64,000 nt of DNA, taken from positions 180,145 to 244,144 of the forward strand of contig CAVPOP010000001.1 of NCBI GenBank assembly GCA_963707115.1, in the 5' to 3' direction. Under the pieces are notes generated by a model that was given only the letters and a program-made list of their open reading frames with translations, made no database searches and had not been told where the DNA came from. The stretch is from an uncultured Gammaproteobacteria bacterium (GTDB lineage: Bacteria > Pseudomonadota > Gammaproteobacteria > Steroidobacterales > Steroidobacteraceae). Each line of letters opens with the position of its first letter. Position 1 is the first letter of the stretch. The position numbers and the translations under genes are program-made. Of this stretch, positions 1-64,000 are shown piece after piece.

Positions 1-179
1 ACCGCCGTGACGCTGACGTGACACTCTTTTAATGAGAATTTGATCCGAATTGGGGGATTATTGTTAAGCCCCGCTCGCGCAGCATCGACCGGCGCGTGTA
101 GGACGTGGTTGAATCTTCGCACCGCGCAAATGTCCAACCCGCGGGGATCGGTTCCAACCTCAAACAGGTGCATTGCTCC

Positions 180-2555
180 ATGCGATCTAAGAATGCCATT
201 GGGCTGCTGCTGAAACAGTCAGTCCTGTCACTCGGCCTCGCCGCATCGGTGGCATCAGCGCAGATTAGCTTCACTGACGTCACCGATGCCGCGGGCGTTA
301 CGCATTCCAGCGAGAGCTACGGCGCCTCGTTTGGTGATCTAAATGGCGATGGCTTCCTGGATATCTACTCCAGCAACCATCGCACACGGGACAGCCTTTT
401 CTTGAATAGAGGCAATGGGACTTTCGTTGACGTCGCGACCCAGACGATGGATTGGCAGAATCGCCCGAACGCGGACACGCACGGAGCCAGCTGGGCGGAC
501 TACAACAACGACGGCCACCAGGATCTGATGGTGAGTACCGGAACGGGCAATCTCAGCATGTTTCTCGTGAACGAGAATCAGCGGCTGATCGACCTCACGG
601 TGCCGCTGGGGCTCGGTGAGGCCAACCTTGGCGGGCGCCTGCCGGTCTGGCTGGACTATGACAACGATCACCTGCTCGATGTGGTCGTGACCCAATACGG
701 CGGCATCGCCAAGCTGTTCCACCAGCTTCCCGGAGGCACGTTCGTCGACAACACCTCGGCGGCGAAATTGCTGTGTGTACGATTCATGTACGCGCACCTG
801 TTCGACGCCAACGGGGACGGCAACCTGGATTTCCTTTGCCCGGACGAGACCAACTTTCCCCAGAAGATCTACGACCCCACGAAGTTCCCGTGGAAGAAAC
901 TGTTCGACAGTGCCACGCCGAGTTCATTCTTTCCGATCGTCCCGCAGGTTGCCGATTCCGTCGTCGCGGATTTCAACAACGACGGGCGCATGGACATCTT
1001 CCTGTTGAGCAATGTGCAGCTGCGCCCCTCGTCCGTGGTTCGGGGCGGCACCAACAACTTCGAATCACTCCTGGCCGGTGGCAGCAAGGGGTTTAAGTTC
1101 GTGAGCACCGGCGTAGTGACCTTCAGTGTTGACTGGAACAAGGTCGATGAGGCCGCGGGCACCGACATTACCAAGATTCAAATCGGTTCGAACGGGCATC
1201 ACCCCTCGGCGCAGACCTTCGCCCTCGATCCGAATGACCCGACCGTGGCGGGCTCGCCGCCGCCGCCGACCGATGCCTCGACCCTGCCCATCATGCAGAT
1301 CGCCTATACGCCGACCAGCCACCTGTGGACGGCCAAGATCATCACCAAGCTGACGCCGACGAGCCCGAGCATATTCAGCCAGGGCTATTTCCAGGTCAGT
1401 TCGACGGCGCCGATCACGGCACTGGCAGGCACGGGCCTGTGGCCCAGCGACAAGGCCGCCAGGCCCACATTGCTGCTCAATACCCCCGGCAAGTACGTCG
1501 ACGCGACGGTGGCCGCACACCTCGACACCCCCGTGCAATGCTCGAGCGTCACCGCGGGCGATTTCGACAACGACATGTACATCGATCTGTACCTGGCCTG
1601 CCGGACCGGCGCCAGCAACATCCCCAATATTCTTTACCACAACAACGGCGACGGCACCTTTACCGCCGTGCCCGACGCCGGTGGAGCCGCCGGACCGATA
1701 GGATTGGCAATTGCGGACGGTGCGGGTACCGCGGATTCCGTGATCAGCGGTGACTATGACGTGGACGGGTTCCTGGATCTGTTTGTCACCAATGGCTTCA
1801 ATCTGCGCCCGCTCTATATCGGCGGACCGGTCAAGCTGTACCACAACAACGGCAATCACAACCACTGGATCGAGTTGGACCTCGTGGCCATTAATTCAGA
1901 CCGCGACGCCACCGGAGCGCGGGTCTCCGCAACCGCTCTCGGTGTAACCCAGTACCGCGTCCAGGATGGCCGCTATCACCGTTGGTCGCAGGATGCCAAA
2001 CGCATGCACTTTGGCTTGGCCGGAGCGGCCGCGGCCAATATCACGATCACCTGGCCGAGCGGTGCCGTACAAACGTTTCCAAATGTCGCCGCCGATAAGC
2101 TCTATACCATTACGGAAGGCGTGCCTATCCCGGCACCGGTGGCCTTGGGCGTAGCGCCGGCCTATCCGTGCGGTTCGCCCAACCTAAATGGCGCCATCGA
2201 TTCGGGTGTGTACATCTGGAGAGACTGCCCCTCGGGCGAATGGCGCCTCAAGACGGCGGTCGCCGGGGGCACCAATACCTTTAGCGGAACGATAATGTCC
2301 AACGAGAACTACTCGGGTGTGGCGGGTGTCGGCATCAGCGGGTCCGACGTCGTGAATAACTCGATTCCGAATGAGATATCGTTCACCTTCTACACTAAGG
2401 GTACAAATACCGACGGCGTCAACTTTACGCCCGTGAATTTCAGCAGTAGTTGCCTGACCATTACTGCGCCGGCCTCTATCCCGGTGTTCTTCGGTCCGTT
2501 CCGTATTCCCGAGCCCAAGAACTTCAGTCTCGAGACTCAGTCGGCCTGCCCATAG
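180..2555 (+). CDS. Secreted FG-GAP/VCBS-repeat protein with C-terminal ASPIC/UnbV-like domain (CRTAC1-type)
   Basis: ORF 105..2555. The internal ATG at 180 gives a signal-like N-terminus (MRSKNAIGLLLKQSVLSLGLAASVASAQ). Seven or more DxNxDGxxD-type repeats are present (GDLNGDGFLDIY, ADYNNDGHQDLM, ADFNNDGRMDIF, GDFDNDMYIDLY, GDYDVDGFLDLF). The NHWIELDL...TGARV...RMHFGL...ITWPSG block is typical of ASPIC/UnbV. Confidence 0.7.
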   Translation: MRSKNAIGLLLKQSVLSLGLAASVASAQISFTDVTDAAGVTHSSESYGASFGDLNGDGFLDIYSSNHRTRDSLFLNRGNGTFVDVATQTMDWQNRPNADTHGASWADYNNDGHQDLMVSTGTGNLSMFLVNENQRLIDLTVPLGLGEANLGGRLPVWLDYDNDHLLDVVVTQYGGIAKLFHQLPGGTFVDNTSAAKLLCVRFMYAHLFDANGDGNLDFLCPDETNFPQKIYDPTKFPWKKLFDSATPSSFFPIVPQVADSVVADFNNDGRMDIFLLSNVQLRPSSVVRGGTNNFESLLAGGSKGFKFVSTGVVTFSVDWNKVDEAAGTDITKIQIGSNGHHPSAQTFALDPNDPTVAGSPPPPTDASTLPIMQIAYTPTSHLWTAKIITKLTPTSPSIFSQGYFQVSSTAPITALAGTGLWPSDKAARPTLLLNTPGKYVDATVAAHLDTPVQCSSVTAGDFDNDMYIDLYLACRTGASNIPNILYHNNGDGTFTAVPDAGGAAGPIGLAIADGAGTADSVISGDYDVDGFLDLFVTNGFNLRPLYIGGPVKLYHNNGNHNHWIELDLVAINSDRDATGARVSATALGVTQYRVQDGRYHRWSQDAKRMHFGLAGAAAANITITWPSGAVQTFPNVAADKLYTITEGVPIPAPVALGVAPAYPCGSPNLNGAIDSGVYIWRDCPSGEWRLKTAVAGGTNTFSGTIMSNENYSGVAGVGISGSDVVNNSIPNEISFTFYTKGTNTDGVNFTPVNFSSSCLTITAPASIPVFFGPFRIPEPKNFSLETQSACP

Positions 2556-2725
2556 CGGATTGCCGCCGGCCCCGACTTGGTCCGGCTCGAATGACTGAGC
2601 AAACTCCGGACGTCGAGTCCGACATCGAGTCCACTATTCCCTGCACCAAGACGAGACGCCGGCAACTTCCTCGCCACCGCCGATCAATTTGCTCGTGGAA
2701 TTCCTAACCAGAGGCGCTGTCTGAA

Positions 2726-5269
2726 ATGCAGGTCAAACAGGCCAGGCCTGGTGCCGGTGCGGCACCCATAGTGTCCGGAACAGCCAGCTCTGCCGATCTC
2801 GCCACGGCATCGGTTCCCGACGCGCTGAAGGCCCTCGGCGTAAACCCTGATACCGGACTGGCACCCGCCGAAGTAGACGCCCGGCGCAAGTCGTACGGCT
2901 ACAACGAAGTGGCTGACCGAAAGCGGCAATCGATCCGTAAGTTCCTCGGGAAATTCTGGGGTATGTCGGCCTGGATGCTCGAGCTGATCATGGTACTTTC
3001 CGCCTTCCTGCGAAAATACTCAGATCTGGCCGTGGTAGGTGCGCTCCTCGTCATCAACGCGATCCTGAGTTTTTCACAGGAGCATCGCGCGGCCGGAGTC
3101 GTTGACGCCCTGCGGCGACGCCTGCAGGTCAGCGCGCGCGTCCGGCGCGAATCCAACTGGCAGCTCGTTCCAGCGCGCGAGCTCGTCCCTGGTGACATCG
3201 TCCGGGCTCGAACCGGCGACATTATCCCTGCGGACCTGAAGCTCCTGACCGGATCCCTCACTGTGGACCAGTCGGCCCTGACCGGCGAATCCAAGGACGC
3301 CGAAAAGGCGCCGGGCGAAGTCTTGCCTTCAGGATCGATCGTCCGCCGAGGCGAAGGCAACGCTGTCGTCATGTTGACGGGCGCACACACCTTCTATGGC
3401 CGAACCACGGAACTGGTACAGAGTGCGCGTCCGACGCTGCATATCGAGGCCGTGGTGGCCGGCGTCGTGCGCTGGTTGTTTGCCATTGTTGGCGCACTTC
3501 TCGCCATCGTCATTGCCGTCTCCCTGATCCGTGGGGCGCCACTGTTGGAGATGGTCCCGTTGTTGCTCGTCCTGCTGATGAGTGCCGTACCGGTGGCGCT
3601 GCCGGTCATGTTCACCGTCAGCATGGCAGTGGGATCGCGCGAGCTGGCAAAGCGTGGCGTGCTGGTCACGCGCCTCAGCGCCGCAGAGGATGCCGCGACG
3701 ATGGACGTGCTCTGCGTCGACAAGACCGGAACGATCACCATGAATCGGCTCGCTGTCGCCGGCGTGATTCCACGCGCCGGGGCATCGCAAATCGACGTGC
3801 TGTCCGCCGGTGCGCTCGCGTCGGAGGAAGCCAACCAGGATCCCATTGACCTCGCCTTCCTGGCCGCGGCCAGGGACCGGCACATTTTCGACGGCCAGCC
3901 CAGAGCGTCTCCGGTCTCGTTCGCGCCCTTCGACGCCGCCAATCGCCGCACCGAGGCCGTGGTTGAGGTGAATGGACAGCGGCTGCGAGTAATGAAAGGC
4001 GCCGTCCGGACCGTCGCCACGGCCTGCGGGCTGCAGCCACCCGACATCGAGGCTCTTGAGGCACAGGTCCGCGCATCGGCTCTGAAGGGCTATCGCACAC
4101 TGGCCGTAGCACACGGCGCCGAGACGGGCACCCCTACCTTGATCGGACTGGTGAACTTGTACGATCCGCCCCGACCGGATGCCAAGGCGCTCGTCGGCGC
4201 TCTGCGCGGCCTTGGTGTCTCGGTGAAAATGCTCACTGGTGACGCCCTGGCCGTCGCCAGCGAGATCGCCCGCGGCGTTGGCTTGCCCAACATCCGGCGG
4301 GCGGCGGACCTCAAGGCGGAAGGCGCCCGCGCCGGCAACGCGGCAGTCGATCTGCTGGCGGACGCCGACGGCCTGGCTGAGGTGTATCCAGAGGACAAAT
4401 TCGTCGTCGTGCAACACCTGCAGGCGGCGGGGCATGTGACTGGCATGACCGGCGATGGCGTGAACGATGCACCGGCGTTGCGCCAGGCCGAGGTGGGTAT
4501 CGCCGTCAGTTCCGCGACCGATGTTGCCAAGGGTGCCGCCAGCGTCGTGCTCACCGACGCCGGACTGACCAATATCGTTGCCCTGGTCGAGCAGGGCCGC
4601 ACGATCTACCAGCGGATTCTGACATGGATCATCAACAAGATCAGCCGGACGATCCTGAAGTCGGCCTTTGTGGCGATCGCCTTTCTGTTGACAGGCAAAT
4701 TTGTGGTTTCCGCCTTTGCCATGCTTCTGCTCGTATTCATGACGGACTTCGCCAAGGTCGCCCTTGCCACCGATCGCGTTCGGCCATCGGTGAAGCCGGA
4801 GACCTGGAACATCGGCGGCTTCGTGGTGCTTGCAGTCGTGCTCGGCCTTGCAATGGTCGTCGAAGCGTTGCTCCTGCTGTGGCTCGGCTGGTCGCGCTGT
4901 GGGCTGGCAGCCAACAACGAGGCGCTCTATACGTTCAGTTTCCTGACGCTGCTGTATTTCGCCGTGTTCTCGATTGTTTCTGCGCGGGAGCGTCGCTGGT
5001 TCTGGGCGACGGCTCCCAGCAAGATATTGCTGGCAGCCCTGCTGGCGGACATGATGATCGGAACTGCACTGACGTATGCAGGACTTCCGGATCTCATGCC
5101 GTTGCCGGCATGGCAGGTGCTCGCCATTTTCGCCTATGCAATGATTTCGTGCCTTGCCGTGAATGATGCGATCAAGGTGCTGCTGATCAAATGGCGCATT
5201 CCCACCACCGCCACGGTTATGCTCGCGGCATCGCGATCGCGGCCAAAGGAGTCATCCGATGAAGTTTGA
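2726..5269 (+). CDS. P-type cation-transporting ATPase (type IIIA H+/Mg-like)
   Basis: 847-aa ORF with TGES, DKTGTIT (phospho-Asp site), MLTGD and GDGVNDAPAL motifs. It has multiple TM segments, and the N-terminus (GLAPAEVDARRKSYGYNEV) is typical of proton-efflux type pumps. Confidence 0.9.
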   Translation: MQVKQARPGAGAAPIVSGTASSADLATASVPDALKALGVNPDTGLAPAEVDARRKSYGYNEVADRKRQSIRKFLGKFWGMSAWMLELIMVLSAFLRKYSDLAVVGALLVINAILSFSQEHRAAGVVDALRRRLQVSARVRRESNWQLVPARELVPGDIVRARTGDIIPADLKLLTGSLTVDQSALTGESKDAEKAPGEVLPSGSIVRRGEGNAVVMLTGAHTFYGRTTELVQSARPTLHIEAVVAGVVRWLFAIVGALLAIVIAVSLIRGAPLLEMVPLLLVLLMSAVPVALPVMFTVSMAVGSRELAKRGVLVTRLSAAEDAATMDVLCVDKTGTITMNRLAVAGVIPRAGASQIDVLSAGALASEEANQDPIDLAFLAAARDRHIFDGQPRASPVSFAPFDAANRRTEAVVEVNGQRLRVMKGAVRTVATACGLQPPDIEALEAQVRASALKGYRTLAVAHGAETGTPTLIGLVNLYDPPRPDAKALVGALRGLGVSVKMLTGDALAVASEIARGVGLPNIRRAADLKAEGARAGNAAVDLLADADGLAEVYPEDKFVVVQHLQAAGHVTGMTGDGVNDAPALRQAEVGIAVSSATDVAKGAASVVLTDAGLTNIVALVEQGRTIYQRILTWIINKISRTILKSAFVAIAFLLTGKFVVSAFAMLLLVFMTDFAKVALATDRVRPSVKPETWNIGGFVVLAVVLGLAMVVEALLLLWLGWSRCGLAANNEALYTFSFLTLLYFAVFSIVSARERRWFWATAPSKILLAALLADMMIGTALTYAGLPDLMPLPAWQVLAIFAYAMISCLAVNDAIKVLLIKWRIPTTATVMLAASRSRPKESSDEV

Positions 5270-5431
5270 ATGCGACACGTTTTTCCTAGTGGAGGGCAAG
5301 AGCGCCAGGCTTGACACGCCGCCGACGACCGTCGAGCCACTGTACAGATCGGGCAAGCATTATCGGAAGCTGATCCAAAGGCCATGGATGCGTCTGGCAA
5401 AGACAGCGCCATCAAGCATGTGATGTCCTGT
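5258..5431 (+). pseudogene. Possible N-terminal stump of a polyphosphate kinase 2 (PPK2) family gene
   Basis: 57-codon ORF overlapping the ATPase stop. [40 protein letters not shown] resembles, from memory, only the first ~50 residues of PPK2-family proteins. No Walker-type core follows. Confidence 0.35.
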
Positions 5432-5810
5432 GTCAATCCGCAGGGCTGCTAGGCATTTAGCTTCAGCCACGCCGGCGGATACGCTTGGCGCTAGTGTTTC
5501 GATGACCCATTGAGGCCAGGTCAACCATGTGTCCGGTATAAAACGTCAACGATGTGACCCGAACGGACCTCTCGAGAGCCGATTCAGGCAGCCTATAGCT
5601 GCCAGATGCGCTTCCACAAAGCCGACTCTCGGCGCCCAGGGGGTGACTGACGCGCCGCATTACCAGCACGCCCGGCCGCGTTAATAGGTCATGTTCCTCG
5701 TCAGTGGCTCTCGCTGGCGCTCTTGTAGCTTGGCTGCCCAATATTCCTACTCCGTGAACAGCAGTGGTATCCGGCGCACCAGGATGGGCTCAACCAATTG
5801 GATGCTCCAC

Positions 5811-5869
5811 GTGCTAGCACTGCTTGCATCCAGGTTTATCCGGCGCTATCATTGCTAGCATCTGGATGC
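5811..5869. promoter_or_regulatory. Candidate operator/promoter region of the fitA/vapB-vapC operon
   Basis: Two copies of the 8-bp palindrome TGCTAGCA (5812..5819 and 5853..5860), plus an 8-bp inverted repeat GCATCCAG/CTGGATGC (5826..5833 and 5862..5869). All lie 15-70 bp upstream of the antitoxin ATG. Confidence 0.45.
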
Positions 5870-5883
5870 CTGGGAGCAGAAGG

Positions 5884-6105
5884 ATGGCGCAGCTAATGGT
5901 TCGTAAGGTAGCGGACGAATTGGTCAAGGCACTAAAGCAGCGTGCTGCGAAAAACAATCGCAGCGCTGAACAGGAACATCGGGAGATTCTGCAATCTGCG
6001 CTTCGAGGTCCCCGGCGACGGGCTCTGGCTGATGTACTGGCATCTATGCCTGACGTTGGCCACGACAAGGACTTCGCTAGAATGCAAGTAGATCGCCGAG
6101 GCTGA
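5884..6105 (+). CDS. Ribbon-helix-helix antitoxin (FitA/VapB-like)
   Basis: ATG at 5884 gives MAQLMVRKVADELVKALKQRAAKNNRSAEQEHREIL, an Arc/MetJ-type RHH N-terminus. It ends 2 nt before the PIN toxin gene. Confidence 0.7.
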   Translation: MAQLMVRKVADELVKALKQRAAKNNRSAEQEHREILQSALRGPRRRALADVLASMPDVGHDKDFARMQVDRRG

Positions 6106-6107
6106 TT

Positions 6108-6524
6108 GTGCTTCTGGTGGATACCGATGTGATCAGCGAAGCGCGCAAGGGCGACAAGGCCAATGCCGGCGTGCGCGAGTTCTTTGACAACGCGAGTCGG
6201 AACAACATTGCCCTGTTCTTATCCGCAATTACGATTGGCGAACTTCGGCAGGGAGTAGAAATTATCAGGCACCGCGGTGATTCCGCGCAGTCTGCGCGTC
6301 TTGAGCGCTGGCTTGATCGCCTAACCGTCGATTATGCAGATGCCATCTTGCCCTTTGATCAAGAGGCGGCCCAGATCTGGGGACGACTGCGAGCGCCACA
6401 TCCTGAAAACCCGCTCGACAAGCAGATCGCGGCTACAGCGCTGATCCACGACCTGACTGTGGTGACCCGGAATACCGACCACTACCGACCTACCGGGGTC
6501 CCGCTGATCAATCCCTTCAATTAG
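6108..6524 (+). CDS. vapC: PIN-domain type II toxin (VapC/FitB-like ribonuclease)
   Basis: GTG start. The LLVDTDVISE N-terminus carries the first acidic PIN residue and ...LTVVTRNTDHY... is the C-terminal PIN motif. 138 aa, paired with the upstream RHH antitoxin. Confidence 0.85.
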   Translation: MLLVDTDVISEARKGDKANAGVREFFDNASRNNIALFLSAITIGELRQGVEIIRHRGDSAQSARLERWLDRLTVDYADAILPFDQEAAQIWGRLRAPHPENPLDKQIAATALIHDLTVVTRNTDHYRPTGVPLINPFN

Positions 6525-6756
6525 CGGAATGGAATGGCGCTCGTGGCCCAGTGGGCCAGCTGGCCCAGAGGTTGACCAACACGACCTTGCCGCGCAGCGC
6601 TGCGAGATCGAGCGTTGCCCCGTCAAGTTGCCTGGCAATCAACGACGGTGCCCGCTGACCCACGTCGTCGGGCGCACCCATCGCCAGGCTCGCCACAAAC
6701 AGCGCCGCATTGCTCGCCATGCCGGCGATCGTGAATCGTTGGAGACGACGCACCAT
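6517..6756 (-). pseudogene. Truncated TlpA/ResA-like periplasmic thioredoxin-fold gene
   Basis: Signal-like N-terminus, then ...LRGKVVLVNLWASW..., the canonical lead-in to the WCxxC active site. The cysteines are absent (WASWPTGPRAPF) and the ORF stops after 79 aa inside the 3' end of vapC. Confidence 0.45.
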
Positions 6757-6768
6757 CTCTGGTTCTGC

Positions 6769-7776
6769 CTACATTCGATAGCTCACGTTCACTCGCCAGA
6801 ACTGAGAACTGACCAGTTGGTTGCCGCTCACATTGGTGATCAGCGGCAGACCCACGTCAACAAAAACCGACATCTTGGAGACGTCCAGTTGCACGCCGGG
6901 GTTCACCAGGAGCCGGGTATAGCCGCTGTCTTCGGGATGTCCGTCCGGCCCACCGTCGTGGCCGCGATAGGTGCCGTTAATCTGCAGCACCGGCGCGATC
7001 TTGACGGCCTGTGATACCTGCCAGCCCTCGTAGTACGCGCCCGCCGTTGCGACCACCTCATCGCCCGGGCGGAAGTTGGATTTGTGGCTCACCGGCTCAT
7101 CCCACTGGGCCTGCAGGAAGTAGCGCCATTGGCCATCCGAGCTGAGGTTGCCTTGGTGGTAGCCACCGAGCAGCAGATCCGTGCTTCCGGAACCGATGGA
7201 GGTATCGGGATCAAACCCCGGATAGTCGGTCTCTCCGTTGGCCAATTTGACACCAAAGGTGAGGCCCGTCGACATGTCGGGCGAAAATCCGGTGTAGTAA
7301 CCCTTGATGCGGATGTCGCCGATGGCCCCGTGCGTGTAATCGACGAGATCGCCCGAATCTTCGTCCACCGTCTTAAAGTACCGGTCCCAGTAAGGAATTT
7401 CGACCGAGGCTCCCCAGGACCGATTGAATTGGTACTGCAGGCCGGCATTCATGAAGCTGGTGCGGATGTGCTTGTCGTCATTGTTTTCGGGAGGGGCCTG
7501 AGAGGTCCCGCTCCAGTTCTTGTTCTGGTCGATGTAGTCGTATTCGATGAAGGGCATCGCGCCCGAATGCTGGGGAAACATCGAGGCCGTGCCGACATCG
7601 AATAATCCGCAACCACAGCCGCAGGCGAGGGTTGCCACAGGCGCCAGGCCCAGCAACAGAACAAGCGCCCGGGCACGCCATGCTGCGGCATTGTTCGAAC
7701 CAATGGAGTCGCGAGACAGCGCAAGCCGCCCCGCACGTGCAGACGTTGAGTACATGAGAATCTCCCTGAAAGCCAC
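6769..7776 (-). CDS. Outer-membrane beta-barrel protein (MetA-pathway/transporter-like)
   Basis: 335 aa with a signal peptide followed by the Cys-Gly run LACGCGCGLFDVG. Alternating aromatic/polar beta-strand pattern throughout (YWDRYF, YYTGFS, YFLQAQW, VNVSYRM). Family assignment is tentative. Confidence 0.5.
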   Translation of the reverse strand: MAFREILMYSTSARAGRLALSRDSIGSNNAAAWRARALVLLLGLAPVATLACGCGCGLFDVGTASMFPQHSGAMPFIEYDYIDQNKNWSGTSQAPPENNDDKHIRTSFMNAGLQYQFNRSWGASVEIPYWDRYFKTVDEDSGDLVDYTHGAIGDIRIKGYYTGFSPDMSTGLTFGVKLANGETDYPGFDPDTSIGSGSTDLLLGGYHQGNLSSDGQWRYFLQAQWDEPVSHKSNFRPGDEVVATAGAYYEGWQVSQAVKIAPVLQINGTYRGHDGGPDGHPEDSGYTRLLVNPGVQLDVSKMSVFVDVGLPLITNVSGNQLVSSQFWRVNVSYRM

Positions 7777-7846
7777 CTACGACGGCTCGTGCGTCCGTCT
7801 GGCAGGTGCCAAACGGCGGCGCCGAGCGCCTAATCGCCCATTCGTA

Positions 7847-8227
7847 CTAGGCGAGTAGCGGTGGTCCGCGCGGGGCGGAATATCGGGGAGGGGCCTCGGA
7901 AACGACGGACCGTTCCAGGAACGGCACCATCAGGTTTGGTGCCGCGGGCACCACAGCAATAGCGAGCTGGGAAGGAAGCGGCGCGGCACCAGCGCTTACG
8001 GCATAGGGACATGGCGAATCGGAGCCTGAGCCGGACTTTCCGTGGTGCCCTTGGTGAGCCGATCCCGATATGCCACCATTGCAGACCACAAGCTGCGTGT
8101 GGCCATTCACCGTCCCCGGCATGAAGCCGGTAGGAATCAGCGCGCGCGCGACGAACGCAATGCACGCCAGCGCCGCGAAGCACTCGCGGATCGGACTACG
8201 AAGTAATCTGGCCCGATTTCGGCTCAT
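7847..8227 (-). CDS. DUF2946-like small exported protein (copper-associated family)
   Basis: Internal ATG at 8227 gives MSRNRARLLRSPIRECFAALACIAFVARALIPTGFMP..., a TM/signal segment. A His-rich stretch (HQGHHGKSGSGS) and a CP motif follow. Family recalled from memory. Confidence 0.45.
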   Translation of the reverse strand: MSRNRARLLRSPIRECFAALACIAFVARALIPTGFMPGTVNGHTQLVVCNGGISGSAHQGHHGKSGSGSDSPCPYAVSAGAAPLPSQLAIAVVPAAPNLMVPFLERSVVSEAPPRYSAPRGPPLLA

Positions 8228-8366
8228 ACGGTCGCACTCTGCGGCGCACAAACTCGACTTGGCAAGCGGGGTGAATACGGTAGCTCCTGTGCCCATCCCA
8301 GAACCGGCGCCCCTGCGTCTGCATTACTATCATAACGCGCCCTATTGGCGGAACCCCGATGCCACC

Positions 8367-8834
8367 TCACGCCGCAACTTTGTCGCATTCCTTTGCGCAC
8401 TGCGCACAGGCTTCCCCACATTCTCGGCATACCTGATGCTTCTCGTGCTTGTCGCACTCGGCCTTGCAGTCGCGGCATACACTGCCCACTACCTTGGCTA
8501 GCGCCGCAACGTGAGGCGAGTTCGCGGCGGCAAGTTCGCGCAACGCCGCGCACGTAGCGATGGTGTCACGGACCGTCTTCGCGCAGGCGGCCAGCTCCTT
8601 GTCCCCCTGCCCCAGCAGCGTCAGGCAATGGCTCAGGCAAGCATCTCCGGTACTCACACATTTCGATGTCGTCGCAACCAATGCGACGTACTTGCCGCTC
8701 GCGGTGGCGTGATCGTGCATGGCCGGCGTGGTCTGCATTTCGTGGGCGGGCTGTGTATCCGCAGCAACGGCGGCCGTGGTTATAGACGCGAGGCCCCCGG
8801 CGGTGACGAGGTCCAGTACTTCACGACGGTTCAT
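8367..8834 (-). CDS. Tat-exported four-helix-bundle copper storage protein (Csp1/DUF326-like)
   Basis: N-terminal twin-arginine signal (MNRREVLDLVTAGGLASITTAAVAA). The mature part is helical with 13 Cys by hand count, in CxxxC/CxxC spacing (CRDCKAECDKHEKHQVCRECGEACAQCAKEC). Confidence 0.7.
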   Translation of the reverse strand: MNRREVLDLVTAGGLASITTAAVAADTQPAHEMQTTPAMHDHATASGKYVALVATTSKCVSTGDACLSHCLTLLGQGDKELAACAKTVRDTIATCAALRELAAANSPHVAALAKVVGSVCRDCKAECDKHEKHQVCRECGEACAQCAKECDKVAA

Positions 8835-9130
8835 GTTTGCTGAACTCCCTCGAAGGTCGCGTGCATTATGTCACGTGATTCGAGACGATTGCACGTCCAA
8901 CCTCCTTCACGCTCTCTACGTCGCCGGTAGTACCTGGCGCTTCCTTCTGCGTCCCTCAATGATGAAATCTATCGCCAACGCGTGCGCGAGCATCTGGCCG
9001 GTAGTCAACGCAGCCATGCGCGCGCCTCGCCTGGATCCCTTGTGAATGGCCGCGTGTGCGATCTTTCGGGTGGCTTCCACGCGTTGGGCGAGCGCGTGGA
9101 GGCAAAACTGGCATGAGCACGGTGATGCTG

Positions 9131-9176
9131 GTCCTGCACTGACATAAGGAAACTCGGCACCACGCCCATTCGGCAT
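9131..9176 (-). terminator. Rho-independent terminator downstream of the alpha/beta hydrolase gene
   Basis: 10-bp perfect stem CTCGGCACCA (9144..9153) / TGGTGCCGAG (9167..9176), followed on the minus strand by TTTCCTTAT. Confidence 0.55.
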
Positions 9177-9215
9177 GGTGCCGAGTCCTGATCCAGCACC
9201 TTGCAAGATCCAGCG

Positions 9216-9932
9216 CTACTGCGACAATCCGCTCGCGCCCCTTGCTGCCTTCTGGATCAAGGCGGCGACGGCGGCTGGCTGCGACACGTAGACCGCGTGA
9301 CTCCCCTGGACCTCGACGGCGGTTGAGCCTGCCCGCTTCGACATGGAACGCTGGGCCGGCGGCGGAATCATCTTGTCGTCCGTGGCCACCAGGTACCAGC
9401 TGGGCTTGGCCTTCCAGGCGGGTGTGCTCACCGCGCCGCCGAGCGCGTCGACGCCCCACGGCACCTGCGAGTTCGCCATGAACTCCGCTTTCCCTTTCTC
9501 CACATCCGCGGCAAAGCTCGCCGCAAACTTCGCCTTGTCGAGGAGAAGATACCCGTCCTGAGGGGGAAGGATGGGGGGCACCGGGGCGCCCGGTACCGGA
9601 TTCGCGATCAGGGTCGACACCGATTCACCGGCATCCGGAGCGAAGGCGGCGATATACACGAGCCCCTCCACCTTCGGATCATTTCCGGCCTCGGTGATCA
9701 CCACGCCCCCGTAGGAGTGCCCTACGAGAATGACCGGCATGGTCTGGCTGTCGATGACGCGACGAGTAGCGGCGACATCGTCGGCCAGGGAAACCGTCGC
9801 GTTCTGCACGATGCTGACATCGAACCCGTCCTTCTTGAGGATCTTGTACACGTCCTCCCAACCCGAGCCGTCCACAAATCCGCCGTGAACGAGAACTATG
9901 GCCTTCCGGGCCGTATTTGCGATATTGACCAT
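9216..9932 (-). CDS. Alpha/beta hydrolase fold protein
   Basis: 238 aa with the IVLVHGGF oxyanion-region motif and the nucleophile elbow GHSYGG. Confidence 0.8.
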   Translation of the reverse strand: MVNIANTARKAIVLVHGGFVDGSGWEDVYKILKKDGFDVSIVQNATVSLADDVAATRRVIDSQTMPVILVGHSYGGVVITEAGNDPKVEGLVYIAAFAPDAGESVSTLIANPVPGAPVPPILPPQDGYLLLDKAKFAASFAADVEKGKAEFMANSQVPWGVDALGGAVSTPAWKAKPSWYLVATDDKMIPPPAQRSMSKRAGSTAVEVQGSHAVYVSQPAAVAALIQKAARGASGLSQ

Positions 9933-10071
9933 GAGATTCTCCTTTGAAAGTAGTTGTCGTTGCGAGGAGCTGACTGCCGGTCGACCCCTCGAGGTTCGGG
10001 GGGAATCCTAGCCCTGGGCTCTGTACACCTGAAGTTCATATTTCTTGGTGACTAGTGATATTCTTTCACTA

Positions 10072-10983
10072 ATGGAATTCACCTCCAGGCAACTGCGGGC
10101 TTTTCGGCTCGTGGCGCAGCACCGCAACTTCGCGCGGGCGGCGGAGGCGCTCTTCATCACGCCATCAGGGCTCAGCGTGTTGATACGCGAGCTTGAAAGT
10201 CATCTTGGTTTCCGGCTGTTCAACCGCACGACGCGTCACGTGGAACTGACTGCATACGGAAATGATTTTCTTGCTGTGACCCAGCCAACCCTCGAAGCAC
10301 TCGATATGGCGATTGCGAACATTGGGCGCAATGCCAAGGGTGGCAGCCAGGCGATGTCACTCGGAACCACGCCGCTGATCGCCGCGAATATCCTGCCGCC
10401 GGCCATTCGTGAGTATCGGCGCAGCCGGCCCAACCTGCGTATTCAGCTTTTCGATGCCGATCTCCCGACGCTGATGCAGATGGTGGAAGCCGGAAAGCTC
10501 GATATGGCCGTAGGCATCTTCAAGGGCGCCGCAGGAGTACGTCGTGCTCCGTTCTTTCGGTTCTCGCTGATGGCTATTCGTGCTGACAAGGGTGAGGCCC
10601 CCGCGCGCGCGATGACTACCTGGTCTGCGCTTCAGGGGCAGACCTTGATTTCGCTATCCCCCACTCACCCGCACCAGCAGCTCATCGACAAACACCTGAC
10701 AAGAGCAGGAGTGCAGTGGCAATCTGGTGCGGTGGTCAATCTGCTGGATACACAGATCGCGCTGGTCGAAGCCGAAGAAGGAATAGCGATCATTCCGTCG
10801 TTTGGCCTACCAGCGTGCCGCGGCCGAAAGGTGATCATGAGCAAACTGACGAATCCGGTCGTGCACCTCGATTTTCACCAGATCAGCAACCGCGGCAAAA
10901 AGTTGCCGCCCGGCGCCGACGATTTTGCGGATTTCCTCAAGAGCTATATCGCCCGGTGGGCAGGCCAGGCTGGTGTCCTGTAG
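10072..10983 (+). CDS. LysR-family transcriptional regulator
   Basis: N-terminal LysR HTH (MEFTSRQLRAFRLVAQHRNFARAAEALFITPSGLSVLIRELE). Divergent from the hydrolase gene. Alternative start at 10045. Confidence 0.85.
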   Translation: MEFTSRQLRAFRLVAQHRNFARAAEALFITPSGLSVLIRELESHLGFRLFNRTTRHVELTAYGNDFLAVTQPTLEALDMAIANIGRNAKGGSQAMSLGTTPLIAANILPPAIREYRRSRPNLRIQLFDADLPTLMQMVEAGKLDMAVGIFKGAAGVRRAPFFRFSLMAIRADKGEAPARAMTTWSALQGQTLISLSPTHPHQQLIDKHLTRAGVQWQSGAVVNLLDTQIALVEAEEGIAIIPSFGLPACRGRKVIMSKLTNPVVHLDFHQISNRGKKLPPGADDFADFLKSYIARWAGQAGVL

Positions 10984-11055
10984 CGGTCGCCCGGTCGTGA
11001 TGTGCGGTCGGCAATGGTCTGCTTGGAGGGCACTTGGACTTTAAAGGTGAGACGA

Positions 11056-12258
11056 ATGACAGCAATTGAAGAAAAGGCCATCTCCACAGTACCGTCCAGC
11101 CCTACCGGGTTGGCTCTCCCGGAGTGGCGAGGGCGATTCCCCTATAACGAGATCATTTCGCTGCTCGACGTGAATCGACCATTCAACCTCGCCGAGAGCA
11201 CATCGCAAGACCTGACCGTCGGAGAGGTTCTGGACCTCGCCGGGCTCGAGACCCTTCGCAGCCTCAAGCTCGGGTATGGTCGGTCTGCAGGGGCGATCGA
11301 GCTTCGCGAGGAGATCGCCAAGGCCTGCAAAGTGCCCGCCGATCAGATCGTCACGACCGTCGGTACGGCCTTGGGGCTTTTCCTGCTGGCCTTCGAGGTC
11401 TGCCGACCTGGTGACGAGGCGGTCCTTGTAACGCCGTGCTTTCCACCGAGCCGCGACTGTCTGCTCGGCGCGGGTGTCACCGTCCGCGAGATCAGGCTGA
11501 CATTCGATAACGGCTACCAGCTGGATCTGGACGATCTCGCGGCCAGCCTTTCACCAAAGACCAAGCTGGTCAGCCTCGCTTCGCCGCAGAACCCCAATGG
11601 GGTGCGGATATCTCACGCTATCGTCGATACGCTCCTTGCGCTGCTGAAAAGCCGGGCGCCGCAGGCCATCCTCTTCATCGATGAGACCTATCGCGAGGCC
11701 ACCTACGGCAACGATGCTGCGCCCGACAGTTTCGCCAGCCTGCACCCGCGCATCGTCACGGGCGCCTCGATGTCAAAGGCGCTGGGCGCGCCCGGCTTGC
11801 GCGTGGGCTGGCTCACCGTGGCAGATGCGGACCTCAGGTCCCGCCTGGTTACTGCAAAAGTGAACACGGTGATTTCCGGCTCGGTGCTCGATGAGGCGCT
11901 GGCCGCCGCACTGCTGCGCCACCGTGACAAAGTGCTTGGGCCGCGTCGCCGACTGCTCGCCGAAGGGCTCGTGCAACTAGCGGCCTGGTGCGAGAGCGAA
12001 CGCCAGCGCGTCGAATGGATCCGTCCAGACGCTGGCGCCCTGTGCTGCCTGCGCCTTCGCGCCGACAAGTTCGACACTGCCGCTGTCTCGCGCTTCTGGG
12101 ATTTGCTGCCCCGGCACGAATTGCAACTGGCGTCAGGAGCATGGTTCGGCGAAAGCGACCGCGTCTTCCGGCTGGGCTTCGGGTACCTGCCACCTGAACG
12201 TCTGGGCCCCGCACTTTCCGCGCTTTCAACAGTGCTGGACGCTGCCACAGCGAAGTGA
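11056..12258 (+). CDS. PLP-dependent aminotransferase, class I/II
   Basis: ATG at 11056 is preceded by AGGTGA. SPQNPNG and SMSKALGAPGLRVGW (PLP-Lys) motifs are present. Confidence 0.8.
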   Translation: MTAIEEKAISTVPSSPTGLALPEWRGRFPYNEIISLLDVNRPFNLAESTSQDLTVGEVLDLAGLETLRSLKLGYGRSAGAIELREEIAKACKVPADQIVTTVGTALGLFLLAFEVCRPGDEAVLVTPCFPPSRDCLLGAGVTVREIRLTFDNGYQLDLDDLAASLSPKTKLVSLASPQNPNGVRISHAIVDTLLALLKSRAPQAILFIDETYREATYGNDAAPDSFASLHPRIVTGASMSKALGAPGLRVGWLTVADADLRSRLVTAKVNTVISGSVLDEALAAALLRHRDKVLGPRRRLLAEGLVQLAAWCESERQRVEWIRPDAGALCCLRLRADKFDTAAVSRFWDLLPRHELQLASGAWFGESDRVFRLGFGYLPPERLGPALSALSTVLDAATAK

Positions 12259-12420
12259 GCGCGCAGCGAAACCCTTCGAGCTGCCTTCGGCGCAGGGAAG
12301 TTGCCGAGATCGGCGCTAAGCGGTTGATTGTAACGAAGTAGATTGGCCCGCCCTTACGCTACGGTGGCCTGAAAGCGCATCAAGGCGCACGAAAGGCTAC
12401 GTTTTCGGTACGTTATGCAA

Positions 12421-12444
12421 ATACTTGCATGATCATGCAAGTAT
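12421..12444. promoter_or_regulatory. 24-bp perfect palindrome (candidate HigBA-type operator) next to a TATAAT box
   Basis: ATACTTGCATGATCATGCAAGTAT is its own reverse complement. TATAAT lies at 12448..12453. The track ATG at 12425 lies inside the palindrome. Confidence 0.55.
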
Positions 12445-12460
12445 CGATATAATTCGGATT

Positions 12461-12748
12461 GTGGACCCCAGAAGGCCCAAGCCATCGCAAATAAAGCCGC
12501 TGGAGTTCCTCGGCTCCAGCCGCGACGACCTGGCGGCCATGCCGGCAGGCATCCGGCACAACATCGGCCTGGAGTTGATGCGCGTGCAGTTCGGCGGCGA
12601 GCCCACCGACTTCAAAGCCATGCCTTCGGTCGGAGCCGGGGTCTGCGAGATTCGTGTCCGGGATGCATCGGGCGCCTACCGCGCGATGTATATGGCCAAG
12701 TTCGAGGCGGCGGTCTATGTGCTGCATGCCTTCCAGAAGAAGACATAA
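12461..12748 (+). CDS. HigB/Gp49-like (RelE superfamily) type II toxin
   Basis: ...KPLEFLGSSRDDLAAMPAGIRHNIGLELMRVQFGGEPTDFKAMPSVGAGVCEIRV...YVLHAFQKKT is typical of phage Gp49-like toxins. An XRE antitoxin gene follows. Start uncertain: GTG 12461 preferred, ATG 12425 possible. Confidence 0.7.
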   Translation: MDPRRPKPSQIKPLEFLGSSRDDLAAMPAGIRHNIGLELMRVQFGGEPTDFKAMPSVGAGVCEIRVRDASGAYRAMYMAKFEAAVYVLHAFQKKT

Positions 12749-12810
12749 AAGACCGCCAAGACCGACATTGAGCTGGGCAAGGCCCGCTACAGGATGATTG
12801 GAGGATAGCC

Positions 12811-13122
12811 ATGAGCAAGAAAACCGACCCTCGCCTTTCGGACACCCGCCGGACCAAGGGCAGCGGCAACGTGTTCCTCGATCTGGGGTTCGATCCCGCG
12901 GAGGCCAAGGTCATGGCGCTGCGAGCGGAGGTGATGATTCGCATGGAGCAGCACCTGAAGGCACAGGGCTGGACCCAGGCCGAAGCCGCCAAGCGCCTTG
13001 GCATTACCCAGCCCCGCGTATCACGCCTCATCAAGGGCCAGTGGCAGGATTTCAGCCTGGATATGCTGCTTACGCTGGCCGCCCGTGCGGGGCTGAAGCC
13101 GCAGCTGCGGCTGGCTGCCTGA
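12811..13122 (+). CDS. XRE-family HTH antitoxin (HigA-like)
   Basis: GNVFLDLGF...QGWTQAEAAKRLGITQPRVSRLIKGQWQDFSLDMLL is a classic HTH_XRE antitoxin partner of Gp49-like toxins. Confidence 0.8.
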   Translation: MSKKTDPRLSDTRRTKGSGNVFLDLGFDPAEAKVMALRAEVMIRMEQHLKAQGWTQAEAAKRLGITQPRVSRLIKGQWQDFSLDMLLTLAARAGLKPQLRLAA

Positions 13123-13320
13123 TGTAGACGGGCCGCCACGGAGTCGGCCACCCGACCGAATCGCAGGCCCGAATCACTGAGCGCCGCGCTATCGCGACCT
13201 GTTACCACAATGTTCGGATACAACGGAAGGTCAATCGCCCGTGTGTGCACACCGTTGAGGGCCGTTCAGGTCCATACGAAACAGCGTATTCTTTGGAAAA
13301 ATGGACCCCCGATATTGGTG

Positions 13321-13394
13321 CGCGCCCGGACGGATTCGAACCGCCGACCACTGCGTTCGAAGCGCAGTGCTCTATCCAACTGAGCTACGGGCGC
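13321..13394 (-). tRNA. tRNA-Arg (anticodon TCG), copy 1
   Basis: The reverse complement reads GCGCCCGTAGCTCAGTTGGATAGAGCACTGCGCTTCGAACGCAGTGGTCGGCGGTTCGAATCCGTCCGGGCGCG. Hand-folded cloverleaf with anticodon loop CTTCGAA. The 3' CCA is not contiguous (GCACCA). Confidence 0.85.
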
Positions 13395-13946
13395 AATGCA
13401 ATATTGAGATCTGAAGTCCTGTGCCGGCTACAACCCTGTCCCTACCCACCGGCGGTCGCAGTACGACCGCCTTAGGCCGCCCGAAAGCTGCCTAAGGCTA
13501 CGCTGTCAGACTGGTTCGAAGCTCGCTGGAGCGATGAAAAAGTAGTTTGAACGAAATCTTCTTTGTAATCAGATCAGAGACTTACGTAACCAATGCTGCC
13601 GGGACATCGTTGCAACTGTCACCACTGATCACAACAAAGCATCACCAACTCCCGCAAAACTCCCGCAGTCACCTGGTTTGTTGCATCTAACCCGTCGGCT
13701 TCGAAAATCTGGGTGGTCGGGACCTTGGGCGTCACACCGGTAGCACAGTCCACTGACTGGGTGAATTTGCGAATTACGGTGCCAAACAAGGTTGTTACGA
13801 TCCTTTACAGGCCCCGATCGAACTACGACTTATCAATTCGCGAAGGACAAGCGACTCGCCAAGGACGGGGGACGGTTATCTGAAATTGAACTTGCCCGGA
13901 ACCCTTTGCTGCTCCCCGTATAGGCGCATGTGCGAACCTGACCCAG

Positions 13947-14918
13947 TCACTGCGCGGCCTTTGCGCGAGACAGGGATTTCACACCATAGGGTGATTGCTG
14001 TTCCAGGTGATGAGTCGCGATTCGGTAGGCATCGACTGCAGGGCGCAGCCAATTAATGAAAGCAGTTGCATCGGCGTCGTTCACCGCGTCCTTCCGGCAC
14101 AGAAGGGTCAGGGTGTGGTCTGATTCACGGGCTTCGCCTATAGGTTTTACAAGCTGACCCGACATCAGCAGGTCGCCGCCCACCAGGACGTCCGTCAGAA
14201 CGACTCCCTGACCGGCGACCGCAGCCCGCAGACATGCGCAGGGACCGTGATAGACGGGCCCATCGTCGGCCCAGTTGATGTCTCGCATACCGGCCCAACT
14301 CAGCCACTGCATCCAGGGCTCCGTCCCCCACTCGTGCAACAACCGCTGCCGGCGCAGATCCGAGACGCTCCTTATCGGATTTGCCCTGGTGATCAACTGG
14401 GGACTGCAGACCACAAACTCGTGGCAGCGCCACTGGGAAACGGACTCGTACGGGAGCCGGTCTGTGCGGCCATAGTGCAAAACGACGTCCGCGCGGCACT
14501 TCTTGTAGTCTTCTGCGGTACTGCCCCAATACACCTCAAGCGGCATCTCCGGCGCCGCATCGAGGAAGAGTTCGAGACGGCTGACAAGCCACCACTCGAC
14601 GAAGCCGGGGTCTGCGCATATGCGCAATCGACCCGCAGCGCCGCGACTATCTCGATGCTCAGCCACCCTAAAGGCGATCGCCAGGTCATCCAAGCATTTG
14701 CTCGCCGACAGGTAGAGTTCCCTTCCACGTTGTGTCAGCGTAATCCGGCGGACCGCCCTCTCGAATAAAGGCGTGCCGACCCAGCTCTCAAGGAGCTTCA
14801 CCTGGTGGCTAATCGCGGACGGAGTCACAAACAGTTCTTCCGCTGCGCGCGTAAAGCTCAGTTGGCGCGCCGCGCTCTCGAACGAACGCAATGCGGGGAA
14901 AGGCGGCAGTCGACGCAT
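13947..14918 (-). CDS. LysR-family (GcvA-like) transcriptional regulator
   Basis: MRRLPPFPALRSFESAARQLSFTRAAEELFVTPSAISHQVKLLE is a LysR HTH. The upstream part of the 548-aa track ORF is antisense to the aminotransferase gene. Alternative ATG at 14942. Confidence 0.85.
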   Translation of the reverse strand: MRRLPPFPALRSFESAARQLSFTRAAEELFVTPSAISHQVKLLESWVGTPLFERAVRRITLTQRGRELYLSASKCLDDLAIAFRVAEHRDSRGAAGRLRICADPGFVEWWLVSRLELFLDAAPEMPLEVYWGSTAEDYKKCRADVVLHYGRTDRLPYESVSQWRCHEFVVCSPQLITRANPIRSVSDLRRQRLLHEWGTEPWMQWLSWAGMRDINWADDGPVYHGPCACLRAAVAGQGVVLTDVLVGGDLLMSGQLVKPIGEARESDHTLTLLCRKDAVNDADATAFINWLRPAVDAYRIATHHLEQQSPYGVKSLSRAKAAQ

Positions 14919-15086
14919 GGTCAATAGATGAACGGAATTCATATACCATGTCAAGTATTCATCTGTTGTGGCGGACTGACAGAAGCTGCCACGCTCAATT
15001 GCATTCCATCGCAACCGAAGGATGAACCAGTGTCGCGACCGCGGCCATGGATCGCACCAACCGGCGAGCCTAAGCACAGCCAATCC

Positions 15087-16484
15087 ATGTGTATCCCAGC
15101 CACTGGAGCGCTCGAAGCGGACCGCATCTGGGAGATGGACCGTGAGCATTTCCTGCATCCGTGGACCCATCACGACAGCTTCGGCAGGGAAGGCTCCCTG
15201 GTCATCGTAGAGGGGAGCGGCGCCTATATCGTCGACGCCAGTGGCAAGCGGTACCTGGACGGCATCGGCGGGCTCTGGTGTGTCAATGTGGGCTACGGGC
15301 GGCAGGAGCTGGTCGATGCAATGTCGACCCAGGCCCGCAGACTGGCCTTCTCCAACACGTTTGTCGACATGACCAACGAGCCCGCTGCGCGACTGGCGGC
15401 AAAGCTGGCCGAACTCGCACCGGGATCCTTGAACCACGTGATTTATTCGACGTCGGGCTCGAGCGCCATCGACAGCGCAATCCGCCTGGCCCACTACTAT
15501 CACTCGCGACGCGGCGAGCGGAAACGAAGGCACATCATCTCGCGTCGCAATGCCTACCACGGATCGACCTTCCTCGGTATCTCGGTCGGGCACCGTGACG
15601 GGGACAGATCACCGCACTTTCAGTACCTCACTGACTTTATCCATCATCTATCCGCCCCGTATCCCTACCGACGGCCGGATGGTATGACCGAAGCACGGTT
15701 CACGGATTACTTGGCCGATGAGTTCGAAGCCAAGATCGCAGAACTCGGAGCCGCCAACATTGCCGCTTTCGTGGCGGAACCAATCCAGGGCGCCGGCGGC
15801 GTGGTGGTCCCGCCAACGGATTACCTGCAAAGAATGCGCAACATCGCGCGCGCCCATGGCATCCTTTTTATCGCGGATGAGGTGGTCACAGCATTTGGTC
15901 GAATCGGCCATTGGTTCGCATCTGAGAGCGAATTTGGCGTCCGACCAGACATCATTACCTGTGCAAAAGGCCTGACATCTGGCTACCTGCCCCTCGGCGC
16001 GACCATTTACTCGGATGAGATTCACGCCGCCATAAGCGCGCCTGACCCGGATGCCTGGTTTGCCCACGGGTTTACCTATGCCGGACACCCGGTGTGCTGC
16101 GCCGTGGCGCTCGCGAACATCGATTTGATGGAGCGTGAGCATGTGCTGGACCACGCCAAGTCAGTGGGTGATCACTTCGAGAGACGGCTCAAGGAACTGG
16201 AGCGGCTGCCACTCGTCGGTGAAGTGCGTGGCAGGCGCATGATGATGTGTGTCGAGTACGTCGCGGACAAGGCAACCAGGACATTATTGCCTGACGATAT
16301 CAATATCTCGAAGCGCATATCCGCTGTGTGCGAAGCCAACGGTCTGCTGGTCAGGCCCGTTGGACACTTGGACATCCTGTCGCCACCGCTCACGATATCC
16401 ATCGAAGAGGCAGACATTATTGTCGACACGCTTAGGGCGGCCATTGAGGAAGTTACCCTGGACCTGGGACCGACGTCCGGTTGA
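15087..16484 (+). CDS. Class III (omega) aminotransferase
   Basis: FLHPWT, GLWCVNVGYGR, AAFVAEPIQGAGGV, FIADEVVTAFGRIG and TCAKGLTSGY (PLP-Lys) motifs. Start chosen at the first ATG after the divergent regulator region. Confidence 0.85.
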   Translation: MCIPATGALEADRIWEMDREHFLHPWTHHDSFGREGSLVIVEGSGAYIVDASGKRYLDGIGGLWCVNVGYGRQELVDAMSTQARRLAFSNTFVDMTNEPAARLAAKLAELAPGSLNHVIYSTSGSSAIDSAIRLAHYYHSRRGERKRRHIISRRNAYHGSTFLGISVGHRDGDRSPHFQYLTDFIHHLSAPYPYRRPDGMTEARFTDYLADEFEAKIAELGAANIAAFVAEPIQGAGGVVVPPTDYLQRMRNIARAHGILFIADEVVTAFGRIGHWFASESEFGVRPDIITCAKGLTSGYLPLGATIYSDEIHAAISAPDPDAWFAHGFTYAGHPVCCAVALANIDLMEREHVLDHAKSVGDHFERRLKELERLPLVGEVRGRRMMMCVEYVADKATRTLLPDDINISKRISAVCEANGLLVRPVGHLDILSPPLTISIEEADIIVDTLRAAIEEVTLDLGPTSG

Positions 16485-17842
16485 CCACCCAATCGCCCTC
16501 CCTGGCTCCCGGTCGGCGTCTGTCGCTGTCGGCGCTCATCAGCGTCGCCTTTTTTACGACCTGCGGTGGAGCCTTCGGTCTCGAGCCGCTGATCGGGGCG
16601 GTTGGGCCGGGCTGGGCGTTTACGCTGCTTTTTCTGACCCCGCTCCTATGGAGCATCCCGATCGCCCTGATGGTGGCGGAACTAAGCACACTGATGCCGG
16701 AGGAAGGGGGTTACTACATCTGGGTCCGCGAGGCACTCGGTCCGTTTTGGGCCGTGCAAGAGGCGTGGTGGACGATTGGGTACTCACTGATGCTGCTGGC
16801 GATATTCCCGGTTTTCTTCTCTTCATACCTGGGATATCTGGTGCCGCAACTCGCCACAGCGATGCGCGCGCCGGGTACGGGAACAGTCGTGCGCTGGCTC
16901 ATCGCACTCGCCGTTATCGGCACGGGGATGATGGTGAACTGGTTCGGCGCACGTGATGTCGGCAGGTCATCGAAGGCCGCAATTACTTTCGTTCTTGTGG
17001 CATTTGCCGTGTTTATCGGTGTATGGCTCGCGCGCGACGGGCGGCTATCCGTACCGATTGGAATCATTACGCAGGATCTGTCGACGGGCCACAAAGGCGT
17101 TCTGCTGCTGGGCCTGTCGATCGTGATTCTTAACTACGGCGGCTATGACAATATCGCGACCTATGCCGGTGAGGTCGACCGGCCGCGCGTCAACTACCCG
17201 ATCGCGCTTGGCGCAGCCATTGCGCTCCAACTATTAGCCTACGCTCTCCCGGTCCTGGCCGGTATCGGCGTAACAACGGACCCCGCCGCTTGGAGTGCCG
17301 ACGTCGGATGGCCAGCAATCGCTGGTCGCCTAGGTGGCCCGTGGCTCGGTGGCCTGCTCGCGGCCGCTGGAATGGTATCGATGTGGGCGATGTTCAACGC
17401 TCAATTGTTGTACACATCGCGCATCCCTTTTGTTATGGCGATGGACGGGTGGATACCGGAGGTTATCGCGAGAGCCGACGGGAAGACCGGAGCTCCACGC
17501 GCATCGATTTTCGCGATTTGCGTGATCACCGCCATCCTCGCCGCGCTATCGTTCGACAGTCTGGTGGTCATCATGTCGATCCTCTATACGGGAGCGCTAT
17601 TGCTGGAATTCGCCTCGCTACTTAAGTTCAGAATGCGTCGGCCTGACGCGCCGCGCCCGTTCCGCATTCCGGGCGGAATGTGGGGGCTCGCCTACGTATG
17701 TGTGCCGCCGCTGGGTGTATCCGCCGTGCTCCTGGCAACCACCCTGCGTGAGGGCGGCTTGAACAGTCGACAGTTATTGATCATCGCGGGCATTGTGTTG
17801 AGTGGCGTCCTTCTCTATGCCATTCGTAGGCCGCGAATCTAA
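16481..17842 (+). CDS. APC-family amino acid/polyamine permease
   Basis: About 12 hydrophobic segments, with a GGAFGLEPL...MVAELSTLMPEEGGYYIWV signature region. The TTG start overlaps the upstream stop. Confidence 0.8.
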   Translation: MTTQSPSLAPGRRLSLSALISVAFFTTCGGAFGLEPLIGAVGPGWAFTLLFLTPLLWSIPIALMVAELSTLMPEEGGYYIWVREALGPFWAVQEAWWTIGYSLMLLAIFPVFFSSYLGYLVPQLATAMRAPGTGTVVRWLIALAVIGTGMMVNWFGARDVGRSSKAAITFVLVAFAVFIGVWLARDGRLSVPIGIITQDLSTGHKGVLLLGLSIVILNYGGYDNIATYAGEVDRPRVNYPIALGAAIALQLLAYALPVLAGIGVTTDPAAWSADVGWPAIAGRLGGPWLGGLLAAAGMVSMWAMFNAQLLYTSRIPFVMAMDGWIPEVIARADGKTGAPRASIFAICVITAILAALSFDSLVVIMSILYTGALLLEFASLLKFRMRRPDAPRPFRIPGGMWGLAYVCVPPLGVSAVLLATTLREGGLNSRQLLIIAGIVLSGVLLYAIRRPRI

Positions 17843-17847
17843 TAAGT

Positions 17848-17924
17848 TGGCGCGCCCGGACGGATTCGAACCGCCGACCACTGCGTTCGAAGCGCAGTGC
17901 TCTATCCAACTGAGCTACGGGCGC
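17848..17924 (-). tRNA. tRNA-Arg (anticodon TCG), copy 2
   Basis: The body is identical to copy 1. Here the 3' CCA is encoded (TGG at 17848..17850 on the plus strand). Confidence 0.9.
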
Positions 17925-18047
17925 AATCCGAAATCAGGTTCCGCAGGCCTGTGCCCGCTCCATATCTCTCCTCGATCGGCGGCGGTGTCCTATGGCCCCG
18001 TTCTGGCCCGTCGCCAGGGATCCGCCCAGCCTGCCCCGTTGCGCTAG

Positions 18048-18086
18048 TTCGAAGCCAGGTGCTCTATCCAACTGAGCTACGGGCGC
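18048..18086 (-). pseudogene. Degenerate third tRNA-Arg copy (5' half only)
   Basis: GTGCTCTATCCAACTGAGCTACGGGCGC is identical to the D-arm/acceptor 5' half of the two tRNA-Arg genes, and TTCGAAG is retained. The anticodon stem and T-arm no longer pair. Confidence 0.5.
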
Positions 18087-18181
18087 TTTTTGCCCACCCA
18101 TGGTGTCATGAACCGCCGTTGGGCACCATCCGGTGTAAGCCGTTGTACTATTTGCGATTACCCCATAGTAGGCTGAAGGTC

Positions 18182-19384
18182 GTGACCGAATTGGATCCAT
18201 CCGCTGCAGGCCGCCTCATCGACGAACACCTCGTGTGCCTGCCGATCGAATCGTTGCCGGTGGCGCAATGCGCAGGGGCCGTGCTGCGCGAGAATGTCTA
18301 TGCCGAGCGCGACCAGCCGCCCTTCGATCGGGTCAGCATGGACGGCATCGCCATCGCCTCCGCGGCGGCGGCGGGCCAGCGCCGCTTCCGCGTCCAGGCC
18401 ACGCAAGCGGCGGGTGAAGCGCCCCTGACGCTGCGCGACGGCGAGCATTGCATCGAGATCATGACCGGTGCGGTGCTGCCGACGGGCTGCGATTGCGTCG
18501 TGCCGATAGAGCGGGTGAGGATGGACAGCGGCACCGCGGAGATCGATCAGGCGGCGCTCGCCATGCCCTGGAGGAATGTGCATCGGCGCGCAAGCGACCA
18601 GCGCCAGGGCGCGCTGTTGCTGCCCACGGGCACGGTACTGCACGCGCCCGAGATTGCCGTTGCGGCCTCGGCGGGCATGGCACGACTGCGGGTAAGCGGG
18701 CAGCCCTCGATTATTGTGATATCGACCGGCAGCGAGCTGGTCGAACCGGGCGAGCCGATCGCGCCGCATCAAATCCGCCGCTCCAACGCGTACGCGGTTG
18801 CCGCCGCATTGCGCGAGCACGGGTTCCAGCGCGTCGCCGAGGACCACATCGACGACGATGCCGGCGCGCTGCACGAGCGGCTGAGCCGGCACCTGCGTAC
18901 GCACGAAGTGCTGGTACTTTCCGGTGGCGTCTCGATGGGCAAGTTTGACCTGGTGCCGCAGACGCTCGAGGCGCTCGGCGTGCAGTGTGTCCTGCACGGT
19001 GTCGCCCAGCGGCCCGGACGGCCCATGTGGTTCGGCACCACCCCCGAGGGCCGGGCCGTCTTTGCGCTGCCCGGCAACCCGGTATCAACGCTGGTGTGCC
19101 TCTCTCGCTATGTATTGCCGGCGCTGTATGCAGCCATGGGCGTGCGTGCGGCGGGCTTCGAACGCATCGCGCTGGCCGCGGCGCTGGAGTGGGCGCCGCC
19201 GCTGACCGGGTTTATGCCCGTGAGGGTGACGCACGATGACTGGGGACGGCCCTGGGCGACGCCCTGCCCGACCAACGGCTCCGGCGATTTTACCGGCCTT
19301 GCGCTCACCGACGGTTTTGTCGAGCTGCCTCCCGGGCCGACCAGCCTGGCGAAGGGTTTCCTCACCCGGCTGTATCGCTGGTAG
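18182..19384 (+). CDS. moeA: Molybdopterin molybdenumtransferase MoeA
   Basis: GTG at 18182 is preceded by GAAGG. PPFDRVSMDGIA, IMTGAVLP, GGVSMGKFD and LPGNPVS motifs are present. The longer track ORF would run through tRNA genes. Confidence 0.85.
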   Translation: MTELDPSAAGRLIDEHLVCLPIESLPVAQCAGAVLRENVYAERDQPPFDRVSMDGIAIASAAAAGQRRFRVQATQAAGEAPLTLRDGEHCIEIMTGAVLPTGCDCVVPIERVRMDSGTAEIDQAALAMPWRNVHRRASDQRQGALLLPTGTVLHAPEIAVAASAGMARLRVSGQPSIIVISTGSELVEPGEPIAPHQIRRSNAYAVAAALREHGFQRVAEDHIDDDAGALHERLSRHLRTHEVLVLSGGVSMGKFDLVPQTLEALGVQCVLHGVAQRPGRPMWFGTTPEGRAVFALPGNPVSTLVCLSRYVLPALYAAMGVRAAGFERIALAAALEWAPPLTGFMPVRVTHDDWGRPWATPCPTNGSGDFTGLALTDGFVELPPGPTSLAKGFLTRLYRW

Positions 19385-19393
19385 CTTATCGAC

Positions 19394-20446
19394 ATGCCGT
19401 CCACGCATTCCGCCGCTCTGGCCAAACTCCAGCCCCGCCGGCCGCGCGACACGCTCGGCCGCCCGCTGCGTGATCTGCGCATCTCGGTGACCGATCGCTG
19501 CAACTTCCGCTGTCCGTACTGCATGCCACGCGAGCGCTACCACGAGCACTACCGATTCCTCAAGTCAACTCAGCGCCTGAGTTTCGAGGAAATTGTGCGG
19601 CTGGCCCGGCTGTTCCTGCAGCTCGGGGTTCGCAAGCTGCGCATTACCGGTGGCGAACCACTGCTGCGCGCCGGACTGGCCGACCTCATCGGCGATCTGA
19701 CGTCCCTGTCCGGTGTGGAAGACGTGGCACTGACCACCAATGGAGTATTGCTGGCGCAGCACGCCGCCGAACTGCGCGCCGCAGGCCTGCACCGCGTCAC
19801 CGTCAGCCTCGACAGCCTCGACCCGGCGGTGTTCGCGCGCATGGCCGGGGACCTGGGAAGCCCGGATGACGTGCTTGCCGGCATCCGAGCCGCACAGCGG
19901 GCCGGACTGACGCCGGTCAAGGTCAATGCCGTGGTGCAGCGCGGCATTAACGACCAAACGGTGCTGCCGCTCCTGGAGCATTTCCGGGGCACGGGCGTCA
20001 CGGTGCGCCTGATTGAGTACATGGACGTCGGCAATCGCAATGAGTGGCGGCGCGAGCAGGTGGTGCCCTCGAAGGAACTGCTGCAGCTGGTGAGCGAACG
20101 CTGGCCCCTGAAACCCTTGCAGCGAGATTTTGTCGGCGAGGTTGCCGAGCGCCACGCGTACGCCGACGGCCAGGGAGAGGTGGGGTTTATCTCCTCAGTG
20201 ACGCAGCCGTTTTGCGGCGACTGCTCCCGCGCACGCCTGTCCTCCGATGGCGTGCTGTACACCTGCCTGTTTGCGACCCAGGGGCTGGATCTGCGGGCAC
20301 CGCTTCGTGCCGGCGCTAGCGACGATGAGTTGCTGGAGGCGATTCGCAGTTGTTGGCTGCAGCGCGCCGATCGTTACAGCGAATTGCGCGGTCGCGTGGA
20401 TTTGCACGGTGCCGCGCGCGTTGAAATGAACCACGTCGGCGGCTAG
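19394..20446 (+). CDS. moaA: GTP 3',8-cyclase MoaA (radical SAM)
   Basis: LRISVTDRCNFRCPYCMP radical-SAM cluster motif, GGEPLLR, and the C-terminal CGDCSRARLSSDG cluster motif with a GG tail. Confidence 0.9.
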   Translation: MPSTHSAALAKLQPRRPRDTLGRPLRDLRISVTDRCNFRCPYCMPRERYHEHYRFLKSTQRLSFEEIVRLARLFLQLGVRKLRITGGEPLLRAGLADLIGDLTSLSGVEDVALTTNGVLLAQHAAELRAAGLHRVTVSLDSLDPAVFARMAGDLGSPDDVLAGIRAAQRAGLTPVKVNAVVQRGINDQTVLPLLEHFRGTGVTVRLIEYMDVGNRNEWRREQVVPSKELLQLVSERWPLKPLQRDFVGEVAERHAYADGQGEVGFISSVTQPFCGDCSRARLSSDGVLYTCLFATQGLDLRAPLRAGASDDELLEAIRSCWLQRADRYSELRGRVDLHGAARVEMNHVGG

Positions 20447-20462
20447 GGCAATTCGAGCACCC

Positions 20463-20960
20463 ATGCCAAAGCGAAGTCCTAAACCCAGACTCAGCCATCT
20501 CGACGCGGCGCGCCGCCCCACCATGGTGGGGGTCGGCGCCAAGGCGGTTACGCACCGCATCGCCGAGGCGGAGGCACGCCTGGCGCTCCCGGCCGCGGTG
20601 GCACGCGCGCTGCGCGCCAGCGGGCACCGCAGCGCCAAGGGCCCGGTGTTCGACACCGCGATCATCGCCGGGGTGCAGGCGGTCAAGCGCACCGCCGAGA
20701 TCATCCCCTTCTGCCACCCATTGCCGATCGAGGACTGCAGCATCGCGATTGCGCGCCTGGCCGGCAATCAGTTGCGGGTTCGGTGTCGGGTCGAGACCCA
20801 TCACAAGACCGGCGTCGAGATGGAAGCGCTCACCGGCGCCACGGTGGCCGCGCTCACCATCTACGACATGTGCAAGGCACTCTCGCACCAGATTCGCATC
20901 GTGGACGTGCGGCTCATACATAAGTCCGGCGGTCGCCGCGCCGTGGGACGGTCGCGATGA
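20463..20960 (+). CDS. moaC: Cyclic pyranopterin monophosphate synthase MoaC
   Basis: MVGVGAK..., KGPVFDTAIIAGVQAVKRT..IPFCHPL and GVEMEALTGATVAALTIYDMCKA motifs. Confidence 0.9.
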   Translation: MPKRSPKPRLSHLDAARRPTMVGVGAKAVTHRIAEAEARLALPAAVARALRASGHRSAKGPVFDTAIIAGVQAVKRTAEIIPFCHPLPIEDCSIAIARLAGNQLRVRCRVETHHKTGVEMEALTGATVAALTIYDMCKALSHQIRIVDVRLIHKSGGRRAVGRSR

Positions 20961-21805
20961 GCGCCGCCCTGTATGGCCTGCTGCTGACCGGGGGTCGCAG
21001 CCGGCGCATGCAATCCGACAAGGCGACCCTCGAGTACGCCGGACAACCGCAACTGACGCGCGCGCTGGCGCTGCTTGAACCGCTGGTGGCGCACACCTTC
21101 CTCTCGGTGCGCTCCGATCAACTACACGATCCGCAGCGTAACCGGCATCCGTGCATCGTCGATGAGCTGGCGGATGCGGGTCCGATCGGCGGGATCCTGG
21201 CGGCCCTGCGCGCCCATCCGCAGGTCGCGTGGCTGGTAATGGCGTGTGACCTGCCGTTTCTCGACGCGGCGACGCTGCAGCAACTGATCGCGGCGCGCGA
21301 TCCGCTCCGCCTGGCGACCGCGTTTCGCAGCAGCCACGACAGCAAGCCGGAACCGCTGTGTGCGATCTACGAGCCTGCCAGTCTGCCGGCCATGGAAGCC
21401 TGGGTCGCCTCAGGCCAGCATTGTCCGCGTGGGTTCCTGGCGCAGGCGCAGGTCGCGCTGTTGACGTTGCGCACTCCGCGCGCGCTGGACAATATCAATA
21501 CCGCGGACGAATACCGCGCGGCACATGAAGTGCTGGGGGGCGGCAGCCCGGAGCGCGGTGCGGCACGTGAGCTCCAGGTGCAGTATTTCGCGCTGTTGCG
21601 CGAACAGGCTGGCCGCAGCGGCGAGAAAGTGAGCACCCGCGCGCGCGATGCACGCGAACTCTACGAGGAACTGCGGCTGGCCCGCGGGCTCAAGCTGAGA
21701 CCGGAGCAGCTGCGGGTGGCCATCAACGAGGAGTTCGCTGACTGGTCGAAAACGCTGACCGAGGGCGATAGCGTGGTGTTTCTGCCACCGGTGGCGGGCG
21801 GATGA
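20957..21805 (+). CDS. MobA-like molybdenum cofactor guanylyltransferase fused to MoaD (sulfur-carrier subunit)
   Basis: N-terminal LLLTGGRSRRMQSDKA...GPIGGILAAL...ACDLPF is MobA-like. After a GGGSPERG linker, about 80 aa (LQVQYFALLREQAG...GDSVVFLPPVAGG) form a MoaD-type beta-grasp ending in Gly-Gly. The stop overlaps the moaE start. Confidence 0.7.
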   Translation: MSAALYGLLLTGGRSRRMQSDKATLEYAGQPQLTRALALLEPLVAHTFLSVRSDQLHDPQRNRHPCIVDELADAGPIGGILAALRAHPQVAWLVMACDLPFLDAATLQQLIAARDPLRLATAFRSSHDSKPEPLCAIYEPASLPAMEAWVASGQHCPRGFLAQAQVALLTLRTPRALDNINTADEYRAAHEVLGGGSPERGAARELQVQYFALLREQAGRSGEKVSTRARDARELYEELRLARGLKLRPEQLRVAINEEFADWSKTLTEGDSVVFLPPVAGG

Positions 21806-22293
21806 GCGCATTTCGCTTCAGCAGCTGTGCTTTCGACCTGCCGGCCCTGCGCGGCGAGCTTGCCGATCCCAGCTGCGGCGGGTACGCGGCCTTCGAGGGC
21901 TGGGTGCGCGATCACAACGAAGGCCAGCAGGTCACGCGACTAGAATACGAGGCGTTTGTGCCTCTGGCGGTGCGTGAGGGCGAACGCGTCGTCGCTGAGG
22001 CGCGCGAGCGCTTCGGGATCCGGAACGCATTATGCGTGCACCGGCTCGGCACGCTGGAGCTCGGCGAGGTTGCGGTGTGGGTGGGCGCGGCAGCGGCGCA
22101 TCGGGACGAGGCATTTCGGGCCTGCCGCTACATCATCGATGAAGTGAAGCACCGGCTGCCGATCTGGAAGAAGGAGCACTATGTAGGCGGCGATTCTGGC
22201 TGGGTAAACTGCGAGCGGTGCGCAGCCCCCGCCCCGACCTCTGCCCTCCTCTCGGGTCACGAGCCGCGGGCACACGAGCACACTAGCGATTGA
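21802..22293 (+). CDS. moaE: Molybdopterin synthase catalytic subunit MoaE
   Basis: GAFEGWVRDHNEG..V..LEYEAF and HRLGTLELGEVAVWVGAAAAHRDEAF..C.YIIDEVKHRLPIWKKE motifs. Confidence 0.85.
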   Translation: MSAFRFSSCAFDLPALRGELADPSCGGYAAFEGWVRDHNEGQQVTRLEYEAFVPLAVREGERVVAEARERFGIRNALCVHRLGTLELGEVAVWVGAAAAHRDEAFRACRYIIDEVKHRLPIWKKEHYVGGDSGWVNCERCAAPAPTSALLSGHEPRAHEHTSD

Positions 22294-22557
22294 CCGGCAT
22301 TCCTGCCTGGCGCCGGGCGCCGCGTACGGCCACCGCCACGGCGTCGCCGGCACCGTGCGCCATGACCGTCATCGCCACCGACCCAGCTCGGGGTACCTGT
22401 CAGCCCCAGGGCGTGGAGCGCGCCGTTGGGCCGCCTGCCGACGCGCTCAGAGCCCGGGCTGCAGGCCGACCGACGACATTGCCTTGAGCGGCGCGCACCC
22501 CCTAATATCGGGTCTGGAGCTGCGCGCCGCGCGGCACTCGGGACGAGGATCAGACCA

Positions 22558-22890
22558 GTGGCCAGAGAATACGAGCCCGTGGTGGGCCAGTGGTACGAGA
22601 ACATCGACGAGAACGACAGCTTTCGAGTGCTGTCGGTGGACGAAGACGCCGAACTCATCAAGATTGAGTACCTGGACGGTGACATCGAGGAAATTGATGC
22701 CGACGTCTGGGCGGAGTTTGATCTCGACAAGATAGAACAGCCGGAAGGCTGGTCAGGCGAGGACATCGGCGCGGCCGATGATGAGGATGACGACGACGAT
22801 GACGACGATGACTGGGACGATGATGATGACGACGACGACGATGACGACGACGACGACGACATTGACGAGGAAACGGACGAGAATTATTGA
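22558..22890 (+). CDS. Small acidic protein (DUF6763-like) with poly-Asp C-terminal tail
   Basis: GTG at 22558 gives VAREYEPVVGQWYENIDENDSFRVLSVDEDAELIKIEYLDGDIEEID.... The C-terminus is DDEDDDDDDDDDWDDDDDDDDDDDDDDDIDEETDENY. The upstream part of the track ORF is Arg/Ala-rich and looks non-coding. Confidence 0.55.
   Translation: MAREYEPVVGQWYENIDENDSFRVLSVDEDAELIKIEYLDGDIEEIDADVWAEFDLDKIEQPEGWSGEDIGAADDEDDDDDDDDDWDDDDDDDDDDDDDDDIDEETDENY
22777..22860 (+). repeat. (GAY)n trinucleotide low-complexity tract encoding poly-Asp
   Basis: About 28 consecutive GAT/GAC/GAG codons interrupted by a single TGG. The antisense frame gives the spurious poly-Ser ORF 22257..22862. Confidence 0.9.
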
Positions 22891-23085
22891 GTCTGCCGGA
22901 CGGATGCGAGGTACCGCGCGCGCGGCGCGACGCCCGCGCAGAGGTGAGGTCAGGCGCTCGGCTGCCGCACCATCGAACTGACCCAAGTCGCTGTAAAGCG
23001 CAGGCCCGCGAGCCTACACTGGCCATGGACGATCACTTGGCGGCCTCGGTAGGCGCGCTCCGCAGATGTTTGGTAGCCTGAACCC

Positions 23086-24114
23086 ATGAGCAACCCCTAC
23101 GACAGCTGGTATCACGAACGCGAATCGGCCTGGCTGTATCGCGTCGTTGCCGAGGCCGACACCGATCCCCGCCATCGTCAACTGTTCCGGGCGCTGGCGG
23201 ATGCCGCCGAAGAACAGGCCACTCATTGGTCCAAGAGCTGCAATCCCGGCGAATTCAGGGTCCAGTTCCGCGCCCGGCTGGTGGCCTGGCTGGTACGCCG
23301 TCTCGGCCCGAATGCGCTGAGGCCCGTGCTCGCCGCCATGAAGCTGCGGGGCCTCTCCGTTTACGGGTCGGCGCCATCGACCGACGGTCATCTGATGCCG
23401 GTGACGGTGCGCGACGTCGGTCAGCGGCATCGCAGCGTGACCGGCGGCAACAACCTGCGCGCGGGCGTGTTTGGTGTAAACGACGGCCTGGTATCGAATC
23501 TCAGCCTGGTACTCGGTGTGGCCGGCGCGGGCGCCAGCGGCCAGATTATTCTGACCACGGGACTGGCAGGGCTGCTGGCCGGCTCGCTGTCGATGGCGTC
23601 GGGGGAATACGTCTCGGTGCGCTCTCAGCGTGAGATGTATGAATATCAGATCGGCCTGGAGCGCGACGAGTTGGCGGAGTATCCGGCCGAGGAAGCCGAG
23701 GAGCTGGCCTTGATCTACCAGGCGCGCGGCGTGGATCTCGAGCAGGCGCGCATCATCGCCACCCGCCTGATGTCCAATCCCGAGCACGCGCTCAACACCC
23801 TGGCGCGCGAGGAGCTGGGGCTCAACCCGGACGAACTGGCCTCTCCCTGGGCGGCGGCCGCGTTTTCCTTTTGCGCCTTTGGCATGGGCGCGGTGGTGCC
23901 GCTGATACCCTTCCTACTGCACTTGACATCCCGGCCGGCGCAGCTCTGGTCGATCGGCGTGACCCTGCTGGCGCTGTTCGGTATCGGCATGGCGCTCAGC
24001 CTATTCAACGGGCGCAGTGCGATGCTGGGCGGCTTGCGCATGCTGGTAATCGGCGCTGCCGCCGCCGGCTGCACCTGGGCCGTCGGCCACGCCCTGGGAA
24101 CGACGCTTGGCTGA
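23086..24114 (+). CDS. VIT1/CCC1-family iron/manganese transporter with N-terminal ferritin/erythrin-like domain (MbfA-like)
   Basis: N-terminal helical E-rich domain (WYHERESAWLY...AAEEQATHW). The C-terminal part carries GVNDGLVSNLSLVLGVAGAG, SMASGEYVSV and TM segments typical of VIT1. Confidence 0.75.
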   Translation: MSNPYDSWYHERESAWLYRVVAEADTDPRHRQLFRALADAAEEQATHWSKSCNPGEFRVQFRARLVAWLVRRLGPNALRPVLAAMKLRGLSVYGSAPSTDGHLMPVTVRDVGQRHRSVTGGNNLRAGVFGVNDGLVSNLSLVLGVAGAGASGQIILTTGLAGLLAGSLSMASGEYVSVRSQREMYEYQIGLERDELAEYPAEEAEELALIYQARGVDLEQARIIATRLMSNPEHALNTLAREELGLNPDELASPWAAAAFSFCAFGMGAVVPLIPFLLHLTSRPAQLWSIGVTLLALFGIGMALSLFNGRSAMLGGLRMLVIGAAAAGCTWAVGHALGTTLG

Positions 24115-24211
24115 GGCCGTTAGCGGTCGCCACGCCTTGAACTCTGCCGGTCCGGTATCATCTTAGGGTAAGCGCGGCCCGCCAACCGGCGCCGCCAGAG
24201 GGTCGAATAGC

Positions 24212-25090
24212 ATGAAGCGCATACTCCTGTTCCTGGCCACCAACCTGGCCGTGGTGGCCGTACTGTCGGTCGTTGCCCGGGTGACGGGCCTGGACCGCTG
24301 GCTCGCGGCCAATGGCAGTAGCTATCAGGCCCTGCTGGTGATGGCCGCGCTATTCGGCTTCGGCGGTGCGCTGATTTCGTTGGCAATTTCCAAGTGGACC
24401 GCGAAGCGGGCCATGGGCGTTCGGGTCATTGAACACCCCGCCAACACCGACGAGGAGTGGCTGGTCAACACAGTGCGCGCGCTGGCCGCCCAGGCGCGCG
24501 TCGGCATGCCGGAAGTCGGGGTATTTGACTCGCCGCAGCCCAATGCCTTCGCCACCGGAGCGCGCCGCGATGCAGCACTGGTCGCCGTGAGCACGGGGCT
24601 GCTGCGCAGCATGAACCGCAGCGAAGTCGAGGCCGTGCTGGGTCACGAATTAACGCACGTCGCCAACGGGGATATGGTGACGCTCACGCTGATACAGGGC
24701 GTGGTCAATACCTTCGTAATCTTCCTGTCGCGGATCGTCGGCAGCATCGTCGATCGCTCGCTCTCGCGCGATGGCGAAGGGCGCGGCGGCATCGGCTACT
24801 TCGTCACCGTCATGGTCACGCAGATGGTTCTGGGCATCCTCGCGAGCATGATCGTGATGTGGTTCTCGCGTCGACGCGAGTTCCGCGCCGATGCCGGGGG
24901 CGCGCACCTGGCGGGCCGCAACAGCATGATCGCCGCCCTCGAGCGCCTAAAGGCCGCGCACGAGCCGAGCCTGCCCGCCCAGCTGACCGCCTTCGGAATT
25001 GGCGGCGGCCCCGGCACGGGGCTGCAGAGGCTGTTCATGAGCCATCCGCCTCTTGAGGAACGCATCGCAGCTCTGCGATCTGAGGTGTAG
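24212..25090 (+). CDS. htpX: Membrane zinc metalloprotease HtpX (M48)
   Basis: [16 protein letters not shown]-terminus, [10 protein letters not shown] zinc motif, and C-terminal [13 protein letters not shown]. Confidence 0.9.
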
Positions 25091-25207
25091 ATTTCGCGAG
25101 CTAAGCCCTTGAATCGATAATGATCGATTGCAAGGCCCGGACTGCTTCGGTAGAGTCCCTGCCCACTTGACATTAAGCGGGCTGCACTGGCGGCCTACAG
25201 GAAATTC

Positions 25208-26188
25208 ATGACCCTCCCCGCCGAATACCGCTCCTTCCGGCTCACCACGCGCATCTGGAATGCCGTCGCCGGTGTTTACGACAGCAGCCGACACAATCTC
25301 CAGCTGGCGCGGGCGCAATTTCCGGATCGGATCGACTGGGCGCGCAGCGTACCCTTCCTGCTGATGCACCTGGCCTGCCTGACCGCCTTCTGGACCGGAG
25401 TGAGCCCGGTGGCCATTGCCGTGGCAGTCGTCGCCTATCTCGTGCGCATGTTCGCCATTACCGGTTTTTATCACCGCTACTTTTCCCACCGTACCTTCAA
25501 GACCTCCCGGGTCGGCCAATTCATCTTCGGATTGCTGGGCGCCTCGGCCGTCCAGCGCGGACCGGTTTGGTGGGCCGCACACCACCGCCATCACCATGCC
25601 AATTCCGACCGCGCGGCCGATGTGCACTCGCCTTCGCAGCACGGATTCTGGCGCTCGCACATGGGCTGGTTTCTGACCATCAAGGGGTTTGCGCCCGACT
25701 TTCAGCTGGTGCGCGACCTGATGAGATTCCCGGAACTGCGCTGGCTGGATCGCTTTGACATCTTTGTGCCGGTGCTGCTGGGCGTCGGCATGTTCCTGCT
25801 GGGCGTGATCCTGCACAACGTCGCGCCCCAGCTTGGCACCACCGGATGGCAGATGCTGGTGTGGGGCTTCGTGATTTCGACCGTGTTCTGCTGGCATGCC
25901 ACCTACACGATCAACTCACTGTCGCATGTGTTCGGCCGGCAGCGGTACCGCACGGGCGACACCAGCCGCAACAACTGGCTGCTCGCCATCCTGACGCTCG
26001 GCGAGGGCTGGCACAACAACCACCACTACTATCCGAACACCGTGCGCCAGGGCTTCTACTGGTGGGAGTACGACGTTACGTACTACCTCCTGAAGATCCT
26101 GAGCTGGTGCGGGGTGATCTGGGATCTTAAGCCGATACCGGTGGCGGTCCGCGAAAACCCGGCCCGTCGGCTGCGCGCCCGGGGATAA
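25208..26188 (+). CDS. Acyl-CoA/acyl-lipid (delta-9-type) fatty acid desaturase
   Basis: Three His boxes are present: HRYFSHRTF, HHRHHHANSD and HNNHHYYP. Confidence 0.85.
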   Translation: MTLPAEYRSFRLTTRIWNAVAGVYDSSRHNLQLARAQFPDRIDWARSVPFLLMHLACLTAFWTGVSPVAIAVAVVAYLVRMFAITGFYHRYFSHRTFKTSRVGQFIFGLLGASAVQRGPVWWAAHHRHHHANSDRAADVHSPSQHGFWRSHMGWFLTIKGFAPDFQLVRDLMRFPELRWLDRFDIFVPVLLGVGMFLLGVILHNVAPQLGTTGWQMLVWGFVISTVFCWHATYTINSLSHVFGRQRYRTGDTSRNNWLLAILTLGEGWHNNHHYYPNTVRQGFYWWEYDVTYYLLKILSWCGVIWDLKPIPVAVRENPARRLRARG

Positions 26189-26199
26189 ATCCCGGCGAA

Positions 26200-27510
26200 T
26201 TGTCGGCGCACGGCCTTTGGGGGGATACTGGCGCCGTGAAGCCAAGCATTATTCCTGTCGACCTTGGGTCGTCCGCGGTGACTACCGCAGGGCCGCTCGA
26301 GTCGCTTGGCCGGCGGCTGCTGCACGCCCAGTTGCGCCGCTTACGCGACGGTGAGATTCGCTTGCTGGACGGCGAATCCGAGCAGCGCTTCGGCGCGCGC
26401 ACCGAACGCTGTCAGCTCTCGGTAACCCTTGAAGTACTGCATCCGCGCTTTTACGCCGAGGCGGTGTTCGGCGGCACCGTGGGCGCCGGAGCGGCGTACA
26501 TCCGCGGACTGTGGCGCTGCAGTGACCTGACCGGTCTGACCCGCCTCATGTACATCAACCGGACGGTGCTGGACCAGCTGGACAGTCGCTGGAACTTTCT
26601 GAGCCGCCCGCTGCTGCGGGTGTTTCACTGGCTGCACCGTAACAGCAAAGTCGGCAGCGAGCGCAACATCAGCGCCCACTACGACCTGGGCAACGATTTC
26701 TACCGCTTGATGCTCGATGAGACCATGGCCTATTCCTGTGGCATCTTTAGCGACGAGACGACCAGTCTCGCGGCGGCTTCGCGCGCCAAGTTCGAGACCG
26801 TGTGCCGCAAGCTCGCCTTGCAGCCGGCCGACCATCTGCTCGAGATCGGCACGGGCTGGGGAGGCCTGGCAATCCACGCCGCGGAACATTACGGCTGCCG
26901 GGTCACTACCACGACCATTTCACGCGAGCAGCACAGCTATGCGTGCGCGCTGGTTGCACAGCGCGGCCTCGGCGATCGCGTCACCGTGCTGCTGGAGGAC
27001 TACCGCAGCCTCAAGGGCCAGTATGACAAGCTGGTCTCCGTGGAGATGATCGAGGCGGTGGGCGCGCCGTACCTGGACACCTACCTGGCCAAATGTGCGG
27101 CGCTGCTGCGCGAAGGCGGCGCCATGCTGCTACAGGCCATCACCATCCAGGACCAGTACTACCGTGCGCAGTTGCGCACCGTCAATTTCATCCAGCGCTA
27201 TGTATTCCCGGGCAGCTTCATTCCGTCGGTCGGCGCGATTGCCGAATCGCTCTGCCGCGTCACCGACATGAAGATCTTTCACCTGCAGGACATCGGGCCC
27301 CACTATGCGCGCACGCTCGCCACCTGGCGCAAGAATTTCTTCGAGCACCTCACGGCCGTGCGCAAGCTTGGATTCAGCGATCAGTTCATCCGCTTGTGGG
27401 AATTCTACCTGTGCAGTTGCGAGGGAGGTTTCGCCGAGCGGGCCCTGGGCGATGTGCAGCTGTTACTGACCAAACCCGGCTGCAGGCGCGACGCCATCGC
27501 GACCTGTTGA
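26200..27510 (+). CDS. Cyclopropane-fatty-acyl-phospholipid synthase family methyltransferase
   Basis: NISAHYDLGNDFYRLMLD, the LLEIGTGWGGLA SAM motif, and a WEFYLCSCEGGF C-terminal signature. Confidence 0.85.
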   Translation: MSAHGLWGDTGAVKPSIIPVDLGSSAVTTAGPLESLGRRLLHAQLRRLRDGEIRLLDGESEQRFGARTERCQLSVTLEVLHPRFYAEAVFGGTVGAGAAYIRGLWRCSDLTGLTRLMYINRTVLDQLDSRWNFLSRPLLRVFHWLHRNSKVGSERNISAHYDLGNDFYRLMLDETMAYSCGIFSDETTSLAAASRAKFETVCRKLALQPADHLLEIGTGWGGLAIHAAEHYGCRVTTTTISREQHSYACALVAQRGLGDRVTVLLEDYRSLKGQYDKLVSVEMIEAVGAPYLDTYLAKCAALLREGGAMLLQAITIQDQYYRAQLRTVNFIQRYVFPGSFIPSVGAIAESLCRVTDMKIFHLQDIGPHYARTLATWRKNFFEHLTAVRKLGFSDQFIRLWEFYLCSCEGGFAERALGDVQLLLTKPGCRRDAIATC

Positions 27511-27516
27511 TTCGCG

Positions 27517-28956
27517 ATGCCCTGGGAGAATACCGGCGCGGCGGCGTCGGGGCTGCGCGAATCGCTGCGCGCCATGATCGGGCCGGAGGTGCTGCTCGAG
27601 ACGGCCGCCGATGCCGCCCCGCTCCTCACTGACCACCGCGGGCTGTTCCACGGGCGCGCCCTGGCGGTGGCGATGCCGCGCAACGTGTTCGAGGTCTCGA
27701 GACTGCTGGCCTGGAGCCACGCGCAACGCGTCGGTGTAGTGCCCCAGGGCGGCAATACCAGCTATTGCGGAGGGGCCACGCCCGACCAATCGGGGCTGCA
27801 GCTGGTCATCGGGCTGAGGAAGCTCAATCGAATCCGGCAGGTCGACGCCGCCAACTTCACCATGACGGCCGAAGCCGGCTGTACGCTCGGTGAGGTGCAG
27901 CGCGCGGCCGCCGCCGCGCAGCGCTTCTTCCCGCTGGAGCTGGGCTCCGCCGACAGCTGCCAGATCGGCGGCAATCTCGCCACCAACGCCGGCGGCCTGA
28001 ATGTCCTCCGCTACGGGATGGCACGCGCGCTGACGCTCGGCATTGAAGCCGTCATGGCCGACGGGCAGGTGCTGCAGCACCTGCGCGCACTGCACAAGGA
28101 CAACACCGGCTACGATCTGACCGGGCTGCTGGTCGGCTCCGAGGGCACTTTGGGCGTCATCACCGCCGCAACCCTGAAGCTCTGGCCGCAGCCGCGCAGC
28201 ACCGCCACGGCTTTCGCGGCCGTACCCAGCGTCGATGCCGCCGTGGAGCTGCTCGCGCTGCTGCGCGCGCTCGCCGGGGAGCGCGTCAATTCCTACGAAT
28301 TGCTGCCGCGCAGCGCGCTCGATCTGGCGCTGCGCCACGTGGAGGGGCTGACCGACCCGCTCGGCGCCGGCCATTCGTGGTACGTGCTGTTCGAATTGAG
28401 TTCGGCGGCGGACGAAGCGCTGGACGGCCTGCTCGAACAGGCGCTCAGCGATGCCACCGCGGCGGGCCTGGTGATCGAGGCGCTGATCAGCGCCAACGAA
28501 CGCCAGCGCGCAAGTCTGTGGAGACTGCGGGAAACTATCCCCGAGGCACAACGGCGCGCGGGCCCGAGTCTCAAGCACGACATCGCCGTGCCGGTCGGGC
28601 GCCTCGCGGACTTCGTTGCGCAGGCGGCCGATTGGGTACGCGTGCATGTGCCGGAAGGCAGGCTGGTGGCCTACGGCCATGCGGGCGATGGCAACCTGCA
28701 TTTCAATATCAGCTTTGCCGGGAGTACCGCGCCGGCAAGACTCGCCGCGCTTGAACCGGAGGTTCGCCGGGCGGTGCACGACCTGGTGGCCGCCCTGGGC
28801 GGAAGCTTCAGCGCCGAGCACGGCATCGGCCAGCTCAAGGTGGGCGAGCTGCAGCGCTACAGCAGCCCGGTGGAACTGGCGATGATGCGCAGCATCAAGC
28901 AGGCTCTCGATCCGCACGGGATCATGAATCCAGGCAAGGTGCTGGCGCTGAGCTAG
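27517..28956 (+). CDS. FAD-linked oxidase (GlcD / D-2-hydroxyacid dehydrogenase family)
   Basis: PQGGNTSYCGGA, GGNLATNAGG, HAGDGNLHFN and SAEHGIGQLK motifs. Confidence 0.85.
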   Translation: MPWENTGAAASGLRESLRAMIGPEVLLETAADAAPLLTDHRGLFHGRALAVAMPRNVFEVSRLLAWSHAQRVGVVPQGGNTSYCGGATPDQSGLQLVIGLRKLNRIRQVDAANFTMTAEAGCTLGEVQRAAAAAQRFFPLELGSADSCQIGGNLATNAGGLNVLRYGMARALTLGIEAVMADGQVLQHLRALHKDNTGYDLTGLLVGSEGTLGVITAATLKLWPQPRSTATAFAAVPSVDAAVELLALLRALAGERVNSYELLPRSALDLALRHVEGLTDPLGAGHSWYVLFELSSAADEALDGLLEQALSDATAAGLVIEALISANERQRASLWRLRETIPEAQRRAGPSLKHDIAVPVGRLADFVAQAADWVRVHVPEGRLVAYGHAGDGNLHFNISFAGSTAPARLAALEPEVRRAVHDLVAALGGSFSAEHGIGQLKVGELQRYSSPVELAMMRSIKQALDPHGIMNPGKVLALS

Positions 28957-29819
28957 TCCGGATCGCCGGGCAATACCCGGACCAGGCCCTCCTGCGCGGT
29001 ACTGGCCACCAGCACGCCACCGCGCGTGAACAGGCTGCCACGCGTGTAGCCACGGGCGCTTGAGGCACTCGGGCTGTCGGCCGCATACAGAAGCCACTCG
29101 TCCATGCGCGCCGGACGGTGAAACCACATGACGTGATCAATGCTGGCAATGATCAGCCGACCCTTGGCGATGGTATGTTCGTGGCGCGCCAGTGCCGTGC
29201 CGAGCAGATGGAAATCCGAGGCGTAGGCCAGCAAACAGCGGTGCAGCCGGTCACCGTCCGGCAGGCGGTCTACGGTGCGGATCCACAGGAACTGGCGCGG
29301 CGCGCCGGCCGACGGTGTCGTGGCAGACACGGGCACCACGCGAAATTCGATCGGCCGCTCGCAAACCAGCTGCCTCAGGCGCGGCGACAACCCTTCCAGA
29401 AACGCGGACCCCGGCGCCAGCGACTCCGGCAGTTCCTCCGGCGGGGGCACCTGCGGCATGGCCAGCTGGTGTTCAAAGCCCGGCTCCGGGTGCTGAAACG
29501 AAGCCGAGCAGTTGAAAATCTGCTCGCCGTGCTGGATCGCCGTCACGCGGCGACTGCTGAAGCTCTGGCCGTCCCGGCTGCGATCCACGAAGTACACGAT
29601 CGGGGCGTTGAAGTCGCCGCGCCGCAGGAAGTACGCATGCAGAGAGTGCACCACCCGGCCCTCGTCCACCGTGGCGTAGGCCGCCTGCAGTGCCTGCCCG
29701 AGCACCTGGCCCCCGTACACCTGCGGGCTGCCGATGTCGCGGCTGGCGCCGCGGAAGATATTGACCTCTACGCGTTCGAGTTCCAGCAGGTGCAGCAGCC
29801 CGGCGAGACGCTGGTCCAT
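28953..29819 (-). CDS. tesB: Acyl-CoA thioesterase II
   Basis: LLHLLELERVEVNIFRG..., QVYGGQVLGQAL, and a double hot-dog layout with a second ASDF...G half. Confidence 0.85.
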   Translation of the reverse strand: MDQRLAGLLHLLELERVEVNIFRGASRDIGSPQVYGGQVLGQALQAAYATVDEGRVVHSLHAYFLRRGDFNAPIVYFVDRSRDGQSFSSRRVTAIQHGEQIFNCSASFQHPEPGFEHQLAMPQVPPPEELPESLAPGSAFLEGLSPRLRQLVCERPIEFRVVPVSATTPSAGAPRQFLWIRTVDRLPDGDRLHRCLLAYASDFHLLGTALARHEHTIAKGRLIIASIDHVMWFHRPARMDEWLLYAADSPSASSARGYTRGSLFTRGGVLVASTAQEGLVRVLPGDPD

Positions 29820-29823
29820 GGGC

Positions 29824-30858
29824 CTAGCCGAGGGTGACGCCCAGGCGCTTCTGCATCGCCGGGCTGGTGGTGGTGTACTGCAGGAATTGCTTTTTGTTCG
29901 GGTACAGATAGTGCTGGACCGCGAATGCCGCCAGCGCCGCCTCGTGAAAAGCCGACAGAATCAGCTTCTTCTTGCCCGGATAGGTGTTGATGTCGCCGAT
30001 CGCGAAGACGCCGGGAATATTCGACTGGAATTTCTCCGTATCGACCTTGATGGCGCGCTTGTCGAGCTCCAGGCCCCAGTCGGCGATCGGTCCGAGTTTT
30101 GGCGCCAAGCCAAAGAACACCAACAGCTGCTCGGCTTCGAGGCTATGGATGGCACCGCCCGCGCCCCGCACCTCCACGCCCACCAGTTGACCGTCGGCCA
30201 CGCGCAGCGCCTGCGCGAGGCCTTCGATAAAGGTCAGTTGGCCCGCTGTCTCGAGCGCGCGCATTCGCGCCACCGAGGCCGGCGCGCCACGGAATTCAGC
30301 GCGGCGGTGCACCAGCGTCAGCGCGGCGGCGCGCGGCGCCAGCTCTATGGCCCAGTCGAGCGCGGAATCGCCGCCGCCAAAAACCACCAGCCGACGCCCG
30401 TATTGTGCGGCCGCGTTGCTGACTTTGTAATGGATCTGCCGGCCCTCAAACGCGTCGGCCCCAGCCAGAACGAGGCGCCGCGGCTGGAACGAGCCCACGC
30501 CGCCCGCGATCACCACGGCGCCGGCATCGAAGACGGTTCCCGCATTGCTGCGGACGTGAAACCGGCCGGTGTCGAGCCGGCGCAGCTCGACGGTCTCCTC
30601 GCCCAGATGCAGCTCGGCGCCAAAGGGCCTGATCTGCTGCAACAGGCGATCGACCAGTTCCTGCGCACCACAGATGGGCAGCGCGGGAATGTCGTAGATA
30701 GGCTTGTCGGGGTACAGCTCCGTGCACTGGCCGCCGGGCGCCGGGAGCGAGTCGAGCACGTGCGCCTTGATACCCAACAACCCAAGTTCGAAGACCTGAA
30801 ACAGGCCGGCCGGACCGGCGCCGATGATGACCGCTTCGGTCGTGATGGGGACGCGCAA
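29824..30858 (-). CDS. Thioredoxin-reductase-like ferredoxin--NADP+ reductase
   Basis: AVIIGAGPAGLF (FAD) and VVFGGGDSALDWA (NADPH) motifs, with GDINTYPGKKKLILSAFHEAA near the C-terminus. Start uncertain: TTG 30858 gives a typical 344 aa; ATG 30948 adds 30 atypical residues. Confidence 0.75.
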   Translation of the reverse strand: MRVPITTEAVIIGAGPAGLFQVFELGLLGIKAHVLDSLPAPGGQCTELYPDKPIYDIPALPICGAQELVDRLLQQIRPFGAELHLGEETVELRRLDTGRFHVRSNAGTVFDAGAVVIAGGVGSFQPRRLVLAGADAFEGRQIHYKVSNAAAQYGRRLVVFGGGDSALDWAIELAPRAAALTLVHRRAEFRGAPASVARMRALETAGQLTFIEGLAQALRVADGQLVGVEVRGAGGAIHSLEAEQLLVFFGLAPKLGPIADWGLELDKRAIKVDTEKFQSNIPGVFAIGDINTYPGKKKLILSAFHEAALAAFAVQHYLYPNKKQFLQYTTTSPAMQKRLGVTLG

Positions 30859-30991
30859 TTGTGGAGCTCGCCTGCGGAAGAACTGGCTTGGCAATTCTAG
30901 CAGGCAACCTCTGGTCATCAAACGAAAATACAAGGACAATCTGCCCAAGGCCGCTCGAGCAAGCGGGCTTATACACTCCCAGAGGAAATGG

Positions 30992-32406
30992 TATGGACGC
31001 CTCCTACCTAAGAGAGTGGACGGAGGGGAAGTGAAGAGGACCCGCCGGCGCCGACGGCATCAAAGTGCCTGAGGTGGAAGATAAGATCTTCACAGGCAAC
31101 CGGAGGGTCCAGCAATGAAGCTTAACGTGGTCGGTGTGGATATCGCAAAGCGAGTGTTCCAAGTGCATTGGGTGGAAGCACAGACCGGAGAGATGGTGAG
31201 CGTGCAGCTGAGGCGGGAGAAGTTGTTGGAGCATTTTGCCAACCGTGCGCCGTGCCTGATTGGCATGGAAGCCTGTGGCGGCTCCCAGCATTGGGCGCGA
31301 TCTCTGCACAAGCTCGGTCACCAGGTCAAGCTGATGTCGGCGCGCAAGGTCAAACCGTTCGTGGGCAGCAACAAGAATGATGTGGCCGATGCGCGTGCGA
31401 TCTGGACGGCGGTGCAGCAGCCGGGGATCAAGGCGGTGGCGGTCAAGAGCGAAGAGCAACAGGCGGTGCTGGCGCTGCATCGGATGCGTGAGCAGCTGGT
31501 GAAGTTCCGCACCGCACAGATCAACGGGCTGCGGGGGTTAGTGACGGAATACGGGGAAGTGATGCCGCAGGGGCGAGCCGGAATCAAGCGTGATATTCCG
31601 GGCGCTTTAGGTCGATTATCCGATCGGTTAGCGGCCATCGTGATCGACACCTTGCGTGAGCAGTATGCACGCCTGGGTGAGCTGGATGAGCAGATCGGCC
31701 AGATCGAGCGGCGTTTGCGACAATGGCAGCGCGAGGACTCGGCCACACAGCGCATTGCGGCGATCCCTGGGGTCGGGCTGCTGAGCGCCACGGCGGCGGT
31801 CGCGACAATGGGCGATGCGAGGGCCTTTAAGTCGGGCCGCGAGTTCGCCGCCTGGCTCGGGCTGGTGCCGCGGCAAAGTGGCACCGGTGGTCGAGTGCGA
31901 TTATTGGGTATCAGCAAGCGTGGCGATAGGTATCTTCGCACGCTGCTGATCCACGGCGCCCGCTCGGTGCTGACGAACAGCAAAGCACCGCCCAAGTGGT
32001 TGACCGAATTACTGAAGCGCCGGCCCAAGAATGTGGCCGTCGTAGCGATGGCGAACAAGATGGCACGCACGATCTGGGCACTCACAGCCCATGAACGGGT
32101 GTACCAATCCGGGTACGTGAGTCAATCCGCCTAGGGCGGCACACACGATCGATCAACTCTAACAAAGGAAGGTACGCCAAAAGGTTGCGCAAGGACGACA
32201 ACGTGTGATGGTAAACAGGTCAGACCGTGACCCGCCAAGCCTGAATGGTTGCCCGAGCTTCGAGCTCTTTGAGGAACTGAGGTGCGGGTCAGCGAAATCC
32301 ATCAGGGCCCGCAGGCTTCGGCCTGCACAACAGGCCGGATATAAACCTGCAGCCTAATCTGTTGCTCATCACACCGAGAAGTACTTGCCATCGGGAGGCG
32401 TCCATA
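30992..32406 (+). mobile_element. IS110-family insertion sequence (IS1111-like, with inverted repeats)
   Basis: 13-bp perfect inverted repeat TATGGACGCCTCC (30992..31004) / GGAGGCGTCCATA (32394..32406) brackets the transposase gene. The total of 1415 bp fits the IS110 family. Exact termini cannot be set without a second copy. Confidence 0.55.
31115..32134 (+). CDS. IS110-family DEDD transposase/recombinase
   Basis: The MKLNVVGVDIAKRVFQVH..., GMEACGG and NDVADARAI N-terminal RuvC-like DEDD domain, plus the C-terminal IPGVGLLSATAAVATMGD...F.SGREFAAWLGLVPRQSGTGG...GISKRGDRYLR domain. Confidence 0.9.
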   Translation: MKLNVVGVDIAKRVFQVHWVEAQTGEMVSVQLRREKLLEHFANRAPCLIGMEACGGSQHWARSLHKLGHQVKLMSARKVKPFVGSNKNDVADARAIWTAVQQPGIKAVAVKSEEQQAVLALHRMREQLVKFRTAQINGLRGLVTEYGEVMPQGRAGIKRDIPGALGRLSDRLAAIVIDTLREQYARLGELDEQIGQIERRLRQWQREDSATQRIAAIPGVGLLSATAAVATMGDARAFKSGREFAAWLGLVPRQSGTGGRVRLLGISKRGDRYLRTLLIHGARSVLTNSKAPPKWLTELLKRRPKNVAVVAMANKMARTIWALTAHERVYQSGYVSQSA

Positions 32407-32415
32407 TAAACGACC

Positions 32416-33717
32416 ATGAGCACCAATGCCGAGCTCCACCAGCGCCGAGTCGCCGCGATTCCGCGCGGCGTCGCCAATTCCCTGCCCGTGTACGCAGAGC
32501 GCGCCAGCAACGCCGAATTGTGGGACGTCGAGGGCAAGCGCTATGTTGACTTCGCCAGCGGCATTGCCGTGCTCAACACCGGCCACCGCCATCCCACCGT
32601 CCTCAAGGCGATCAGCGCGCAGCTGGAGCGCCTGATACACACCTGCTTCCAGGTGACCCCTTATGCGAGCTACATCGAGCTGTGCGAGCAGCTCAACAGG
32701 ATTGCGCCCGGAACCACCCCGAAGAAGTCGATGTTGTTTTCCACCGGCGCGGAAGCCGTGGAGAATGCGCTCAAGGTCGCGCGCTATCACACCAGACGTT
32801 CCGGCGTCATCGCTTTCAGCGGCAGCTTCCACGGCCGCACGCTCGCGGCCATGACGCTGACCGGCAAGGTGCAGCCGTACAAGGCCGGATTCGGCCCGAT
32901 GCTGCCGTGGGTATTCCACGCGCCTTTTCCAACCAGCTATCACGGGGTCAGCGTGGCCGACTCTCTCGATGCCCTCGAGCAACTGTTCAAGACCGACATC
33001 GATCCGGCGCAGGTGGCGGCCATCATCATCGAGCCGGTGCAGGGCGAAGGCGGCTTCTACATCGCGCCGCCGGAATTCCTGCGCGCGCTGCGCACTTTGT
33101 GCGACCGGCACGGCATGCTGCTGATCATCGACGAAATTCAGTCGGGCTTCGGGCGCACCGGCAAGATGTTCGCGGTCGAGTATGCGGGCGTCGAGCCGGA
33201 CCTGATGACCGTGGCCAAGAGCATCGCCGGCGGAGTGCCGCTCTCAGCCCTGATTGGCAAGGCGGAAATCATGGACGCCCCACCGCCCGGCGGCCTGGGC
33301 GGCACCTACGCCGGCTCACCGCTCGGTTGCGCGGCCGCCCTCGCCGTGCTGGAAGTCATCAAGGGCGAGAAGCTGCTGGAGCGGTCGCTGCGGCTGGGTG
33401 AGAAACTTCAGGCGGGTCTGCGCACCCTGCAGAAGCGCTTTCCTGCGATCGGCGAGATCCGCGGCCTGGGATCGATGGTGGCGATCGAATTGGTCAAGAA
33501 CGGCAAGGCCGATCAGCCCGACGCGGACCTGACGCGGGCCCTGGTGCAGGCCGCTGCACGCCACGGGCTGGTGATCCTTTCCTGCGGAACCTACGGCAAC
33601 GTGATCAGGTTTCTGGCGCCGCTGACGATTCCGGAAGCGATGCTCGAGGAAGGCTTGGGCAAGCTCGAGGCCGCGCTTGCCGAGGTCAGTGCCGCTGCCA
33701 GCCAGGCGGCTGCCTAG
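32416..33717 (+). CDS. gabT: 4-aminobutyrate--2-oxoglutarate transaminase
   Basis: NAELHQRRVAAIPRGV, GIAVLNTGHRHP, IIIEPVQGEGGF, IDEIQSGFGRTG and TVAKSIAGG (PLP-Lys) motifs. Confidence 0.85.
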   Translation: MSTNAELHQRRVAAIPRGVANSLPVYAERASNAELWDVEGKRYVDFASGIAVLNTGHRHPTVLKAISAQLERLIHTCFQVTPYASYIELCEQLNRIAPGTTPKKSMLFSTGAEAVENALKVARYHTRRSGVIAFSGSFHGRTLAAMTLTGKVQPYKAGFGPMLPWVFHAPFPTSYHGVSVADSLDALEQLFKTDIDPAQVAAIIIEPVQGEGGFYIAPPEFLRALRTLCDRHGMLLIIDEIQSGFGRTGKMFAVEYAGVEPDLMTVAKSIAGGVPLSALIGKAEIMDAPPPGGLGGTYAGSPLGCAAALAVLEVIKGEKLLERSLRLGEKLQAGLRTLQKRFPAIGEIRGLGSMVAIELVKNGKADQPDADLTRALVQAAARHGLVILSCGTYGNVIRFLAPLTIPEAMLEEGLGKLEAALAEVSAAASQAAA

Positions 33718-33746
33718 CCGGGAGGGCTGGCGCGGGCCGGCGGAGG

Positions 33747-34055
33747 CTAGGCGCGGCCGACGTTCGCGTCGGTGGGCGCGTGAAAGTACTCGCTCTCCGC
33801 GGCGATCTGGCCGATCAGGCGCTTGAGCTCAGCGAGCCGCGCCTCGGCCGTATTGATCGGCAGGCAGTCTTCGCAGCGCGCGTCGCCGCAGGGCTGGCGC
33901 GCGTACAGCCAGTACTGCACCGCACCGGCCAGCAGACCGTCGGCGATGTCCCAAAGATCTGCTTCCTTGTCCTTGCCGGCCAGGCGGTTGCCAAGATCGA
34001 CCGCCTTGGTAAAGGCGGCGTCAAACGTGTCTGCCTGTTCGTCCATGGAAGACAT
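33747..34055 (-). CDS. DUF3144-like small protein
   Basis: 102 aa. FDAAFTKAVDLGNRLAGKDKEADLWDIADGLLAGAVQYWLYARQPCGD..CEDC matches DUF3144 proteins as I recall them. Confidence 0.55.
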   Translation of the reverse strand: MSSMDEQADTFDAAFTKAVDLGNRLAGKDKEADLWDIADGLLAGAVQYWLYARQPCGDARCEDCLPINTAEARLAELKRLIGQIAAESEYFHAPTDANVGRA

Positions 34056-34100
34056 TGTACCTGAGCGGCCGGCCGCTGGGCCCGTTCCCGTGCAGCCGGG

Positions 34101-39698
<5,598 letters not shown>

Positions 39699-39702
<4 letters not shown>

Positions 39703-40605
39703 GGACGTTGCGCCAGGGCCAGCAGATAGTGACCACTGACCAGATCGCAGGGCCGCAGGCGCGTCAGCCGGAACCCCGATCCTTCCAGCCACTGGCGCAG
39801 GCCCAGCAGCGGATTCAGGCCGGTGCAGGCCTCGATATCGTCGAATCTCTCCACCACCAGCAGCCGGCCGGCGCGGCGCAAGACGCGGGCCGCTTCGTTG
39901 AGTACCGCGGCCGGACGCTCGGCGCCCGCGAGCACCCGATCGATCGTGACGGTATCGAAGGATTCGGCCGCAAAGGTGAGCGCGTACATGTCGCCGCGGT
40001 GGAACTCGCAGTGGGCGAGCGCGCGCCCGTGGAGCCTGGCCCGGGCCAGACGCAGCGCCGGCGCCGACAGGTCCACACCTACCGCGTGGCTGGCCTGGGC
40101 ACCGAGCACCTCGAGCAGTCGCCCGGCGCCGGTGCCGATGTCGAGCAGTTCCCCCAAGGCCACCGGTCCGAGTTCCTCACGCAGCACGCCCGCCAACCCG
40201 ACCTGATCCAGGTCCGCCGGCGCGCTGAGTCCGAGCTCACCGGTGGCCGATTTTTCGCGGTCCCCGACCACGACCGCCATGCGCACCCGGTCACGTTGCA
40301 ATGCGGGATCCTCGGGGTCTACGGCGGCCAGCAGTTCATTGAGCCAGGCGGCGCGGGGTCCGGCGGCCGGCGTGCGGTAATAGACGCGCTGCTGCTCGCG
40401 AGAGCGGTCCAGGAAGCCTGCCTCGGTAAGCAGCCTCAGGTGGCGGGACACCCGCGGCTGGCTCTGCCCCACCACCCGGCAGATTTCTCCCACGGTGAGC
40501 TCACCGTGGCCCAGGAGCGTTACCAGACGCAGCCGGGTGGGCTCGGCGAGGTTTCGGAGGACCCTGCACCACCTGTTCGATCTTCGTCCGGTTCTCCACC
40601 ATCAT
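39699..40605 (-). pseudogene. ArsR-family HTH fused to SAM-dependent methyltransferase, with one +1 frameshift near the 5' end
   Basis: [14 protein letters not shown] (from ATG 40605) and [45 protein letters not shown]... are offset by one extra G/C at ~40563..40565. The methyltransferase motif is [11 protein letters not shown]. The stop overlaps the metH start (ATGA). 907 nt = 302 codons + 1. Confidence 0.75.
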
Positions 40606-40634
40606 ATAAATATAAACATATCTTTATATATATG
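40601..40634. promoter_or_regulatory. AT-rich divergent promoter/operator region between the ArsR-methyltransferase gene and typA
   Basis: ATCATATAAATATAAACATATCTTTATATATATG is a striking AT island in GC-rich DNA. It carries an imperfect inverted repeat (CATATAAATATAAA / TTTATATATATG). Confidence 0.4.
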
Positions 40635-40742
40635 CCAGCCCGATGGGGTAAAATGTCTGCACGGCAGAGACTTAGCCGCGGCCGAACGCTTCTGGTACCC
40701 TGCACGGCCTTTTTGACCCGCCTTGTCGCAAGCTCCGCCCCT

Positions 40743-42570
<1,828 letters not shown>

Positions 42571-42779
42571 AGCGCGGACCGGCCCGCGTGCTGCGCGCGC
42601 GAAGCACGGCTGCACCGTGTCGGTGGCCGGCTACAACTCCCGCAAGCTTGCGCTTTACGCCAAAATCGCGCGAAGCTGCGCTGGCTGGGCCCGGACTTTC
42701 GCGCCGATTATTGGCAAATGGAACCTGCCCATGGAGCCCGAGTCCAAGCCGCAACGCGCCACTGCGACCGGAGAAATTC

Positions 42780-43292
42780 GTGCCCCCTAGCCGCTCTCGT
42801 ACCACATCTGGCCCAGTCACAGTTCGCCGCTCGGGCGCGAGGGCCGCTTCGCTTGCCGCGCTGCTGCTGCCATTGCTAGCCGGAGCATTGGCCGGCCCTG
42901 CCTGGGCCGCCCTCGGGGACACGGTGGCTGCCCTAAGCTCGGACTCTCAGGCGCTGCAGGCCAGTCCACGTGTTGCCGCGCACGCGGCGTTCACGGTCCA
43001 CGAACTGCAGACGCCCACCGGCACGCTGATCCGGGAATTCGCCGCGCCGTCGGGTGTGGTGTTTGCCGTCTCCTGGCGCGGTCCGTTCAAGCCCAGCATG
43101 GGGCTGCTGCTGGGCCGCTACATGGGCGTGTATGCGCGCGCGCCGCGCAGCCCGGGATCGACGCGTTCGCACCTCAGCATCGAGCAACCGGATCTGGTTG
43201 TGCACGCGGGAGGCCACATGCGCGCGTTTGCCGGCATCGCCTATATACCGCAATTGCTCCCCGCCAACGTGGTCGAGGCGGACCTGCAATGA
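42780..43292 (+). CDS. Secreted protein of unknown function (DUF2844-like)
   Basis: GTG at 42780 gives a signal peptide (...AASLAALLLPLLAGALAGPAWA/ALGD). The stop overlaps the start of the next gene. Family name recalled, not verified. Confidence 0.45.
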   Translation: MPPSRSRTTSGPVTVRRSGARAASLAALLLPLLAGALAGPAWAALGDTVAALSSDSQALQASPRVAAHAAFTVHELQTPTGTLIREFAAPSGVVFAVSWRGPFKPSMGLLLGRYMGVYARAPRSPGSTRSHLSIEQPDLVVHAGGHMRAFAGIAYIPQLLPANVVEADLQ

Positions 43293-44569
43293 GCGCACGC
43301 CAAATCCCGACGGCGGCCCTCGGCGCGCTGTCGCTGATTCTGCTCCACGCCTGTGGCGGCGGCGCGGGCAGCTCCAGCGCGCCGGCGCCACCGGCTCTCC
43401 CCACCGGCACCAATGTCGCGCCCCTCGTCGTCGATGCGGGGCCGGCGCAATTGGGCGTCAACATACCCTCGGTCAGCGTCACGATCTGTGAGCCGGGGAC
43501 CGCCAATTGCCAGACCATCGACCACATCCTGGTCGACACGGGTTCGAGCGGCTTACGGATCATCGCTTCGGCGTTCAACTCCGCTGCCGTCAACTTGCCG
43601 GCCGCCACCACTCCGGCCGGCGATCCGCTGTTCGAATGCTTCACCTTCGCGGACGGTTATAGCTGGGGGAGCGTGCGCGCGGCCGACATCCAGCTGGCGG
43701 ACGGCAGCGCCGCCAATTTGCGGATACAGCTGATCGCCGATCCGGCGATCCCCACCGCGCCCACCGACTGTTCCGAGGATCCGACCGCAAATCCGCCCAG
43801 TCCCATGTCCCCGCAGAACACGGTCGCGGAAGTGGGCGCGAACGGCATACTGGGGGTGAGTGTCTTCCTGCAGGACTGCGGCAGCGTGTGCGAAACGATA
43901 GCCAATCCCAATGGCCGCGGCTTCTACTACGCCTGTCCGGCCGGCGTCTGCGCCGGCACCACGGTTCTTGTGGCCGAGCAGGTGCAGAATCCGGTAAGCA
44001 AATTTGCGACCAATAACAACGGCGTCACCGTCGTCTTGCCGGCAATCACTGCGGTGGGCCAGGACACCGTCAGCGGCGCGCTGGTCTTGGGGATCGACAG
44101 CCAGTCCAACAACCAGCTCGGCAGTGCGGCAGTCCTGGGAGTGGATCCGTTCTCGGGCAGTTTCAACGTCGTCTTCAATGGCAACACCTACTCGCTGGGC
44201 GGATCCATTGATTCAGGCTCCAATGGAAACTTCTTCACCGACACGGCGTTAGCGGCCTGTACCAGCTCCCTTTATCCCGGGTGGTATTGCCCCGCCACCG
44301 CGGTAACGCTGTCGGCGACCAACCAAGGCGTCGGCAGCAGCAGTGCGACCTCCACCGTGTCGTTCAGTGTCGCGAGCATTTCCGCGCTCAGCAATGCCAA
44401 TCCCAGCTTTGCCGCGTACGACAACATTGCCGGCACGCTCTTCCAGCCATTTGTGGGCTTCGACTGGGGCTTGCCGTTCTTCTATGGACGCAGCGTTTCC
44501 GTCGCCTTCGAAGGGCAGCCGACCGCGGCCGGCAACGGGCCGTTCGTCGCCTACGCGGATTTCCTGTAG
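43289..44569 (+). CDS. Lipoprotein with pepsin-like (two D-T/S-G-S) architecture (DUF3443-like)
   Basis: Lipobox LLHAC. Motifs in pepsin-like order: HILVDTGSSGLRI (Asp ~83), ANGILGVS (~186), GGSIDSGSNGNFF (Asp ~308) and C-terminal FDWGLPFFYGRSVSVAFE. Confidence 0.5.
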   Translation: MSARQIPTAALGALSLILLHACGGGAGSSSAPAPPALPTGTNVAPLVVDAGPAQLGVNIPSVSVTICEPGTANCQTIDHILVDTGSSGLRIIASAFNSAAVNLPAATTPAGDPLFECFTFADGYSWGSVRAADIQLADGSAANLRIQLIADPAIPTAPTDCSEDPTANPPSPMSPQNTVAEVGANGILGVSVFLQDCGSVCETIANPNGRGFYYACPAGVCAGTTVLVAEQVQNPVSKFATNNNGVTVVLPAITAVGQDTVSGALVLGIDSQSNNQLGSAAVLGVDPFSGSFNVVFNGNTYSLGGSIDSGSNGNFFTDTALAACTSSLYPGWYCPATAVTLSATNQGVGSSSATSTVSFSVASISALSNANPSFAAYDNIAGTLFQPFVGFDWGLPFFYGRSVSVAFEGQPTAAGNGPFVAYADFL

Positions 44570-44571
44570 CT

Positions 44572-45207
44572 TCAGCGTTCGCCGTTGAGGAAGCGTACGA
44601 AGCGGTCCAGCGCTTGGCGCTGGTCGTCCCACAGCGTGTAGTTCAGCACCTCATCCCCCACGGTCGTCTGCACCTGCAGGCTCCGCGCGGCCGCAATAAA
44701 GCGCAGCGTGGCCAGGTCAGTCGGAAACACCAGTGGCTTGACCGTCCTTCCGGTGGGCGCGCCCACGGATCGAACAATGCCGAAATCCGCGGGAGTCCCG
44801 GCGCTCGTATCCAGCCGGATGCGCCGGTCGTCGGCCACCAGAACCAGGACATCGGCCACGGGCCTGGCCGGCTCATAGCGCGCGTCCAGCGTCGACCAGA
44901 CGTAGGCGATAAGCAGACAGTCCCGCTTGCCGCCGCGGTTCACGGTCGCGGCGGTCATGGTCACATAATCGCGTAGATTTGCGGCCCGTTCGCTCCGGTC
45001 CCGGGCGAACAGCAGCGGTTTGTCCATCGCCGTAACGGTGGCACCGCTCTGCTCATCGAGGTACTCGTAAGGCTGCTTGCCGTGTGCGGCCGCCGGGTCG
45101 ACGGCGGCAGGCCCGCTGGCGCACGCAGCAAGCAGCGCCGTGGTTCCACACACGGTGAACAAACTGCGACAGCGCGGCACTCGGGCGCGGCCTTGGCTAG
45201 AACGCAA
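44572..45207 (-). CDS. Lipoprotein of unknown function, translationally coupled to the upstream OM protein gene
   Basis: Lipobox TALLAAC/ASG. 211 aa. The start overlaps the stop of the 845-aa OMP gene by 11 nt. Confidence 0.5.
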   Translation of the reverse strand: MRSSQGRARVPRCRSLFTVCGTTALLAACASGPAAVDPAAAHGKQPYEYLDEQSGATVTAMDKPLLFARDRSERAANLRDYVTMTAATVNRGGKRDCLLIAYVWSTLDARYEPARPVADVLVLVADDRRIRLDTSAGTPADFGIVRSVGAPTGRTVKPLVFPTDLATLRFIAAARSLQVQTTVGDEVLNYTLWDDQRQALDRFVRFLNGER

Positions 45208-47707
45208 TGCGGTAGGACATGCTCACATAATAGCGTCTTGTGTTCTGGGTCTGAAGCGAGGAATCGCGTTTGCCAAACTCGTAACCCCCTTCGATCTGCA
45301 CCAGATTGCGCCCGCGCTGCCAGTCCAGGAGCGCCGAGGGCACCAGGCTGAGCTGGTTGCTGCCGTCGCTCGACAGCTGCTGGTGTATCACTGACAGACG
45401 CGGCCCGAGCCGCCACGTTGCCCCCACAGGGAAGCGCTCGGTCACGCTGGCCGAGTAGGTCTTCGCCGTCTGCGTGTCAGCGTACAGCACGCTCAGGACA
45501 CTGAAATCGCCCTCTTTCCAGACGTTGGACCCATACAGCTGTGCCTGGTATGCCGTCTGCAGGCCGCTCGCCTCCTGCGCGGGCACGATGGTGCCGACGC
45601 CATTGGTAGCCCCGAACTGCTGGGCGCTCACCGTCGCCGCAAACTGGTAGCGCGGCCCCAGCGGCCGCGATACGGTCACACTGTAGCTGCTGGAGCTCGA
45701 GGTGTTATCGCGCGCATTCTGATAGATGGCATCGGTGGGCAGGCCGATTGATTGGTAGAATTGTGCCAATTCATCCAGCGTGCTGAACGGCTGTCCAATC
45801 AGCGCATTTTGCGTCGTCAGCACCGGCGCATTGCGTCGCTCGGCGTCGAAACTCAGGTTCCAGCGCGCGGGCAGCTGCATCGTGCCCAGGATCGCCGCGG
45901 TGTTGAGTGACTGGTAGAAGATGTCGTAGTCCAGCAGTGCGGTAACCGAGGCGCTCGGCAGCAGCAGCCTCAGCTGTGTGCCCACCGCCTCTCGGTCCGT
46001 GAAGCCGTCGCTGCGCCATTGGGTATAAAACAGACTCGCGTCCCAGTGCTTGCCGACGGGCGTATAGGGTACGGCCACTGACCAGAACTTTCGGGCCGTC
46101 TGCAATCCCATATTGGTCTGCTCGACCGGGAAACCGGCAATCAGGTTAATCCCGATGTCCGGCCGCACCTGCCAGGCGGCAAACAATCCGTCAAACGTGC
46201 CGAGTGCGCCGTCGAAATTTTGCACCTGCCTGCCGAGCCTGGCGAACACGCTGGCCACGCGATCGTCGATTTCGACCGAGGCGATGCTGACGCGGGTCGA
46301 GGCGTCGTTGGCGCTGGTGGGGGAATTACCGGCGAAATTCTTGGCGTAGGTCAGACTGGTACGCGCCAGCAGATCAAAGCGCTGCCCGCGCCGGCGCGCC
46401 AGCACGTCGAGGTCGTTGTACAGCGAGTTAGAACTCTGGGACTGTGAGGTGGGGGCGGTACCCGAGCCAGGCGCCCCGGGCGTTACGGTGTTGTCCACCC
46501 GCGTGCTGTCGTAGCGGTACGTCTGGCCAAAGCCGCCCTCGAGGCTCCACAGCTTCGCGCTCTCCGCGCCGCCTCCGGTGCCGGTGCGCGCCGCGGTGGA
46601 AGCGGCGCGCAGTGTGGCCAAGCGGCGTGCGACCCGATCGGCCGCCTCGCCCGTTGGGTAGCGGCGCAGGTACTCCTCGTATTCGGCCTTGGCATGCGCG
46701 AGTTGCCCGGAACGTTCCCGCGCCAGGCCCAGCAGCTCTTGCATCTGCGCGCGCTGCGGAAACTCGGGCTGGCGCTGCAGTTTGGTCAGCAGCGGCACGG
46801 CTTTGGGGTAATCACGGGCGTTCATTGCGGCGCGTGCCTGCGCCACCAGCTCGGCCAGGTCCGCCGCTGGCAGCGGCGGGTCGGCGCCCATGGGCTCGAC
46901 GGCGGGCAGCGCTTCGCCACCGCCCCGCGTCGTGGCGGCATCATCGCCGATGGCCAACCAGGCCCGCGGGTAATCGGTGAGGGCCTGGTTGAGAATGCGC
47001 TCGGCATCCGCGCGCTTGTCGAAGGGCCCGGCGCGCAGCCGGTACCAGGTCACCCCGTCTACGACGGCCTGACTGACGAACACGGACACCTTGAGCTGGT
47101 CGCGTGCGCGCTGAATCGCCTCGGGACGGTAGTCGGCGGGCTGCGATTCCAGGTTGACGGCGTAGCTGCTGGCCGGACCGCTCGGCTCGTTCAGGGTGAT
47201 CTTGCCGTGACCGCGGGCCCGATCGATCAAACGCAATCGCATCCCGCGCAGGTCCGCACCTTGCGCTATCACGAAGCGCTCCGATTTGCGAAAGCTGAAA
47301 GCCAGCGTCAGCTGCCCGGGCACGTCCGAGTCGACGCGCACGTTGTTGATAATGTTGGCGCCCCCCGACAGCGGCGGCAGCTCCCCAACCGTCTGGGTGG
47401 CAAGCGAAAATCCACAATCGCCCTGCGGCTTTAACTGGATGCGCAGCTCCTTGCCCTCGGCCGCCGGCTGATGCGTGATGTAGCGCACCGAGCAATTGAA
47501 CTGCACGGCGATGTCGGCCTGATCGTCGTGATCGGTGAGTTCGACCAGGTCGACGATGCGGGTCGGGCCGTTAGCGCCGATCTGCGCGCGCGCCGTGACC
47601 CAAGGCAGGACGCCCATCAATAGCAGCGTTGCGTGCAGCAGCGCCGCGCCCCGGGACCGTGCGGGCGCGGCGGAGCCCCGAGCGGGTGCTGCCCGGGGCC
47701 GGTTCAT
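45197..47707 (-). CDS. Outer-membrane protein: AMIN-like + SPOR + TPR periplasmic region fused to a C-terminal beta-barrel
   Basis: Signal peptide (MNRPRAAP...LLLMGVLPWVTARAQ). N-terminal beta-rich AMIN-like block. SPOR-like YAVNLES...VVDGVTWYRLRAGPFDKRADAERIL. TPR-like helices (YPKAVPLLTKL..., AEYEEYLRRYP). About 450 aa of amphipathic strands end in YYVSMSYRIAF, an OMP-type terminal Phe. Alternative ATG at 47734. Confidence 0.6.
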   Translation of the reverse strand: MNRPRAAPARGSAAPARSRGAALLHATLLLMGVLPWVTARAQIGANGPTRIVDLVELTDHDDQADIAVQFNCSVRYITHQPAAEGKELRIQLKPQGDCGFSLATQTVGELPPLSGGANIINNVRVDSDVPGQLTLAFSFRKSERFVIAQGADLRGMRLRLIDRARGHGKITLNEPSGPASSYAVNLESQPADYRPEAIQRARDQLKVSVFVSQAVVDGVTWYRLRAGPFDKRADAERILNQALTDYPRAWLAIGDDAATTRGGGEALPAVEPMGADPPLPAADLAELVAQARAAMNARDYPKAVPLLTKLQRQPEFPQRAQMQELLGLARERSGQLAHAKAEYEEYLRRYPTGEAADRVARRLATLRAASTAARTGTGGGAESAKLWSLEGGFGQTYRYDSTRVDNTVTPGAPGSGTAPTSQSQSSNSLYNDLDVLARRRGQRFDLLARTSLTYAKNFAGNSPTSANDASTRVSIASVEIDDRVASVFARLGRQVQNFDGALGTFDGLFAAWQVRPDIGINLIAGFPVEQTNMGLQTARKFWSVAVPYTPVGKHWDASLFYTQWRSDGFTDREAVGTQLRLLLPSASVTALLDYDIFYQSLNTAAILGTMQLPARWNLSFDAERRNAPVLTTQNALIGQPFSTLDELAQFYQSIGLPTDAIYQNARDNTSSSSSYSVTVSRPLGPRYQFAATVSAQQFGATNGVGTIVPAQEASGLQTAYQAQLYGSNVWKEGDFSVLSVLYADTQTAKTYSASVTERFPVGATWRLGPRLSVIHQQLSSDGSNQLSLVPSALLDWQRGRNLVQIEGGYEFGKRDSSLQTQNTRRYYVSMSYRIAF

Positions 47708-48015
47708 TGCGGTCACTGGCGCGCCTTCACTCAATGCGATGCCTGCTGCGGAAAAACTGCCTCAATCCACATTATGCAAAGGCGTCCCCGTTCGGCGGTG
47801 TGATGGGACTCGCACCCATACCAATCGCCGAGACACGGAGAACCACGTCACACAATGATTGCGCGTCACACCATACAGCGGCGTGCGGGTGCGACTCGAC
47901 TTGTCGCCGATTGACGCCTTGTCGCCATTTGACGTCGCGCAATCGGGGGAGCCACGCGCGGCGCCCGAACGACTAGGGCGCCGTTACGGGCGGATTCGTT
48001 CGCAGTGCGGTGCTG

Positions 48016-51000
48016 CTAATGCTTGAACGCCACGTTTGACGGCCGGTGGTACGGTCCCGGCTGTGGCTTGACGACCGTCTTCGCGGTGGCGTCGCTGTAG
48101 ACATGGCAGGCGCCGGCGCAATCGCGCAGCTCGCTCGAGGTGTACAGGATGCCGCCGCTCGTCTTCGGGTGCGCGACGGGCTTGAAGTCCTTGGTGTGGC
48201 AACCCGCACAGCTTCCGGCATTGGCCGGAGCCGGCCAGGGTATCAGGTCCGAATTGCTGGTATGACATGCGGTGCAGGCCAGCGCCGCCTTGTGATCGCC
48301 CGGATAAGCGCTCCCGGTATGCATGAAATGCGTCTGCGCCCAGTCCGGATAGCTGTGGCAGGTCGCGCAATCGAGTTTGCTGTTCATGTGAGTCGCCGGC
48401 ACGCCGAGCGCAACGGCATTGTTGTGACAGCTCACACACTGGCGGGTCAGAGTCGTGTGATCGACCTTGGCCGGCTTCCAGGCAAGAGTCCCGTGGCAGC
48501 TGTCGCACTGCGCGCCGGTCGGCACGTGGCTCGAGGGCAGACCCATGGCATGCACGCTGTCGTGGCAGCTCCTGCAGGTGTGCGCCGCCACTCCGGCATG
48601 GTCGAAGCGCGCGGGCGTCCAGGCATTCGTCGTATGGCAGGTCTCGCAGGTGTTGCTGCTCGCGATGTGGCTCATCGACTTGCCCTGCGCCACTCTGCCG
48701 TTGTGGCAGCTGGCACAACTGCCCTGCACCTGGGCGTGATCGACCATAACCACCGGCAGCCAGGCGTGCGTGTTGTGGCAGCTGCCACAGCCGTTGCTGC
48801 TCGCTATGTGGTCGGCGGGCTTGCCTGCGCCCTGCGCCGAGCTGTGGCAGGTCACGCACGGCGTAGCCGCCGCGCGCGTGTGATTGAATCCGCCCACCGC
48901 GGGCACCAGCGCGGCCGCGCCGCCCAGCGCCGAGCCTGCGCGGGTGAGTCCGCCGCCGGTGCCGGCCGCCGCAGCGCCCGGGCGTATGGCCCTCTTGTCG
49001 CGGGAGTTGTGGCAACCCGAGCCGCCGCAGTCCTGGCCCGCATGATGGTTGGCGCTGTCGCGTACCCACAGTCTCACGCCGGTGTTGGTCTTCCACTTCA
49101 TGCCCAATTCGTGACAACTCATGCAGGTGATGGTGGTCACGTAGGCGTGTTTCATGACCGTGCCCGCAAAGGTCGTGAAGTTGGTGGGGCTGTGGCACAG
49201 CTCGCAGGCGACGTTCAGACTCGATCCGTTGGGCGGGTTGGAAGGAATGTGCCCGGTCGCACCGGACGGCGGCTGCTTCAGGGTGGGCGGAGCCATGTTG
49301 GCGAACGACAGGCCGTAGGCGTGGCAGGTGGCGCAGCCCTTGGTAATGCCGGTGTGCCCGGTCGCGCCCATCACGTACACCGCGTAGTTGCCCGCGGTGG
49401 TGTGACACTGCGCGCACGGGGCGGTGGTCGGAATGTGGTTGGCCGGCTTGGATCCCCCCGACACGTTGCTTGAGAACGTCGGGGTATTCGTGTGACAGCC
49501 GCTGCAGTCGCCCGTGGTCGGGTGACTCTTATCGAGCGTCGCATTCGGCCGCGAGTCCCCGGCCGCGGTCGAGGTGCTGGCGATCATCCCGACATACGGG
49601 GCGGTCTCGTGGCAGCTGGTACACGCGCCGACCTGCCCGGCCACGGTGGTATGGCCGGCCACGTTCAGGGTCGGGCTGTTGAGGTTCGCCGCACCGATCT
49701 TGAAGCCCCCGGCCGTGAGCTTGGCGGTGGTGTGGCAGCCCGAGCCGTCGCAATCGAGATTGCCGATCGGGATGTGATTTATCCCGGTGGTGCTCACGAT
49801 CGTGATATTCGCAAAGGTGTTGGCCACCGCGGGCGCGTGGCAGCTCAGGCAGTTGGTCACGCCCTGGTGGGTGCCGGTCACCGAGTAGACGGCATTGTTG
49901 CCCGCGGTGGTGTGGCACTGCGCGCACGGGGCCGTGGTCGGTATGTGATTCGCAGGCTTCGCGTTGCCGGTCTGGTTCGTCGTGAACGTCGGGGTCGTGG
50001 TATGGCAGCCGTTGCAGTCGCCCGTGGTCGGGTGACTCTTATCAAGCGTCGCATTCGGCCGCGAGTCCCCTGCCACGGTCGAGGTGCTGGCGATCATCCC
50101 CACATAGGGCGCGGACTGGTGGCACGTCTGACAGGCCCCGACCTGCCCCGACACGGTGTTATGGCCGGCCACGTTCAAGGTCGGGGCGCTGACGCTTGCC
50201 GCGCCAATCTTGAACCCCCCCGCGGTGACCTTGGCTGTGCTGTGACAGCCCGATCCGTTGCAATCGAGGTTACCGATCGGGATGTGATTTATCCCGGTGG
50301 TGCTCACGATCGTGATATTCGCAAAGGTGTTGGCCACCGCAGGCGCGTGGCAGCTCAGGCAGTTGGTCACGCCCTGGTGGGTGCCGGTCACCGAGTAGAC
50401 GGCATTGTTGCCCACGGTGGTGTGACACTGCGCGCACGGGGCCGTGGTCGGTATGTGATTTGCAGGCTTCGCGTTGCCAGTCTGGTCCGTCGTGAACGTC
50501 GGGGTTGTGGTATGGCAACCGCTGCAGTCGCCCGTGGTCGGGTGACTCTTGTCCAGGGTGGCATTGGGCCGCGAGTCCCCGGCCGTGCTTGCGGTGCTGG
50601 CGATCATCCCCACGTAAGGCGCAGTCTCATGACAGGTGGTGCAGGCGGGTACCTTCCCCGCCACGGTGGTGTGTCCGGTCACGTTCAGGGTCGGCGCTGA
50701 AATGTTGGCCGCACCGAGCCTGAAACCACCGGCGGTGACCTTGGCTGTGCTGTGACAGCCCGAGCCGTTGCAATCCAGGTTGCCGATCGGCATGTGGTTG
50801 GTGCTGGCCGTGCCCACGATGGTGACGTTGGCCCAGCCACCCGCGGGCGGCGGCCCATGGCAGCTCAGGCAGTTACTCACGCCCTGGTGCGTGCCGCTCA
50901 CCGAATAGAGCGCGTAGTTGCCCGCGGTGGTGTGGCATTGGGAGCAGGTGGCGGTGGTCGGAATGTGGTTGGCAGGTTTCGCGCCCTGGGACACGTCCGA

Positions 51001-54000
51001 ACTAAAGGTGGGCGTCTGCGTGTGGCAGTCACCGCAGTCGCCGGTGGTCGGATGGTTCTTATCCAGCGTGGCATTGGGCCGCGAGTCCCCCGCCACGGTC
51101 GAGGTGCTGGCGATCATCCCGACGTAGGGCGCGGACTGGTGGCACGTCTGACAGGCCCCGACCTGCCCCGACACGGTGTTGTGGCCCGCTAAGCTCAAGG
51201 TCGGGCTATTGATGTTCGCCACGCCAATCTTGAACCCCCCCGCGGTGACCTTGGCTGTGCTGTGACAGCCCGAGCCGTTGCAATCCAGGTTGCCGATCGG
51301 CATGTGGTTGGTGCTGGCCGTGCCCACGATCGTGACGTTGGCCCAGCCACCCGCGGGCGGCGGCCCGTGGCAGCTCAGGCAGTTGCTCACGCCCTGGTGC
51401 GTGCCGCTCACCGAGTAGAGCGCGTAGTTGTTCGCCGTGGTATGGCACTGCGCGCACGGCGCGGTGGTCGGTATGTGGTTGGCCGGCTTGCTGCCGCCGG
51501 TCATGTCGCTCGCGAACGTCGGGGTCGTGGTGTGGCAGCCTGAGCAATCGCCGGCGGTGGGATGCAGCTTATCGAACGCGGTCGGCCGCGAGTCCCCCGC
51601 CACGGTCGAGGTGCTGGCGATCATCCCGACATACGGGGCGGTCTCGTGGCAGCTGGTACACGCGCCGACCTGCCCCGCCACGGTGGTGTGCCCGGTCACG
51701 TTCAGGGTCGGCGCTGAAATGTTGGCCGCACCGAGCCTGAAACCACCGGCGGTGACCTTGGCTGTGCTGTGACAGCCCGAGCCGTTGCAATCCAGGTTGC
51801 CGATCGGCATGTGGTTGGTGCTGGCCGTGCCCACGATGGTGACGTTGGCCCAGCCCCCCGCGGGCGGCGGCCCATGGCAGCTCAGGCAGTTACTCACGCC
51901 CTGGTGCGTGCCGCTCACCGAATAGAGCGCGTAGTTGCCCGCGGTGGTGTGGCATTGGGAGCAGGTGGCGGTGGTCGGAATGTGGTTGGCAGGTTTCGCG
52001 CCCTGGGACACGTCCGAACTAAAGGTGGGCGTCTGCGTGTGGCAGTCACCGCAGTCGCCGGTGGTCGGATGGTTCTTATCCAGCGTGGCATTGGGCCGCG
52101 AGTCCCCCGCCACGGTCGAGGTGCTGGCGATCATCCCGACGTAGGGCGCGGACTGGTGGCACGTCTGACAGGCCCCGACCTGCCCCGACACGGTGTTGTG
52201 GCCCGCTAAGCTCAAGGTCGGGCTATTGATGTTCGCCACGCCAATCTTGAACCCCCCCGCGGTGACCTTGGCTGTGCTGTGACAGCCCGAGCCGTTGCAA
52301 TCCAGGTTGCCGATCGGCATGTGGTTGGTGCTGGCCGTGCCCACGATCGTGACGTTGGCCCAGCCACCCGCGGGCGGCGGCCCGTGGCAGCTCAGGCAGT
52401 TGCTCACGCCCTGGTGCGTGCCGCTCACCGAGTAGAGCGCGTAGTTGTTCGCCGTGGTATGGCACTGCGCGCACGGCGCGGTGGTCGGTATGTGGTTGGC
52501 CGGCTTGCTGCCGCCGGTCATGTCGCTCGCGAACGTCGGGGTCGTGGTGTGGCAGCCTGAGCAATCGCCGGCGGTGGGATGCAGCTTATCGAACGCGGTC
52601 GGCCGCGAGTCCCCCGCCACGGTCGAGGTGCTGGCGATCATCCCCACGTAAGGCGCAGTCTCGTGACAATTGGCGCACGCCCCCACCTGCACGGCGACGG
52701 TCGCGTGGCCGGCCACGTTTAAGGTCGGCGCGCTGATGCTTGCCGCACCGATTTTGAACCCCCCCGCGGTCACCTTGGCTGTGCTGTGACAACCCGAGCC
52801 GTTGCAATCGAGGTTACCGATCGGAATGTGGTTTATCCCACTGGTGCTCACTATTTTGATATTGGCAAAGGTGCCGGCCACCGCAGGCGCGTGGCAGCTC
52901 AGGCAGTCGGTCACGCCCTGGTGGGTGCCGGTCACCGAGTAGAGCGCGAAGTTGCCCGCGGTGGTGTGGCACTGCGCGCAGGGGGCGCTGGTCGGAATGT
53001 GGTTGGCGGGCTTCGCGCCCTGGGACACGTCCGAACTAAAGGTGGGCGTCTGCGTGTGGCAGTCACCGCAGTCGCCGGCGGTCGGATGGTTCTTATCCAG
53101 CGTGGCATTGGGCCGCGAGTCCCCCGCCACGGTCGAGGTGCTGGCGATCATCCCGACGTAGGGCGCGGTCTCGTGACAATTGGTGCACGCTCCCACCTGT
53201 GCGGCCACCGTGGTATGTCCGGCCACGTTCAAGGTCGGCGTACTGATACTCGCCGCACCGATCCTGAACCCCCCCGCGGTCACCTTGGCTGTGCTGTGAC
53301 AGCCCGAGCCGTTGCAATCCAGGTTGCCGATGGGCATGTGGTTGGTGCTGGCCGTGCCCACGATCGTGACGTTGGCCCAGCCCCCCGCGGGTGGCGGCCC
53401 GTGGCAGCTCAGGCAGTCGGTCACGCCCTGGTGGGTGCCGCTCACCGAATAGAGCGCGTAGTTGTTCGCCGTGGTATGGCACTGCGCGCACGGCGCGGTG
53501 GTCGGTATGTGGTTGGCCGGCTTGCTGCCGCCGGTCATGTCGCTCGCGAACGTCGGGGTCGTGGTGTGGCAGCCTGTGCAGTCGCCGGTGGTGGGATGGT
53601 TCTTATCCAGCGTGGCATTGGGCCGCGAGTCCCCCGCCACGGTCGAGGTGCTGGCGATCATCCCGACGTAGGGCGCGGTCTCGTGACAATTGGTGCACGC
53701 CCCCACCTGTGCGGCCACCGTGGTATGTCCGGCCACGTTCAAGGTCGGCGTACTGATACTCGCCGCACCGATCCTGAACCCCCCCGCGGTCACCTTGGCT
53801 GTGCTGTGACAGCCCGAGCCGTTGCAATCCAGGTTGCCGATGGGCATGTGGTTGGTGCTGGCCGTGCCCACGATCGTGACGTTGGCCCAGCCCCCCGCGG
53901 GTGGCGGCCCGTGGCAGCTCAGGCAGTCGGTCACGCCCTGGTGGGTGCCGGTCACCGAGTAGAGCGAATTGTCTCCTGCCGTCGTGTGACACTGCGCGCA

Positions 54001-55347
54001 GGGCGCGCTGGTCGGAATGTGGTTAGCGGGCATGGCATTGCCGCTCTGATTCGAAGTGAACGTCGGCGTCGTGGTGTGGCAGCCGCTGCAGTCGCCAGCC
54101 GTTGGGTGACTCTTGTCCAAAGTGGCATTGGGCCGCGAGTCCCCCGCCACGGTCGAGGTGCTGGCGATCATCCCCACATAGGGCGAGGTCTCGTGACAGG
54201 TGCTACAGGCCGGCACCTTGCCCGCCACGGTCGTGTGTCCGGCCACGTTGAGGGTCGGGGCATTGATGCTCGCCGCACCCAGGCGGAAGCCCCCGGGGTT
54301 CACGTTGCTGGTGCTGTGACAACCCGAACCGTTGCAATCGAGGTTGCCGATCGGGATATGGTTGGTGCTGGCCGTGCCCACGATCGTGATGTTGGCCCAG
54401 CCGCCGGCCGGCGGTGGTCCGTGGCAGCTCAGGCACTCGCTCACTCCCAGGTGCGTGCCCGTCACGGAGTAACTGGAGTTCTGTCCCGGGGTCGTATGGC
54501 ACTGCGCGCACGGCGCGCTGGTCGGAATATGGTTTGCCGGTCGCAACGACGCGGCGGCGGTAAATGAAGTGGTATCGTGGCAGATGCCGCAGTCGCCGGT
54601 CGGGGGATGATTCTTGTCCAGCGTCGCGGATGGCCGCGAATCGTGCGCGGCGCTTGCAGTGCTCGGGATCATGCCCATGAACTGTGCCGTCTCGTGGCAG
54701 CTCTGGCAGGCCCAGCCGGCGGCGGTCGCGTGCACTGCCGGAGTCCCGGTCACATCGTGCCAGGTCGTGTAATTGGTGGGGGAATGGCACCCCTCGCAGC
54801 TTCCAGCCCCCGCCGGAACCGTCGGTATATGCGTTGCGGGCTGGCCCTTGGCACTCACGTTGTTGTGGCAGGACGCGCAGCCGGTAGTCATTCCATTGTG
54901 ATTGAACACGGCCCCCGCCCAGCCGATGGTGGAGTGGCAAACGCTGCAATCAAGGTCGGTGACAATGTGATTCGGGCCCTCGCCGCCAACCGGGCTGCCC
55001 GCGTAATGACAGCTCACGCAGCTGCCCATCACCTCGTTGTGGCTGAAGTTGACGGCCGGATTCCAGGCCACGGGCGTATGGCAGGCGTAACAATTGTTCG
55101 TGGTGAGAATGTGGTTGGCCGGCTTGGCCGAGGCGCGCACCGAGGTGCCCACGCCGTGACACTGCTCGCAGTCGCGGGGCGTGCCCTTGAATATGGCATT
55201 GACGTGGCAGGACTCGCATGGCAGGTCGCGATGCTGCCCGGTGAGTTCAAAGCCCGTGGTCAAATGGTCAAAGAGCGTCCGTTGCGCGGACACGCCCTCG
55301 GCGGCGTGTGCGCTCTCCGCAGGCCCCCACAGCGGCAGGCAGGCCAT
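48016..55347 (-). CDS. Giant multihaem c-type cytochrome (~75 haem-binding motifs)
   Basis: 2443-aa uninterrupted ORF. Hand count gives 63 CXXCH + 11 CX4CH (CNGSGCH/CDGSGCH/CGGSGCH) + 1 CX3CH (CAGACH). Ten tandem 169-170-aa pentahaem modules sit between paired-CXXCH N- and C-terminal regions. A signal-peptide-like AHA/AEG site lies near the N-terminus. Start codon uncertain (see findings). Confidence 0.9.
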   Translation of the reverse strand: MACLPLWGPAESAHAAEGVSAQRTLFDHLTTGFELTGQHRDLPCESCHVNAIFKGTPRDCEQCHGVGTSVRASAKPANHILTTNNCYACHTPVAWNPAVNFSHNEVMGSCVSCHYAGSPVGGEGPNHIVTDLDCSVCHSTIGWAGAVFNHNGMTTGCASCHNNVSAKGQPATHIPTVPAGAGSCEGCHSPTNYTTWHDVTGTPAVHATAAGWACQSCHETAQFMGMIPSTASAAHDSRPSATLDKNHPPTGDCGICHDTTSFTAAASLRPANHIPTSAPCAQCHTTPGQNSSYSVTGTHLGVSECLSCHGPPPAGGWANITIVGTASTNHIPIGNLDCNGSGCHSTSNVNPGGFRLGAASINAPTLNVAGHTTVAGKVPACSTCHETSPYVGMIASTSTVAGDSRPNATLDKSHPTAGDCSGCHTTTPTFTSNQSGNAMPANHIPTSAPCAQCHTTAGDNSLYSVTGTHQGVTDCLSCHGPPPAGGWANVTIVGTASTNHMPIGNLDCNGSGCHSTAKVTAGGFRIGAASISTPTLNVAGHTTVAAQVGACTNCHETAPYVGMIASTSTVAGDSRPNATLDKNHPTTGDCTGCHTTTPTFASDMTGGSKPANHIPTTAPCAQCHTTANNYALYSVSGTHQGVTDCLSCHGPPPAGGWANVTIVGTASTNHMPIGNLDCNGSGCHSTAKVTAGGFRIGAASISTPTLNVAGHTTVAAQVGACTNCHETAPYVGMIASTSTVAGDSRPNATLDKNHPTAGDCGDCHTQTPTFSSDVSQGAKPANHIPTSAPCAQCHTTAGNFALYSVTGTHQGVTDCLSCHAPAVAGTFANIKIVSTSGINHIPIGNLDCNGSGCHSTAKVTAGGFKIGAASISAPTLNVAGHATVAVQVGACANCHETAPYVGMIASTSTVAGDSRPTAFDKLHPTAGDCSGCHTTTPTFASDMTGGSKPANHIPTTAPCAQCHTTANNYALYSVSGTHQGVSNCLSCHGPPPAGGWANVTIVGTASTNHMPIGNLDCNGSGCHSTAKVTAGGFKIGVANINSPTLSLAGHNTVSGQVGACQTCHQSAPYVGMIASTSTVAGDSRPNATLDKNHPTTGDCGDCHTQTPTFSSDVSQGAKPANHIPTTATCSQCHTTAGNYALYSVSGTHQGVSNCLSCHGPPPAGGWANVTIVGTASTNHMPIGNLDCNGSGCHSTAKVTAGGFRLGAANISAPTLNVTGHTTVAGQVGACTSCHETAPYVGMIASTSTVAGDSRPTAFDKLHPTAGDCSGCHTTTPTFASDMTGGSKPANHIPTTAPCAQCHTTANNYALYSVSGTHQGVSNCLSCHGPPPAGGWANVTIVGTASTNHMPIGNLDCNGSGCHSTAKVTAGGFKIGVANINSPTLSLAGHNTVSGQVGACQTCHQSAPYVGMIASTSTVAGDSRPNATLDKNHPTTGDCGDCHTQTPTFSSDVSQGAKPANHIPTTATCSQCHTTAGNYALYSVSGTHQGVSNCLSCHGPPPAGGWANVTIVGTASTNHMPIGNLDCNGSGCHSTAKVTAGGFRLGAANISAPTLNVTGHTTVAGKVPACTTCHETAPYVGMIASTASTAGDSRPNATLDKSHPTTGDCSGCHTTTPTFTTDQTGNAKPANHIPTTAPCAQCHTTVGNNAVYSVTGTHQGVTNCLSCHAPAVANTFANITIVSTTGINHIPIGNLDCNGSGCHSTAKVTAGGFKIGAASVSAPTLNVAGHNTVSGQVGACQTCHQSAPYVGMIASTSTVAGDSRPNATLDKSHPTTGDCNGCHTTTPTFTTNQTGNAKPANHIPTTAPCAQCHTTAGNNAVYSVTGTHQGVTNCLSCHAPAVANTFANITIVSTTGINHIPIGNLDCDGSGCHTTAKLTAGGFKIGAANLNSPTLNVAGHTTVAGQVGACTSCHETAPYVGMIASTSTAAGDSRPNATLDKSHPTTGDCSGCHTNTPTFSSNVSGGSKPANHIPTTAPCAQCHTTAGNYAVYVMGATGHTGITKGCATCHAYGLSFANMAPPTLKQPPSGATGHIPSNPPNGSSLNVACELCHSPTNFTTFAGTVMKHAYVTTITCMSCHELGMKWKTNTGVRLWVRDSANHHAGQDCGGSGCHNSRDKRAIRPGAAAAGTGGGLTRAGSALGGAAALVPAVGGFNHTRAAATPCVTCHSSAQGAGKPADHIASSNGCGSCHNTHAWLPVVMVDHAQVQGSCASCHNGRVAQGKSMSHIASSNTCETCHTTNAWTPARFDHAGVAAHTCRSCHDSVHAMGLPSSHVPTGAQCDSCHGTLAWKPAKVDHTTLTRQCVSCHNNAVALGVPATHMNSKLDCATCHSYPDWAQTHFMHTGSAYPGDHKAALACTACHTSNSDLIPWPAPANAGSCAGCHTKDFKPVAHPKTSGGILYTSSELRDCAGACHVYSDATAKTVVKPQPGPYHRPSNVAFKH
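49450..54540 (-). repeat. Intragenic tandem array of ten ~507-510-bp coding repeats (pentahaem modules)
   Basis: Each unit starts PANHIPT..C.QCH. Shadow-ORF pairs in the track are identical at offsets of 1017 nt (e.g. 50918..51127 vs 51935..52144; 51206..51547 vs 52223..52564) and 510 nt (53161-53440 vs 53671-53950, 1 mismatch seen in the stretches compared). Confidence 0.9.
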
Positions 55348-55429
55348 CGCCGCTAGCGCCGCGAGGCGCAGTGCGCTTGCAGACCAAACCGATCGGCGCC
55401 TTGTTGGGGAAGTGGTTTGCAGATCCCGC

Positions 55430-56995
55430 CTACCTTGCGCGCCCGCCCTGGAAGGTCACCGTCGTATGACAGCGCTCGCAGCGCCGTCCAAATTGACCAT
55501 CATGCACGTCATCCTTCTGATGACAGGAAATACAGTCCGGCGAAAGCTTCACTTCGGCCGCAGGCTGTCGATGGCAGCCGGCACACTTGAGCTTGGCGTG
55601 CGCACCAAACAGTCCAAAGCCAGTTTGCTTGAAATGATCGTACTCCCAGAGTGCCCAACCATTCGGGCTATGACAACTGTCGCACTTTTCGCTCAGTCCC
55701 CCCTTGTGCACGTCGTCCTTACGGTGGCAGTCGACACAGCGCGACTTGGCCTCGCCAAACGCCTGCGTGCGATGGCACTGGGCGCAACTCACCACATTAT
55801 GTAAACCGAGCAGCGGATAGACCGTCAGGTCGTGGTCGAAATTGATCTGGCTGCGCCAGTCCTGCTGCGTGTGGCAACTGTCGCAGGAGGTGTGGAAGCT
55901 CTTGCCGTGAGGACTGGCCGCCCGATGGCAGCCGTTGCAGTCCGTGGCCAGCTTTTGAGTGGCCGCGTTCGCGGTATGGCACACGTGGCAATCGAGCTTG
56001 GCGTGTATGCCCAGCAGCGCGAATTTTGTCTTCGCGAGGTGGTCGTACTTGACCGGCCGCCAGACCTCGTTGTCATGGCAGTCGCCGCACTTGCCGCCAA
56101 AGCGCCCCGCGTGAGAATCATCCGCCCGATGGCAGCCGTAGCAGTCCTTGGGAATCTTGTCCTTGTACACGCCACTGCGGTGGCAGCCCAGGCAGTCGAT
56201 CTTGGCGTGCTGACCGAGCAGTGCGAAACCGGTCTCCTTCTCATGGTCGAACTTCGCCGTCTTCCATTCGGTGGTCGTGTGGCACTTGCCGCAGTCGCTG
56301 CCACGTTCGCCTCGATGCGCGTCATCCGTCAAGTGACAACCGGCACAGGTCTTTGGGCCGCCCTTGTAATGGCCGCCCAAGTGACAGCTCCCGCAGCTCA
56401 GGGTCTGGTGCGCTCCGGTCAGAGGAAACTCCGTCTTGGCATGATCAAAGCGCGCCGCGGTCCAGTTATCGGAGCTATGGCAATCATTGCAGGTGGTCGC
56501 GAGCTGGCCCTGGTGGTAATCGTCCTTCTTGTGGCAGCTGATACATGCGGACGACGCCTTGCGGTAGGCCTCGCCGGTCTTGTGGCAACTATCGCAGCCC
56601 AGCGTGCGGTGTGCGCCGGCCAGCGGGAAATCGGTGCGCTCGTGGTCGAATTCCGCGATATTCAAGCGCACGATGTCAGCCCCGCGCCCCAGGTGTTCGG
56701 TGTGACAGCCGACGCACTTGCCCGTGCCCGCATTGGCCATCAGCCCGTGGTACCCCTTGTGCTCGCGTATGTCGGCGGCAATTGGTTTGTGGCAATCGAG
56801 GCATAGCGCGCTCTGGCGCATTCGGTCCGTGCGGTCGTGACAATTACTGCACCCCTCTTCCAGTTTGGCATGCGCCGTGCTCAGCGGACCGGGCATCAGC
56901 AGGCTCTCCACTGCGGCCGCATGGGCGCCGGGCGCGGTGATCGTGCCGGCGGCCAGCAGCATGCCCACCAACCACCCGCCTCCAGTCCGTCGCAT
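55430..56995 (-). CDS. 21-haem periplasmic cytochrome built of seven c7/c3-like trihaem modules
   Basis: Signal peptide (MRRTGGGWLVGMLLAAGTITAPGAHA). 21 CXXCH by hand count in 521 aa. The module F(D/N)H..T.F.L.G.H....C..CH ... C..CH..DD.H.G.....C..CH recurs seven times. Confidence 0.9.
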   Translation of the reverse strand: MRRTGGGWLVGMLLAAGTITAPGAHAAAVESLLMPGPLSTAHAKLEEGCSNCHDRTDRMRQSALCLDCHKPIAADIREHKGYHGLMANAGTGKCVGCHTEHLGRGADIVRLNIAEFDHERTDFPLAGAHRTLGCDSCHKTGEAYRKASSACISCHKKDDYHQGQLATTCNDCHSSDNWTAARFDHAKTEFPLTGAHQTLSCGSCHLGGHYKGGPKTCAGCHLTDDAHRGERGSDCGKCHTTTEWKTAKFDHEKETGFALLGQHAKIDCLGCHRSGVYKDKIPKDCYGCHRADDSHAGRFGGKCGDCHDNEVWRPVKYDHLAKTKFALLGIHAKLDCHVCHTANAATQKLATDCNGCHRAASPHGKSFHTSCDSCHTQQDWRSQINFDHDLTVYPLLGLHNVVSCAQCHRTQAFGEAKSRCVDCHRKDDVHKGGLSEKCDSCHSPNGWALWEYDHFKQTGFGLFGAHAKLKCAGCHRQPAAEVKLSPDCISCHQKDDVHDGQFGRRCERCHTTVTFQGGRAR

Positions 56996-57016
56996 CGGGC
57001 CCGCAGTCCTGGGCGA

Positions 57017-57859
57017 CTAATACACGGTCACTGAAATCACGTGCACGATTCCGGCAACCAGCGTCATGATGAAGAACGGCACGTGGGCCACGTGCCACAG
57101 GGAAAAGAGTTTCACGTAGTAGCCGTGCTCGCGCACGCGGCGCACCGCGTCCAGACGCCGCGTGGCGTAGCTCGTGGCGTTGGCAGTCAGGCGTTGGCCG
57201 TGCGCCGCGAGCACGGGGGACTCGTGCGCCGCCTGCAGCACCATGTCACGGATCTCACTGTCCAAACGCCAACGCGCCAGCGCCGACCGCATGCCAACGG
57301 TGACCGGCTGCACCAATGCACCCAGCGGCGTCTTGGCCGGACGGAAGAGCCGCTGTTCCTCGCGCTCGATCGCCTCCAGGTAGCCCGGCAGCAGCGTGAT
57401 GGTGTTGCTCTGCTGGCGCAACTGCTCGGCGACCGCCTTCAACTCCTCGAGTGTGGTGCTGTGCTCGTGCCATTCGCCGTACACCCTGCTGTAGATGTAC
57501 CGGCCAATTAGGCCGCTGCCGGATACGGCCAACATGCAGAACAGGGCCACGTTGCTGTTGGTGGCGCCGAGCGAAAAATTCGAGTGAAACAAGATCAGCA
57601 GCGGCCCGACAATGCCGAGCGTCATGTGGATGCGATACCAGATAGGTACGCCACCAATGACGTGTAGCCATTGGGCGCGCTTGCGTGCCGGATATAGCAG
57701 CAGCACCAGCATCAGCGACCCCCCCACGATCCCGAGCGCGTATCCGAGTCCGCGCGTCGGCGTGATATAGCGCTCCAAGTGCGCGTTGTATCCCCACAGC
57801 AGCGCCACCACCACAGCGAAGCCAAAGACGCGCACCGGCGTTAGCATTCGCTCCGTCAT
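57017..57859 (-). CDS. Integral membrane protein with two HX13H pairs (putative di-haem b-type cytochrome)
   Basis: About 5 TM helices. TM3 is RIHMTLGIVGPLLILFH and TM5 is AHVPFFIMTLVAGIVH, each with two His exactly 13 residues apart. A helical soluble loop of about 110 aa separates TM4 and TM5. The gene lies 21 nt upstream of the 21-haem gene and 9 nt downstream of the CcmI-like gene. Confidence 0.55.
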   Translation of the reverse strand: MTERMLTPVRVFGFAVVVALLWGYNAHLERYITPTRGLGYALGIVGGSLMLVLLLYPARKRAQWLHVIGGVPIWYRIHMTLGIVGPLLILFHSNFSLGATNSNVALFCMLAVSGSGLIGRYIYSRVYGEWHEHSTTLEELKAVAEQLRQQSNTITLLPGYLEAIEREEQRLFRPAKTPLGALVQPVTVGMRSALARWRLDSEIRDMVLQAAHESPVLAAHGQRLTANATSYATRRLDAVRRVREHGYYVKLFSLWHVAHVPFFIMTLVAGIVHVISVTVY

Positions 57860-57868
57860 TGCCGCCGC

Positions 57869-59134
57869 CTAGCCGATCACTCGCTGAATCACCACCCGCA
57901 CCGGTTTGCCCGCGGCGGGATCAAACTGGGCCGTCACACCCTGAAAATCGCCGGCGGCGGGCATCGCCTGGCCGGTCCGTGAAGTGCGGGCCTCAATGGT
58001 CACAGCGCCCGCCGTCGAGAGCTTGCGTGTCGGCACCATGGCCTGGGAATCGTCGAGCTGAAACGGCAGCGGCCAGGTGCCGGTCGTGGTCTTGATGATG
58101 GCCACGGGCGGGCCCGCGGAGTTGACGGATTTCGCGACAATGAAGAGCGTCAGCCCGGCCGGAATCCGGCCCTTGAGCGCGTCCGCCACCACCACTTCAC
58201 CGCGCACGCTCATGCCGCTTGCGCCTCCCGCCGGAGGCGCCGGTGGCGCGGCCGCGCCGGCCAGGCGCTGGTCCTCGGCAAGGTTTGCGGCGATGACCTT
58301 CGCGTCATCGGAGTTCGGCGGCAACACCGCGGCCAGTTGCTTCCAACTGTCCACAGCCGCCTGGTATTGGTGCGTTTCGTGCAGCATGCTGGCATTGAGC
58401 CACAAGGCCTTGGGATGCTGGGGATTGAGGCGCAGCGCATTGTTCAGGTAGGTCGTGGGTGGCCCGACCAGCGAATTACCATTGAGCGTGCCCACCACAT
58501 CCGCATAGTCCGCCCAGGTGTCGGCAGTCATCTCGTTGCGCGCGGCGAGTTTGGCGTAGATGTCGCGAGCTTTGGCGAAGTTGCGCTGGGCACGTGCCGC
58601 CTGCGCGGCCTCCACCAGCTTGAGCGCCTCGGCGGACAACGGCGCCGGGGCTGGCGCCGGCGGCGCCGCGGTCGTGACCGCCGGGTTCGGCGCGCTGGCG
58701 GTCAGGCGTTTCTGGCGTGCGGCGGCCGCATCGGCGGTCCGCCCGAGAAACTCATAGGACTTGGCCAGCAATTCCCAGTCCCCGTCGGTGCCGCCGTTCG
58801 CGGCAAGGCGCCGCTCCAGACCGGATATGGCGGTATCCATGGAACCGGCGCTCTGCTTTTGCGCGCCCGTCGTGCCGGCGCCGGGAGCGCCGCTTGGGCC
58901 GCTCATGGCACCCACCGGAGCGGCGTCACGATCGTTGAGTTGCGGGCTGCCCAGTCTTATGTAAAGTGCCAAGGCGACTGCCATCACGGCAACGCCCGCG
59001 ACCGGCGTCCAGCGGGGCAAAGCGCTCAGCAGTGCCGTGCGCGGCCTTCCGGCGAGCCACGGATACACCACAAACAGCAGCGCAATAACGGCCAGGGCCC
59101 CGATAGCGAAGTAAAAGCCATTACCGAGGCTCAT
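57869..59134 (-). CDS. CcmI/CycH-like c-type cytochrome biogenesis (apocytochrome chaperone) protein
   Basis: Two N-terminal TM helices (FYFAIGALAVIALLFVVYPWLAGR; TPVAGVAVMAVALALYIRLG), TPR-like repeats, and the C-terminal block LTLFIVAKSVNSAGPPVAIIKT...LPFQLDDSQAM....LS....VTIEARTSRTGQA typical of CcmI/CcmH C-terminal domains. No other ccm genes in the window. Confidence 0.65.
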   Translation of the reverse strand: MSLGNGFYFAIGALAVIALLFVVYPWLAGRPRTALLSALPRWTPVAGVAVMAVALALYIRLGSPQLNDRDAAPVGAMSGPSGAPGAGTTGAQKQSAGSMDTAISGLERRLAANGGTDGDWELLAKSYEFLGRTADAAAARQKRLTASAPNPAVTTAAPPAPAPAPLSAEALKLVEAAQAARAQRNFAKARDIYAKLAARNEMTADTWADYADVVGTLNGNSLVGPPTTYLNNALRLNPQHPKALWLNASMLHETHQYQAAVDSWKQLAAVLPPNSDDAKVIAANLAEDQRLAGAAAPPAPPAGGASGMSVRGEVVVADALKGRIPAGLTLFIVAKSVNSAGPPVAIIKTTTGTWPLPFQLDDSQAMVPTRKLSTAGAVTIEARTSRTGQAMPAAGDFQGVTAQFDPAAGKPVRVVIQRVIG

Positions 59135-59205
59135 GCCATACCATGCCTATACATAACGACGGGCGTACTATCACAGATTGTAACGCCTTTTGTCGCAGGC
59201 TCACG

Positions 59206-59250
59206 ATGTCGCCACTGCCGGACAGTTCACTTTCTGGCGACATGTTGACA
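59206..59250. promoter_or_regulatory. 9-bp inverted repeat plus TTGACA in the divergent intergenic region of the cytochrome locus
   Basis: ATGTCGCCA (59206..59214) / TGGCGACAT (59235..59243), separated by 20 nt and immediately followed by TTGACA (59245..59250). I found no convincing -10 box. Confidence 0.35.
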
Positions 59251-59304
59251 CGTGCGCAGCCTCACGGAACCTTAGGCGTACGCTGAAGTAGTGTTTGCCG
59301 GTTA

Positions 59305-60645
59305 GTGGCCATTGGGCCCGTGAGATTTGACCTAATGAAATTGAGCCTAATCGCCGTATACGCCGCGCCGTTCATGTTGATCATGTTCTGGTATCTGCGG
59401 CGGCATTTTCGCTTTGAGAAGATCAGCCGCGCAGTGCACTTCGAGGCGAAGGAAGCCGGCCTGCTCGAGCCCGCCTCCCTGCACCCGGTCATCGACCCGG
59501 TGCGCTGTCTGGGTTGCGGCGCGTGCGTGCGCGCGTGCCCGGAGTACCCGCAGCATACCGTGCTTGGCCTGATCAACAACAAAGCACAGCTGGTCAACCC
59601 CACAGAATGTATCGGTCATGGCGCCTGCAAGTCTGCCTGCCCGGTTGATGCCATTTCGCTGGTGTTTGGCACCGCGACGCGCGGAATCGACCTGCCGGTG
59701 CTGCTGCCGAATTTTGAGACCAACGTCCCGGGCGTATTCATTGCCGGCGAACTGGGCGGCATGGGGCTGATACGGAACGCGTTGATTCAGGGAATCCAGG
59801 CCGTTGAAGCCATCCAGAAGAAGAACCAGCGCGCCCCCGGCAAGCGCCTGGACGTGCTCATCGTGGGCGCCGGCCCGGCCGGCATGGCCGCCTCACTCAC
59901 GGCCAAGTCGCTGAAACTTACCTACCGCACGGTTGAACAGGAGTCGCTCGGAGGCTGCGTATTCAAATACCCGCGCGGCAAACTGGTCATGACGGCGCCG
60001 GTCGAGCTGCCGCTGGTGGGCCGCTTTCACTTCCGCCACACCTCCAAAGAGGCCCTGCTCAAAGTCTGGACCGAGATCATGCAGCGCGAACAGCTGCGGA
60101 TCCAGACCAACGAGCGCGTGGCCTCCATTGAAAAGGACGGCGATGGGTTCATTGTCCGCACGTCCAAGGCCGCCTACCGCGCCTCGACGGTGCTGCTCGC
60201 GATCGGGCGGCGCGGCACACCCCGCAAACTGGCCGTGCCGGGTGAGGAACTGCCCAAGGTCGTGTACCGGCTGGTCGATCCCGACCAGTACATCGGCCAG
60301 GAGGTGCTCGTGGTCGGTGGCGGGGACAGCGCCCTGGAAGCGGCCGCGAGCGTCGCGGAGGTCTCGGGTACGCAGGTCACGCTCTCCTATCGCGGCGACG
60401 CCTTCGGTCGGGCCAAGCCCAGGAACCGTCAGCGGGTTGCACAGGCTGCAGATCGCGGCAATCTGAAGCTATTGCTGTCCTCGAGCGTCAGTGAAATCAA
60501 CCATGACCTGGTGATTCTCGAACATGGCGGCACGCAGGTCGCGATCAAGAACGAGGCGGTTATCATCAGCGCTGGCGGCGTCCTGCCGAACGAATTCCTA
60601 AAGACGGTCGGCATCCGAGTCGAAACCAAATACGGCACCGCCTGA
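59305..60645 (+). CDS. Membrane-anchored 2x[4Fe-4S] ferredoxin-domain / FAD-NAD(P)H oxidoreductase
   Basis: N-terminal TM helix followed by a basic stretch (YLRRHFRFEK, so the catalytic part is predicted cytoplasmic). CLGCGACVRACP and CIGHGACKSACP cluster motifs. VLIVGAGPAGMAA (FAD) and VLVVGGGDSALEAA (NAD(P)H) Rossmann motifs. Confidence 0.8.
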   Translation: MAIGPVRFDLMKLSLIAVYAAPFMLIMFWYLRRHFRFEKISRAVHFEAKEAGLLEPASLHPVIDPVRCLGCGACVRACPEYPQHTVLGLINNKAQLVNPTECIGHGACKSACPVDAISLVFGTATRGIDLPVLLPNFETNVPGVFIAGELGGMGLIRNALIQGIQAVEAIQKKNQRAPGKRLDVLIVGAGPAGMAASLTAKSLKLTYRTVEQESLGGCVFKYPRGKLVMTAPVELPLVGRFHFRHTSKEALLKVWTEIMQREQLRIQTNERVASIEKDGDGFIVRTSKAAYRASTVLLAIGRRGTPRKLAVPGEELPKVVYRLVDPDQYIGQEVLVVGGGDSALEAAASVAEVSGTQVTLSYRGDAFGRAKPRNRQRVAQAADRGNLKLLLSSSVSEINHDLVILEHGGTQVAIKNEAVIISAGGVLPNEFLKTVGIRVETKYGTA

Positions 60646-62615
60646 TGTGCGCCGTGACGCGCTGGGCGCTGGCGCTGCTGGTGCTGCTTGCCATTATTGA
60701 CGGCGCTCCGGCGCGAGCAAAAGCCGCGCACCCGCTCGAGAGCGCCAAGCTGGCGCTGAGAACCCGCGACTATCCGGCGGCGCTGGCGCAGCTGCAACAA
60801 AGCGCCACCGCCGGCGATGCCCAGGCGCAGCTCCTGCTTGGCCTGGTCAACCTCAATGGCGTGGGCACCAGCGTGAATCAGCCCGCGGCCGAGAGCTGGT
60901 TGAGCAAGAGCGCCGCTCAAGGCAACGCGACCGCAGCCTACGTGCTGGCCGCGCTCTACGCCCGCCGGAGCGATGCGCCACCCGGTGCATCGCAGGCGAT
61001 GTTGCACAAGGCGGCTGCCCTCGGATCGACCGAAGCGATCGAGGACCTGCGTGCCGGCCGCGAACCACTCAGCCCGGATTGGGCGGGTCTCTCGGACAGT
61101 GCGCTGCGCACCGATCTGGCGATCTACAGTGCCCGCAATGCCGATATCGAATGCCTGAAGGCCATGGGAACCGCGGTGAAGGATCTGCGCGACCCGTTTG
61201 GCAGCTCGCTGCTCGCGCATGCGGTAGCCACCGGGGCCCTCAGCTCCGCACAGCTGCTGATCCAAGCCGGAAGCGACGTGAATCACGCCGACAGTTTCGG
61301 CGTCACCCCCCTGATGCTGGCGGCCCGCCTGGAAACCACGCAAATGCTCGAATTTCTGCTGACCAAGGGCGCCAGCGTGGCGGCCGTTGATCAAGCGAGT
61401 CGCACGGCCCTGTTCTACGCCGCGCGAGCCAACCGGCCGCAGGCCGTGGCGAAACTGGTGCAGGCCGGCGCGAAGCTCGACGCCACCGACAGCGGCGACT
61501 ATACGGCGCTCGACGCCGCACTCAGCGCGGACGCCGACCAGGCCGCAACGCAACTGCGGTCGCTCGGGGCCAGGAACCTGGTCGCGCACGCCGCCCGCGA
61601 TAGCAACGTGGGCAAGTTTGATTCCGCCCGTCCGGGCGACCTGTATCGCGGTTGGCCGGTCGTGGCCCTGGCGGTCGCGCGCAATGACGTGAACTCGGTG
61701 CGTACACTGCTCGCCGATGGCGCCGACCCCGACAGTCGCACCAGCCAGGGAGACACCCTCTTGCACGTCGCGCTCCACGTCGGCTCCGAGGCAACGCTCA
61801 AGGCGCTGCTGGCGGCGCACGCGAATCCAAAGCTGGCTGACAAGCGCGGTCGGACGGTCTTGGTGCTGGCAGCAACCCGCGGCGAACTCAGCCTCGTCAG
61901 CGCCCTGCTGGCCGGCCAGGTCCCTGCCGACACACGCGCCACCGGGGAATCCACGCCACTGCTGGCAGCCGTGCGGGCCGGACATGTCGAGATCGCCCAG
62001 AGCCTGCTCGCCGCCGGTGCCCGGGCCGACCTGGCCGACGAGCACGGCGATACCCCGTTACTGGCGGCCGCGACCAGTGGCAACGCCGCGCTCGTCAAGG
62101 TCCTGCTGACCGGCGGCGCCTCAGCGCGGCTTGCGGATCCGCGCGGTGAAACCCCGCTGTGGCGCGCAGCCCATAAGGGCTCAGCAGACGCCACGCTTCT
62201 GCTGCTCGAGGCCGGCGCCGAGGTGGACGCCGCCGACCGCGAAGGGCGTACGCCGTTGATGTGCGCGATTGTCGCAGGCCAGGACCAAGTGGCCTCGATC
62301 CTGCTCCAGGCTCACGCGCGTGTCGATGCGAAGGCGGCAAACGGGGATACGCCGCTGATGATGGCCGCGGCCTTCGGGAGCGGCGCCCTGGTGCATTCGC
62401 TGCTGCAGCGCCCGGGCGACGTCAATGCCAGCAACCGTGACGGCGATACGGCGCTAATCGCAGCCAGCCGGAACGGCAACAAGGCGGCCGTCAAGGTGCT
62501 GCTGGCCGGAGGCGCCAGCACGGCGCTGCGCAACAGCAAGCGGGCCACGGCCGCGGACGTGGCGCGAGACCGGGGCTTCGGTGATTTGGCCGAACTGATT
62601 GGCGGCAAGGGATAG
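60645..62615 (+). CDS. Exported Sel1-repeat / ankyrin-repeat protein
   Basis: Signal peptide (WALALLVLLAIIDGAPARA). Sel1-like AQLLLGLVNLNGVGTSVNQPAAESWLSKSAAQGNATAAYVLAALY. Twelve or more ankyrin units follow (G.TPL..AA..G....V..LL..GA..). The start overlaps the upstream stop (TGATG). Confidence 0.85.
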   Translation: MCAVTRWALALLVLLAIIDGAPARAKAAHPLESAKLALRTRDYPAALAQLQQSATAGDAQAQLLLGLVNLNGVGTSVNQPAAESWLSKSAAQGNATAAYVLAALYARRSDAPPGASQAMLHKAAALGSTEAIEDLRAGREPLSPDWAGLSDSALRTDLAIYSARNADIECLKAMGTAVKDLRDPFGSSLLAHAVATGALSSAQLLIQAGSDVNHADSFGVTPLMLAARLETTQMLEFLLTKGASVAAVDQASRTALFYAARANRPQAVAKLVQAGAKLDATDSGDYTALDAALSADADQAATQLRSLGARNLVAHAARDSNVGKFDSARPGDLYRGWPVVALAVARNDVNSVRTLLADGADPDSRTSQGDTLLHVALHVGSEATLKALLAAHANPKLADKRGRTVLVLAATRGELSLVSALLAGQVPADTRATGESTPLLAAVRAGHVEIAQSLLAAGARADLADEHGDTPLLAAATSGNAALVKVLLTGGASARLADPRGETPLWRAAHKGSADATLLLLEAGAEVDAADREGRTPLMCAIVAGQDQVASILLQAHARVDAKAANGDTPLMMAAAFGSGALVHSLLQRPGDVNASNRDGDTALIAASRNGNKAAVKVLLAGGASTALRNSKRATAADVARDRGFGDLAELIGGKG

Positions 62616-62638
62616 GCGGGCCTGCCGAGCCACGGCGT

Positions 62639-63175
62639 TCACTCGTCGCGCAGGTTCTGCCCTGGGAACAGCTCCTCGTTGAAGCCGAATTTGCGCAGGT
62701 CCTTGATGCGCGTCGGGTACAGGACGCCGTCGAGATGGTCCACCTCGTGCTGCACCACCCGGGCATGGAACCCCTCGACGGTCCGATCGATGGCCTTCCC
62801 CCACTGGTCGGTGCCGCGATAGCGCAGGCGGCGGTGACGGGGAACCAGGCCGCGCATGCCCGGCACCGAAAGGCAGCCCTCCCAGTCCTCGTCCTTACCG
62901 CCCCGCAGCATCTTCAGCTTGGGATTGATCAGGACCGTGTAGGGCACCGCGTCAACGTCCGGATAGCGTGGGTTCTGGCCGCCGCCGCCGAATATGACGA
63001 CCCGCACCAGTTCGCCGATCTGTGGCGCGGCCAGGCCGGCGCCGTTCGCCGCCTGCATGGTGTCGTTCATGTCGCCGATGAGCTCGAGCAGCGCCGGTGT
63101 CCCAAATTCGCGCACCGGGGCGCTGACCTGAAGCAGGCGCGGATCGCCCATCCGCAGTATCGGTTTGATGGCCAT
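62639..63175 (-). CDS. def: Peptide deformylase
   Basis: [18 protein letters not shown] and HEVDHLDG motifs. Confidence 0.9.
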
Positions 63176-63350
63176 GGAACTATATGGGTATCAAGGGTGC
63201 CCAAACCGTCGGTGGCCAGACGGTTCCAAGCGCCCGCCGGCCTCCCCCGGAATATGGGGTTGGCATATGCCGCGCCGGGATCTTAACATGGGCATAGCCT
63301 GAGAAAGCTTGGCCCACTTGAGGCCACCACACCCACAGAGGAACATGCTG

Positions 63351-63758
63351 ATGAAAGTTCTGTTGCCCCTAACACTGGTCGCCGCGCTGGTGGCTGCTCC
63401 CGCCTTCGCCGACTGCACGGCGCCGACGAAAGAGGTCACGATCCCTGACGGCTCCAAGGCCACCATGGACGAAATGCTGGCCGCGAAGCACGCGATCCAG
63501 GAGAACAACACCGCGGTCGAAGCGTATACGCAGTGCCTCAAGGCCGAACAGGATGCCAAGATTGCGGCCGGCGGAACCGACATGAAGGACGAAGAACGGG
63601 TGAAGATCAGCACGGAGTACGCCAACCGCCAGAACGCGGAAGTTGAAAAGCTCCAGAAGCTGGCCGACAAATTCAACGTCGAGGTGCGCGCGTTCAAGGC
63701 CAAGCAGCCGCCGCCGGCAGCGGCACCGACCGCGCCCGCGCCCGCGCCCAACAATTAG
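63351..63758 (+). CDS. Small exported protein of unknown function
   Basis: MKVLLPLTLVAALVAAPAFA/DC signal peptide, a helical charged core, and a Pro/Ala-rich tail. Alternative ATGs at 63345 and 63309. Confidence 0.5.
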   Translation: MKVLLPLTLVAALVAAPAFADCTAPTKEVTIPDGSKATMDEMLAAKHAIQENNTAVEAYTQCLKAEQDAKIAAGGTDMKDEERVKISTEYANRQNAEVEKLQKLADKFNVEVRAFKAKQPPPAAAPTAPAPAPNN

Positions 63759-63760
63759 GC

Positions 63761-64000
63761 TCAGAGCTGCGGCCCGGCGGCGAACGTGTCGCAACTTTCC
63801 AGCTTGCCGCCGTCAAACCCGCGCTGAAACCAGCGCTGGCGCTGCTCGGCGGAGCCGTGGGTGAAGGTCTCCGGCACCACCCGGCCCTGCGCGCGCCGTT
63901 GCAGGGTGTCGTCGCCCACTGCCGCTGCGGCCCGAAGTGCCTGCTGCAGCTCACCGGGCTCGATCACGCGCTGTGCCTGCATCGCCCAGACGCCCGCGTA
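63761..64000 (-). CDS. ypfJ: YpfJ-like neutral zinc metallopeptidase, C-terminal part (gene continues beyond the window)
   Basis: ...GDDTLQRRAQGRVVPETFTHGSAEQRQRWFQRGFDGGKLESCDTF matches the conserved C-terminus of the YpfJ family. The frame is open to the window edge. Confidence 0.55.
   Translation of the reverse strand, partial: YAGVWAMQAQRVIEPGELQQALRAAAAVGDDTLQRRAQGRVVPETFTHGSAEQRQRWFQRGFDGGKLESCDTFAAGPQL

Follow-up and report, generated by a model that had tools for sequence, protein, structure and literature searches.

A very haem-rich PCC3 porin-cytochrome gene cluster and its conserved flavoprotein-membrane protein pair, a predicted entry point for NAD(P)H electrons

Organisation of the locus

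The window, a 64,000-nucleotide stretch of DNA from a Steroidobacterales-like gammaproteobacterium, contains an eight-gene block in two divergent units (Table 1). All eight open reading frames lie at the coordinates and on the strands given in the initial annotation, and its gene spacing also holds, with gaps of 9 nt between the CcmI-like gene and the inner-membrane protein (IMP) gene, 21 nt between the IMP and 21-haem (c21) genes and 82 nt between c21 and the giant cytochrome gene. The porin and small exported genes overlap by 11 nt. The flavoprotein stop codon overlaps the ankyrin gene start as TGATG, which predicts translational coupling of these two genes. From its arrangement, the divergent intergenic region is presumed to be a shared regulatory region of the CcmI-like and flavoprotein operons; a consensus promoter scan of this region found nothing above chance.

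Table 1 Features of the locus (window positions)
Feature	Position	Strand	Description
Small exported protein (g1)	44572..45207	-	Lipobox LAAC in the window
Outer-membrane 'porin' (g2)	45197..47734	-	Signal peptide, beta-sandwich, SPOR, TPR, 22-strand beta-barrel
Giant repeat multihaem cytochrome	48016..55347	-	2443 aa, 75 haem motifs; PCC3 'extracellular' MHC
21-haem cytochrome c (c21)	55430..56995	-	521 aa, Sec signal peptide; PCC3 periplasmic MHC
IMP	57017..57859	-	280 aa with five TM helices; putative carrier of electrons across the membrane, with two b haems
CcmI/CycH-like chaperone	57869..59134	-	First gene of operon; Pfam Ig_CycH
Divergent intergenic region	59135..59304	none	170 nt, read from coordinates
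Membrane-anchored Fe-S flavoprotein	59305..60645	+	N-terminal TM helix, ferredoxin domain, FAD/NAD(P)H domain
Sel1/ankyrin-repeat protein (g8)	60645..62615	+	Exported

We compared about 170 related loci. Eighty genome loci, and others more distant, carry the block, which puts it far beyond chance. This recurrence provides the neighbourhood conservation that had been proposed as a check on the membrane protein and cytochromes, and supports the view of one conserved trans-envelope multihaem system.

The system is not undescribed, as had been supposed. Its four core genes match, feature by feature, the PCC3 cluster named by He et al. 2017 (PMC5566968), which consists of a porin, an extracellular MHC, a 21-haem periplasmic MHC and a 5-TM IMP, and whose name is in use in later papers; the cluster was thus already described, though uncharacterised. 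The core order (IMP, periplasmic MHC, extracellular MHC, porin) is that of Slit_1446-1449, and the IMP motifs are those published for PCC3 (SGXXG and WX3HX13H), for which a comparison with FRD/NOX was also made in that paper. On these grounds the locus is best classified as a very haem-rich (21 + 75 haems) new example of PCC3, with a predicted function.

Cytochromes, porin and accessory proteins

Motif counts bear out the predicted haem content of both cytochromes. The 21 CXXCH motifs of c21 fall in seven trihaem (c7-type) units of 67-68 aa each, giving 24.8 aa per haem with 67-aa repeats, against a published median of 21 haems at about 26 aa per haem (PMC5566968). Its orthologues have 21 haems in about 521-523 aa in nearly all 90 loci, and occasionally 24 or 27 haems. 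The 75 motifs of the giant (63 CXXCH, one CX3CH and 11 CX4CH) lie in a protein rich in Thr (13.3%), Ala (12.4%), Gly (11.0%) and Ser (8.8%), encoded by a gene with 10 tandem units of 507-510 nt and a recent 1017-nt duplication (788 nt exact). Eleven stretches of the giant match the Pfam family for domain II/IV of MtrC/MtrF (3e-51), and its orthologues carry 18-87 haems. From the ATG at 55347 the giant has a poor signal peptide. A good one is encoded in frame upstream, where the closest homologue also starts, and the true start probably lies there, at up to about 55422. A surface location for the giant is an assumption taken from the literature.

The porin contains SPOR (5e-7) and TPR_16 domains and ends in YRIAF. 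Its AlphaFold model (pLDDT 79.5) has 22 strands at residues 396-844, and Foldseek aligns this barrel with FimD/PapC, AlgE and MOMP (E 1e-11 to 1e-6), which are generic outer-membrane barrels. SPOR, TPR and barrel thus stand as first annotated. The AMIN domain does not, since residues 61-170 are a beta-sandwich without a Pfam match. Of 60 loci that extend far enough downstream, 56 have the porin. The small exported protein has no Pfam or NCBIfam match, and its gene follows the porin, or lies beside DUF3443, in 43 of 60 loci. It is an accessory component specific to Steroidobacterales; its designation as a lipoprotein fits the window, where a lipobox is present, but only 13 of 38 orthologues have one.

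The CcmI-like protein, with two N-terminal TM helices, a TPR region and an Ig-like domain, matches PF23892 (Ig_CycH, 2.8e-25) at 88.6 bits against a cut-off of 27, confirming its assignment as a CcmI-type chaperone; TPR_CcmH_CycH matches below threshold. By tblastn, a CcmI-like gene occupies the equivalent position in 66 of 76 loci. Shorter CycH-TPR genes occur in loci L088 and L089, and a cluster on a Bacteroidota plasmid (Emticicia) has ccsA instead, directly upstream of the IMP gene. Pfam likewise upholds the Sel1/ankyrin assignment (Ank_2 3e-64 and Sel1). This gene occurs in 71 of 76 loci; in distant lineages the flavoprotein is followed by homologues that are 29-33% identical, and 55 of 69 orthologues have an N-terminal hydrophobic signal.

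The inner-membrane protein and the flavoprotein

The IMP carries the motifs W74-x3-H78-x13-H92 (TM3), S115-G-L-I-G119 (TM4) and W255-x3-H259-x13-H273 (TM5), retained in 105-110 of 110 full-length family representatives. The proposed histidine pairs on two helices are real: H78/H92 and H259/H273 are invariant in 149 homologues, and these four residues suggest haem b binding. The AlphaFold model (pLDDT 81.5) is all-helical, with a helical insert of roughly 120 aa between TM4 and TM5. There is no Pfam or NCBIfam match to the IMP itself; weak DUF4405 matches occur in 47 of the 149 family members, and none matches Ferric_reduct, even at E <= 10. A Foldseek search with the model returned no significant neighbour (best cytochrome b561, E 0.36, TM 0.2-0.27), and NOX, STEAP and MsrQ structures are not among its matches. 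Because no family member matches Ferric_reduct, the likeness to NOX is functional, without demonstrated homology.

The flavoprotein combines Pyr_redox_3 (3e-43) and Fer4_10 (8e-12) domains. Its FAD/NAD(P)H domain has a thioredoxin-reductase fold without a redox CxxC, and its nearest solved structures are YpdA/Bdr and TrxR-type ferredoxin-NADP reductases. The ferredoxin domain contains CxxCxxCxxxCP and CxxHxxCxxxCP. In the second motif (C102-x2-H105-x2-C108-x3-C112P) histidine stands for the second cysteine in all 73 orthologues. The two motifs agree with the initial 2x[4Fe-4S] description, which is only approximate as to cluster type because of this histidine. All cluster ligands are conserved, as are GAGPAG, GGGDSALEAA and LSYR.

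These two proteins are tightly associated. The flavoprotein adjoins the IMP in 72 of 76 evaluable loci of the present comparison; the remaining four are two orphan IMP paralogues and loci L072 and L081, which have cytochrome genes but no nearby flavoprotein. The pair is kept in 7 of 8 IMP lineages below 50% identity. Where the IMP is only 35-41% identical the flavoprotein is 53-61% identical, and on the Emticicia plasmid the pair persists at 24% (IMP) and 46% (flavoprotein). In the reverse direction, among 19 metagenomic loci whose full-length flavoprotein is flanked by 2.5 kb or more on each side, 17 have an IMP-like ORF, compared with only 1 of 11 loci of FAD-domain-only paralogues. A full-length flavoprotein homologue is found on only one of 72,556 plasmids, where it adjoins an IMP-like gene. 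Two metagenomic loci (L145 and L148) encode single-ORF fusions in the order TM-Fer4-FAD/NAD-IMP, from which the IMP is oriented N-in, and one such fusion is followed by 26- and 19-haem ORFs. Positive residues lie in IMP loops 2 and 4 and after the flavoprotein TM helix. On Alteromonas plasmids, an unrelated membrane-anchored FAD_binding_6/NAD_binding_1/Fer2 reductase adjoins an IMP-like gene and a 7-haem c3 gene, and this FNR-type flavo-Fe-S reductase is a non-orthologous replacement of the flavoprotein. An entry route from NAD(P)H through Fe-S to haem b, offered at first as speculation, thereby gains comparative backing from bidirectional neighbourhood conservation across phyla, from two natural fusions and from one replacement by another NAD(P)H reductase.

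Proposed electron path and alternatives

We propose that PCC3 is fed by a two-component NOX-like module of flavoprotein and IMP, with electrons moving outward from NAD(P)H and bypassing quinones, a reading we think has an even chance of being right. NAD(P)H would be oxidised by the flavoprotein in the cytoplasm, and FAD would pass electrons to two ferredoxin-type Fe-S clusters, one with the conserved histidine at a cysteine ligand position. Next in line would be the IMP, whose haem b on the cytoplasmic side (H78/H259) would hand the electrons across the membrane to its haem b on the periplasmic side (H92/H273). The 21-haem protein, probably the plug of the barrel, would then act as a wire to the 75-haem cytochrome. 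This last carrier, located on the cell surface or beyond it, would deliver them to an external acceptor; oxides of Fe(III) or Mn(IV), humics, O2 and a partner cell are candidates. Flavoprotein and IMP would thus form a two-component oxidoreductase, made as a single chain in some organisms, and the CcmI-like and ankyrin/Sel1 proteins would serve as maturation or scaffolding factors.

Direction and acceptor are inferred. Conserved neighbourhood and fusion point to partnership rather than to direction or donor, and other molecules, such as ferredoxin, could act as donor or acceptor for the flavoprotein. The near-constant pairing of the IMP with an NAD(P)H-type Fe-S flavoprotein, and their two fusions, nevertheless suggest that electrons leave the cell through the system and are not drawn in from iron. 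Outward flow is also favoured because a bare two-haem conduit has no means of driving electrons into the cell, against the membrane potential, to an acceptor at -320 mV. Against our reading, such flow would conserve no energy and would dissipate membrane potential, and in autotrophic iron oxidisers with PCC3 burning NAD(P)H looks wasteful.

In the published PCC3 model, extracellular Fe(II) or another solid donor supplies electrons to the giant and 21-haem cytochromes, and the IMP, as a quinone-reactive cytochrome b, feeds them into the quinone pool (He et al. 2017, PMC5566968, proposed that it exchanges electrons with quinones); the flavoprotein would be separate or merely regulatory. Iron oxidisers are indeed where PCC3 first came to light (PMC5566968), it is common in Sideroxydans and Leptothrix, and in Sideroxydans CL21 the IMP of one PCC3 copy is up during iron oxidation; both PCC3 clusters of Sideroxydans ES-1, however, are down-regulated on Fe(II) (PMC8788666). 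A quinone site in the IMP is possible. Reaction with quinones is usual among di-haem membrane cytochromes b such as HyaC and FdnI, and DUF4405, the sole recurrent weak Pfam match of the IMPs, co-occurs with that family. A quinone-only model nonetheless leaves unexplained why the flavoprotein is the most constant IMP neighbour across phyla, twice fused and in Alteromonas swapped for an NAD(P)H reductase, and inward transfer to its low-potential cofactors seems energetically implausible. The hosts here, Steroidobacterales, are not known as iron oxidisers. We consider the uptake model unlikely.

The same wiring could instead serve as an NAD(P)H oxidase making extracellular superoxide for Mn(II) oxidation or iron acquisition, or as a 96-haem charge store or redox buffer, with no respiratory path to minerals. 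The architecture parallels NOX/FRE enzymes, which reduce O2 or Fe(III) chelates, and outward flow from NAD(P)H, which would conserve no energy, fits such a purpose. A 96-haem wire with a dedicated barrel would be a costly source of superoxide, however, and bis-His c-type haems are poor reductants of O2. PCC3 hosts in He et al. (PMC5566968) include the Mn oxidisers Erythrobacter and Leptothrix and aerobic symbionts, and Hoover et al. already suggested a capacitor role for many haems. These purposes strike us as quite improbable. We think it more doubtful still that flavoprotein and IMP, together with the CcmI-like and ankyrin/Sel1 proteins, supply the periplasm with reducing power from cytoplasmic NAD(P)H so that 96 CXXCH sites, or haem iron, stay reduced during assembly, while the conduit joins respiration elsewhere. 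The cytochrome c biogenesis gene that the block includes in several lineages (CcmI-like, CycH-TPR or ccsA) and the thioredoxin-reductase/YpdA fold of the FAD domain would fit such a maintenance role. The flavoprotein nevertheless lacks the redox-active CxxC, and thiol-reducing pathways normally use CcdA/DsbD, not haem b proteins. The IMP gene is moreover closely linked to the 21-haem gene, its neighbour in 81 of 83 loci, and clusters of an IMP-like protein, a reductase and a small c3 occur where the assembly load is modest, as with the 7-haem protein of Alteromonas.

Comparison with known systems

Like MtrCAB, MtoAB and PioAB, the system sets a periplasmic multihaem wire into a barrel of the outer membrane, to which a surface cytochrome may or may not be added. 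The claim that it is distinct from these, and from Cyc2 and Geobacter Pcc, holds by curated HMM cut-offs: matches to MtrA/DmsE (TIGR03508, 44.7 bits against 192) and OmcA/MtrC (TIGR03507, 42 against 209) are sub-threshold only, and no window protein matches MtrB. The barrel has 22 strands rather than 26, plus SPOR/TPR domains, the haems number 21 and 75 rather than 10 and 10, and the inner-membrane partner is not a CymA/NapC quinol dehydrogenase. A dedicated inner-membrane entry point for EET is shared with Geobacter ImcH/CbcL (with PpcA and OmaB/OmbB/OmcB) and with the Ndh2-based flavin EET of Listeria, in which a specialised NADH dehydrogenase feeds EET. Both are quinone routes, whereas gene pairing and fusions here point to direct flavoprotein-to-haem b transfer.

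With NOX/FRE/SpNOX and MsrQ + Fre, the module would share a cytoplasmic NAD(P)H-flavin unit that feeds two stacked b haems (predicted here), with His pairs 13 residues apart on TM3 and TM5. MsrQ + Fre sets a precedent for a NOX-like system of two components, and cytochrome c is a direct electron acceptor of SpNOX (PMC5676040); the present module is two proteins, and a single chain in L145 and L148. It differs in having no detectable homology, five TM helices instead of six, and a dehydrogenase of thioredoxin-reductase fold with an Fe-S ferredoxin domain in place of the FNR fold (the Alteromonas replacement excepted). Its proposed acceptor is a multihaem cytochrome c; that of the known enzymes is O2, Fe(III) or MsrP.

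In PCC4 and the 'MHC + IMP + other redox protein' clusters (He et al. 2017, Supplementary Table 6, PMC5566968), 5-TM IMPs with two HX13H motifs also adjoin multihaem cytochromes. The further redox proteins there, of 412-425 or 608-805 aa, would match in size the two reductase classes seen here (Fer4-flavoprotein, about 435 aa; FNR-type, 644 aa). These clusters mostly lack a porin or surface cytochrome, their IMPs are reported to have no significant similarity to PCC3 IMPs, and no connection to PCC3 was drawn for the nature of their redox proteins.

The closest system is PCC3 of Sideroxydans lithotrophicus ES-1 (Slit_0867-0870, Slit_1446-1449) and Leptothrix cholodnii SP-6, with the four core genes and their order in common. 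Both have a 21-haem periplasmic MHC of roughly 67-aa repeats, a Thr/Ser/Ala/Gly-rich tandem-repeat MHC of very high haem count, a 22-strand barrel and a 5-TM IMP of roughly 300 aa with SGXXG and two WX3HX13H motifs. The host differs, Steroidobacterales being absent from the accessible part of the supplementary text of He et al. 2017, and the 75 haems of the giant are near the published maximum of 85, with relatives in the present comparison reaching at least 85-87. The published model sends electrons inward to quinones. The conserved flavoprotein, ankyrin/Sel1, CcmI-like and small exported genes lie outside the published description, and FAD, ferredoxin and flavoprotein are not mentioned in the main text of He et al. 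2017 (PMC5566968). What is new is the strong comparative support, drawn from gene pairing, fusions and a replacement, for a predicted NAD(P)H entry into PCC3 through the flavoprotein and the IMP.

Organization of the locus

The locus consists of a minus-strand operon and a plus-strand gene pair that diverge across 170 nt, and a six-frame ORF list with translations recovered each gene of the initial annotation at identical coordinates. Within the operon, gaps of 9, 21 and 82 nt separate the CcmI-like gene from that of the inner-membrane protein (IMP), the IMP from the 21-haem cytochrome, and the latter from the giant cytochrome. The porin and small-protein genes share 11 nt, and the flavoprotein and ankyrin genes meet in a TGATG overlap. 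A promoter and terminator scan across the locus gave as many matches as expected by chance, so the operon structure is deduced from gene spacing. The 281-nt gap between giant and porin holds an 18-nt direct repeat (CTTGTCGCCAATTGACGC, 1.9 copies, 47900-47934), which may bind a protein or form part of an internal promoter region.

Genes of the locus (six-frame ORFs and translation) and their recurrence near IMP relatives; evaluable loci were chosen by available flank (for the flavoprotein, at least 4.5 kb upstream of the IMP).
Gene product	Position	Strand	Evaluable loci with gene
Small exported protein	44572-45207	minus	
SPOR/TPR outer-membrane protein (porin)	45197-47734	minus	56/60
Giant cytochrome	48016-55347	minus	
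21-haem cytochrome	55430-56995	minus	81/83
IMP	57017-57859	minus	
CcmI-like protein	57869-59134	minus	66/76
Fe-S flavoprotein	59305-60645	plus	72/76
Sel1/ankyrin protein	60645-62615	plus	71/76

The remaining genes in the window are housekeeping genes, and neither ccm nor T2SS genes occur elsewhere within the 64 kb. A DUF2844-DUF3443 gene pair (42588-44569, plus strand) abuts the cluster; its DUF3443 lipoprotein carries VDTGSSG and IDSGSNG motifs and by eye resembles an aspartic protease with two lobes. At other Steroidobacterales loci these two genes are found at the other end, beside the ankyrin gene, so they stay with the system even where it is rearranged; in distant lineages they were not detected near the cluster. 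The gene for the housekeeping GTPase BipA/TypA (39708-42570, plus strand) is split into two overlapping ORFs, 39708-41474 (GTP_EFTU) and 41452-42570 (EFG_C and BipA_C). The split points to a frameshift near 41.4 kb, caused by an indel in the assembly or marking a pseudogene, and is a caution that single-base errors may occur elsewhere in the window. The G+C content steps near 18 kb, from about 0.60-0.62 in positions 1-18000, where an FG-GAP/ASPIC protein, a P-type ATPase and an amino-acid permease are encoded, to about 0.64-0.68 in 18000-64000, and an IS110-family transposase lies at 31115-32134.

Cytochromes and outer-membrane components

The haem counts first read from the sequence, 21 and about 75, were borne out. 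The smaller cytochrome has 21 CXXCH motifs in seven 67-68-aa units of three each (24.8 aa per haem), and the giant has 63 CXXCH, one CX3CH and 11 CX4CH motifs, 75 in all. Both belong to the cytochrome c7/c3 families (Pfam, NCBIfam). The giant gene contains ten tandem units of 507-510 nt, encoding 170-aa repeats with five motifs per unit, and a two-unit duplication of 1017 nt retains an exact run of 788 nt; T, A, G and S together account for 45.5% of the protein. These ~510-nt repeats exceed the period limit of 500 in TRF, which missed them, and were recovered by a separate repeat search. When translated from the ATG at 55347, the giant has a weak signal peptide, and the in-frame codons upstream encode RRRSVWSASALRLAALAAMACLPLWGPAESAHA, a textbook signal peptide. 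Its closest homologue (comparison locus L001, from an 88%-related genome) starts with an ATG at that upstream site. In the window the corresponding region (55347-55430, minus strand) contains no ATG, GTG or TTG, and CTG codons occur at 55422 and 55371. This may reflect use of a non-canonical start codon, a mutation or an error in the sequencing.

Among the best 80 loci from more than 550 genomes, the smaller cytochrome almost always has 21 haems (~521-523 aa), and the second multihaem cytochrome (MHC) varies from 18 to at least 85-87. Repeat expansion is therefore confined to the outer cytochrome. The two longest ORFs (L001 12432-20843 and L051 4936-13404) carry at least 85 and at least 87 motifs and reach the end of the fetched DNA; these counts would equal or exceed the 85-haem record of He et al. 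2017 (PMC5566968). In two metagenome/Logan contigs (L089, L090) the deposited calls downstream of the IMP are small minus-strand ORFs, and the plus strand has intact 27- and 18-haem ORFs. Automatic callers seem to miscall low-complexity genes, and such clusters may be under-counted in surveys. L090 had been a candidate for a flavoprotein-IMP locus devoid of cytochromes, which is ruled out by the 27- and 18-haem ORFs that follow its IMP under the wrong deposited calls.

The porin contains SPOR and TPR domains (Pfam/NCBIfam). Its AlphaFold model (pLDDT 79.5) forms a 22-strand barrel at residues 396-844 with a C-terminal Phe and matches outer-membrane barrels in Foldseek. The AMIN domain assigned to it initially was not detected; the model has a β-sandwich at residues 61-170 that lacks a Pfam match. 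The public gene call P0398 (806 aa, identical to the porin) starts at Met40 and loses the signal peptide, and a start at Met10 (MNRPRAAPARG...ARA|QIG) yields a normal Sec signal. The small exported protein has no Pfam or NCBIfam match. It was taken for a lipoprotein, and the lipobox is present in the window protein but conserved in only 13 of 38 orthologues.

A family of five-helix inner-membrane proteins

The IMP is a 280-aa protein that matches no Pfam or NCBIfam model and carries the motifs W74/H78/H92, S115GLIG and W255/H259/H273. An AlphaFold model built on a 149-sequence alignment (pLDDT 81.5) is all-helical, with transmembrane (TM) helices at approximately residues 8-25, 38-56, 71-92, 100-122 and 250-279 and an Arg-rich helical insert of ~120 aa between TM4 and TM5. 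By the distribution of positive charges, the cytoplasmic parts would be the N terminus, the insert and the RKR loop that follows TM2, and the same N-in topology is required by natural fusions in which the IMP domain follows a cytoplasmic enzyme (see below). In this topology H78 and H259 would lie towards the cytoplasm and H92 and H273 towards the periplasm, a predicted placement that corresponds to the classic arrangement of two stacked b haems.

At least 3,129 relatives at E ≤ 1e-3 were found among scored candidates, forming 2,863 representative clusters at 50% identity, and no Pfam domain was found in any relative or representative cluster. Both WX3HX13H motifs are present in 105 of 110 full-length representatives and SGxxG in all 110. 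A profile scan of one genome per species gave more than 550 genomes with a match; the best 80 are all Steroidobacterales/Steroidobacteraceae/Nevskiaceae-like MAGs, the closest being 88% identical, and the window therefore comes from that group. Orphan paralogues, 49-56% identical and with neither cytochrome nor flavoprotein nearby, occur at L054 10001-10780 and L080 10001-10801, in genomes that also have a full cluster (L029, L055). The L054 copy is flanked by a GGDEF protein and a Rieske oxygenase, with no redox partner among its neighbours, which are therefore uninformative.

NOX and ferric reductase domains share with the IMP and its flavoprotein two His pairs 13 residues apart, on TM3 and TM5, and a cytoplasmic NAD(P)H-flavin partner, but they have six TM helices rather than five, and neither sequence nor fold membership was found. 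The Ferric_reduct model (PF01794) matched none of 149 IMP members at E ≤ 10, and a profile search against PDB sequences gave chance matches only. Foldseek returned nothing at E ≤ 0.001 in 172 matches, and no NOX, STEAP or MsrQ structure; cytochrome b561, the top match, was not counted as evidence at E 0.36. Weak matches to DUF4405 occurred in 47 of 149 members (best E 0.0065, all below cut-off) and to Ni_hydr_CYTB in 3 of 149; the DUF4405 model also matches HyaC/FdoI-type cytochromes b (PMC12727194). The likeness supports an IMP that may work like a NOX, not one that belongs to the family. Of the NOX-like di-haem protein proposed initially, the His pairs on two helices stand.

A conserved flavoprotein and probable IMP partner

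The divergent flavoprotein combines Fer4 and Pyr_redox_3 domains (Pfam). Its N-terminal helix is followed by RRHFRFEK and is not preceded by a twin-arginine signal, so that the enzyme is predicted to be cytoplasmic and membrane-tethered; Tat export was rejected, since no twin-arginine motif precedes the hydrophobic segment and its positive residues follow it. The FAD domain has both dinucleotide motifs and LSYR, and comparison of orthologues revealed no conserved redox Cys pair; absence of a conserved CxxC rules out a disulfide-reductase role. The nearest solved relatives, YpdA and thioredoxin-reductase-type ferredoxin-NADP reductases, share its fold class, but the protein lacks the thioredoxin reductase CxxC and scores below the curated equivalogs (TIGR04018, 158.5 versus 339.9 bits; TIGR01292, 76 versus 343). 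Two ferredoxin motifs are present, in keeping with the 2x[4Fe-4S] assignment made earlier, except that the second is C-x2-H-x2-C-x3-CP instead of a four-Cys motif. This His is invariant from Steroidobacterales to Bacteroidota, and in some lineages Ser or Ala replaces the second Cys of the first motif. In Fe-S chains a cluster with a His ligand is typically where electrons leave, the distal cluster of [NiFe]-hydrogenases being an example.

The Sel1/ankyrin protein, whose gene is translationally coupled to that of the flavoprotein, has ankyrin and Sel1 repeats (Pfam) and usually a signal peptide. The CcmI-type chaperone was identified correctly: it has two N-terminal hydrophobic helices (residues ~6-28 and ~42-60), a TPR region (TPR_CcmH_CycH, 25.7 bits, sub-threshold at a cut-off of 42) and an Ig-like CycH domain (PF23892, Ig_CycH, 88.6 bits against a cut-off of 27).

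Gene-neighbourhood conservation had been suggested as a check on the system, and the block proved co-conserved (Table). In tblastn comparisons across all loci the recurring order is ankyrin and flavoprotein genes on one side, diverging from CcmI-like, IMP, 21-haem cytochrome, giant, porin (and small protein) on the other. The block is kept down to 48% IMP identity although flanking genes change (peptide deformylase versus DUF3443). The loci that lack the flavoprotein are the two orphan paralogues, L072 and L081. Of eight IMP lineages that share less than 50% identity with one another, seven have a Fer4 + Pyr_redox_3 gene of ~435 aa beside the IMP, usually accompanied by an ankyrin-protein homologue of ~670-690 aa, and in these distant lineages the flavoprotein is 53-61% identical versus 35-41% for the IMP. 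The pairing extends to the Bacteroidota: plasmid pEMTOL02 of Emticicia oligotrophica encodes, in this order, CcsA, an IMP-like protein (24% identical, with both WX3HX13H motifs and SGVVG), a flavoprotein (46% identical over 438 aa, E 1e-137, retaining CVGHGAC), a 23-haem cytochrome and a cytochrome of more than 1000 aa. Among 72,556 plasmids, the Emticicia flavoprotein is the sole full-length homologue.

We then reversed the search, scanning metagenomes with the flavoprotein alignment (80 loci) and searching the surroundings with an IMP HMM. Where a full-length Fer4-flavoprotein had 2.5 kb or more on each side, 17 of 19 loci contained an IMP-like ORF; with the flank relaxed to at least 1.2 kb, 24 of 32 did, as against only 1 of 11 loci of FAD-domain-only paralogues (<40% identity). 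Two metagenomic loci encode flavoprotein and IMP as a single ORF (L148 5629-8112, 828 aa; L145 484-2697, 738 aa), in the order TM helix, both ferredoxin motifs including CVGHGxC, FAD/NAD(P) domain, and C-terminal IMP domain with two WX3HX13H motifs; in L148, 26- and 19-haem ORFs follow. On Alteromonas macleodii plasmids a different membrane-anchored reductase (FAD_binding_6 + NAD_binding_1 + 2Fe-2S) precedes an IMP-like gene with a 7-haem c3 neighbour and is a non-orthologous replacement of the flavoprotein. Genomic context could hardly make a stronger case for a physical and functional partnership than neighbourhood, reverse test, fusions and replacement do together, and we consider it likely that the two proteins are electron-transfer partners. 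For the NAD(P)H-to-haem-b entry proposed in the initial annotation, these data uphold the pairing; genomic context does not reveal the direction of electron flow.

Direction of electron flow

From these parts, their conservation and their fusion we infer a path in which electrons would pass from NAD(P)H through FAD and the Fe-S clusters to the cytoplasmic-side and then the periplasmic-side haem b, and from there along the 21-haem wire, through the barrel and over the 75-haem cytochrome to an external acceptor. We rate this full outward, NAD(P)H-driven scheme as having an even chance of being right. The direction is favoured because of energetics: inward flow through a passive two-haem conduit would oppose the membrane potential and have to reach cofactors at about -320 mV, for which Fe(II) or any other plausible extracellular donor is insufficient, and outward flow would be downhill and aided by the membrane potential. 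It follows that the scheme would be a dissipative, quinone-independent electron outlet, which fits redox balancing, reductive Fe/Mn mobilization, humic reduction or superoxide formation better than energy-conserving respiration.

The IMP, both cytochromes and the porin correspond to the porin-cytochrome cluster PCC3 (He et al. 2017, PMC5566968). Since 2017 PCC3 has figured as a candidate for the iron oxidase of Gallionellaceae, Leptothrix, tubeworm symbionts and rhizobia, and later papers treat it as an established but functionally unverified complex. Its published model, an inward iron-oxidation conduit linked to quinones, leaves the flavoprotein unexplained and is at odds with expression in Sideroxydans ES-1, where both PCC3 copies are down-regulated on Fe(II) (PMC8788666); we regard it as unlikely, though the IMP may have a quinone site. 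Recurrent CcmI-like, CycH and ccsA genes would suit a maturation role in which flavoprotein and IMP supply reducing power for haem attachment, but the tight coupling of the IMP to the 21-haem cytochrome and a flavoprotein devoid of a thiol-active site fit this poorly, making it very improbable. NOX-like O2 reduction or a capacitor role would be a variant of the outward scheme, and an improbable one. Returning to outward flow, we tentatively propose, at somewhat less than even confidence, that PCC3 is not, or not only, an iron-oxidation conduit to quinones but the outer part of a quinone-independent, NAD(P)H-driven, envelope-wide electron exporter whose entry is an unrecognized NOX-like oxidoreductase. 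This entry would consist of a FAD/NAD(P)H domain of thioredoxin reductase fold, a ferredoxin domain with an invariant His, and a new five-TM di-haem b family. Most bacteria may build it as a pair of proteins and some as a single fused chain, with a spread over Pseudomonadota and Bacteroidota.

PCC3 holds the record haem counts among known cytochromes, and the Sideroxydans transcriptomics speaks against iron oxidation. Should electrons indeed enter through the flavoprotein-IMP pair, the electron direction of the accepted model would be reversed, the IMP family, with thousands of sequences and no Pfam model, would be a new class of transmembrane electron carrier, and a NOX-like path that bypasses quinones would lead from NAD(P)H to the bacterial cell surface. 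This would bear on how abundant heterotrophs such as Steroidobacterales cycle Fe, Mn and humics in soil, on the origin of bacterial extracellular superoxide, and on ways of engineering electron export. The flavoprotein link turns what has for eight years been a 'candidate iron oxidase' into a specific, testable hypothesis of opposite polarity.

Comparison with known systems

The initial annotation set the locus apart from the canonical systems, and curated HMMs agree. Against the MtrA/DmsE model (TIGR03508) the giant scores 44.7 and the 21-haem cytochrome 23 bits, versus a cut-off of 192.2; against OmcA/MtrC (TIGR03507) the score is 42 versus 209.3 bits; and the porin has no match to the MtrB model. 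These cut-offs rule out membership of MtrCAB/MtoAB, and PioAB features are likewise absent at them.

PCC3 comprises a porin, an 'extracellular' MHC (median 34 haems, maximum 85), a periplasmic MHC (median 21; 21/24/27) and an IMP of ~300 aa with five TM helices, SGXXG on TM4 and WX3HX13H on TM3 and TM5, which He et al. likened to the ferric-reductase/NOX domain and to cytochrome b (PMC5566968). The IMP described here agrees in motifs, size class and helix number. The 21-haem cytochrome, with 24.8 aa per haem and ~67-aa repeats, is of the published periplasmic type, exemplified by the R. pachyptila symbiont (21 haems, seven 66-aa repeats, aa:haem 26), and the giant, with 75 motifs, tandem repeats and a T/A/G/S-rich composition, is of the second-MHC type. 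The modelled 22-strand barrel falls within the predicted range of 22-42 strands for PCC3 porins and equals the 22 of Leptothrix SP-6 (He et al. 2017, PMC5566968), and the order IMP, 21-haem, 75-haem, porin is that of Slit_1446 (IMP), 1447 (periplasmic), 1448 (extracellular) and 1449 (porin). Matched feature by feature, the core of the locus is thus very probably PCC3, and the 'undescribed system' of the first reading gives way to a cluster already named. Neither the He et al. 2017 main text (PMC5566968) nor Hoover et al. mentions FAD, ferredoxin or a flavoprotein, and our literature search found no paper in which an enzyme of this sort is tied to PCC3. The locus adds a new, unusually large example to PCC3 rather than a system of a categorically different kind. 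In the literature searched there appears to be no precedent for its conserved Fe-S flavoprotein partner, which is cytoplasmic, of NAD(P)H type and in some cases fused to the IMP, for the periplasmic ankyrin/Sel1 companion, or for the lineage-specific cytochrome-maturation genes.

Follow-up and report, generated by a model that had tools for sequence, protein, structure and literature searches.

What kind of electron carrier is encoded by a single open reading frame with 75 haem-binding motifs, and where in the cell would it work? The question is raised by a locus in the 64,000-nt window (the whole stretch of DNA that was analysed) from an uncultured gammaproteobacterium near Steroidobacterales MAGs. 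A preliminary description, based on a hand count, had reported 63 CXXCH, 11 CX4CH and 1 CX3CH motifs, and a scripted count returned identical numbers. The ORF listing gave one single ORF of 2443 aa, for which 2000 composition-preserving shuffles set the chance expectation at a mean of 1.8 motifs with a maximum of 8. Haem motifs account for 150 of the 151 Cys residues; the lone exception, Cys3, lies in the signal-peptide remnant, and in the mature protein all Cys are inside haem motifs. The density that had been put at about one haem per 33 residues was measured as 32.4 residues per haem over the 2443 aa. The richness in Thr, Ser, Gly and Ala and the scarcity of charged and large hydrophobic residues were also borne out (T+S+G+A 45.5%, D/E/K/R 8.0%, FILMVWY 18.3%), as was the paired H(I/V)..C..CH..W..F.H pattern, which was found in its strict form at aa 79, 127, 2227 and 2320 and in a relaxed form at six sites, confined to the N- and C-terminal regions. 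The calculated mass is 244 kDa for the apoprotein and ~290 kDa with 75 haems.

Pfam Cytochrome_C7 matched 12 stretches of the protein (E=4e-64) and MtrC-MtrF_II-IV_dom matched 11 (E=3e-51). The thresholds of the c3/c7 superfamily were passed (PF14522, 212.7 bits with a cut-off of 24.8; PF14537, 194.2 with 25; PF02085, 89.2 with 22.9), and PF22113, the five-haem MtrC/MtrF-like domain II/IV, scored 173.9 bits against a cut-off of 30 in 11 stretches along the array. A phmmer search of PDB sequences with the whole protein gave no match. Each region contains at least two His per haem, and the conserved His residues are, as read from the sequence, sufficient for bis-His ligation at all 75 haem sites.

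Table 1. Features of the cytochrome gene and its neighbourhood, in positions of the window
Feature	Position	Strand	Description
75-motif multihaem cytochrome c ORF	48016..55347	(-)	2443 aa; presumed outer/extracellular cytochrome of a PCC3-type cluster
In-frame upstream stretch LQTTSPTRRRSVWSASALRLAALAA	55348..55422	(-)	would complete a normal signal peptide
N-terminal domain, aa 16-269	54541..55302	(-)	9 CXXCH, ~24-aa spacing, c7/c3 type
Ten-module tandem array, aa 270-1967	49447..54540	(-)	169/170-aa modules, period 507/510 nt, 50 haem sites
Recent two-module duplication	50651..52644	(-)	51668-52644 recurs at 50651-51627
Post-array segment, aa 1968-2113	49009..49446	(-)	5 haem motifs (4 CXXCH, 1 CX4CH)
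Haem-free Gly/Ala-rich linker, aa 2114-2160	48868..49008	(-)	sole long gap between haem sites
C-terminal domain, aa 2161-2443	48019..48867	(-)	11 haem motifs, mostly 23-24 aa apart
211-aa predicted lipoprotein	44572..45207	(-)	LLAAC lipobox
Outer-membrane protein	45197..47734	(-)	signal peptide, beta-sandwich, SPOR, TPR (Pfam), C-terminal 22-strand beta-barrel
521-aa cytochrome	55430..56995	(-)	signal peptide, 21 CXXCH; presumed periplasmic multihaem cytochrome
280-aa inner-membrane protein	57017..57859	(-)	five hydrophobic segments; putative dihaem b, ferric-reductase-domain-like
421-aa CcmI/CycH-like protein	57869..59134	(-)	membrane anchor, TPR, Ig-like; Pfam Ig_CycH E=2.8e-25, TPR_CcmH_CycH
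Fe-S flavoprotein, divergent	59305..60645	(+)	N-terminal membrane anchor, two [4Fe-4S] motifs, Pyr_redox_3 FAD/NAD(P)-binding domain
656-aa ankyrin/Sel1-repeat protein	60645..62615	(+)	start overlaps flavoprotein stop

The tenfold modular centre that had been proposed was confirmed by self-comparison and a repeat search, which delimited ten modules of 169/170 aa (Table 1). Per module there is one CX4CH along with four CXXCH, and five additional His residues are invariant. Tandem Repeats Finder was blank in the gene because the period of the array exceeds its 500-nt limit, and the array was defined with the repeat search and a self-comparison script. Within it, a 977-nt stretch has a second copy at an offset of 1017 nt; the two copies differ at 3 positions and share an exact run of 788 nt. 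Identity is 100% between modules 5 and 7 and 95% between modules 4 and 6. An AlphaFold2 model of a two-module segment (31-sequence alignment) reached only a pLDDT of 47 and a pTM of 0.23, too low for use, and the best match of the module profile among PDB sequences was a weak one to NrfB (E=0.012).

The end domains are conserved while the arrays diverge between relatives. The N-terminal domain opens with a family-wide FDHLTTGFEL motif and is 55-92% identical among relatives, including relatives with different arrays, and the post-array segment is likewise conserved family-wide (54-92% identity in relatives). The largest gap between haem sites, 55 residues, falls at the Gly/Ala-rich linker, and a similar gap followed by 10-11 motifs was found in 77 of 90 close homologues. 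Behind the linker, the C-terminal domain shows weak similarity to decahaem cytochromes of the MtrA/DmsE type (phmmer against PDB sequences: 9eov_A, E=2.9e-5; 6r2q_A, E=1.3e-4) and is a candidate docking or plug domain.

Four close relatives keep the gene order strictly, and their flanking proteins show 61-99% identity. The core genes also occur in one distant gammaproteobacterium, in one MAG each of Kofleriaceae and Rhodocyclales, and on two more metagenome contigs. Orthologues at the same locus in Gammaproteobacteria/Steroidobacterales MAGs carry 65, 75 and 85 motifs, and 50 were counted in P0114, which was matched to the L016 gene by length and contig; among homologues the counts are quantised (44/45, 55, 65, 70). 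The orthologue counts of 50, 65 and 85 thus indicate that length changes via tandem module duplication. Orthologues from other large-contig assemblies have 8 and 12 modules, and long arrays are therefore real in this clade. The result is a natural length series in which the same end domains and locus are combined with 50, 65, 75 or 85 haem sites, a clean setting in which to ask if the reach or the rate of extracellular electron transfer is determined by wire length. The clade also bears on the maturation and export of a cytochrome of this mass. The haem load had been called one of the largest for a single polypeptide: the number 75 is real, but 85 and 87 have been published and database relatives reach 124-133 motifs, and a record haem count was therefore rejected.

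The cytochrome gene is part of an operon-like row that encodes the CcmI-like protein, the inner-membrane protein, the 21-haem cytochrome, the 75-haem cytochrome, the outer-membrane barrel and the lipoprotein. A promoter/terminator scan of the locus performed no better than chance. The barrel gene lies directly downstream of the 75-haem gene, and the two adjoin in all syntenic loci. Its AlphaFold2 model has a mean pLDDT of 77, rising to ~90 in the barrel, whose 22 strands fall within aa 397-844; the C-terminus reads ...YRIAF, and the top Foldseek matches in the PDB are outer-membrane barrels, such as FimD, MOMP and AlgE; its true start is probably an ATG ~9 codons into the ORF. The lipoprotein gene is syntenic in relatives, with one 194-aa counterpart in the equivalent position.

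On the other side, the gene for the 21-haem cytochrome, whose product had no match among PDB sequences, is syntenic in seven loci (L001, L002, L004-L006, L015, L016). The inner-membrane protein contains WYRIH-x13-H at aa 74, SGLIG at aa 115 and WHVAH-x13-H at aa 255, and both motif types (WX3HX13H, SGXXG) are kept in 121 of 122 homologues; it gave no Pfam (E<=0.01) or NCBIfam match, Ferric_reduct PF01794 included. The CcmI/CycH-like protein is likely a dedicated apocytochrome chaperone; its gene is also present in L015 and L016, and the P0098 locus has a TPR_CcmH gene. The divergent Fe-S flavoprotein is predicted to face the cytoplasm. Its gene is beside that of the inner-membrane protein in every locus examined (L001, L002, L004, L005, L006, L015, L016 and the P0098 locus). 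The ankyrin/Sel1-repeat gene is syntenic in L001, L002, L004 and L005, and its product is predicted to be periplasmic because a signal peptide is present. Distant relatives of the inner-membrane protein on Variovorax and Alteromonas plasmids are encoded between a flavoprotein, there of the true FNR type (FAD_binding_6 / NAD_binding_1), and a 7-haem cytochrome.

The locus matches a PCC3-type porin-cytochrome cluster as defined from genomes by He et al. 2017 (Front Microbiol 8:1584; PMC5566968), with the 75-haem protein as its putative large outer cytochrome, an assignment made by gene set, motifs and published descriptions; among the protein-search hits, few of which carry an organism name, none was listed from the strains of the reference clusters (such as Slit_0867-0870 and the Leptothrix cholodnii SP-6 cluster). 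A beta-barrel outer-membrane gene stands next to a multihaem cytochrome gene, here with a 22-strand model and barrel fold matches. He et al. described Thr/Ser/Ala/Gly-rich repeats, a residue-to-haem ratio of ~33 and up to 85 haems, and the haem-rich, repetitive cytochrome in the window is of this kind in motif number, ratio and composition. The second multihaem cytochrome is present and its 21 CXXCH equal the PCC3 median of 21 haems in the periplasmic cytochrome (PMC5566968). The diagnostic inner-membrane protein was described there as conserved, ~300 aa long, with five helices, SGXXG in helix 4 and WX3HX13H in helices 3 and 5; the present protein of 280 aa has five hydrophobic segments, two WX3HX13H and SGLIG.

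The same paper had already given the 'molecular wire' reading for this cluster type, so the haem-wire idea of the preliminary description is plausible but not new. The striking haem count is real, but the family is already on record, and close homologues have been described bioinformatically, not experimentally; PCC3 is still termed 'functionally unverified' in the literature. Several features distinguish the locus from PCC3 as published. The repeating unit of the outer cytochrome in this clade is a five-haem module of ~170 aa that includes a CX4CH, and close relatives differ in the number of modules. Its 75 haems are below the 85 of He et al. and far above the 10-35 of the outer cytochromes in Gallionellaceae, where the periplasmic cytochrome has 21-27 (Hoover et al. 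2023, PMC9900912). The barrel protein additionally has SPOR and TPR domains, and genes for the CcmI-like protein, the lipoprotein, the membrane-anchored Fe-S flavoprotein and the periplasmic ankyrin protein are conserved alongside; a term search of He et al. 2017 (PMC5566968) found no mention of ferredoxin, FAD or ankyrin. Three observations go beyond the literature searched: the conserved end domains, including the 11-haem, weakly MtrA-like C-terminal domain behind the Gly/Ala linker; the membrane-anchored Fe-S flavoprotein, whose place beside the inner-membrane protein is conserved; and the present copy, which is without a canonical start codon upstream of the signal peptide. The idea that all giant relatives are part of a PCC3 cluster was rejected: P0091, P0097, P0105 and P0117 are outside one on the available stretches, and certain giants that share the end caps or exceed the motif number have no porin or inner-membrane partner on the stretch seen.

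Other electron-transfer systems share parts of this plan. As in MtrCAB, MtoAB and PioAB, a periplasmic multihaem cytochrome sheathed by a barrel would pass electrons to an outer cytochrome; the modules also match Pfam MtrC/MtrF domain II/IV, and the C-terminal domain has a weak likeness to MtrA. Membership of MtrCAB was rejected, as the NCBIfam DmsE/MtrA family TIGR03508 scored 44.7 bits, under its cut-off of 192.2, and TIGR03507 (OmcA/MtrC) scored 42 with a cut-off of 209.3. Furthermore, the barrel, with 22 predicted strands, gave Pfam matches to SPOR and TPR only and none to MtrB/PioB, and the outer cytochrome differs from MtrC in having no lipoprotein signal and 75 haems in place of the ten implied by the decahaem family name. 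The Geobacter nanowires OmcS, OmcE and OmcZ are polymers of small subunits that carry out long-range extracellular transport along a chain of bis-His c-type haems. In contrast, a similar number of haems would here sit in one covalent polypeptide, and an OmcS-type polymeric nanowire was rejected on the grounds of the single polypeptide and the absence of a PDB sequence match. The 'Group 1' porin-cytochrome clusters of karst ghost-rock MAGs (PMC13264449, FEMS Microbiol Ecol 2026), a data set in which Steroidobacteraceae are represented, appear close when compared via gene maps only: a cytochrome gene of 4-5 kb, shorter than the 7.3 kb here, adjoins a ~20-strand porin, with a gene for ferredoxin-NADP reductase close by in 7 of the 11 cases.

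We therefore favour, with a probability of about 0.72, the reading that the ORF encodes the large multihaem cytochrome, probably located at the cell surface or outside the cell, of a porin-cytochrome electron conduit of the PCC3 type, in which, by analogy, the 75-haem protein would be the part outside the barrel. The trans-envelope wire of the preliminary description held up in its anatomy and in its neighbourhood, where the genes for the barrel, the other multihaem cytochrome and the dihaem-b-type inner-membrane protein are close at hand, but nothing shows a single polypeptide spanning the periplasm, a step for which the usual candidate is the adjacent 21-haem cytochrome (PMC9900912). Electrons would hop from haem to haem along the 75-haem protein, and this hopping would link a barrel-embedded periplasmic cytochrome with extracellular redox partners that are distant or insoluble. 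The domains at either end, which are conserved, would serve as interfaces and the central array as a spacer, and duplication of modules in tandem would set the length of the spacer (50, 65, 75 and 85 motifs in relatives). On the inner-membrane side, the dihaem-b protein would probably be supplied by the NAD(P)H-type Fe-S flavoprotein and not by quinol; the conservation of the flavoprotein beside the inner-membrane protein suggests NAD(P)H- rather than quinol-linked electron entry, and an independent study reports clusters of this kind that have a ferredoxin-NADP reductase close by (PMC13264449). If the flavoprotein does feed the dihaem-b protein, the conduit bypasses the quinone pool, and this would alter how such genes in metagenomes are read with respect to energy conservation and the direction of electron flow. 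As far as the sequence goes, electrons could flow either way, as export to Fe(III), Mn(IV) or humics or as uptake from Fe(II) or minerals. PCC3 clusters occur widely among soil, sediment and iron-cycling bacteria.

A bolder version, which we hold only tentatively and regard as doubtful, takes PCC3-type conduits of this kind to be uncoupled from quinone. The dihaem-b protein and the Fe-S flavoprotein would then form a split NOX-like NAD(P)H:cytochrome c oxidoreductase that moves electrons directly between the 21-haem cytochrome of the periplasm and NAD(P)H or ferredoxin in the cytoplasm. The giant cytochrome, for its part, would act as a nanowire that consists of one polypeptide and can evolve in length, held in the SPOR/TPR 22-strand barrel, possibly threaded through it, and attached via its linker-tethered, weakly MtrA-like C-terminal domain. 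In FRD domains, two HX13H pairs on helices 3 and 5 bind two b haems. The inner-membrane protein resembles NADPH oxidases and ferric reductases in its two conserved HX13H pairs, as already noted in PMC5566968, and in the flavoprotein that is always adjacent. It differs from them in that it has no Pfam Ferric_reduct match and that two separate proteins are involved, with five helices instead of six, a flavoprotein of the Fer4 plus Pyr_redox_3 type and a presumed acceptor that would be a multihaem cytochrome, not O2 or an Fe(III) chelate. A literature search for a NOX-like reading of PCC3 returned only He et al. 2017.

The conduit could also be a dedicated Fe(II)/Mn(II) oxidase, the role first put forward for PCC3 in iron oxidisers, with the giant cytochrome forming an extracellular oxidising surface from which electrons pass to the quinone pool via the inner-membrane protein. 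PCC3 has been found in Fe- and Mn-oxidising bacteria and modelled in this way (PMC5566968, PMC9900912), and one PCC3 copy of Sideroxydans sp. CL21 showed higher expression of its inner-membrane component gene during iron oxidation. In Sideroxydans lithotrophicus ES-1, in contrast, PCC3 genes were down-regulated on Fe(II), and most PCC-bearing karst MAGs are without carbon fixation and were interpreted as electron exporters (PMC13264449). In addition, the partner of the inner-membrane protein, here and in distant relatives, is a Fe-S flavoprotein of the NAD(P)H type and not a quinol-site protein, and no Cyc2-like or carbon-fixation gene was found among the window ORFs scanned. A dedicated oxidase appears unlikely.

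Whether the 75-haem protein leaves the periplasm at all bears on the favoured extracellular reading. It could instead remain there as an electron store or relay while the 21-haem cytochrome alone threads the barrel, and the capacitor idea has been raised for PCC3 (PMC9900912). The protein has a Sec-type signal, shortened in the present copy, and no lipobox or recognised surface-sorting signal was found in it; a Pfam scan of window ORFs found no secretion-system genes, and giant relatives without an adjacent porin gene exist. Against this, a rod of 75 haems would, by a rough estimate from solved multihaem wires, be far longer than the width of the periplasm, the gene adjoins the barrel gene wherever synteny is kept, and the Thr/Ser/Ala/Gly-rich cytochrome of PCC3 pairs was predicted to be extracellular (He et al., PMC5566968). 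The weakly MtrA-like C-terminal domain behind a flexible linker also resembles a barrel-docking piece, and we consider a purely periplasmic role quite unlikely.

The start of the gene is unusual. The ATG at 55347 truncates the signal peptide, leaving just 15 residues before the cleavage site, and the in-frame stretch upstream (Table 1) has no ATG, GTG or TTG. A CTG at 55420-55422 lies 6 nt past the Shine-Dalgarno-like AAGGTAGG. The L001 orthologue has an ATG where the window reads CGG, and L002 has a CTG at that codon and an ATG further on; since L002 is also without an ATG there and starts elsewhere, the start position varies within the clade. A 1-nt insertion disrupts typA in the same assembly and window, so base errors or a non-functional allele are possible. 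Because modules 5 and 7 are identical and the 977-nt near-repeat is long, the module number depends on the assembly, and the near-identical duplication could be an assembly artefact. That the ORF as given is non-functional, whether through loss of the start codon, and with it the export signal, or because its length or sequence is an artefact of assembling a repetitive region, would agree with the missing upstream start, the broken typA and the 788-nt exact repeat, but is improbable given a 7.3-kb frame that is open throughout with all 75 motifs and all distal His intact, the 8- and 12-module orthologues in other assemblies, the different start used by L002 and the CTG with its good Shine-Dalgarno-like sequence.

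A scripted count of the giant cytochrome, a single long ORF of 2443 codons in the ORF listing of the window, returned 63 CXXCH, 11 CX4CH and 1 CX3CH, i.e. 75 'CH' haem-attachment motifs and the very numbers given in the preliminary description. The motifs take up 150 of the 151 cysteines, the exception being Cys3, a remnant of the signal peptide, and residue shuffles of the protein contained a mean of 1.8 motifs and at most 8 (2000 trials). There are 32.4 residues per haem, close to the estimate of about 33, and the calculated mass is 244 kDa for the apoprotein and ~290 kDa with haems. The composition had been described as rich in Thr, Ser, Gly and Ala, and these residues were found to make up 45.5% of the protein, with 8.0% charged and 18.3% large hydrophobic residues. 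The tenfold modular centre was also recovered, as an array at aa 270-1967 of ten units of 169/170 aa (507/510 nt), each with CNGSGCH, four CXXCH and five further invariant His. With exactly 100 His for the 50 motifs of the array, and two or more His per motif in each remaining region, the protein could supply bis-His ligands to all 75 haems. The paired c3/c7-type pattern H(I/V)..C..CH..W..F.H, claimed for both ends, was present only in the N- and C-terminal regions, and Pfam gave matches to Cytochrome_C7 (E=4e-64), Cytochrom_c3_2 and domain II/IV of MtrC/MtrF (E=3e-51, 11 stretches).

Only one long stretch lacks haem motifs, a linker rich in Gly and Ala at aa 2114-2160; it is followed by a C-terminal domain of 283 aa with 11 motifs spaced mostly 23-24 residues apart. 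Against the PDB, this domain weakly matched two chains of the Shewanella Mtr system, 9eov_A (E=2.9e-5) and 6r2q_A (E=1.3e-4), the latter taken here as the MtrA chain of the MtrCAB structure, although it is labelled differently among the matches, and a DmsE-family match in NCBIfam was below threshold. A comparable gap followed by 10-11 motifs was found in 77 of 90 close homologues. In the more distant relatives P0112 and P0097, identity falls to 33-35% in the array modules but is still 54-70% in the N-terminal cap, post-array segment and C-terminal domain, which suggests that conserved interface ends flank a variable spacer.

Features of the window and of related loci
Feature	Sequence	Position	Strand	Remarks
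VIT1-family iron/manganese transporter	window	23086-24114	+	~120-aa N-terminal extension
IS110-family transposase ORF	window	31115-32134	+	DEDD_Tnp_IS110 and Transposase_20; amid housekeeping genes
typA/bipA	window	39708-42570	+	two overlapping ORFs
DUF2844/DUF3443 pair	window	42588-44569	+	convergent to cluster; DUF3443 is a predicted lipoprotein
211-aa predicted lipoprotein	window	44572-45207	-	
845-aa protein	window	45197-47734	-	SPOR and TPR domains; terminus …YRIAF
18-nt direct repeat	window	47900-47934		CTTGTCGCCAATTGACGC, 1.9 copies; in ~300-nt intergenic region between cytochrome and barrel genes
75-haem giant cytochrome	window	48016-55347	-	
521-aa cytochrome	window	55430-56995	-	signal peptide and 21 CXXCH
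280-aa membrane protein	window	57017-57859	-	without family match
CcmI/CycH-like protein	window	57869-59134	-	
Fe-S flavoprotein	window	59305-60645	+ (divergent)	N-terminal membrane anchor, two [4Fe-4S] motifs, Pyr_redox_3 FAD/NAD(P) domain
656-aa ankyrin/Sel1-repeat protein	window	60645-62615	+ (divergent)	signal peptide; overlaps flavoprotein stop codon
Stand-alone giant cytochrome	L009	10001-17224		77 motifs
P0091, giant cytochrome	L010	8001-17825		
P0117, giant cytochrome	L011	31-10809		
Stand-alone giant cytochrome	L012	5736-13301		80 motifs
Triad	L013, Variovorax sp. WDL1 plasmid 3	6824-10510		copper-resistance genes nearby
Triad	L014, Alteromonas macleodii plasmid pAlt83_a	5043-8526		hydrogenase genes nearby

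The neighbours on the strand of the giant gene share its orientation and are closely spaced. The 845-aa protein was modelled with AlphaFold2 from a 64-sequence alignment (mean pLDDT 77, ~90 in the C-terminal part), and the model comprised a 22-strand barrel (aa 397-844) together with a beta-sandwich, a SPOR and a TPR domain. Foldseek matched the barrel with low TM-scores to outer-membrane barrels in the PDB, among them the FimD usher, MOMP and AlgE, and thus confirmed the fold class while pointing to no specific relative. Of the five hydrophobic segments of the 280-aa protein, the third carries WYRIH-x13-H with His78 and His92, the fourth SGLIG and the fifth WHVAH-x13-H with His259 and His273, and these motifs are kept in 121 of 122 homologues. 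As a guess, roles in maturation and in assembly of the giant cytochrome are conceivable for the CcmI-like protein and for the predicted periplasmic ankyrin protein, respectively. A scan for promoters and terminators between the giant cytochrome and barrel genes gave nothing above chance. The DUF2844/DUF3443 pair adjoins the cluster at loci L001-L004 as well, and in L016, a metagenome contig with the same layout, DUF3443 alone was called.

PCC3 was defined from genomes by He et al. 2017 (PMC5566968). The extracellular cytochrome of PCC3, with 34 haems at the median and ~33 residues per haem, is built of repeats and rich in Thr, Ser, Ala and Gly; the periplasmic cytochrome has a median of 21 haems; and the inner-membrane protein of ~300 aa, likened to ferric-reductase domains, has five helices, of which helix 4 bears SGXXG and helices 3 and 5 bear WX3HX13H (PMC5566968). 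Among the culturable carriers in that paper are Sideroxydans lithotrophicus ES-1, Leptothrix cholodnii SP-6, Amphritea atlantica and Bradyrhizobium oligotrophicum S58, and the reference PCC3 set includes Slit_0867-0870 and Slit_1446-1449. The window cluster has every feature of this definition that can be tested in a sequence, and on these features the giant cytochrome is a large additional member of a known, genome-defined kind. Membership in the Mtr families was rejected, because the curated cut-offs were missed widely and the barrel was without an MtrB/PioB match. A polymeric OmcS-type wire was rejected as well. Later literature still terms PCC3 functionally unverified, and its genes in Sideroxydans lithotrophicus ES-1 were down-regulated on Fe(II). 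A karst metagenome study of 2026 shows clusters in which a cytochrome gene of 4-5 kb accompanies a porin of ~20 strands, frequently together with a gene for ferredoxin-NADP reductase (PMC13264449); they look like the same clade as the window cluster.

A molecular wire was put forward by He et al., who also counted 63 and 85 haem sites in individual proteins (PMC5566968), the 85-haem protein being that of Bradyrhizobium (Agromonas) oligotrophicum S58, and a later model described PCC3 cytochromes as long and linear, with a 21-27-haem partner suggested to span the periplasm (PMC9900912). The wire interpretation in the preliminary description is partly supported and was anticipated by He et al. 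2017. Its further claim of one of the largest haem loads holds in that 75 lies in the upper tail, but published maxima are 85 and 87 motifs per protein, with gene neighbourhoods of 'over a hundred' motifs, and database relatives reach 133.

A protein search returned 679 homologues of the giant cytochrome at E<=1e-10 under few source names (Steroidobacteraceae, Gammaproteobacteria MAGs, 'cytochrome c3 family protein' and 'hypothetical'), and the motif counts of the close homologues were quantised at 44/45 (~1400 aa), 55 (~1780 aa), 65 (~2130 aa) and 70 (2268 aa). When a two-module profile was run against 1.84 billion representative proteins, 774 clusters matched at E<=1e-3 and 184 at E<=1e-30; among the best 149 matches listed, 15 had at least 75 motifs and four at least 100, with maxima of 133, 129, 125 and 124. 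The proteins P0098, P0091, P0117 and P0392 have 124-133 motifs in 3274-3949 aa. For the giants P0091, P0097, P0105 and P0117, no porin or membrane partner was found on the available stretches. The stand-alone giants of L009 and L012 have both terminal caps in common with the window protein, but their array differs; they adjoin DUF1501/DUF1800 genes and a 112-aa ORF, and neither a barrel nor a membrane partner lies close by.

A scan of species-representative genomes identified four close syntenic loci with the order ankyrin protein, flavoprotein / CcmI-like protein, membrane protein, 21-haem cytochrome, giant cytochrome, barrel, lipoprotein / DUF3443, DUF2844, typA, and with flanking proteins that are 61-99% identical. 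At this fixed locus, the giant gene encodes 65 motifs in 8 modules in L002, 75 in 10 in the window and 85 in 12 in L001, which lies on a 1.6-Mb contig; in L004 it is frameshifted. Two further metagenome contigs, L015 and L016, have the same layout, and the 1565-aa giant gene product of L016 matches P0114 (50 motifs) in length and in longest contig. The outermost modules, first and last, have orthologues in the other genomes and the inner modules group by genome, which indicates that the array evolves by lineage-specific tandem duplication or conversion. A core of flavoprotein, membrane protein, mid-size cytochrome and giant cytochrome, plus the barrel where the contig allows, is kept in three distant loci, from a gammaproteobacterial (L005), a Kofleriaceae (L006) and a Rhodocyclales MAG. 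The Rhodocyclales protein P0098 (3326 aa, 125 motifs) lies in a PCC3-type row and has 16 database entries at >=90% identity.

The ATG at 55347 leaves just 'MACLPLWGPAESAHA' ahead of a cleavage-like site, and the in-frame sequence upstream (…RRDLQTTSPTRRRSVWSASALRLAALAA) resembles the missing n- and h-regions of a signal peptide. Homologues have full signal peptides followed by the same mature start, FDHLTTGFEL. No ATG, GTG or TTG was found in the in-frame stretch upstream of 55347 (55348-55432). A CGG codon of the window is ATG in the closest orthologue, L001, and CTG in L002, which has a later ATG, and a CTG at 55420-55422 lies 6 nt after a Shine-Dalgarno-like AAGGTAGG, just past the stop of the upstream gene. 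For the giant gene this leaves three options: a non-canonical start, a base error or a start-loss allele. In typA/bipA, the reading frame is split by a 1-nt insertion near 41327 (GTGCCGCGCGCC vs GTGCC-CGCTCC in L001) in a protein otherwise 97-99% identical to its relatives, probably an assembly base error. Base-level errors are therefore plausible in the same window, and this bears on the trust placed in the start region of the giant gene. Within the giant gene as assembled, a 977-nt stretch has a second copy at a distance of 1017 nt, which differs at three positions and shares an exact run of 788 nt, and modules 5 and 7 are identical. The exact protein sequence is already recorded in NCBI/ENA.

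Directly visible in the sequence are the haem sites, their supply of ligands, the modular architecture and the conserved partners. In our overall picture, to which we give a probability of about 0.7, the giant cytochrome would be the outer wire of a trans-envelope conduit with haem-to-haem electron transfer, tuned in length by the module number. The wire would exchange electrons with the 21-haem cytochrome in its barrel sheath on one side and with solid or distant extracellular partners on the other. Solved multihaem wires extend by roughly 0.8-1 nm per haem along the chain, and thus 75 haems could extend some tens of nanometres.

At the inner membrane, He et al. proposed a quinone-reactive cytochrome b (PMC5566968). 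In every locus inspected, from three phylum- or class-level groups, a membrane-anchored Fe-S flavoprotein, predicted to face the cytoplasm, adjoins the membrane protein. On plasmids of Variovorax and Alteromonas, distant relatives of the membrane protein, with HX13H on two helices, are flanked on one side by an FNR-type flavoprotein with a membrane anchor (FAD_binding_6, NAD_binding_1, Fer2) and on the other by a 7-haem cytochrome. Because the flavoprotein is conserved beside the membrane protein, and the plasmid triads agree, the gene neighbourhood suggests, instead of the quinone-reactive cytochrome b, a split NOX-like module through which electrons would enter or leave at the inner membrane with a link to NAD(P)H; no paper proposing a NOX-like reading of PCC3 was found in the literature searched. 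In the triads, which look like a minimal, porin-less relative of the inner-membrane module, the membrane protein is 250 aa long with two HX13H pairs, the flavoprotein has 2Fe-2S and the 7-haem cytochrome is of the c3 family. The modest added value of the window cluster lies in the natural series of module numbers, the conserved end domains with a linker-tethered C-terminal domain, and the flavoprotein link.

Elsewhere in the window, the G+C content steps near 18 kb from ~0.60-0.62 (1-18000) to ~0.64-0.68 (18001-64000). The origin of the lower-GC part, where genes for FG-GAP/ASPIC proteins, a P-type ATPase, LysR regulators, aminotransferases and a permease are located, may differ from that of the rest.

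Follow-up and report, generated by a model that had tools for sequence, protein, structure and literature searches.

The reading frame at 55430..56995 encodes a 21-haem cytochrome, which is probably the periplasmic multihaem subunit of a complete PCC3-type porin-cytochrome cluster. It lies on the minus strand of a 64,000-nucleotide window, the whole stretch of DNA that was analysed. The PCC3 assignment is based on motifs, repeats and gene order, and named PCC3 proteins, e.g. Slit_1447, were compared by description. The definition of PCC3 comes from He et al. (2017, Front Microbiol 8:1584), who described it in Alpha-, Beta- and Gammaproteobacteria. According to that study the PCC3 membrane protein consists of about 300 amino acids, has five helices and contains SGXXG as well as two copies of WX3HX13H, the periplasmic cytochrome has a median of 21 haems, and the supplement describes seven repeats of ~66 amino acids in a 21-haem subunit. 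In Gallionellaceae the PCC3 subunits have 21, 24 or 27 haems (Hoover et al.). As late as 2025 PCC3 was still labelled 'functionally unverified'. The genes discussed here, with the evidence used to describe them, are the following:

44572..45207, minus strand: putative lipoprotein of 211 amino acids, downstream of the porin (LLAAC lipobox-like sequence)
45197..47707, minus strand: outer-membrane protein, predicted PCC3 porin (Pfam, AlphaFold2, Foldseek, conserved position)
48016..55422, minus strand: giant multihaem cytochrome of extracellular type (motif counts, composition, Pfam)
55430..56995, minus strand: 21-haem periplasmic multihaem cytochrome, predicted PCC3 periplasmic subunit (open reading frame, 21 CXXCH motifs, Pfam Cytochrome_C7, conserved histidines)
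57017..57859, minus strand: PCC3 inner-membrane protein of 280 amino acids, putative dihaem-b transmembrane electron carrier (motifs)
57869..59134, minus strand: first gene of the cluster, CcmI/CycH-like protein for cytochrome-c biogenesis (Pfam Ig_CycH)
59305..62615, plus strand: divergent two-gene unit (Pfam, conserved neighbourhood), made up of the next two genes
59305-60645, plus strand: membrane-anchored flavoprotein with 2x[4Fe-4S] and FAD/NAD(P) domains (Pfam)
60645-62615, plus strand: exported ankyrin/Sel1-repeat protein (Pfam)

Haem motifs, export signal and three-haem repeats

According to the open reading frame list the product is 521 amino acids long. It contains exactly the 21 CXXCH motifs given in the original prediction; all 42 cysteines fall within these motifs, and a motif scan of the protein found no CX3CH, CX4CH or CXXCK variants. 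When the residues were shuffled in 2000 trials, the mean number of CXXCH motifs was 0.30 and the maximum 4, thus the actual count is far above chance. The mature protein has 23.6 residues per haem. The 21 CXXCH motifs and 21 other histidines are invariant among 26 homologues, and in a set of 76 homologues all these positions are invariant except H205, H263 and C374, each of which is at least 90% conserved. The homologue alignments revealed no conserved methionine inside modules 2-7. Judged from these sequences, all 21 haems are probably bis-His ligated.

The protein can be divided into the following parts:

56918..56995, minus strand: residues 1-26, Sec-type signal peptide (predicted from the sequence by eye)
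56654..56887, minus strand: divergent first three-haem module, residues 37-114 (motif spacing, homologue alignment)
55433..56653, minus strand: six clean three-haem repeats, residues 115-521 (spacing, identity, cross-species conservation)

The predicted signal peptide (MRRTGGGWLVGMLLAAGTITAPGAHA) has two arginines, a hydrophobic core and the residues A-H-A preceding a conserved mature N-terminus; cleavage was predicted, by eye, before AAVESLLMPG, and the homologue consensus around this site, A-x-A-(A)-SVE(T/S)LLMPG, is conserved. There is no lipobox cysteine in the signal peptide region, and the mature protein contains neither a transmembrane segment nor a membrane anchor. The signal peptide and the lack of an anchor indicate that the protein is exported, which agrees with the periplasmic location originally proposed.

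The distances between consecutive CXXCH motifs cycle through 16-17, 18 and 32-33 residues. The original prediction described seven repeats of ~68-70 amino acids; six modules are indeed clean (residues 115-181, 182-247, 248-315, 316-384, 385-450 and 451-521), 66-71 amino acids long and 32-45% identical in pairwise comparisons, but the first one is divergent and lacks the FDH histidine. The haems of this first module are at C49, C65 and C94, its invariant histidines at positions 42, 83 and 101. The pattern FDH..F.L.G.H....C..CH / C..CH..DD.H / C..CH....W fits modules 2-7 with minor deviations: AASPH replaces DD.H in module 5, and F replaces W in module 7. Comparison of modules between species gave 63% for modules in the same position and 39% for modules in different positions; the modules are conserved by position, and the three-haem units were duplicated anciently. 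The haem counts of relatives, which range from 13 to 94, are enriched for multiples of three (80/149, p = 2.6e-7), i.e. family members gain or lose haems in threes.

The module boundaries drawn originally do not coincide with the c7 unit, they are offset by one haem. With the Pfam c7 model these modules scored 16-21 bits, whereas units shifted by one haem scored 20-31 bits with full-length coverage (26.1, 28.6, 25.0, 30.8, 20.3 and 23.0 bits with Cytochrome_C7; four of the six pass alone). Because the shifted units score better, the architecture is best described as six c7-like units preceded by a two-haem cap and followed by a terminal haem.

The assignment of the repeats to c7/c3-type domains held: the whole protein matches Pfam PF14522 (Cytochrome_C7) in four stretches with 88.1 bits, against a gathering cut-off of 24.8, and it also scores 57 bits with Cytochrom_c3_2 and 44 bits with Cytochrom_CIII. 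The proposed likeness to the c7 polymers of Geobacter was borne out only in part. With a profile of the repeat the best solved relative in the PDB was GSU1996 (3OV0, E 6e-11), its AB fragment (3OUQ) was also found, and PpcA had E~0.3; only this profile reached GSU1996, a plain search of PDB chains with the whole protein sequence gave no match. On the other hand, the ligand pattern differs from that of the Geobacter proteins, and the scores with the narrower families stayed below the cut-offs. With TIGR04257, the NCBIfam model of the GSU1996-type domain (cut-off 40), the shifted units 2, 4, 5 and 6 scored 21.2, 14.8, 15.9 and 8.2 bits with a coverage of ~18-75 of the 75 model positions, units 1 and 3 were not reported, and the whole protein had no match at E<0.01. 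The equivalog model NF043011 (CytC7_Geobact) gave 7-12 bits per unit at a cut-off of 120. The score with the MtrA/DmsE model TIGR03508, a ten-haem family, was 23 bits against a cut-off of 192. By profile similarity, the three-haem units are distantly related to cytochrome c7 and to the domains of GSU1996.

The AlphaFold2 model of the protein, calculated without haems, was of moderate quality (pLDDT 68.7, pTM 0.31), and a Foldseek search of the PDB with this haem-free model found no match; haem-packed chains are poor in regular structure.

The gene cluster and its conservation

With 21 haems, few residues per haem and seven repeats of about 67 amino acids, the protein resembles the PCC3 periplasmic cytochrome. 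The genes of the membrane protein, the periplasmic and the extracellular cytochrome and the porin follow one another as in Slit_1446-1449 of Sideroxydans lithotrophicus ES-1. The original prediction correctly placed the gene between those of the membrane protein (57017-57859) and of the giant cytochrome (48016-55347), all on one strand, but it was wrong in regarding this arrangement as not standard outside Desulfuromonadales: the 2017 description of PCC3 already covered Alpha-, Beta- and Gammaproteobacteria, and the cytochrome has more than 5,000 homologues, thousands of them in Gammaproteobacteria and Nitrospirota.

In the 280-residue membrane protein the two WX3HX13H motifs lie at residues 74 and 255 and the SGXXG motif at residue 115, as described for the PCC3 membrane protein. 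A simple hydropathy scan showed four hydrophobic segments, and the first WX3HX13H is located on a less hydrophobic fifth. No Pfam family passed the threshold with this protein (DUF4405 was weak, E 0.086), and neither a curated family nor a solved chain matched it. In about 40 loci its gene immediately precedes that of the 21-haem protein, nearly always in the same orientation and with a gap of 18 nucleotides.

The giant cytochrome (2443 amino acids) contains 63 CXXCH, 11 CX4CH and one CX3CH motif. Its reading frame was listed as 48016-55347, and an in-frame CTG at about 55422, which restores a signal peptide, is probably the true start. Threonine (13%), alanine (12%), glycine (11%) and serine (9%) are abundant, as in the large, repetitive, Thr/Ser/Ala/Gly-rich cytochrome adjacent to the periplasmic subunit in PCC3; the extracellular location is predicted, and Pfam c7 and MtrC/MtrF domain II/IV matches were also found. 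Ten DNA tandem repeats of 510 bp, only in this gene, were detected by a seed-based search; Tandem Repeats Finder reported none.

The putative porin begins with a beta domain, followed by SPOR and TPR domains (Pfam SPOR, TPR_16) and, at the C-terminus, a barrel of about 22 strands; its last residue is phenylalanine (...YRIAF). In the AlphaFold2 model the 22 strands span residues 357-805 (pLDDT about 85-92), and the top Foldseek matches were all outer-membrane barrels (best E 1e-11). There was no specific likeness to MtrB; the top 50 fold matches were ushers, AlgE and general porins.

The position of the porin gene is conserved in related loci, and so is that of the 211-residue putative lipoprotein, for which no Pfam family was found. 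The CcmI-like protein scored 88.6 bits with Ig_CycH and 25.7 bits, under the cut-off of 42, with TPR_CcmH_CycH; its gene is upstream of the membrane-protein gene in about 40 loci. Synteny of the cluster persists to identities as low as 43% across about 40 loci, and in distant lineages. Scanning of a single genome collection returned only close relatives and Nitrospira. Cluster look-ups yielded 'hypothetical protein' and MAG names only, with no cultured host among them, and a search of RNA and DNA sequencing runs found no RNA run, only DNA runs from soil and rhizosphere, sharing at most 23% of words.

The predicted electron path and its alternatives

Most likely, the 21-haem protein serves as a haem wire spanning the periplasm from the membrane protein to the porin and the giant cytochrome, as its sequence and gene neighbours suggest. 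After Sec export and haem attachment it would hold 21 bis-His c-type haems at ~24 residues per haem, and the tandem three-haem units would form a continuous chain. One end of the wire would exchange electrons at the periplasmic face of the five-helix, two-haem-b membrane protein, while from the other end electrons would pass through or at the ~22-strand barrel to the extracellular cytochrome with its up to 75 haems; electrons could flow in either direction. Contacts of the 21-haem protein with the membrane protein and with the porin are presumed. The barrel of MtrB has 26 strands, and it is not certain that a cytochrome could be threaded through the smaller, 22-strand barrel of our model. GSU1996 is reportedly about 12 nm long in the original structure paper, and by analogy a linear chain of 21 haems would extend roughly 20 nm. 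The 12 haems of GSU1996 form a linear, crescent-shaped wire (PMC10138318).

A free relay or electron store that buffers electrons in the periplasm (a 'capacitor', as proposed for GSU1996 in Geobacter), in place of a fixed trans-envelope bridge, is the role towards which the original prediction pointed, but it is rather unlikely. GSU1996, the closest solved relative by profile, is itself a proposed capacitor (PMC10138318), the same role was raised for PCC3 haems by Hoover et al., and the 21-haem protein has no anchor; its 21 low-spin haems would store 21 electrons. However, its gene is strictly linked, in fixed order, to those of the membrane protein, the porin and the extracellular cytochrome in about 40 loci and in distant lineages, and the seven-module length, conserved by position, is easier to reconcile with a wire matched to a distance than with a store. 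Moreover, the narrow GSU1996 domain family was not reached, and the His-Met haem present in each GSU1996 domain appears to be absent. The two roles are mutually compatible.

One can also imagine an MtrA-like protein inserted in the porin and reaching only the nearby periplasm, with electrons arriving by diffusing carriers or other routes from the quinone pool, and with the membrane protein serving, for instance, in assembly. MtrCAB and MtoAB do rely on separate periplasmic shuttles (PMC7096707), and the membrane protein stands outside the curated families, its haem-b binding being deduced from motifs only. We nevertheless find this arrangement very improbable: four histidines, arranged in two WX3HX13H motifs on separate helices, mark a two-haem transmembrane carrier (He et al. 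2017), the membrane-protein gene is adjacent and co-oriented across the same short gap in nearly all loci, and crossing of the outer membrane alone would not require doubling of the haem number of MtrA.

He et al. (2017) proposed that PCC3 is fed from the quinone pool. Both in about 40 loci of Gammaproteobacteria and in the more distant L031, the divergent two-gene unit adjoins the cluster, and it presumably belongs to the PCC3 system. In L031 the flavoprotein gene is directly opposite the membrane-protein gene. In Nitrospira, the flavoprotein gene is the last gene of a ccm operon, hence the flavoprotein may be a cytochrome-maturation accessory; it is missing from some Nitrospiraceae loci that have the pair of membrane protein and cytochrome. 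Our first reading, that the flavoprotein was a likely electron-input partner, was weakened by this ccm-operon context.

A database protein, P0251, joins the flavoprotein to c7-like haem repeats; either a true fusion or read-through from one gene into its neighbour may account for it.

In a more specific form, the flavoprotein and the dihaem-b protein of this lineage would make up a 'split NOX/ferric-reductase-like' transmembrane module, and the wire would be coupled to cytoplasmic NAD(P)H instead of the quinone pool, with electrons passing from the split module through the 21-haem chain to the giant surface cytochrome with up to 75 haems. The conserved neighbourhood in about 40 loci, the arrangement in L031 and P0251 are the observations that speak for NAD(P)H, a coupling which we think quite unlikely.

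Of the predicted routes by which electrons cross the Gram-negative envelope, PCC3 is one of the most widespread. As this locus shows, Steroidobacterales-like bacteria of soil and rhizosphere carry it as standard in a complete and very large form (21 plus up to 75 haems); these bacteria are common and are not counted as oxidisers or reducers of metals. A chain of fixed length with a predicted all-His layout of its own should permit rational cutting into expressible fragments, and the CcmI-like chaperone and the ferredoxin-flavoprotein, which travel with the cluster, are candidates for expressing or powering PCC3.

Comparison with c7, MtrA and PCC3 cytochromes

It is instructive to compare the protein with GSU1996 of Geobacter sulfurreducens, a dodecahaem cytochrome of four c7-type domains. 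In both, three-haem domains follow one another in a single chain and the number of residues per haem is very low, and the segments 'FD', 'G..C..CH' and '..H......C..CH' align between GSU1996 and the repeat. The differences are in the number of haems (12 in GSU1996, 21 in the protein of 55430..56995) and in the ligands: the FDH histidine of the repeat is leucine in GSU1996, and the first histidine of the HxxH pair of GSU1996 is aspartate in the repeat. The GSU1996 group occurs only in Geobacterales, outside porin clusters, whereas the 21-haem gene is inside one. In GSU1996 one haem per domain is His-Met ligated (PMC10138318), while here the 21 conserved histidines would be enough for 21 haems.

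Cytochrome c7/PpcA, a single three-haem domain of ~70 amino acids, resembles the ~67-residue unit, for which three bis-His haems are predicted, and the Pfam Cytochrome_C7 model can be aligned with the shifted units over nearly its whole length. Ligands and haem sites follow in a different order: HxxH..CXXCH..H..CXXCH..CXXCH in c7, H..CXXCH..H..H..CXXCH..CXXCH here. With MtrA, MtoA and DmsE the protein shares its proposed role in a system of periplasmic multihaem cytochrome, outer-membrane barrel and surface cytochrome, but it has twice the haems of these decahaem proteins and no real sequence membership in their family.

The closest parallels are with the PCC3 periplasmic cytochromes (Slit_1447, the 21-haem protein of the Riftia endosymbiont), which likewise have about 24-26 residues per haem and a weak first repeat among seven of ~66 amino acids. 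The gene occupies a PCC3-like slot between a five-helix membrane protein with WX3HX13H and SGXXG motifs and a giant repetitive cytochrome, followed by the porin. Compared with the described PCC3 systems, the extracellular partner, with 63 CXXCH and 12 variant motifs, is very large, the host is a Steroidobacterales-like soil gammaproteobacterium, a lineage absent from the main text of He et al. (2017), and the conserved CcmI-like gene, the flavoprotein and the ankyrin/Sel1 protein are neighbours without description in the PCC3 papers. The locus refines the known picture of PCC3 and does not change it.

Haem sites and export of the 21-haem protein

An open reading frame of 521 aa occupies exactly the interval 55430..56995 (minus strand) in which the original prediction had placed 21 CXXCH motifs, and 21 were counted there, which confirms the observation. 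All 42 cysteines of the protein lie within these motifs; CX3CH, CX4CH and CXXCK variants are absent from its 521 residues. Shuffling the same residues yielded on average 0.30 CXXCH motifs, with a maximum of 4, in 2000 trials. The distances between motifs cycle through 16-17, 18 and 32-33 residues, and the mature protein has 23.6 residues per haem. When cut at the FDH histidine, residues 115-521 divide into six three-haem modules (modules 2-7) of 66-71 aa each, with pairwise identities of 32-45% (18-35% if Cys and His are left out). The repeat pattern proposed earlier, FDH followed by the haem motifs, describes these six modules with two small deviations, but it does not extend to the N-terminal module (residues 37-114), in which three haem sites are kept but the spacers are longer and the FDH histidine is missing.

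Across 26 aligned homologues (59-88% identity) every one of the 21 CXXCH motifs is invariant, as are exactly 21 histidines outside them; the same is true of 76 homologues except for H205, H263 and C374, each of which is kept in at least 90%. The homologue alignments contain no conserved methionine inside modules 2-7. The simplest reading is that the protein carries 21 low-spin bis-histidine haems.

The N-terminus, MRRTGGGWLVGMLLAAGTITAPGAHA followed by AAVESLLMPG, was judged by eye to be a Sec signal peptide bearing an Ala-X-Ala site; it has no lipobox cysteine, and a hydropathy scan found no membrane segment in the protein. Export is a precondition of c-type haem attachment. The mature N-terminus (residues 29-53, window ~56837-56911) follows the pattern L-[LV]-[MST]-P-G-x-[LV]-x-x-x-H-x-x-x-E..C..CH, which also occurs in many distant relatives despite divergence elsewhere (database homologues P0244, P0247, P0250, P0254, P0258, P0266, P0269 and others), and Met34 is invariant among close homologues. 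We regard this conserved segment as a candidate docking or entry site.

The gene cluster and its neighbours

As predicted, the 21-haem gene lies between the genes of a membrane protein and a giant cytochrome, all on one strand and in order; the series starts with a CcmI-like gene and ends with a SPOR/TPR protein.

Genes of the cluster and of the adjacent divergent unit (window coordinates)
57869-59134, minus strand, CcmI/CycH-like gene (Pfam Ig_CycH, 88.6 bits)
57017-57859, minus strand, 280-aa membrane protein with two WX3HX13H motifs (residues 74, 255) and SGXXG (115)
55430-56995, minus strand, 21-haem cytochrome gene
48016-55347, minus strand, giant cytochrome, 2443 aa, rich in Thr/Ala/Gly/Ser, with 63 CXXCH, 11 CX4CH and 1 CX3CH
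45197-47707, minus strand, outer-membrane protein of ~836 aa with SPOR and TPR domains and C-terminus ...YRIAF
59305-60645, plus strand, membrane-anchored flavoprotein with N-terminal helix, two [4Fe-4S] motifs and a YpdA/thioredoxin-reductase-like FAD/NAD(P) domain
60645-62615, plus strand, exported ankyrin/Sel1-repeat protein, its start overlapping the end of the flavoprotein gene

Translation of the giant cytochrome from the first ATG (55347) gives a product that lacks a signal peptide. A normal one (MQTTSPTRRRSVWSASALRLAALAAMACLPLWGPAESAHA, then AEG) would result from an in-frame CTG at ~55422, 7 nt past the 21-haem stop, and a 90% identical locus (L001) has ATG at the equivalent position; a standard gene call probably truncates this gene. 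All 11 CX4CH motifs are CNGSGCH, and the protein would hold up to 75 haems if all 63 + 11 + 1 motifs bind haem. The gene contains ten 510-bp (170-aa) tandem DNA copies of 65-93% identity (window 49322-54430) and looks prone to expansion, contraction and assembly error. Cytochromes of relatives at this position have 7 to 85 haem motifs.

The outer-membrane protein was modelled with AlphaFold2 (806 aa as called, 58-sequence alignment, mean pLDDT 78). The model has, in this order, an N-terminal beta domain, the SPOR domain, TPR helices and 22 long strands (residues 357-805, pLDDT ~85-92), and its top Foldseek matches were all outer-membrane barrels (FimD/PapC ushers, AlgE, general porins; best E 1e-11). 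He et al. 2017, who described PCC3, a predicted porin-cytochrome conduit cluster, assign 22 transmembrane strands to the PCC3 porin of Leptothrix (PMC5566968). Residues 22-344 make up a long periplasmic extension (beta domain, peptidoglycan-binding SPOR, TPR helices), which might attach the conduit to the cell wall or keep the cytochrome in place; the counterpart in L031, a locus of a distant member of the Pseudomonadota, combines an AMIN domain with TPR. Next downstream of the porin gene come a 211-aa putative lipoprotein without family match (44572-45207) and a DUF3443 protein (43289-44569), both of which are found near the cluster in most related loci.

The flavoprotein and ankyrin/Sel1 genes, which are translationally coupled, form a two-gene unit divergent from the cluster, and the pair stands beside it in ~40 gammaproteobacterial loci. 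In L031 (5333-8640) no CcmI gene intervenes, and the pair lies right opposite the membrane protein. The homologue P0251 (1307 aa) joins such a flavoprotein (residues 1-441), a hydrophobic segment (466-484) and 34 haems in modules of the same three-haem type; it could have arisen by natural fusion, or by read-through between two neighbouring genes. The flavoprotein is not mentioned in the PCC3 papers cited here. One reading, which we consider unlikely, makes it the cytoplasmic half of a NOX-like entry point for electrons split between two proteins: in the Nitrospira locus L045 the flavoprotein gene (14891-16204) closes a ccmE-F-G-H-I operon that adjoins the cytochrome gene, and at some Nitrospiraceae loci with the membrane protein/cytochrome pair there is no flavoprotein within 10 kb. 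The other reading is a role as maturation accessory alongside the dedicated CcmI-like chaperone. The CcmI/CycH-like gene stands alone at the head of the cluster, a position kept in ~40 loci, and the 64-kb window contains no other ccm genes; its product may serve the 21-haem and ~75-haem proteins as their own apocytochrome chaperone. Elsewhere in the window there are a VIT-family iron/manganese transporter (23086-24114) and an IS110-family transposase (31115-32134), and G+C rises near 18 kb from ~0.60 (1-18000) to ~0.65-0.68 (18000-64000).

Distribution and evolution of the repeats

A 90%-clustered collection contains more than 5,496 homologues of the 21-haem protein (E<=1e-10), most of them 507-530 aa long; a 50%-clustered library yielded 5,328 representatives when the threshold was E<=1e-3 and 1,148 when it was E<=1e-30. 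Loci of up to 90% identity come from Steroidobacterales/Steroidobacteraceae and other Gammaproteobacteria MAGs, those of 36-42% from Nitrospira/Nitrospiraceae, and weaker partial matches from one Planctomycetaceae and one Holophagae MAG. The order membrane protein, 21-haem protein, giant cytochrome, outer-membrane protein of ~820-860 aa recurs in the loci examined, where the giant cytochromes have between 42 and 85 haem motifs; the block is also present in L031 (43% identity), but there the second cytochrome has only 7 haems. The original prediction erred in calling the arrangement non-standard outside Desulfuromonadales, because homologues and block are widespread there: the block recurs in Gammaproteobacteria, and the membrane protein/cytochrome pair is found in Nitrospiraceae as well.

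Among the best 120 homologues, which are not mutually independent, 105 have 21 haems and nine have 24, 27, 33, 36 or 39; the remaining six are exceptions, with 17, 31, 37 and, in three cases, 20 haems. The haem number of 149 diverse representatives ranges from 13 to 94 and is a multiple of three in 80, compared with ~50 expected by chance (binomial p = 2.6e-7). In the homologue P0241 (2321 aa, 94 CXXCH) a spacing triplet of 32/16/18-25, here 32/16/25, is repeated up to ~30 times; its 94 motifs exceed the highest haem number in He et al. 2017, which is 85 (PMC5566968). Compared with 21-haem species of at most 65% overall identity, the modules of the window protein are on average 63% identical to modules at the same position and 39% to those at other positions. 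The 21-haem gene has no DNA-level repeats, whereas the giant gene has tandem copies. By these results the periplasmic subunit is an old design of fixed length, and the extracellular one is fluid in evolution. Constancy of length would suit a part that has to match a set distance, the periplasm.

Comparison with GSU1996 and PCC3

The HMM check suggested with the original prediction was positive: the 21-haem protein scored 88.1 bits with Pfam Cytochrome_C7 (cut-off 24.8), 57 bits with Cytochrom_c3_2 and 44.5 bits with Cytochrom_CIII. A plain sequence search of the whole protein against PDB chains gave no match. With a repeat profile built from 48 module copies the top solved structure was GSU1996, the Geobacter dodecahaem polymer of c7-type domains (3OV0, E 6e-11), followed by its two-domain fragment 3OUQ (1.8e-8) and then by nine-haem and sixteen-haem c3-type polymers, MtrF and OmcA; single-domain PpcA/c7 appeared at only E~0.3. 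Judged by these matches the protein is c7-like in a broad sense, and GSU1996, the top solved structure for the profile, was the right structural relative to have been chosen.

The original interpretation thus holds in part, and the kinship has to be qualified in three respects: the register is shifted by one haem, narrow family models were missed, and the ligands differ. In the Pfam (residues 293-358) and GSU1996 alignments the c7-type domain straddles two of the modules proposed earlier, combining DD.H and the third haem of one with FDH, G.H and haems 1 and 2 of the next. Six units shifted in this way scored 26.1, 28.6, 25.0, 30.8, 20.3 and 23.0 bits on Pfam c7 (positions 6-67 of 67), whereas four modules in the unshifted register scored 20.0, 21.4, 18.5 and 16.0 bits with compressed coverage. 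In c7 terms the protein therefore consists of an N-terminal cap with two haems, then six c7-like units, then a single haem at the C-terminus. TIGR04257 (NCBIfam 'nanowire_3heme', GSU1996-type, cut-off 40) gave 8-21 bits, nearly full length, on four of the six shifted units and no reported match on the other two; the Geobacter c7 equivalog gave 7-12 bits against a cut-off of 120. The second histidine of the GSU1996 'HDIH' corresponds to the DD.H histidine, but the first is replaced by Asp in the 21-haem protein, the FDH histidine is Leu in GSU1996 ('FDL'), and the G.H histidine aligns beside the Met-containing 'MLDME'. GSU1996 has one His-Met haem per domain (PMC10138318), whereas the 21-haem protein apparently has none. 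Its AlphaFold2 model was of moderate confidence only (pLDDT 68.7, pTM 0.31), and Foldseek found no match with it.

We think it likely that the protein works as a wire. After export and loading with 21 bis-His haems it would form a continuous haem chain, with the N-terminal cap, after the invariant (A)VE(S/T)LLMPG..H, facing the periplasmic side of the putative two-haem-b membrane protein and the C-terminal haem reaching the barrel and the giant surface cytochrome. The original structure paper reportedly gives GSU1996 a length of ~12 nm, from which 21 haems would extrapolate to ~20 nm. The 12 haems of GSU1996 form a linear wire (PMC10138318). Electrons would thus be conducted across the whole periplasm without diffusing shuttles, as Hoover et al. 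suggested for PCC3 subunits of 21-27 haems (PMC9900912), and the chain would serve either oxidation of extracellular Fe(II)/Mn(II) or reduction of extracellular acceptors. A capacitor role, which is compatible with the wire, we regard as rather doubtful.

The GSU1996 group is confined to Geobacterales (PMC11492766), and neither GSU1996 nor c7 is mentioned in the PCC3 papers. It is very probable that the 21-haem protein is a PCC3 periplasmic subunit. The membrane protein gave no family match in Pfam or NCBIfam, but together with its neighbours it fits the definition published for PCC3, in which a membrane protein of ~300 aa with five helices and the very same WX3HX13H and SGXXG motifs is accompanied by a periplasmic cytochrome (median 21 haems), a porin and a repetitive, small-residue-rich extracellular cytochrome (median 34 haems) (He et al. 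2017, PMC5566968). Supplementary Figure 1 of that paper presents a 21-haem periplasmic cytochrome with seven ~66-aa repeats, the first one weak, and a 24-haem one with eight; Gallionellaceae subunits have 21, 24 or 27 haems (PMC9900912). The gene order in the window is that of S. lithotrophicus ES-1, in which Slit_1446 encodes the membrane protein, 1447 the periplasmic and 1448 the extracellular cytochrome, and 1449 the porin (PMC11429942). The feature is a further member of the already described PCC3, a widespread system, and refines more than it surprises.
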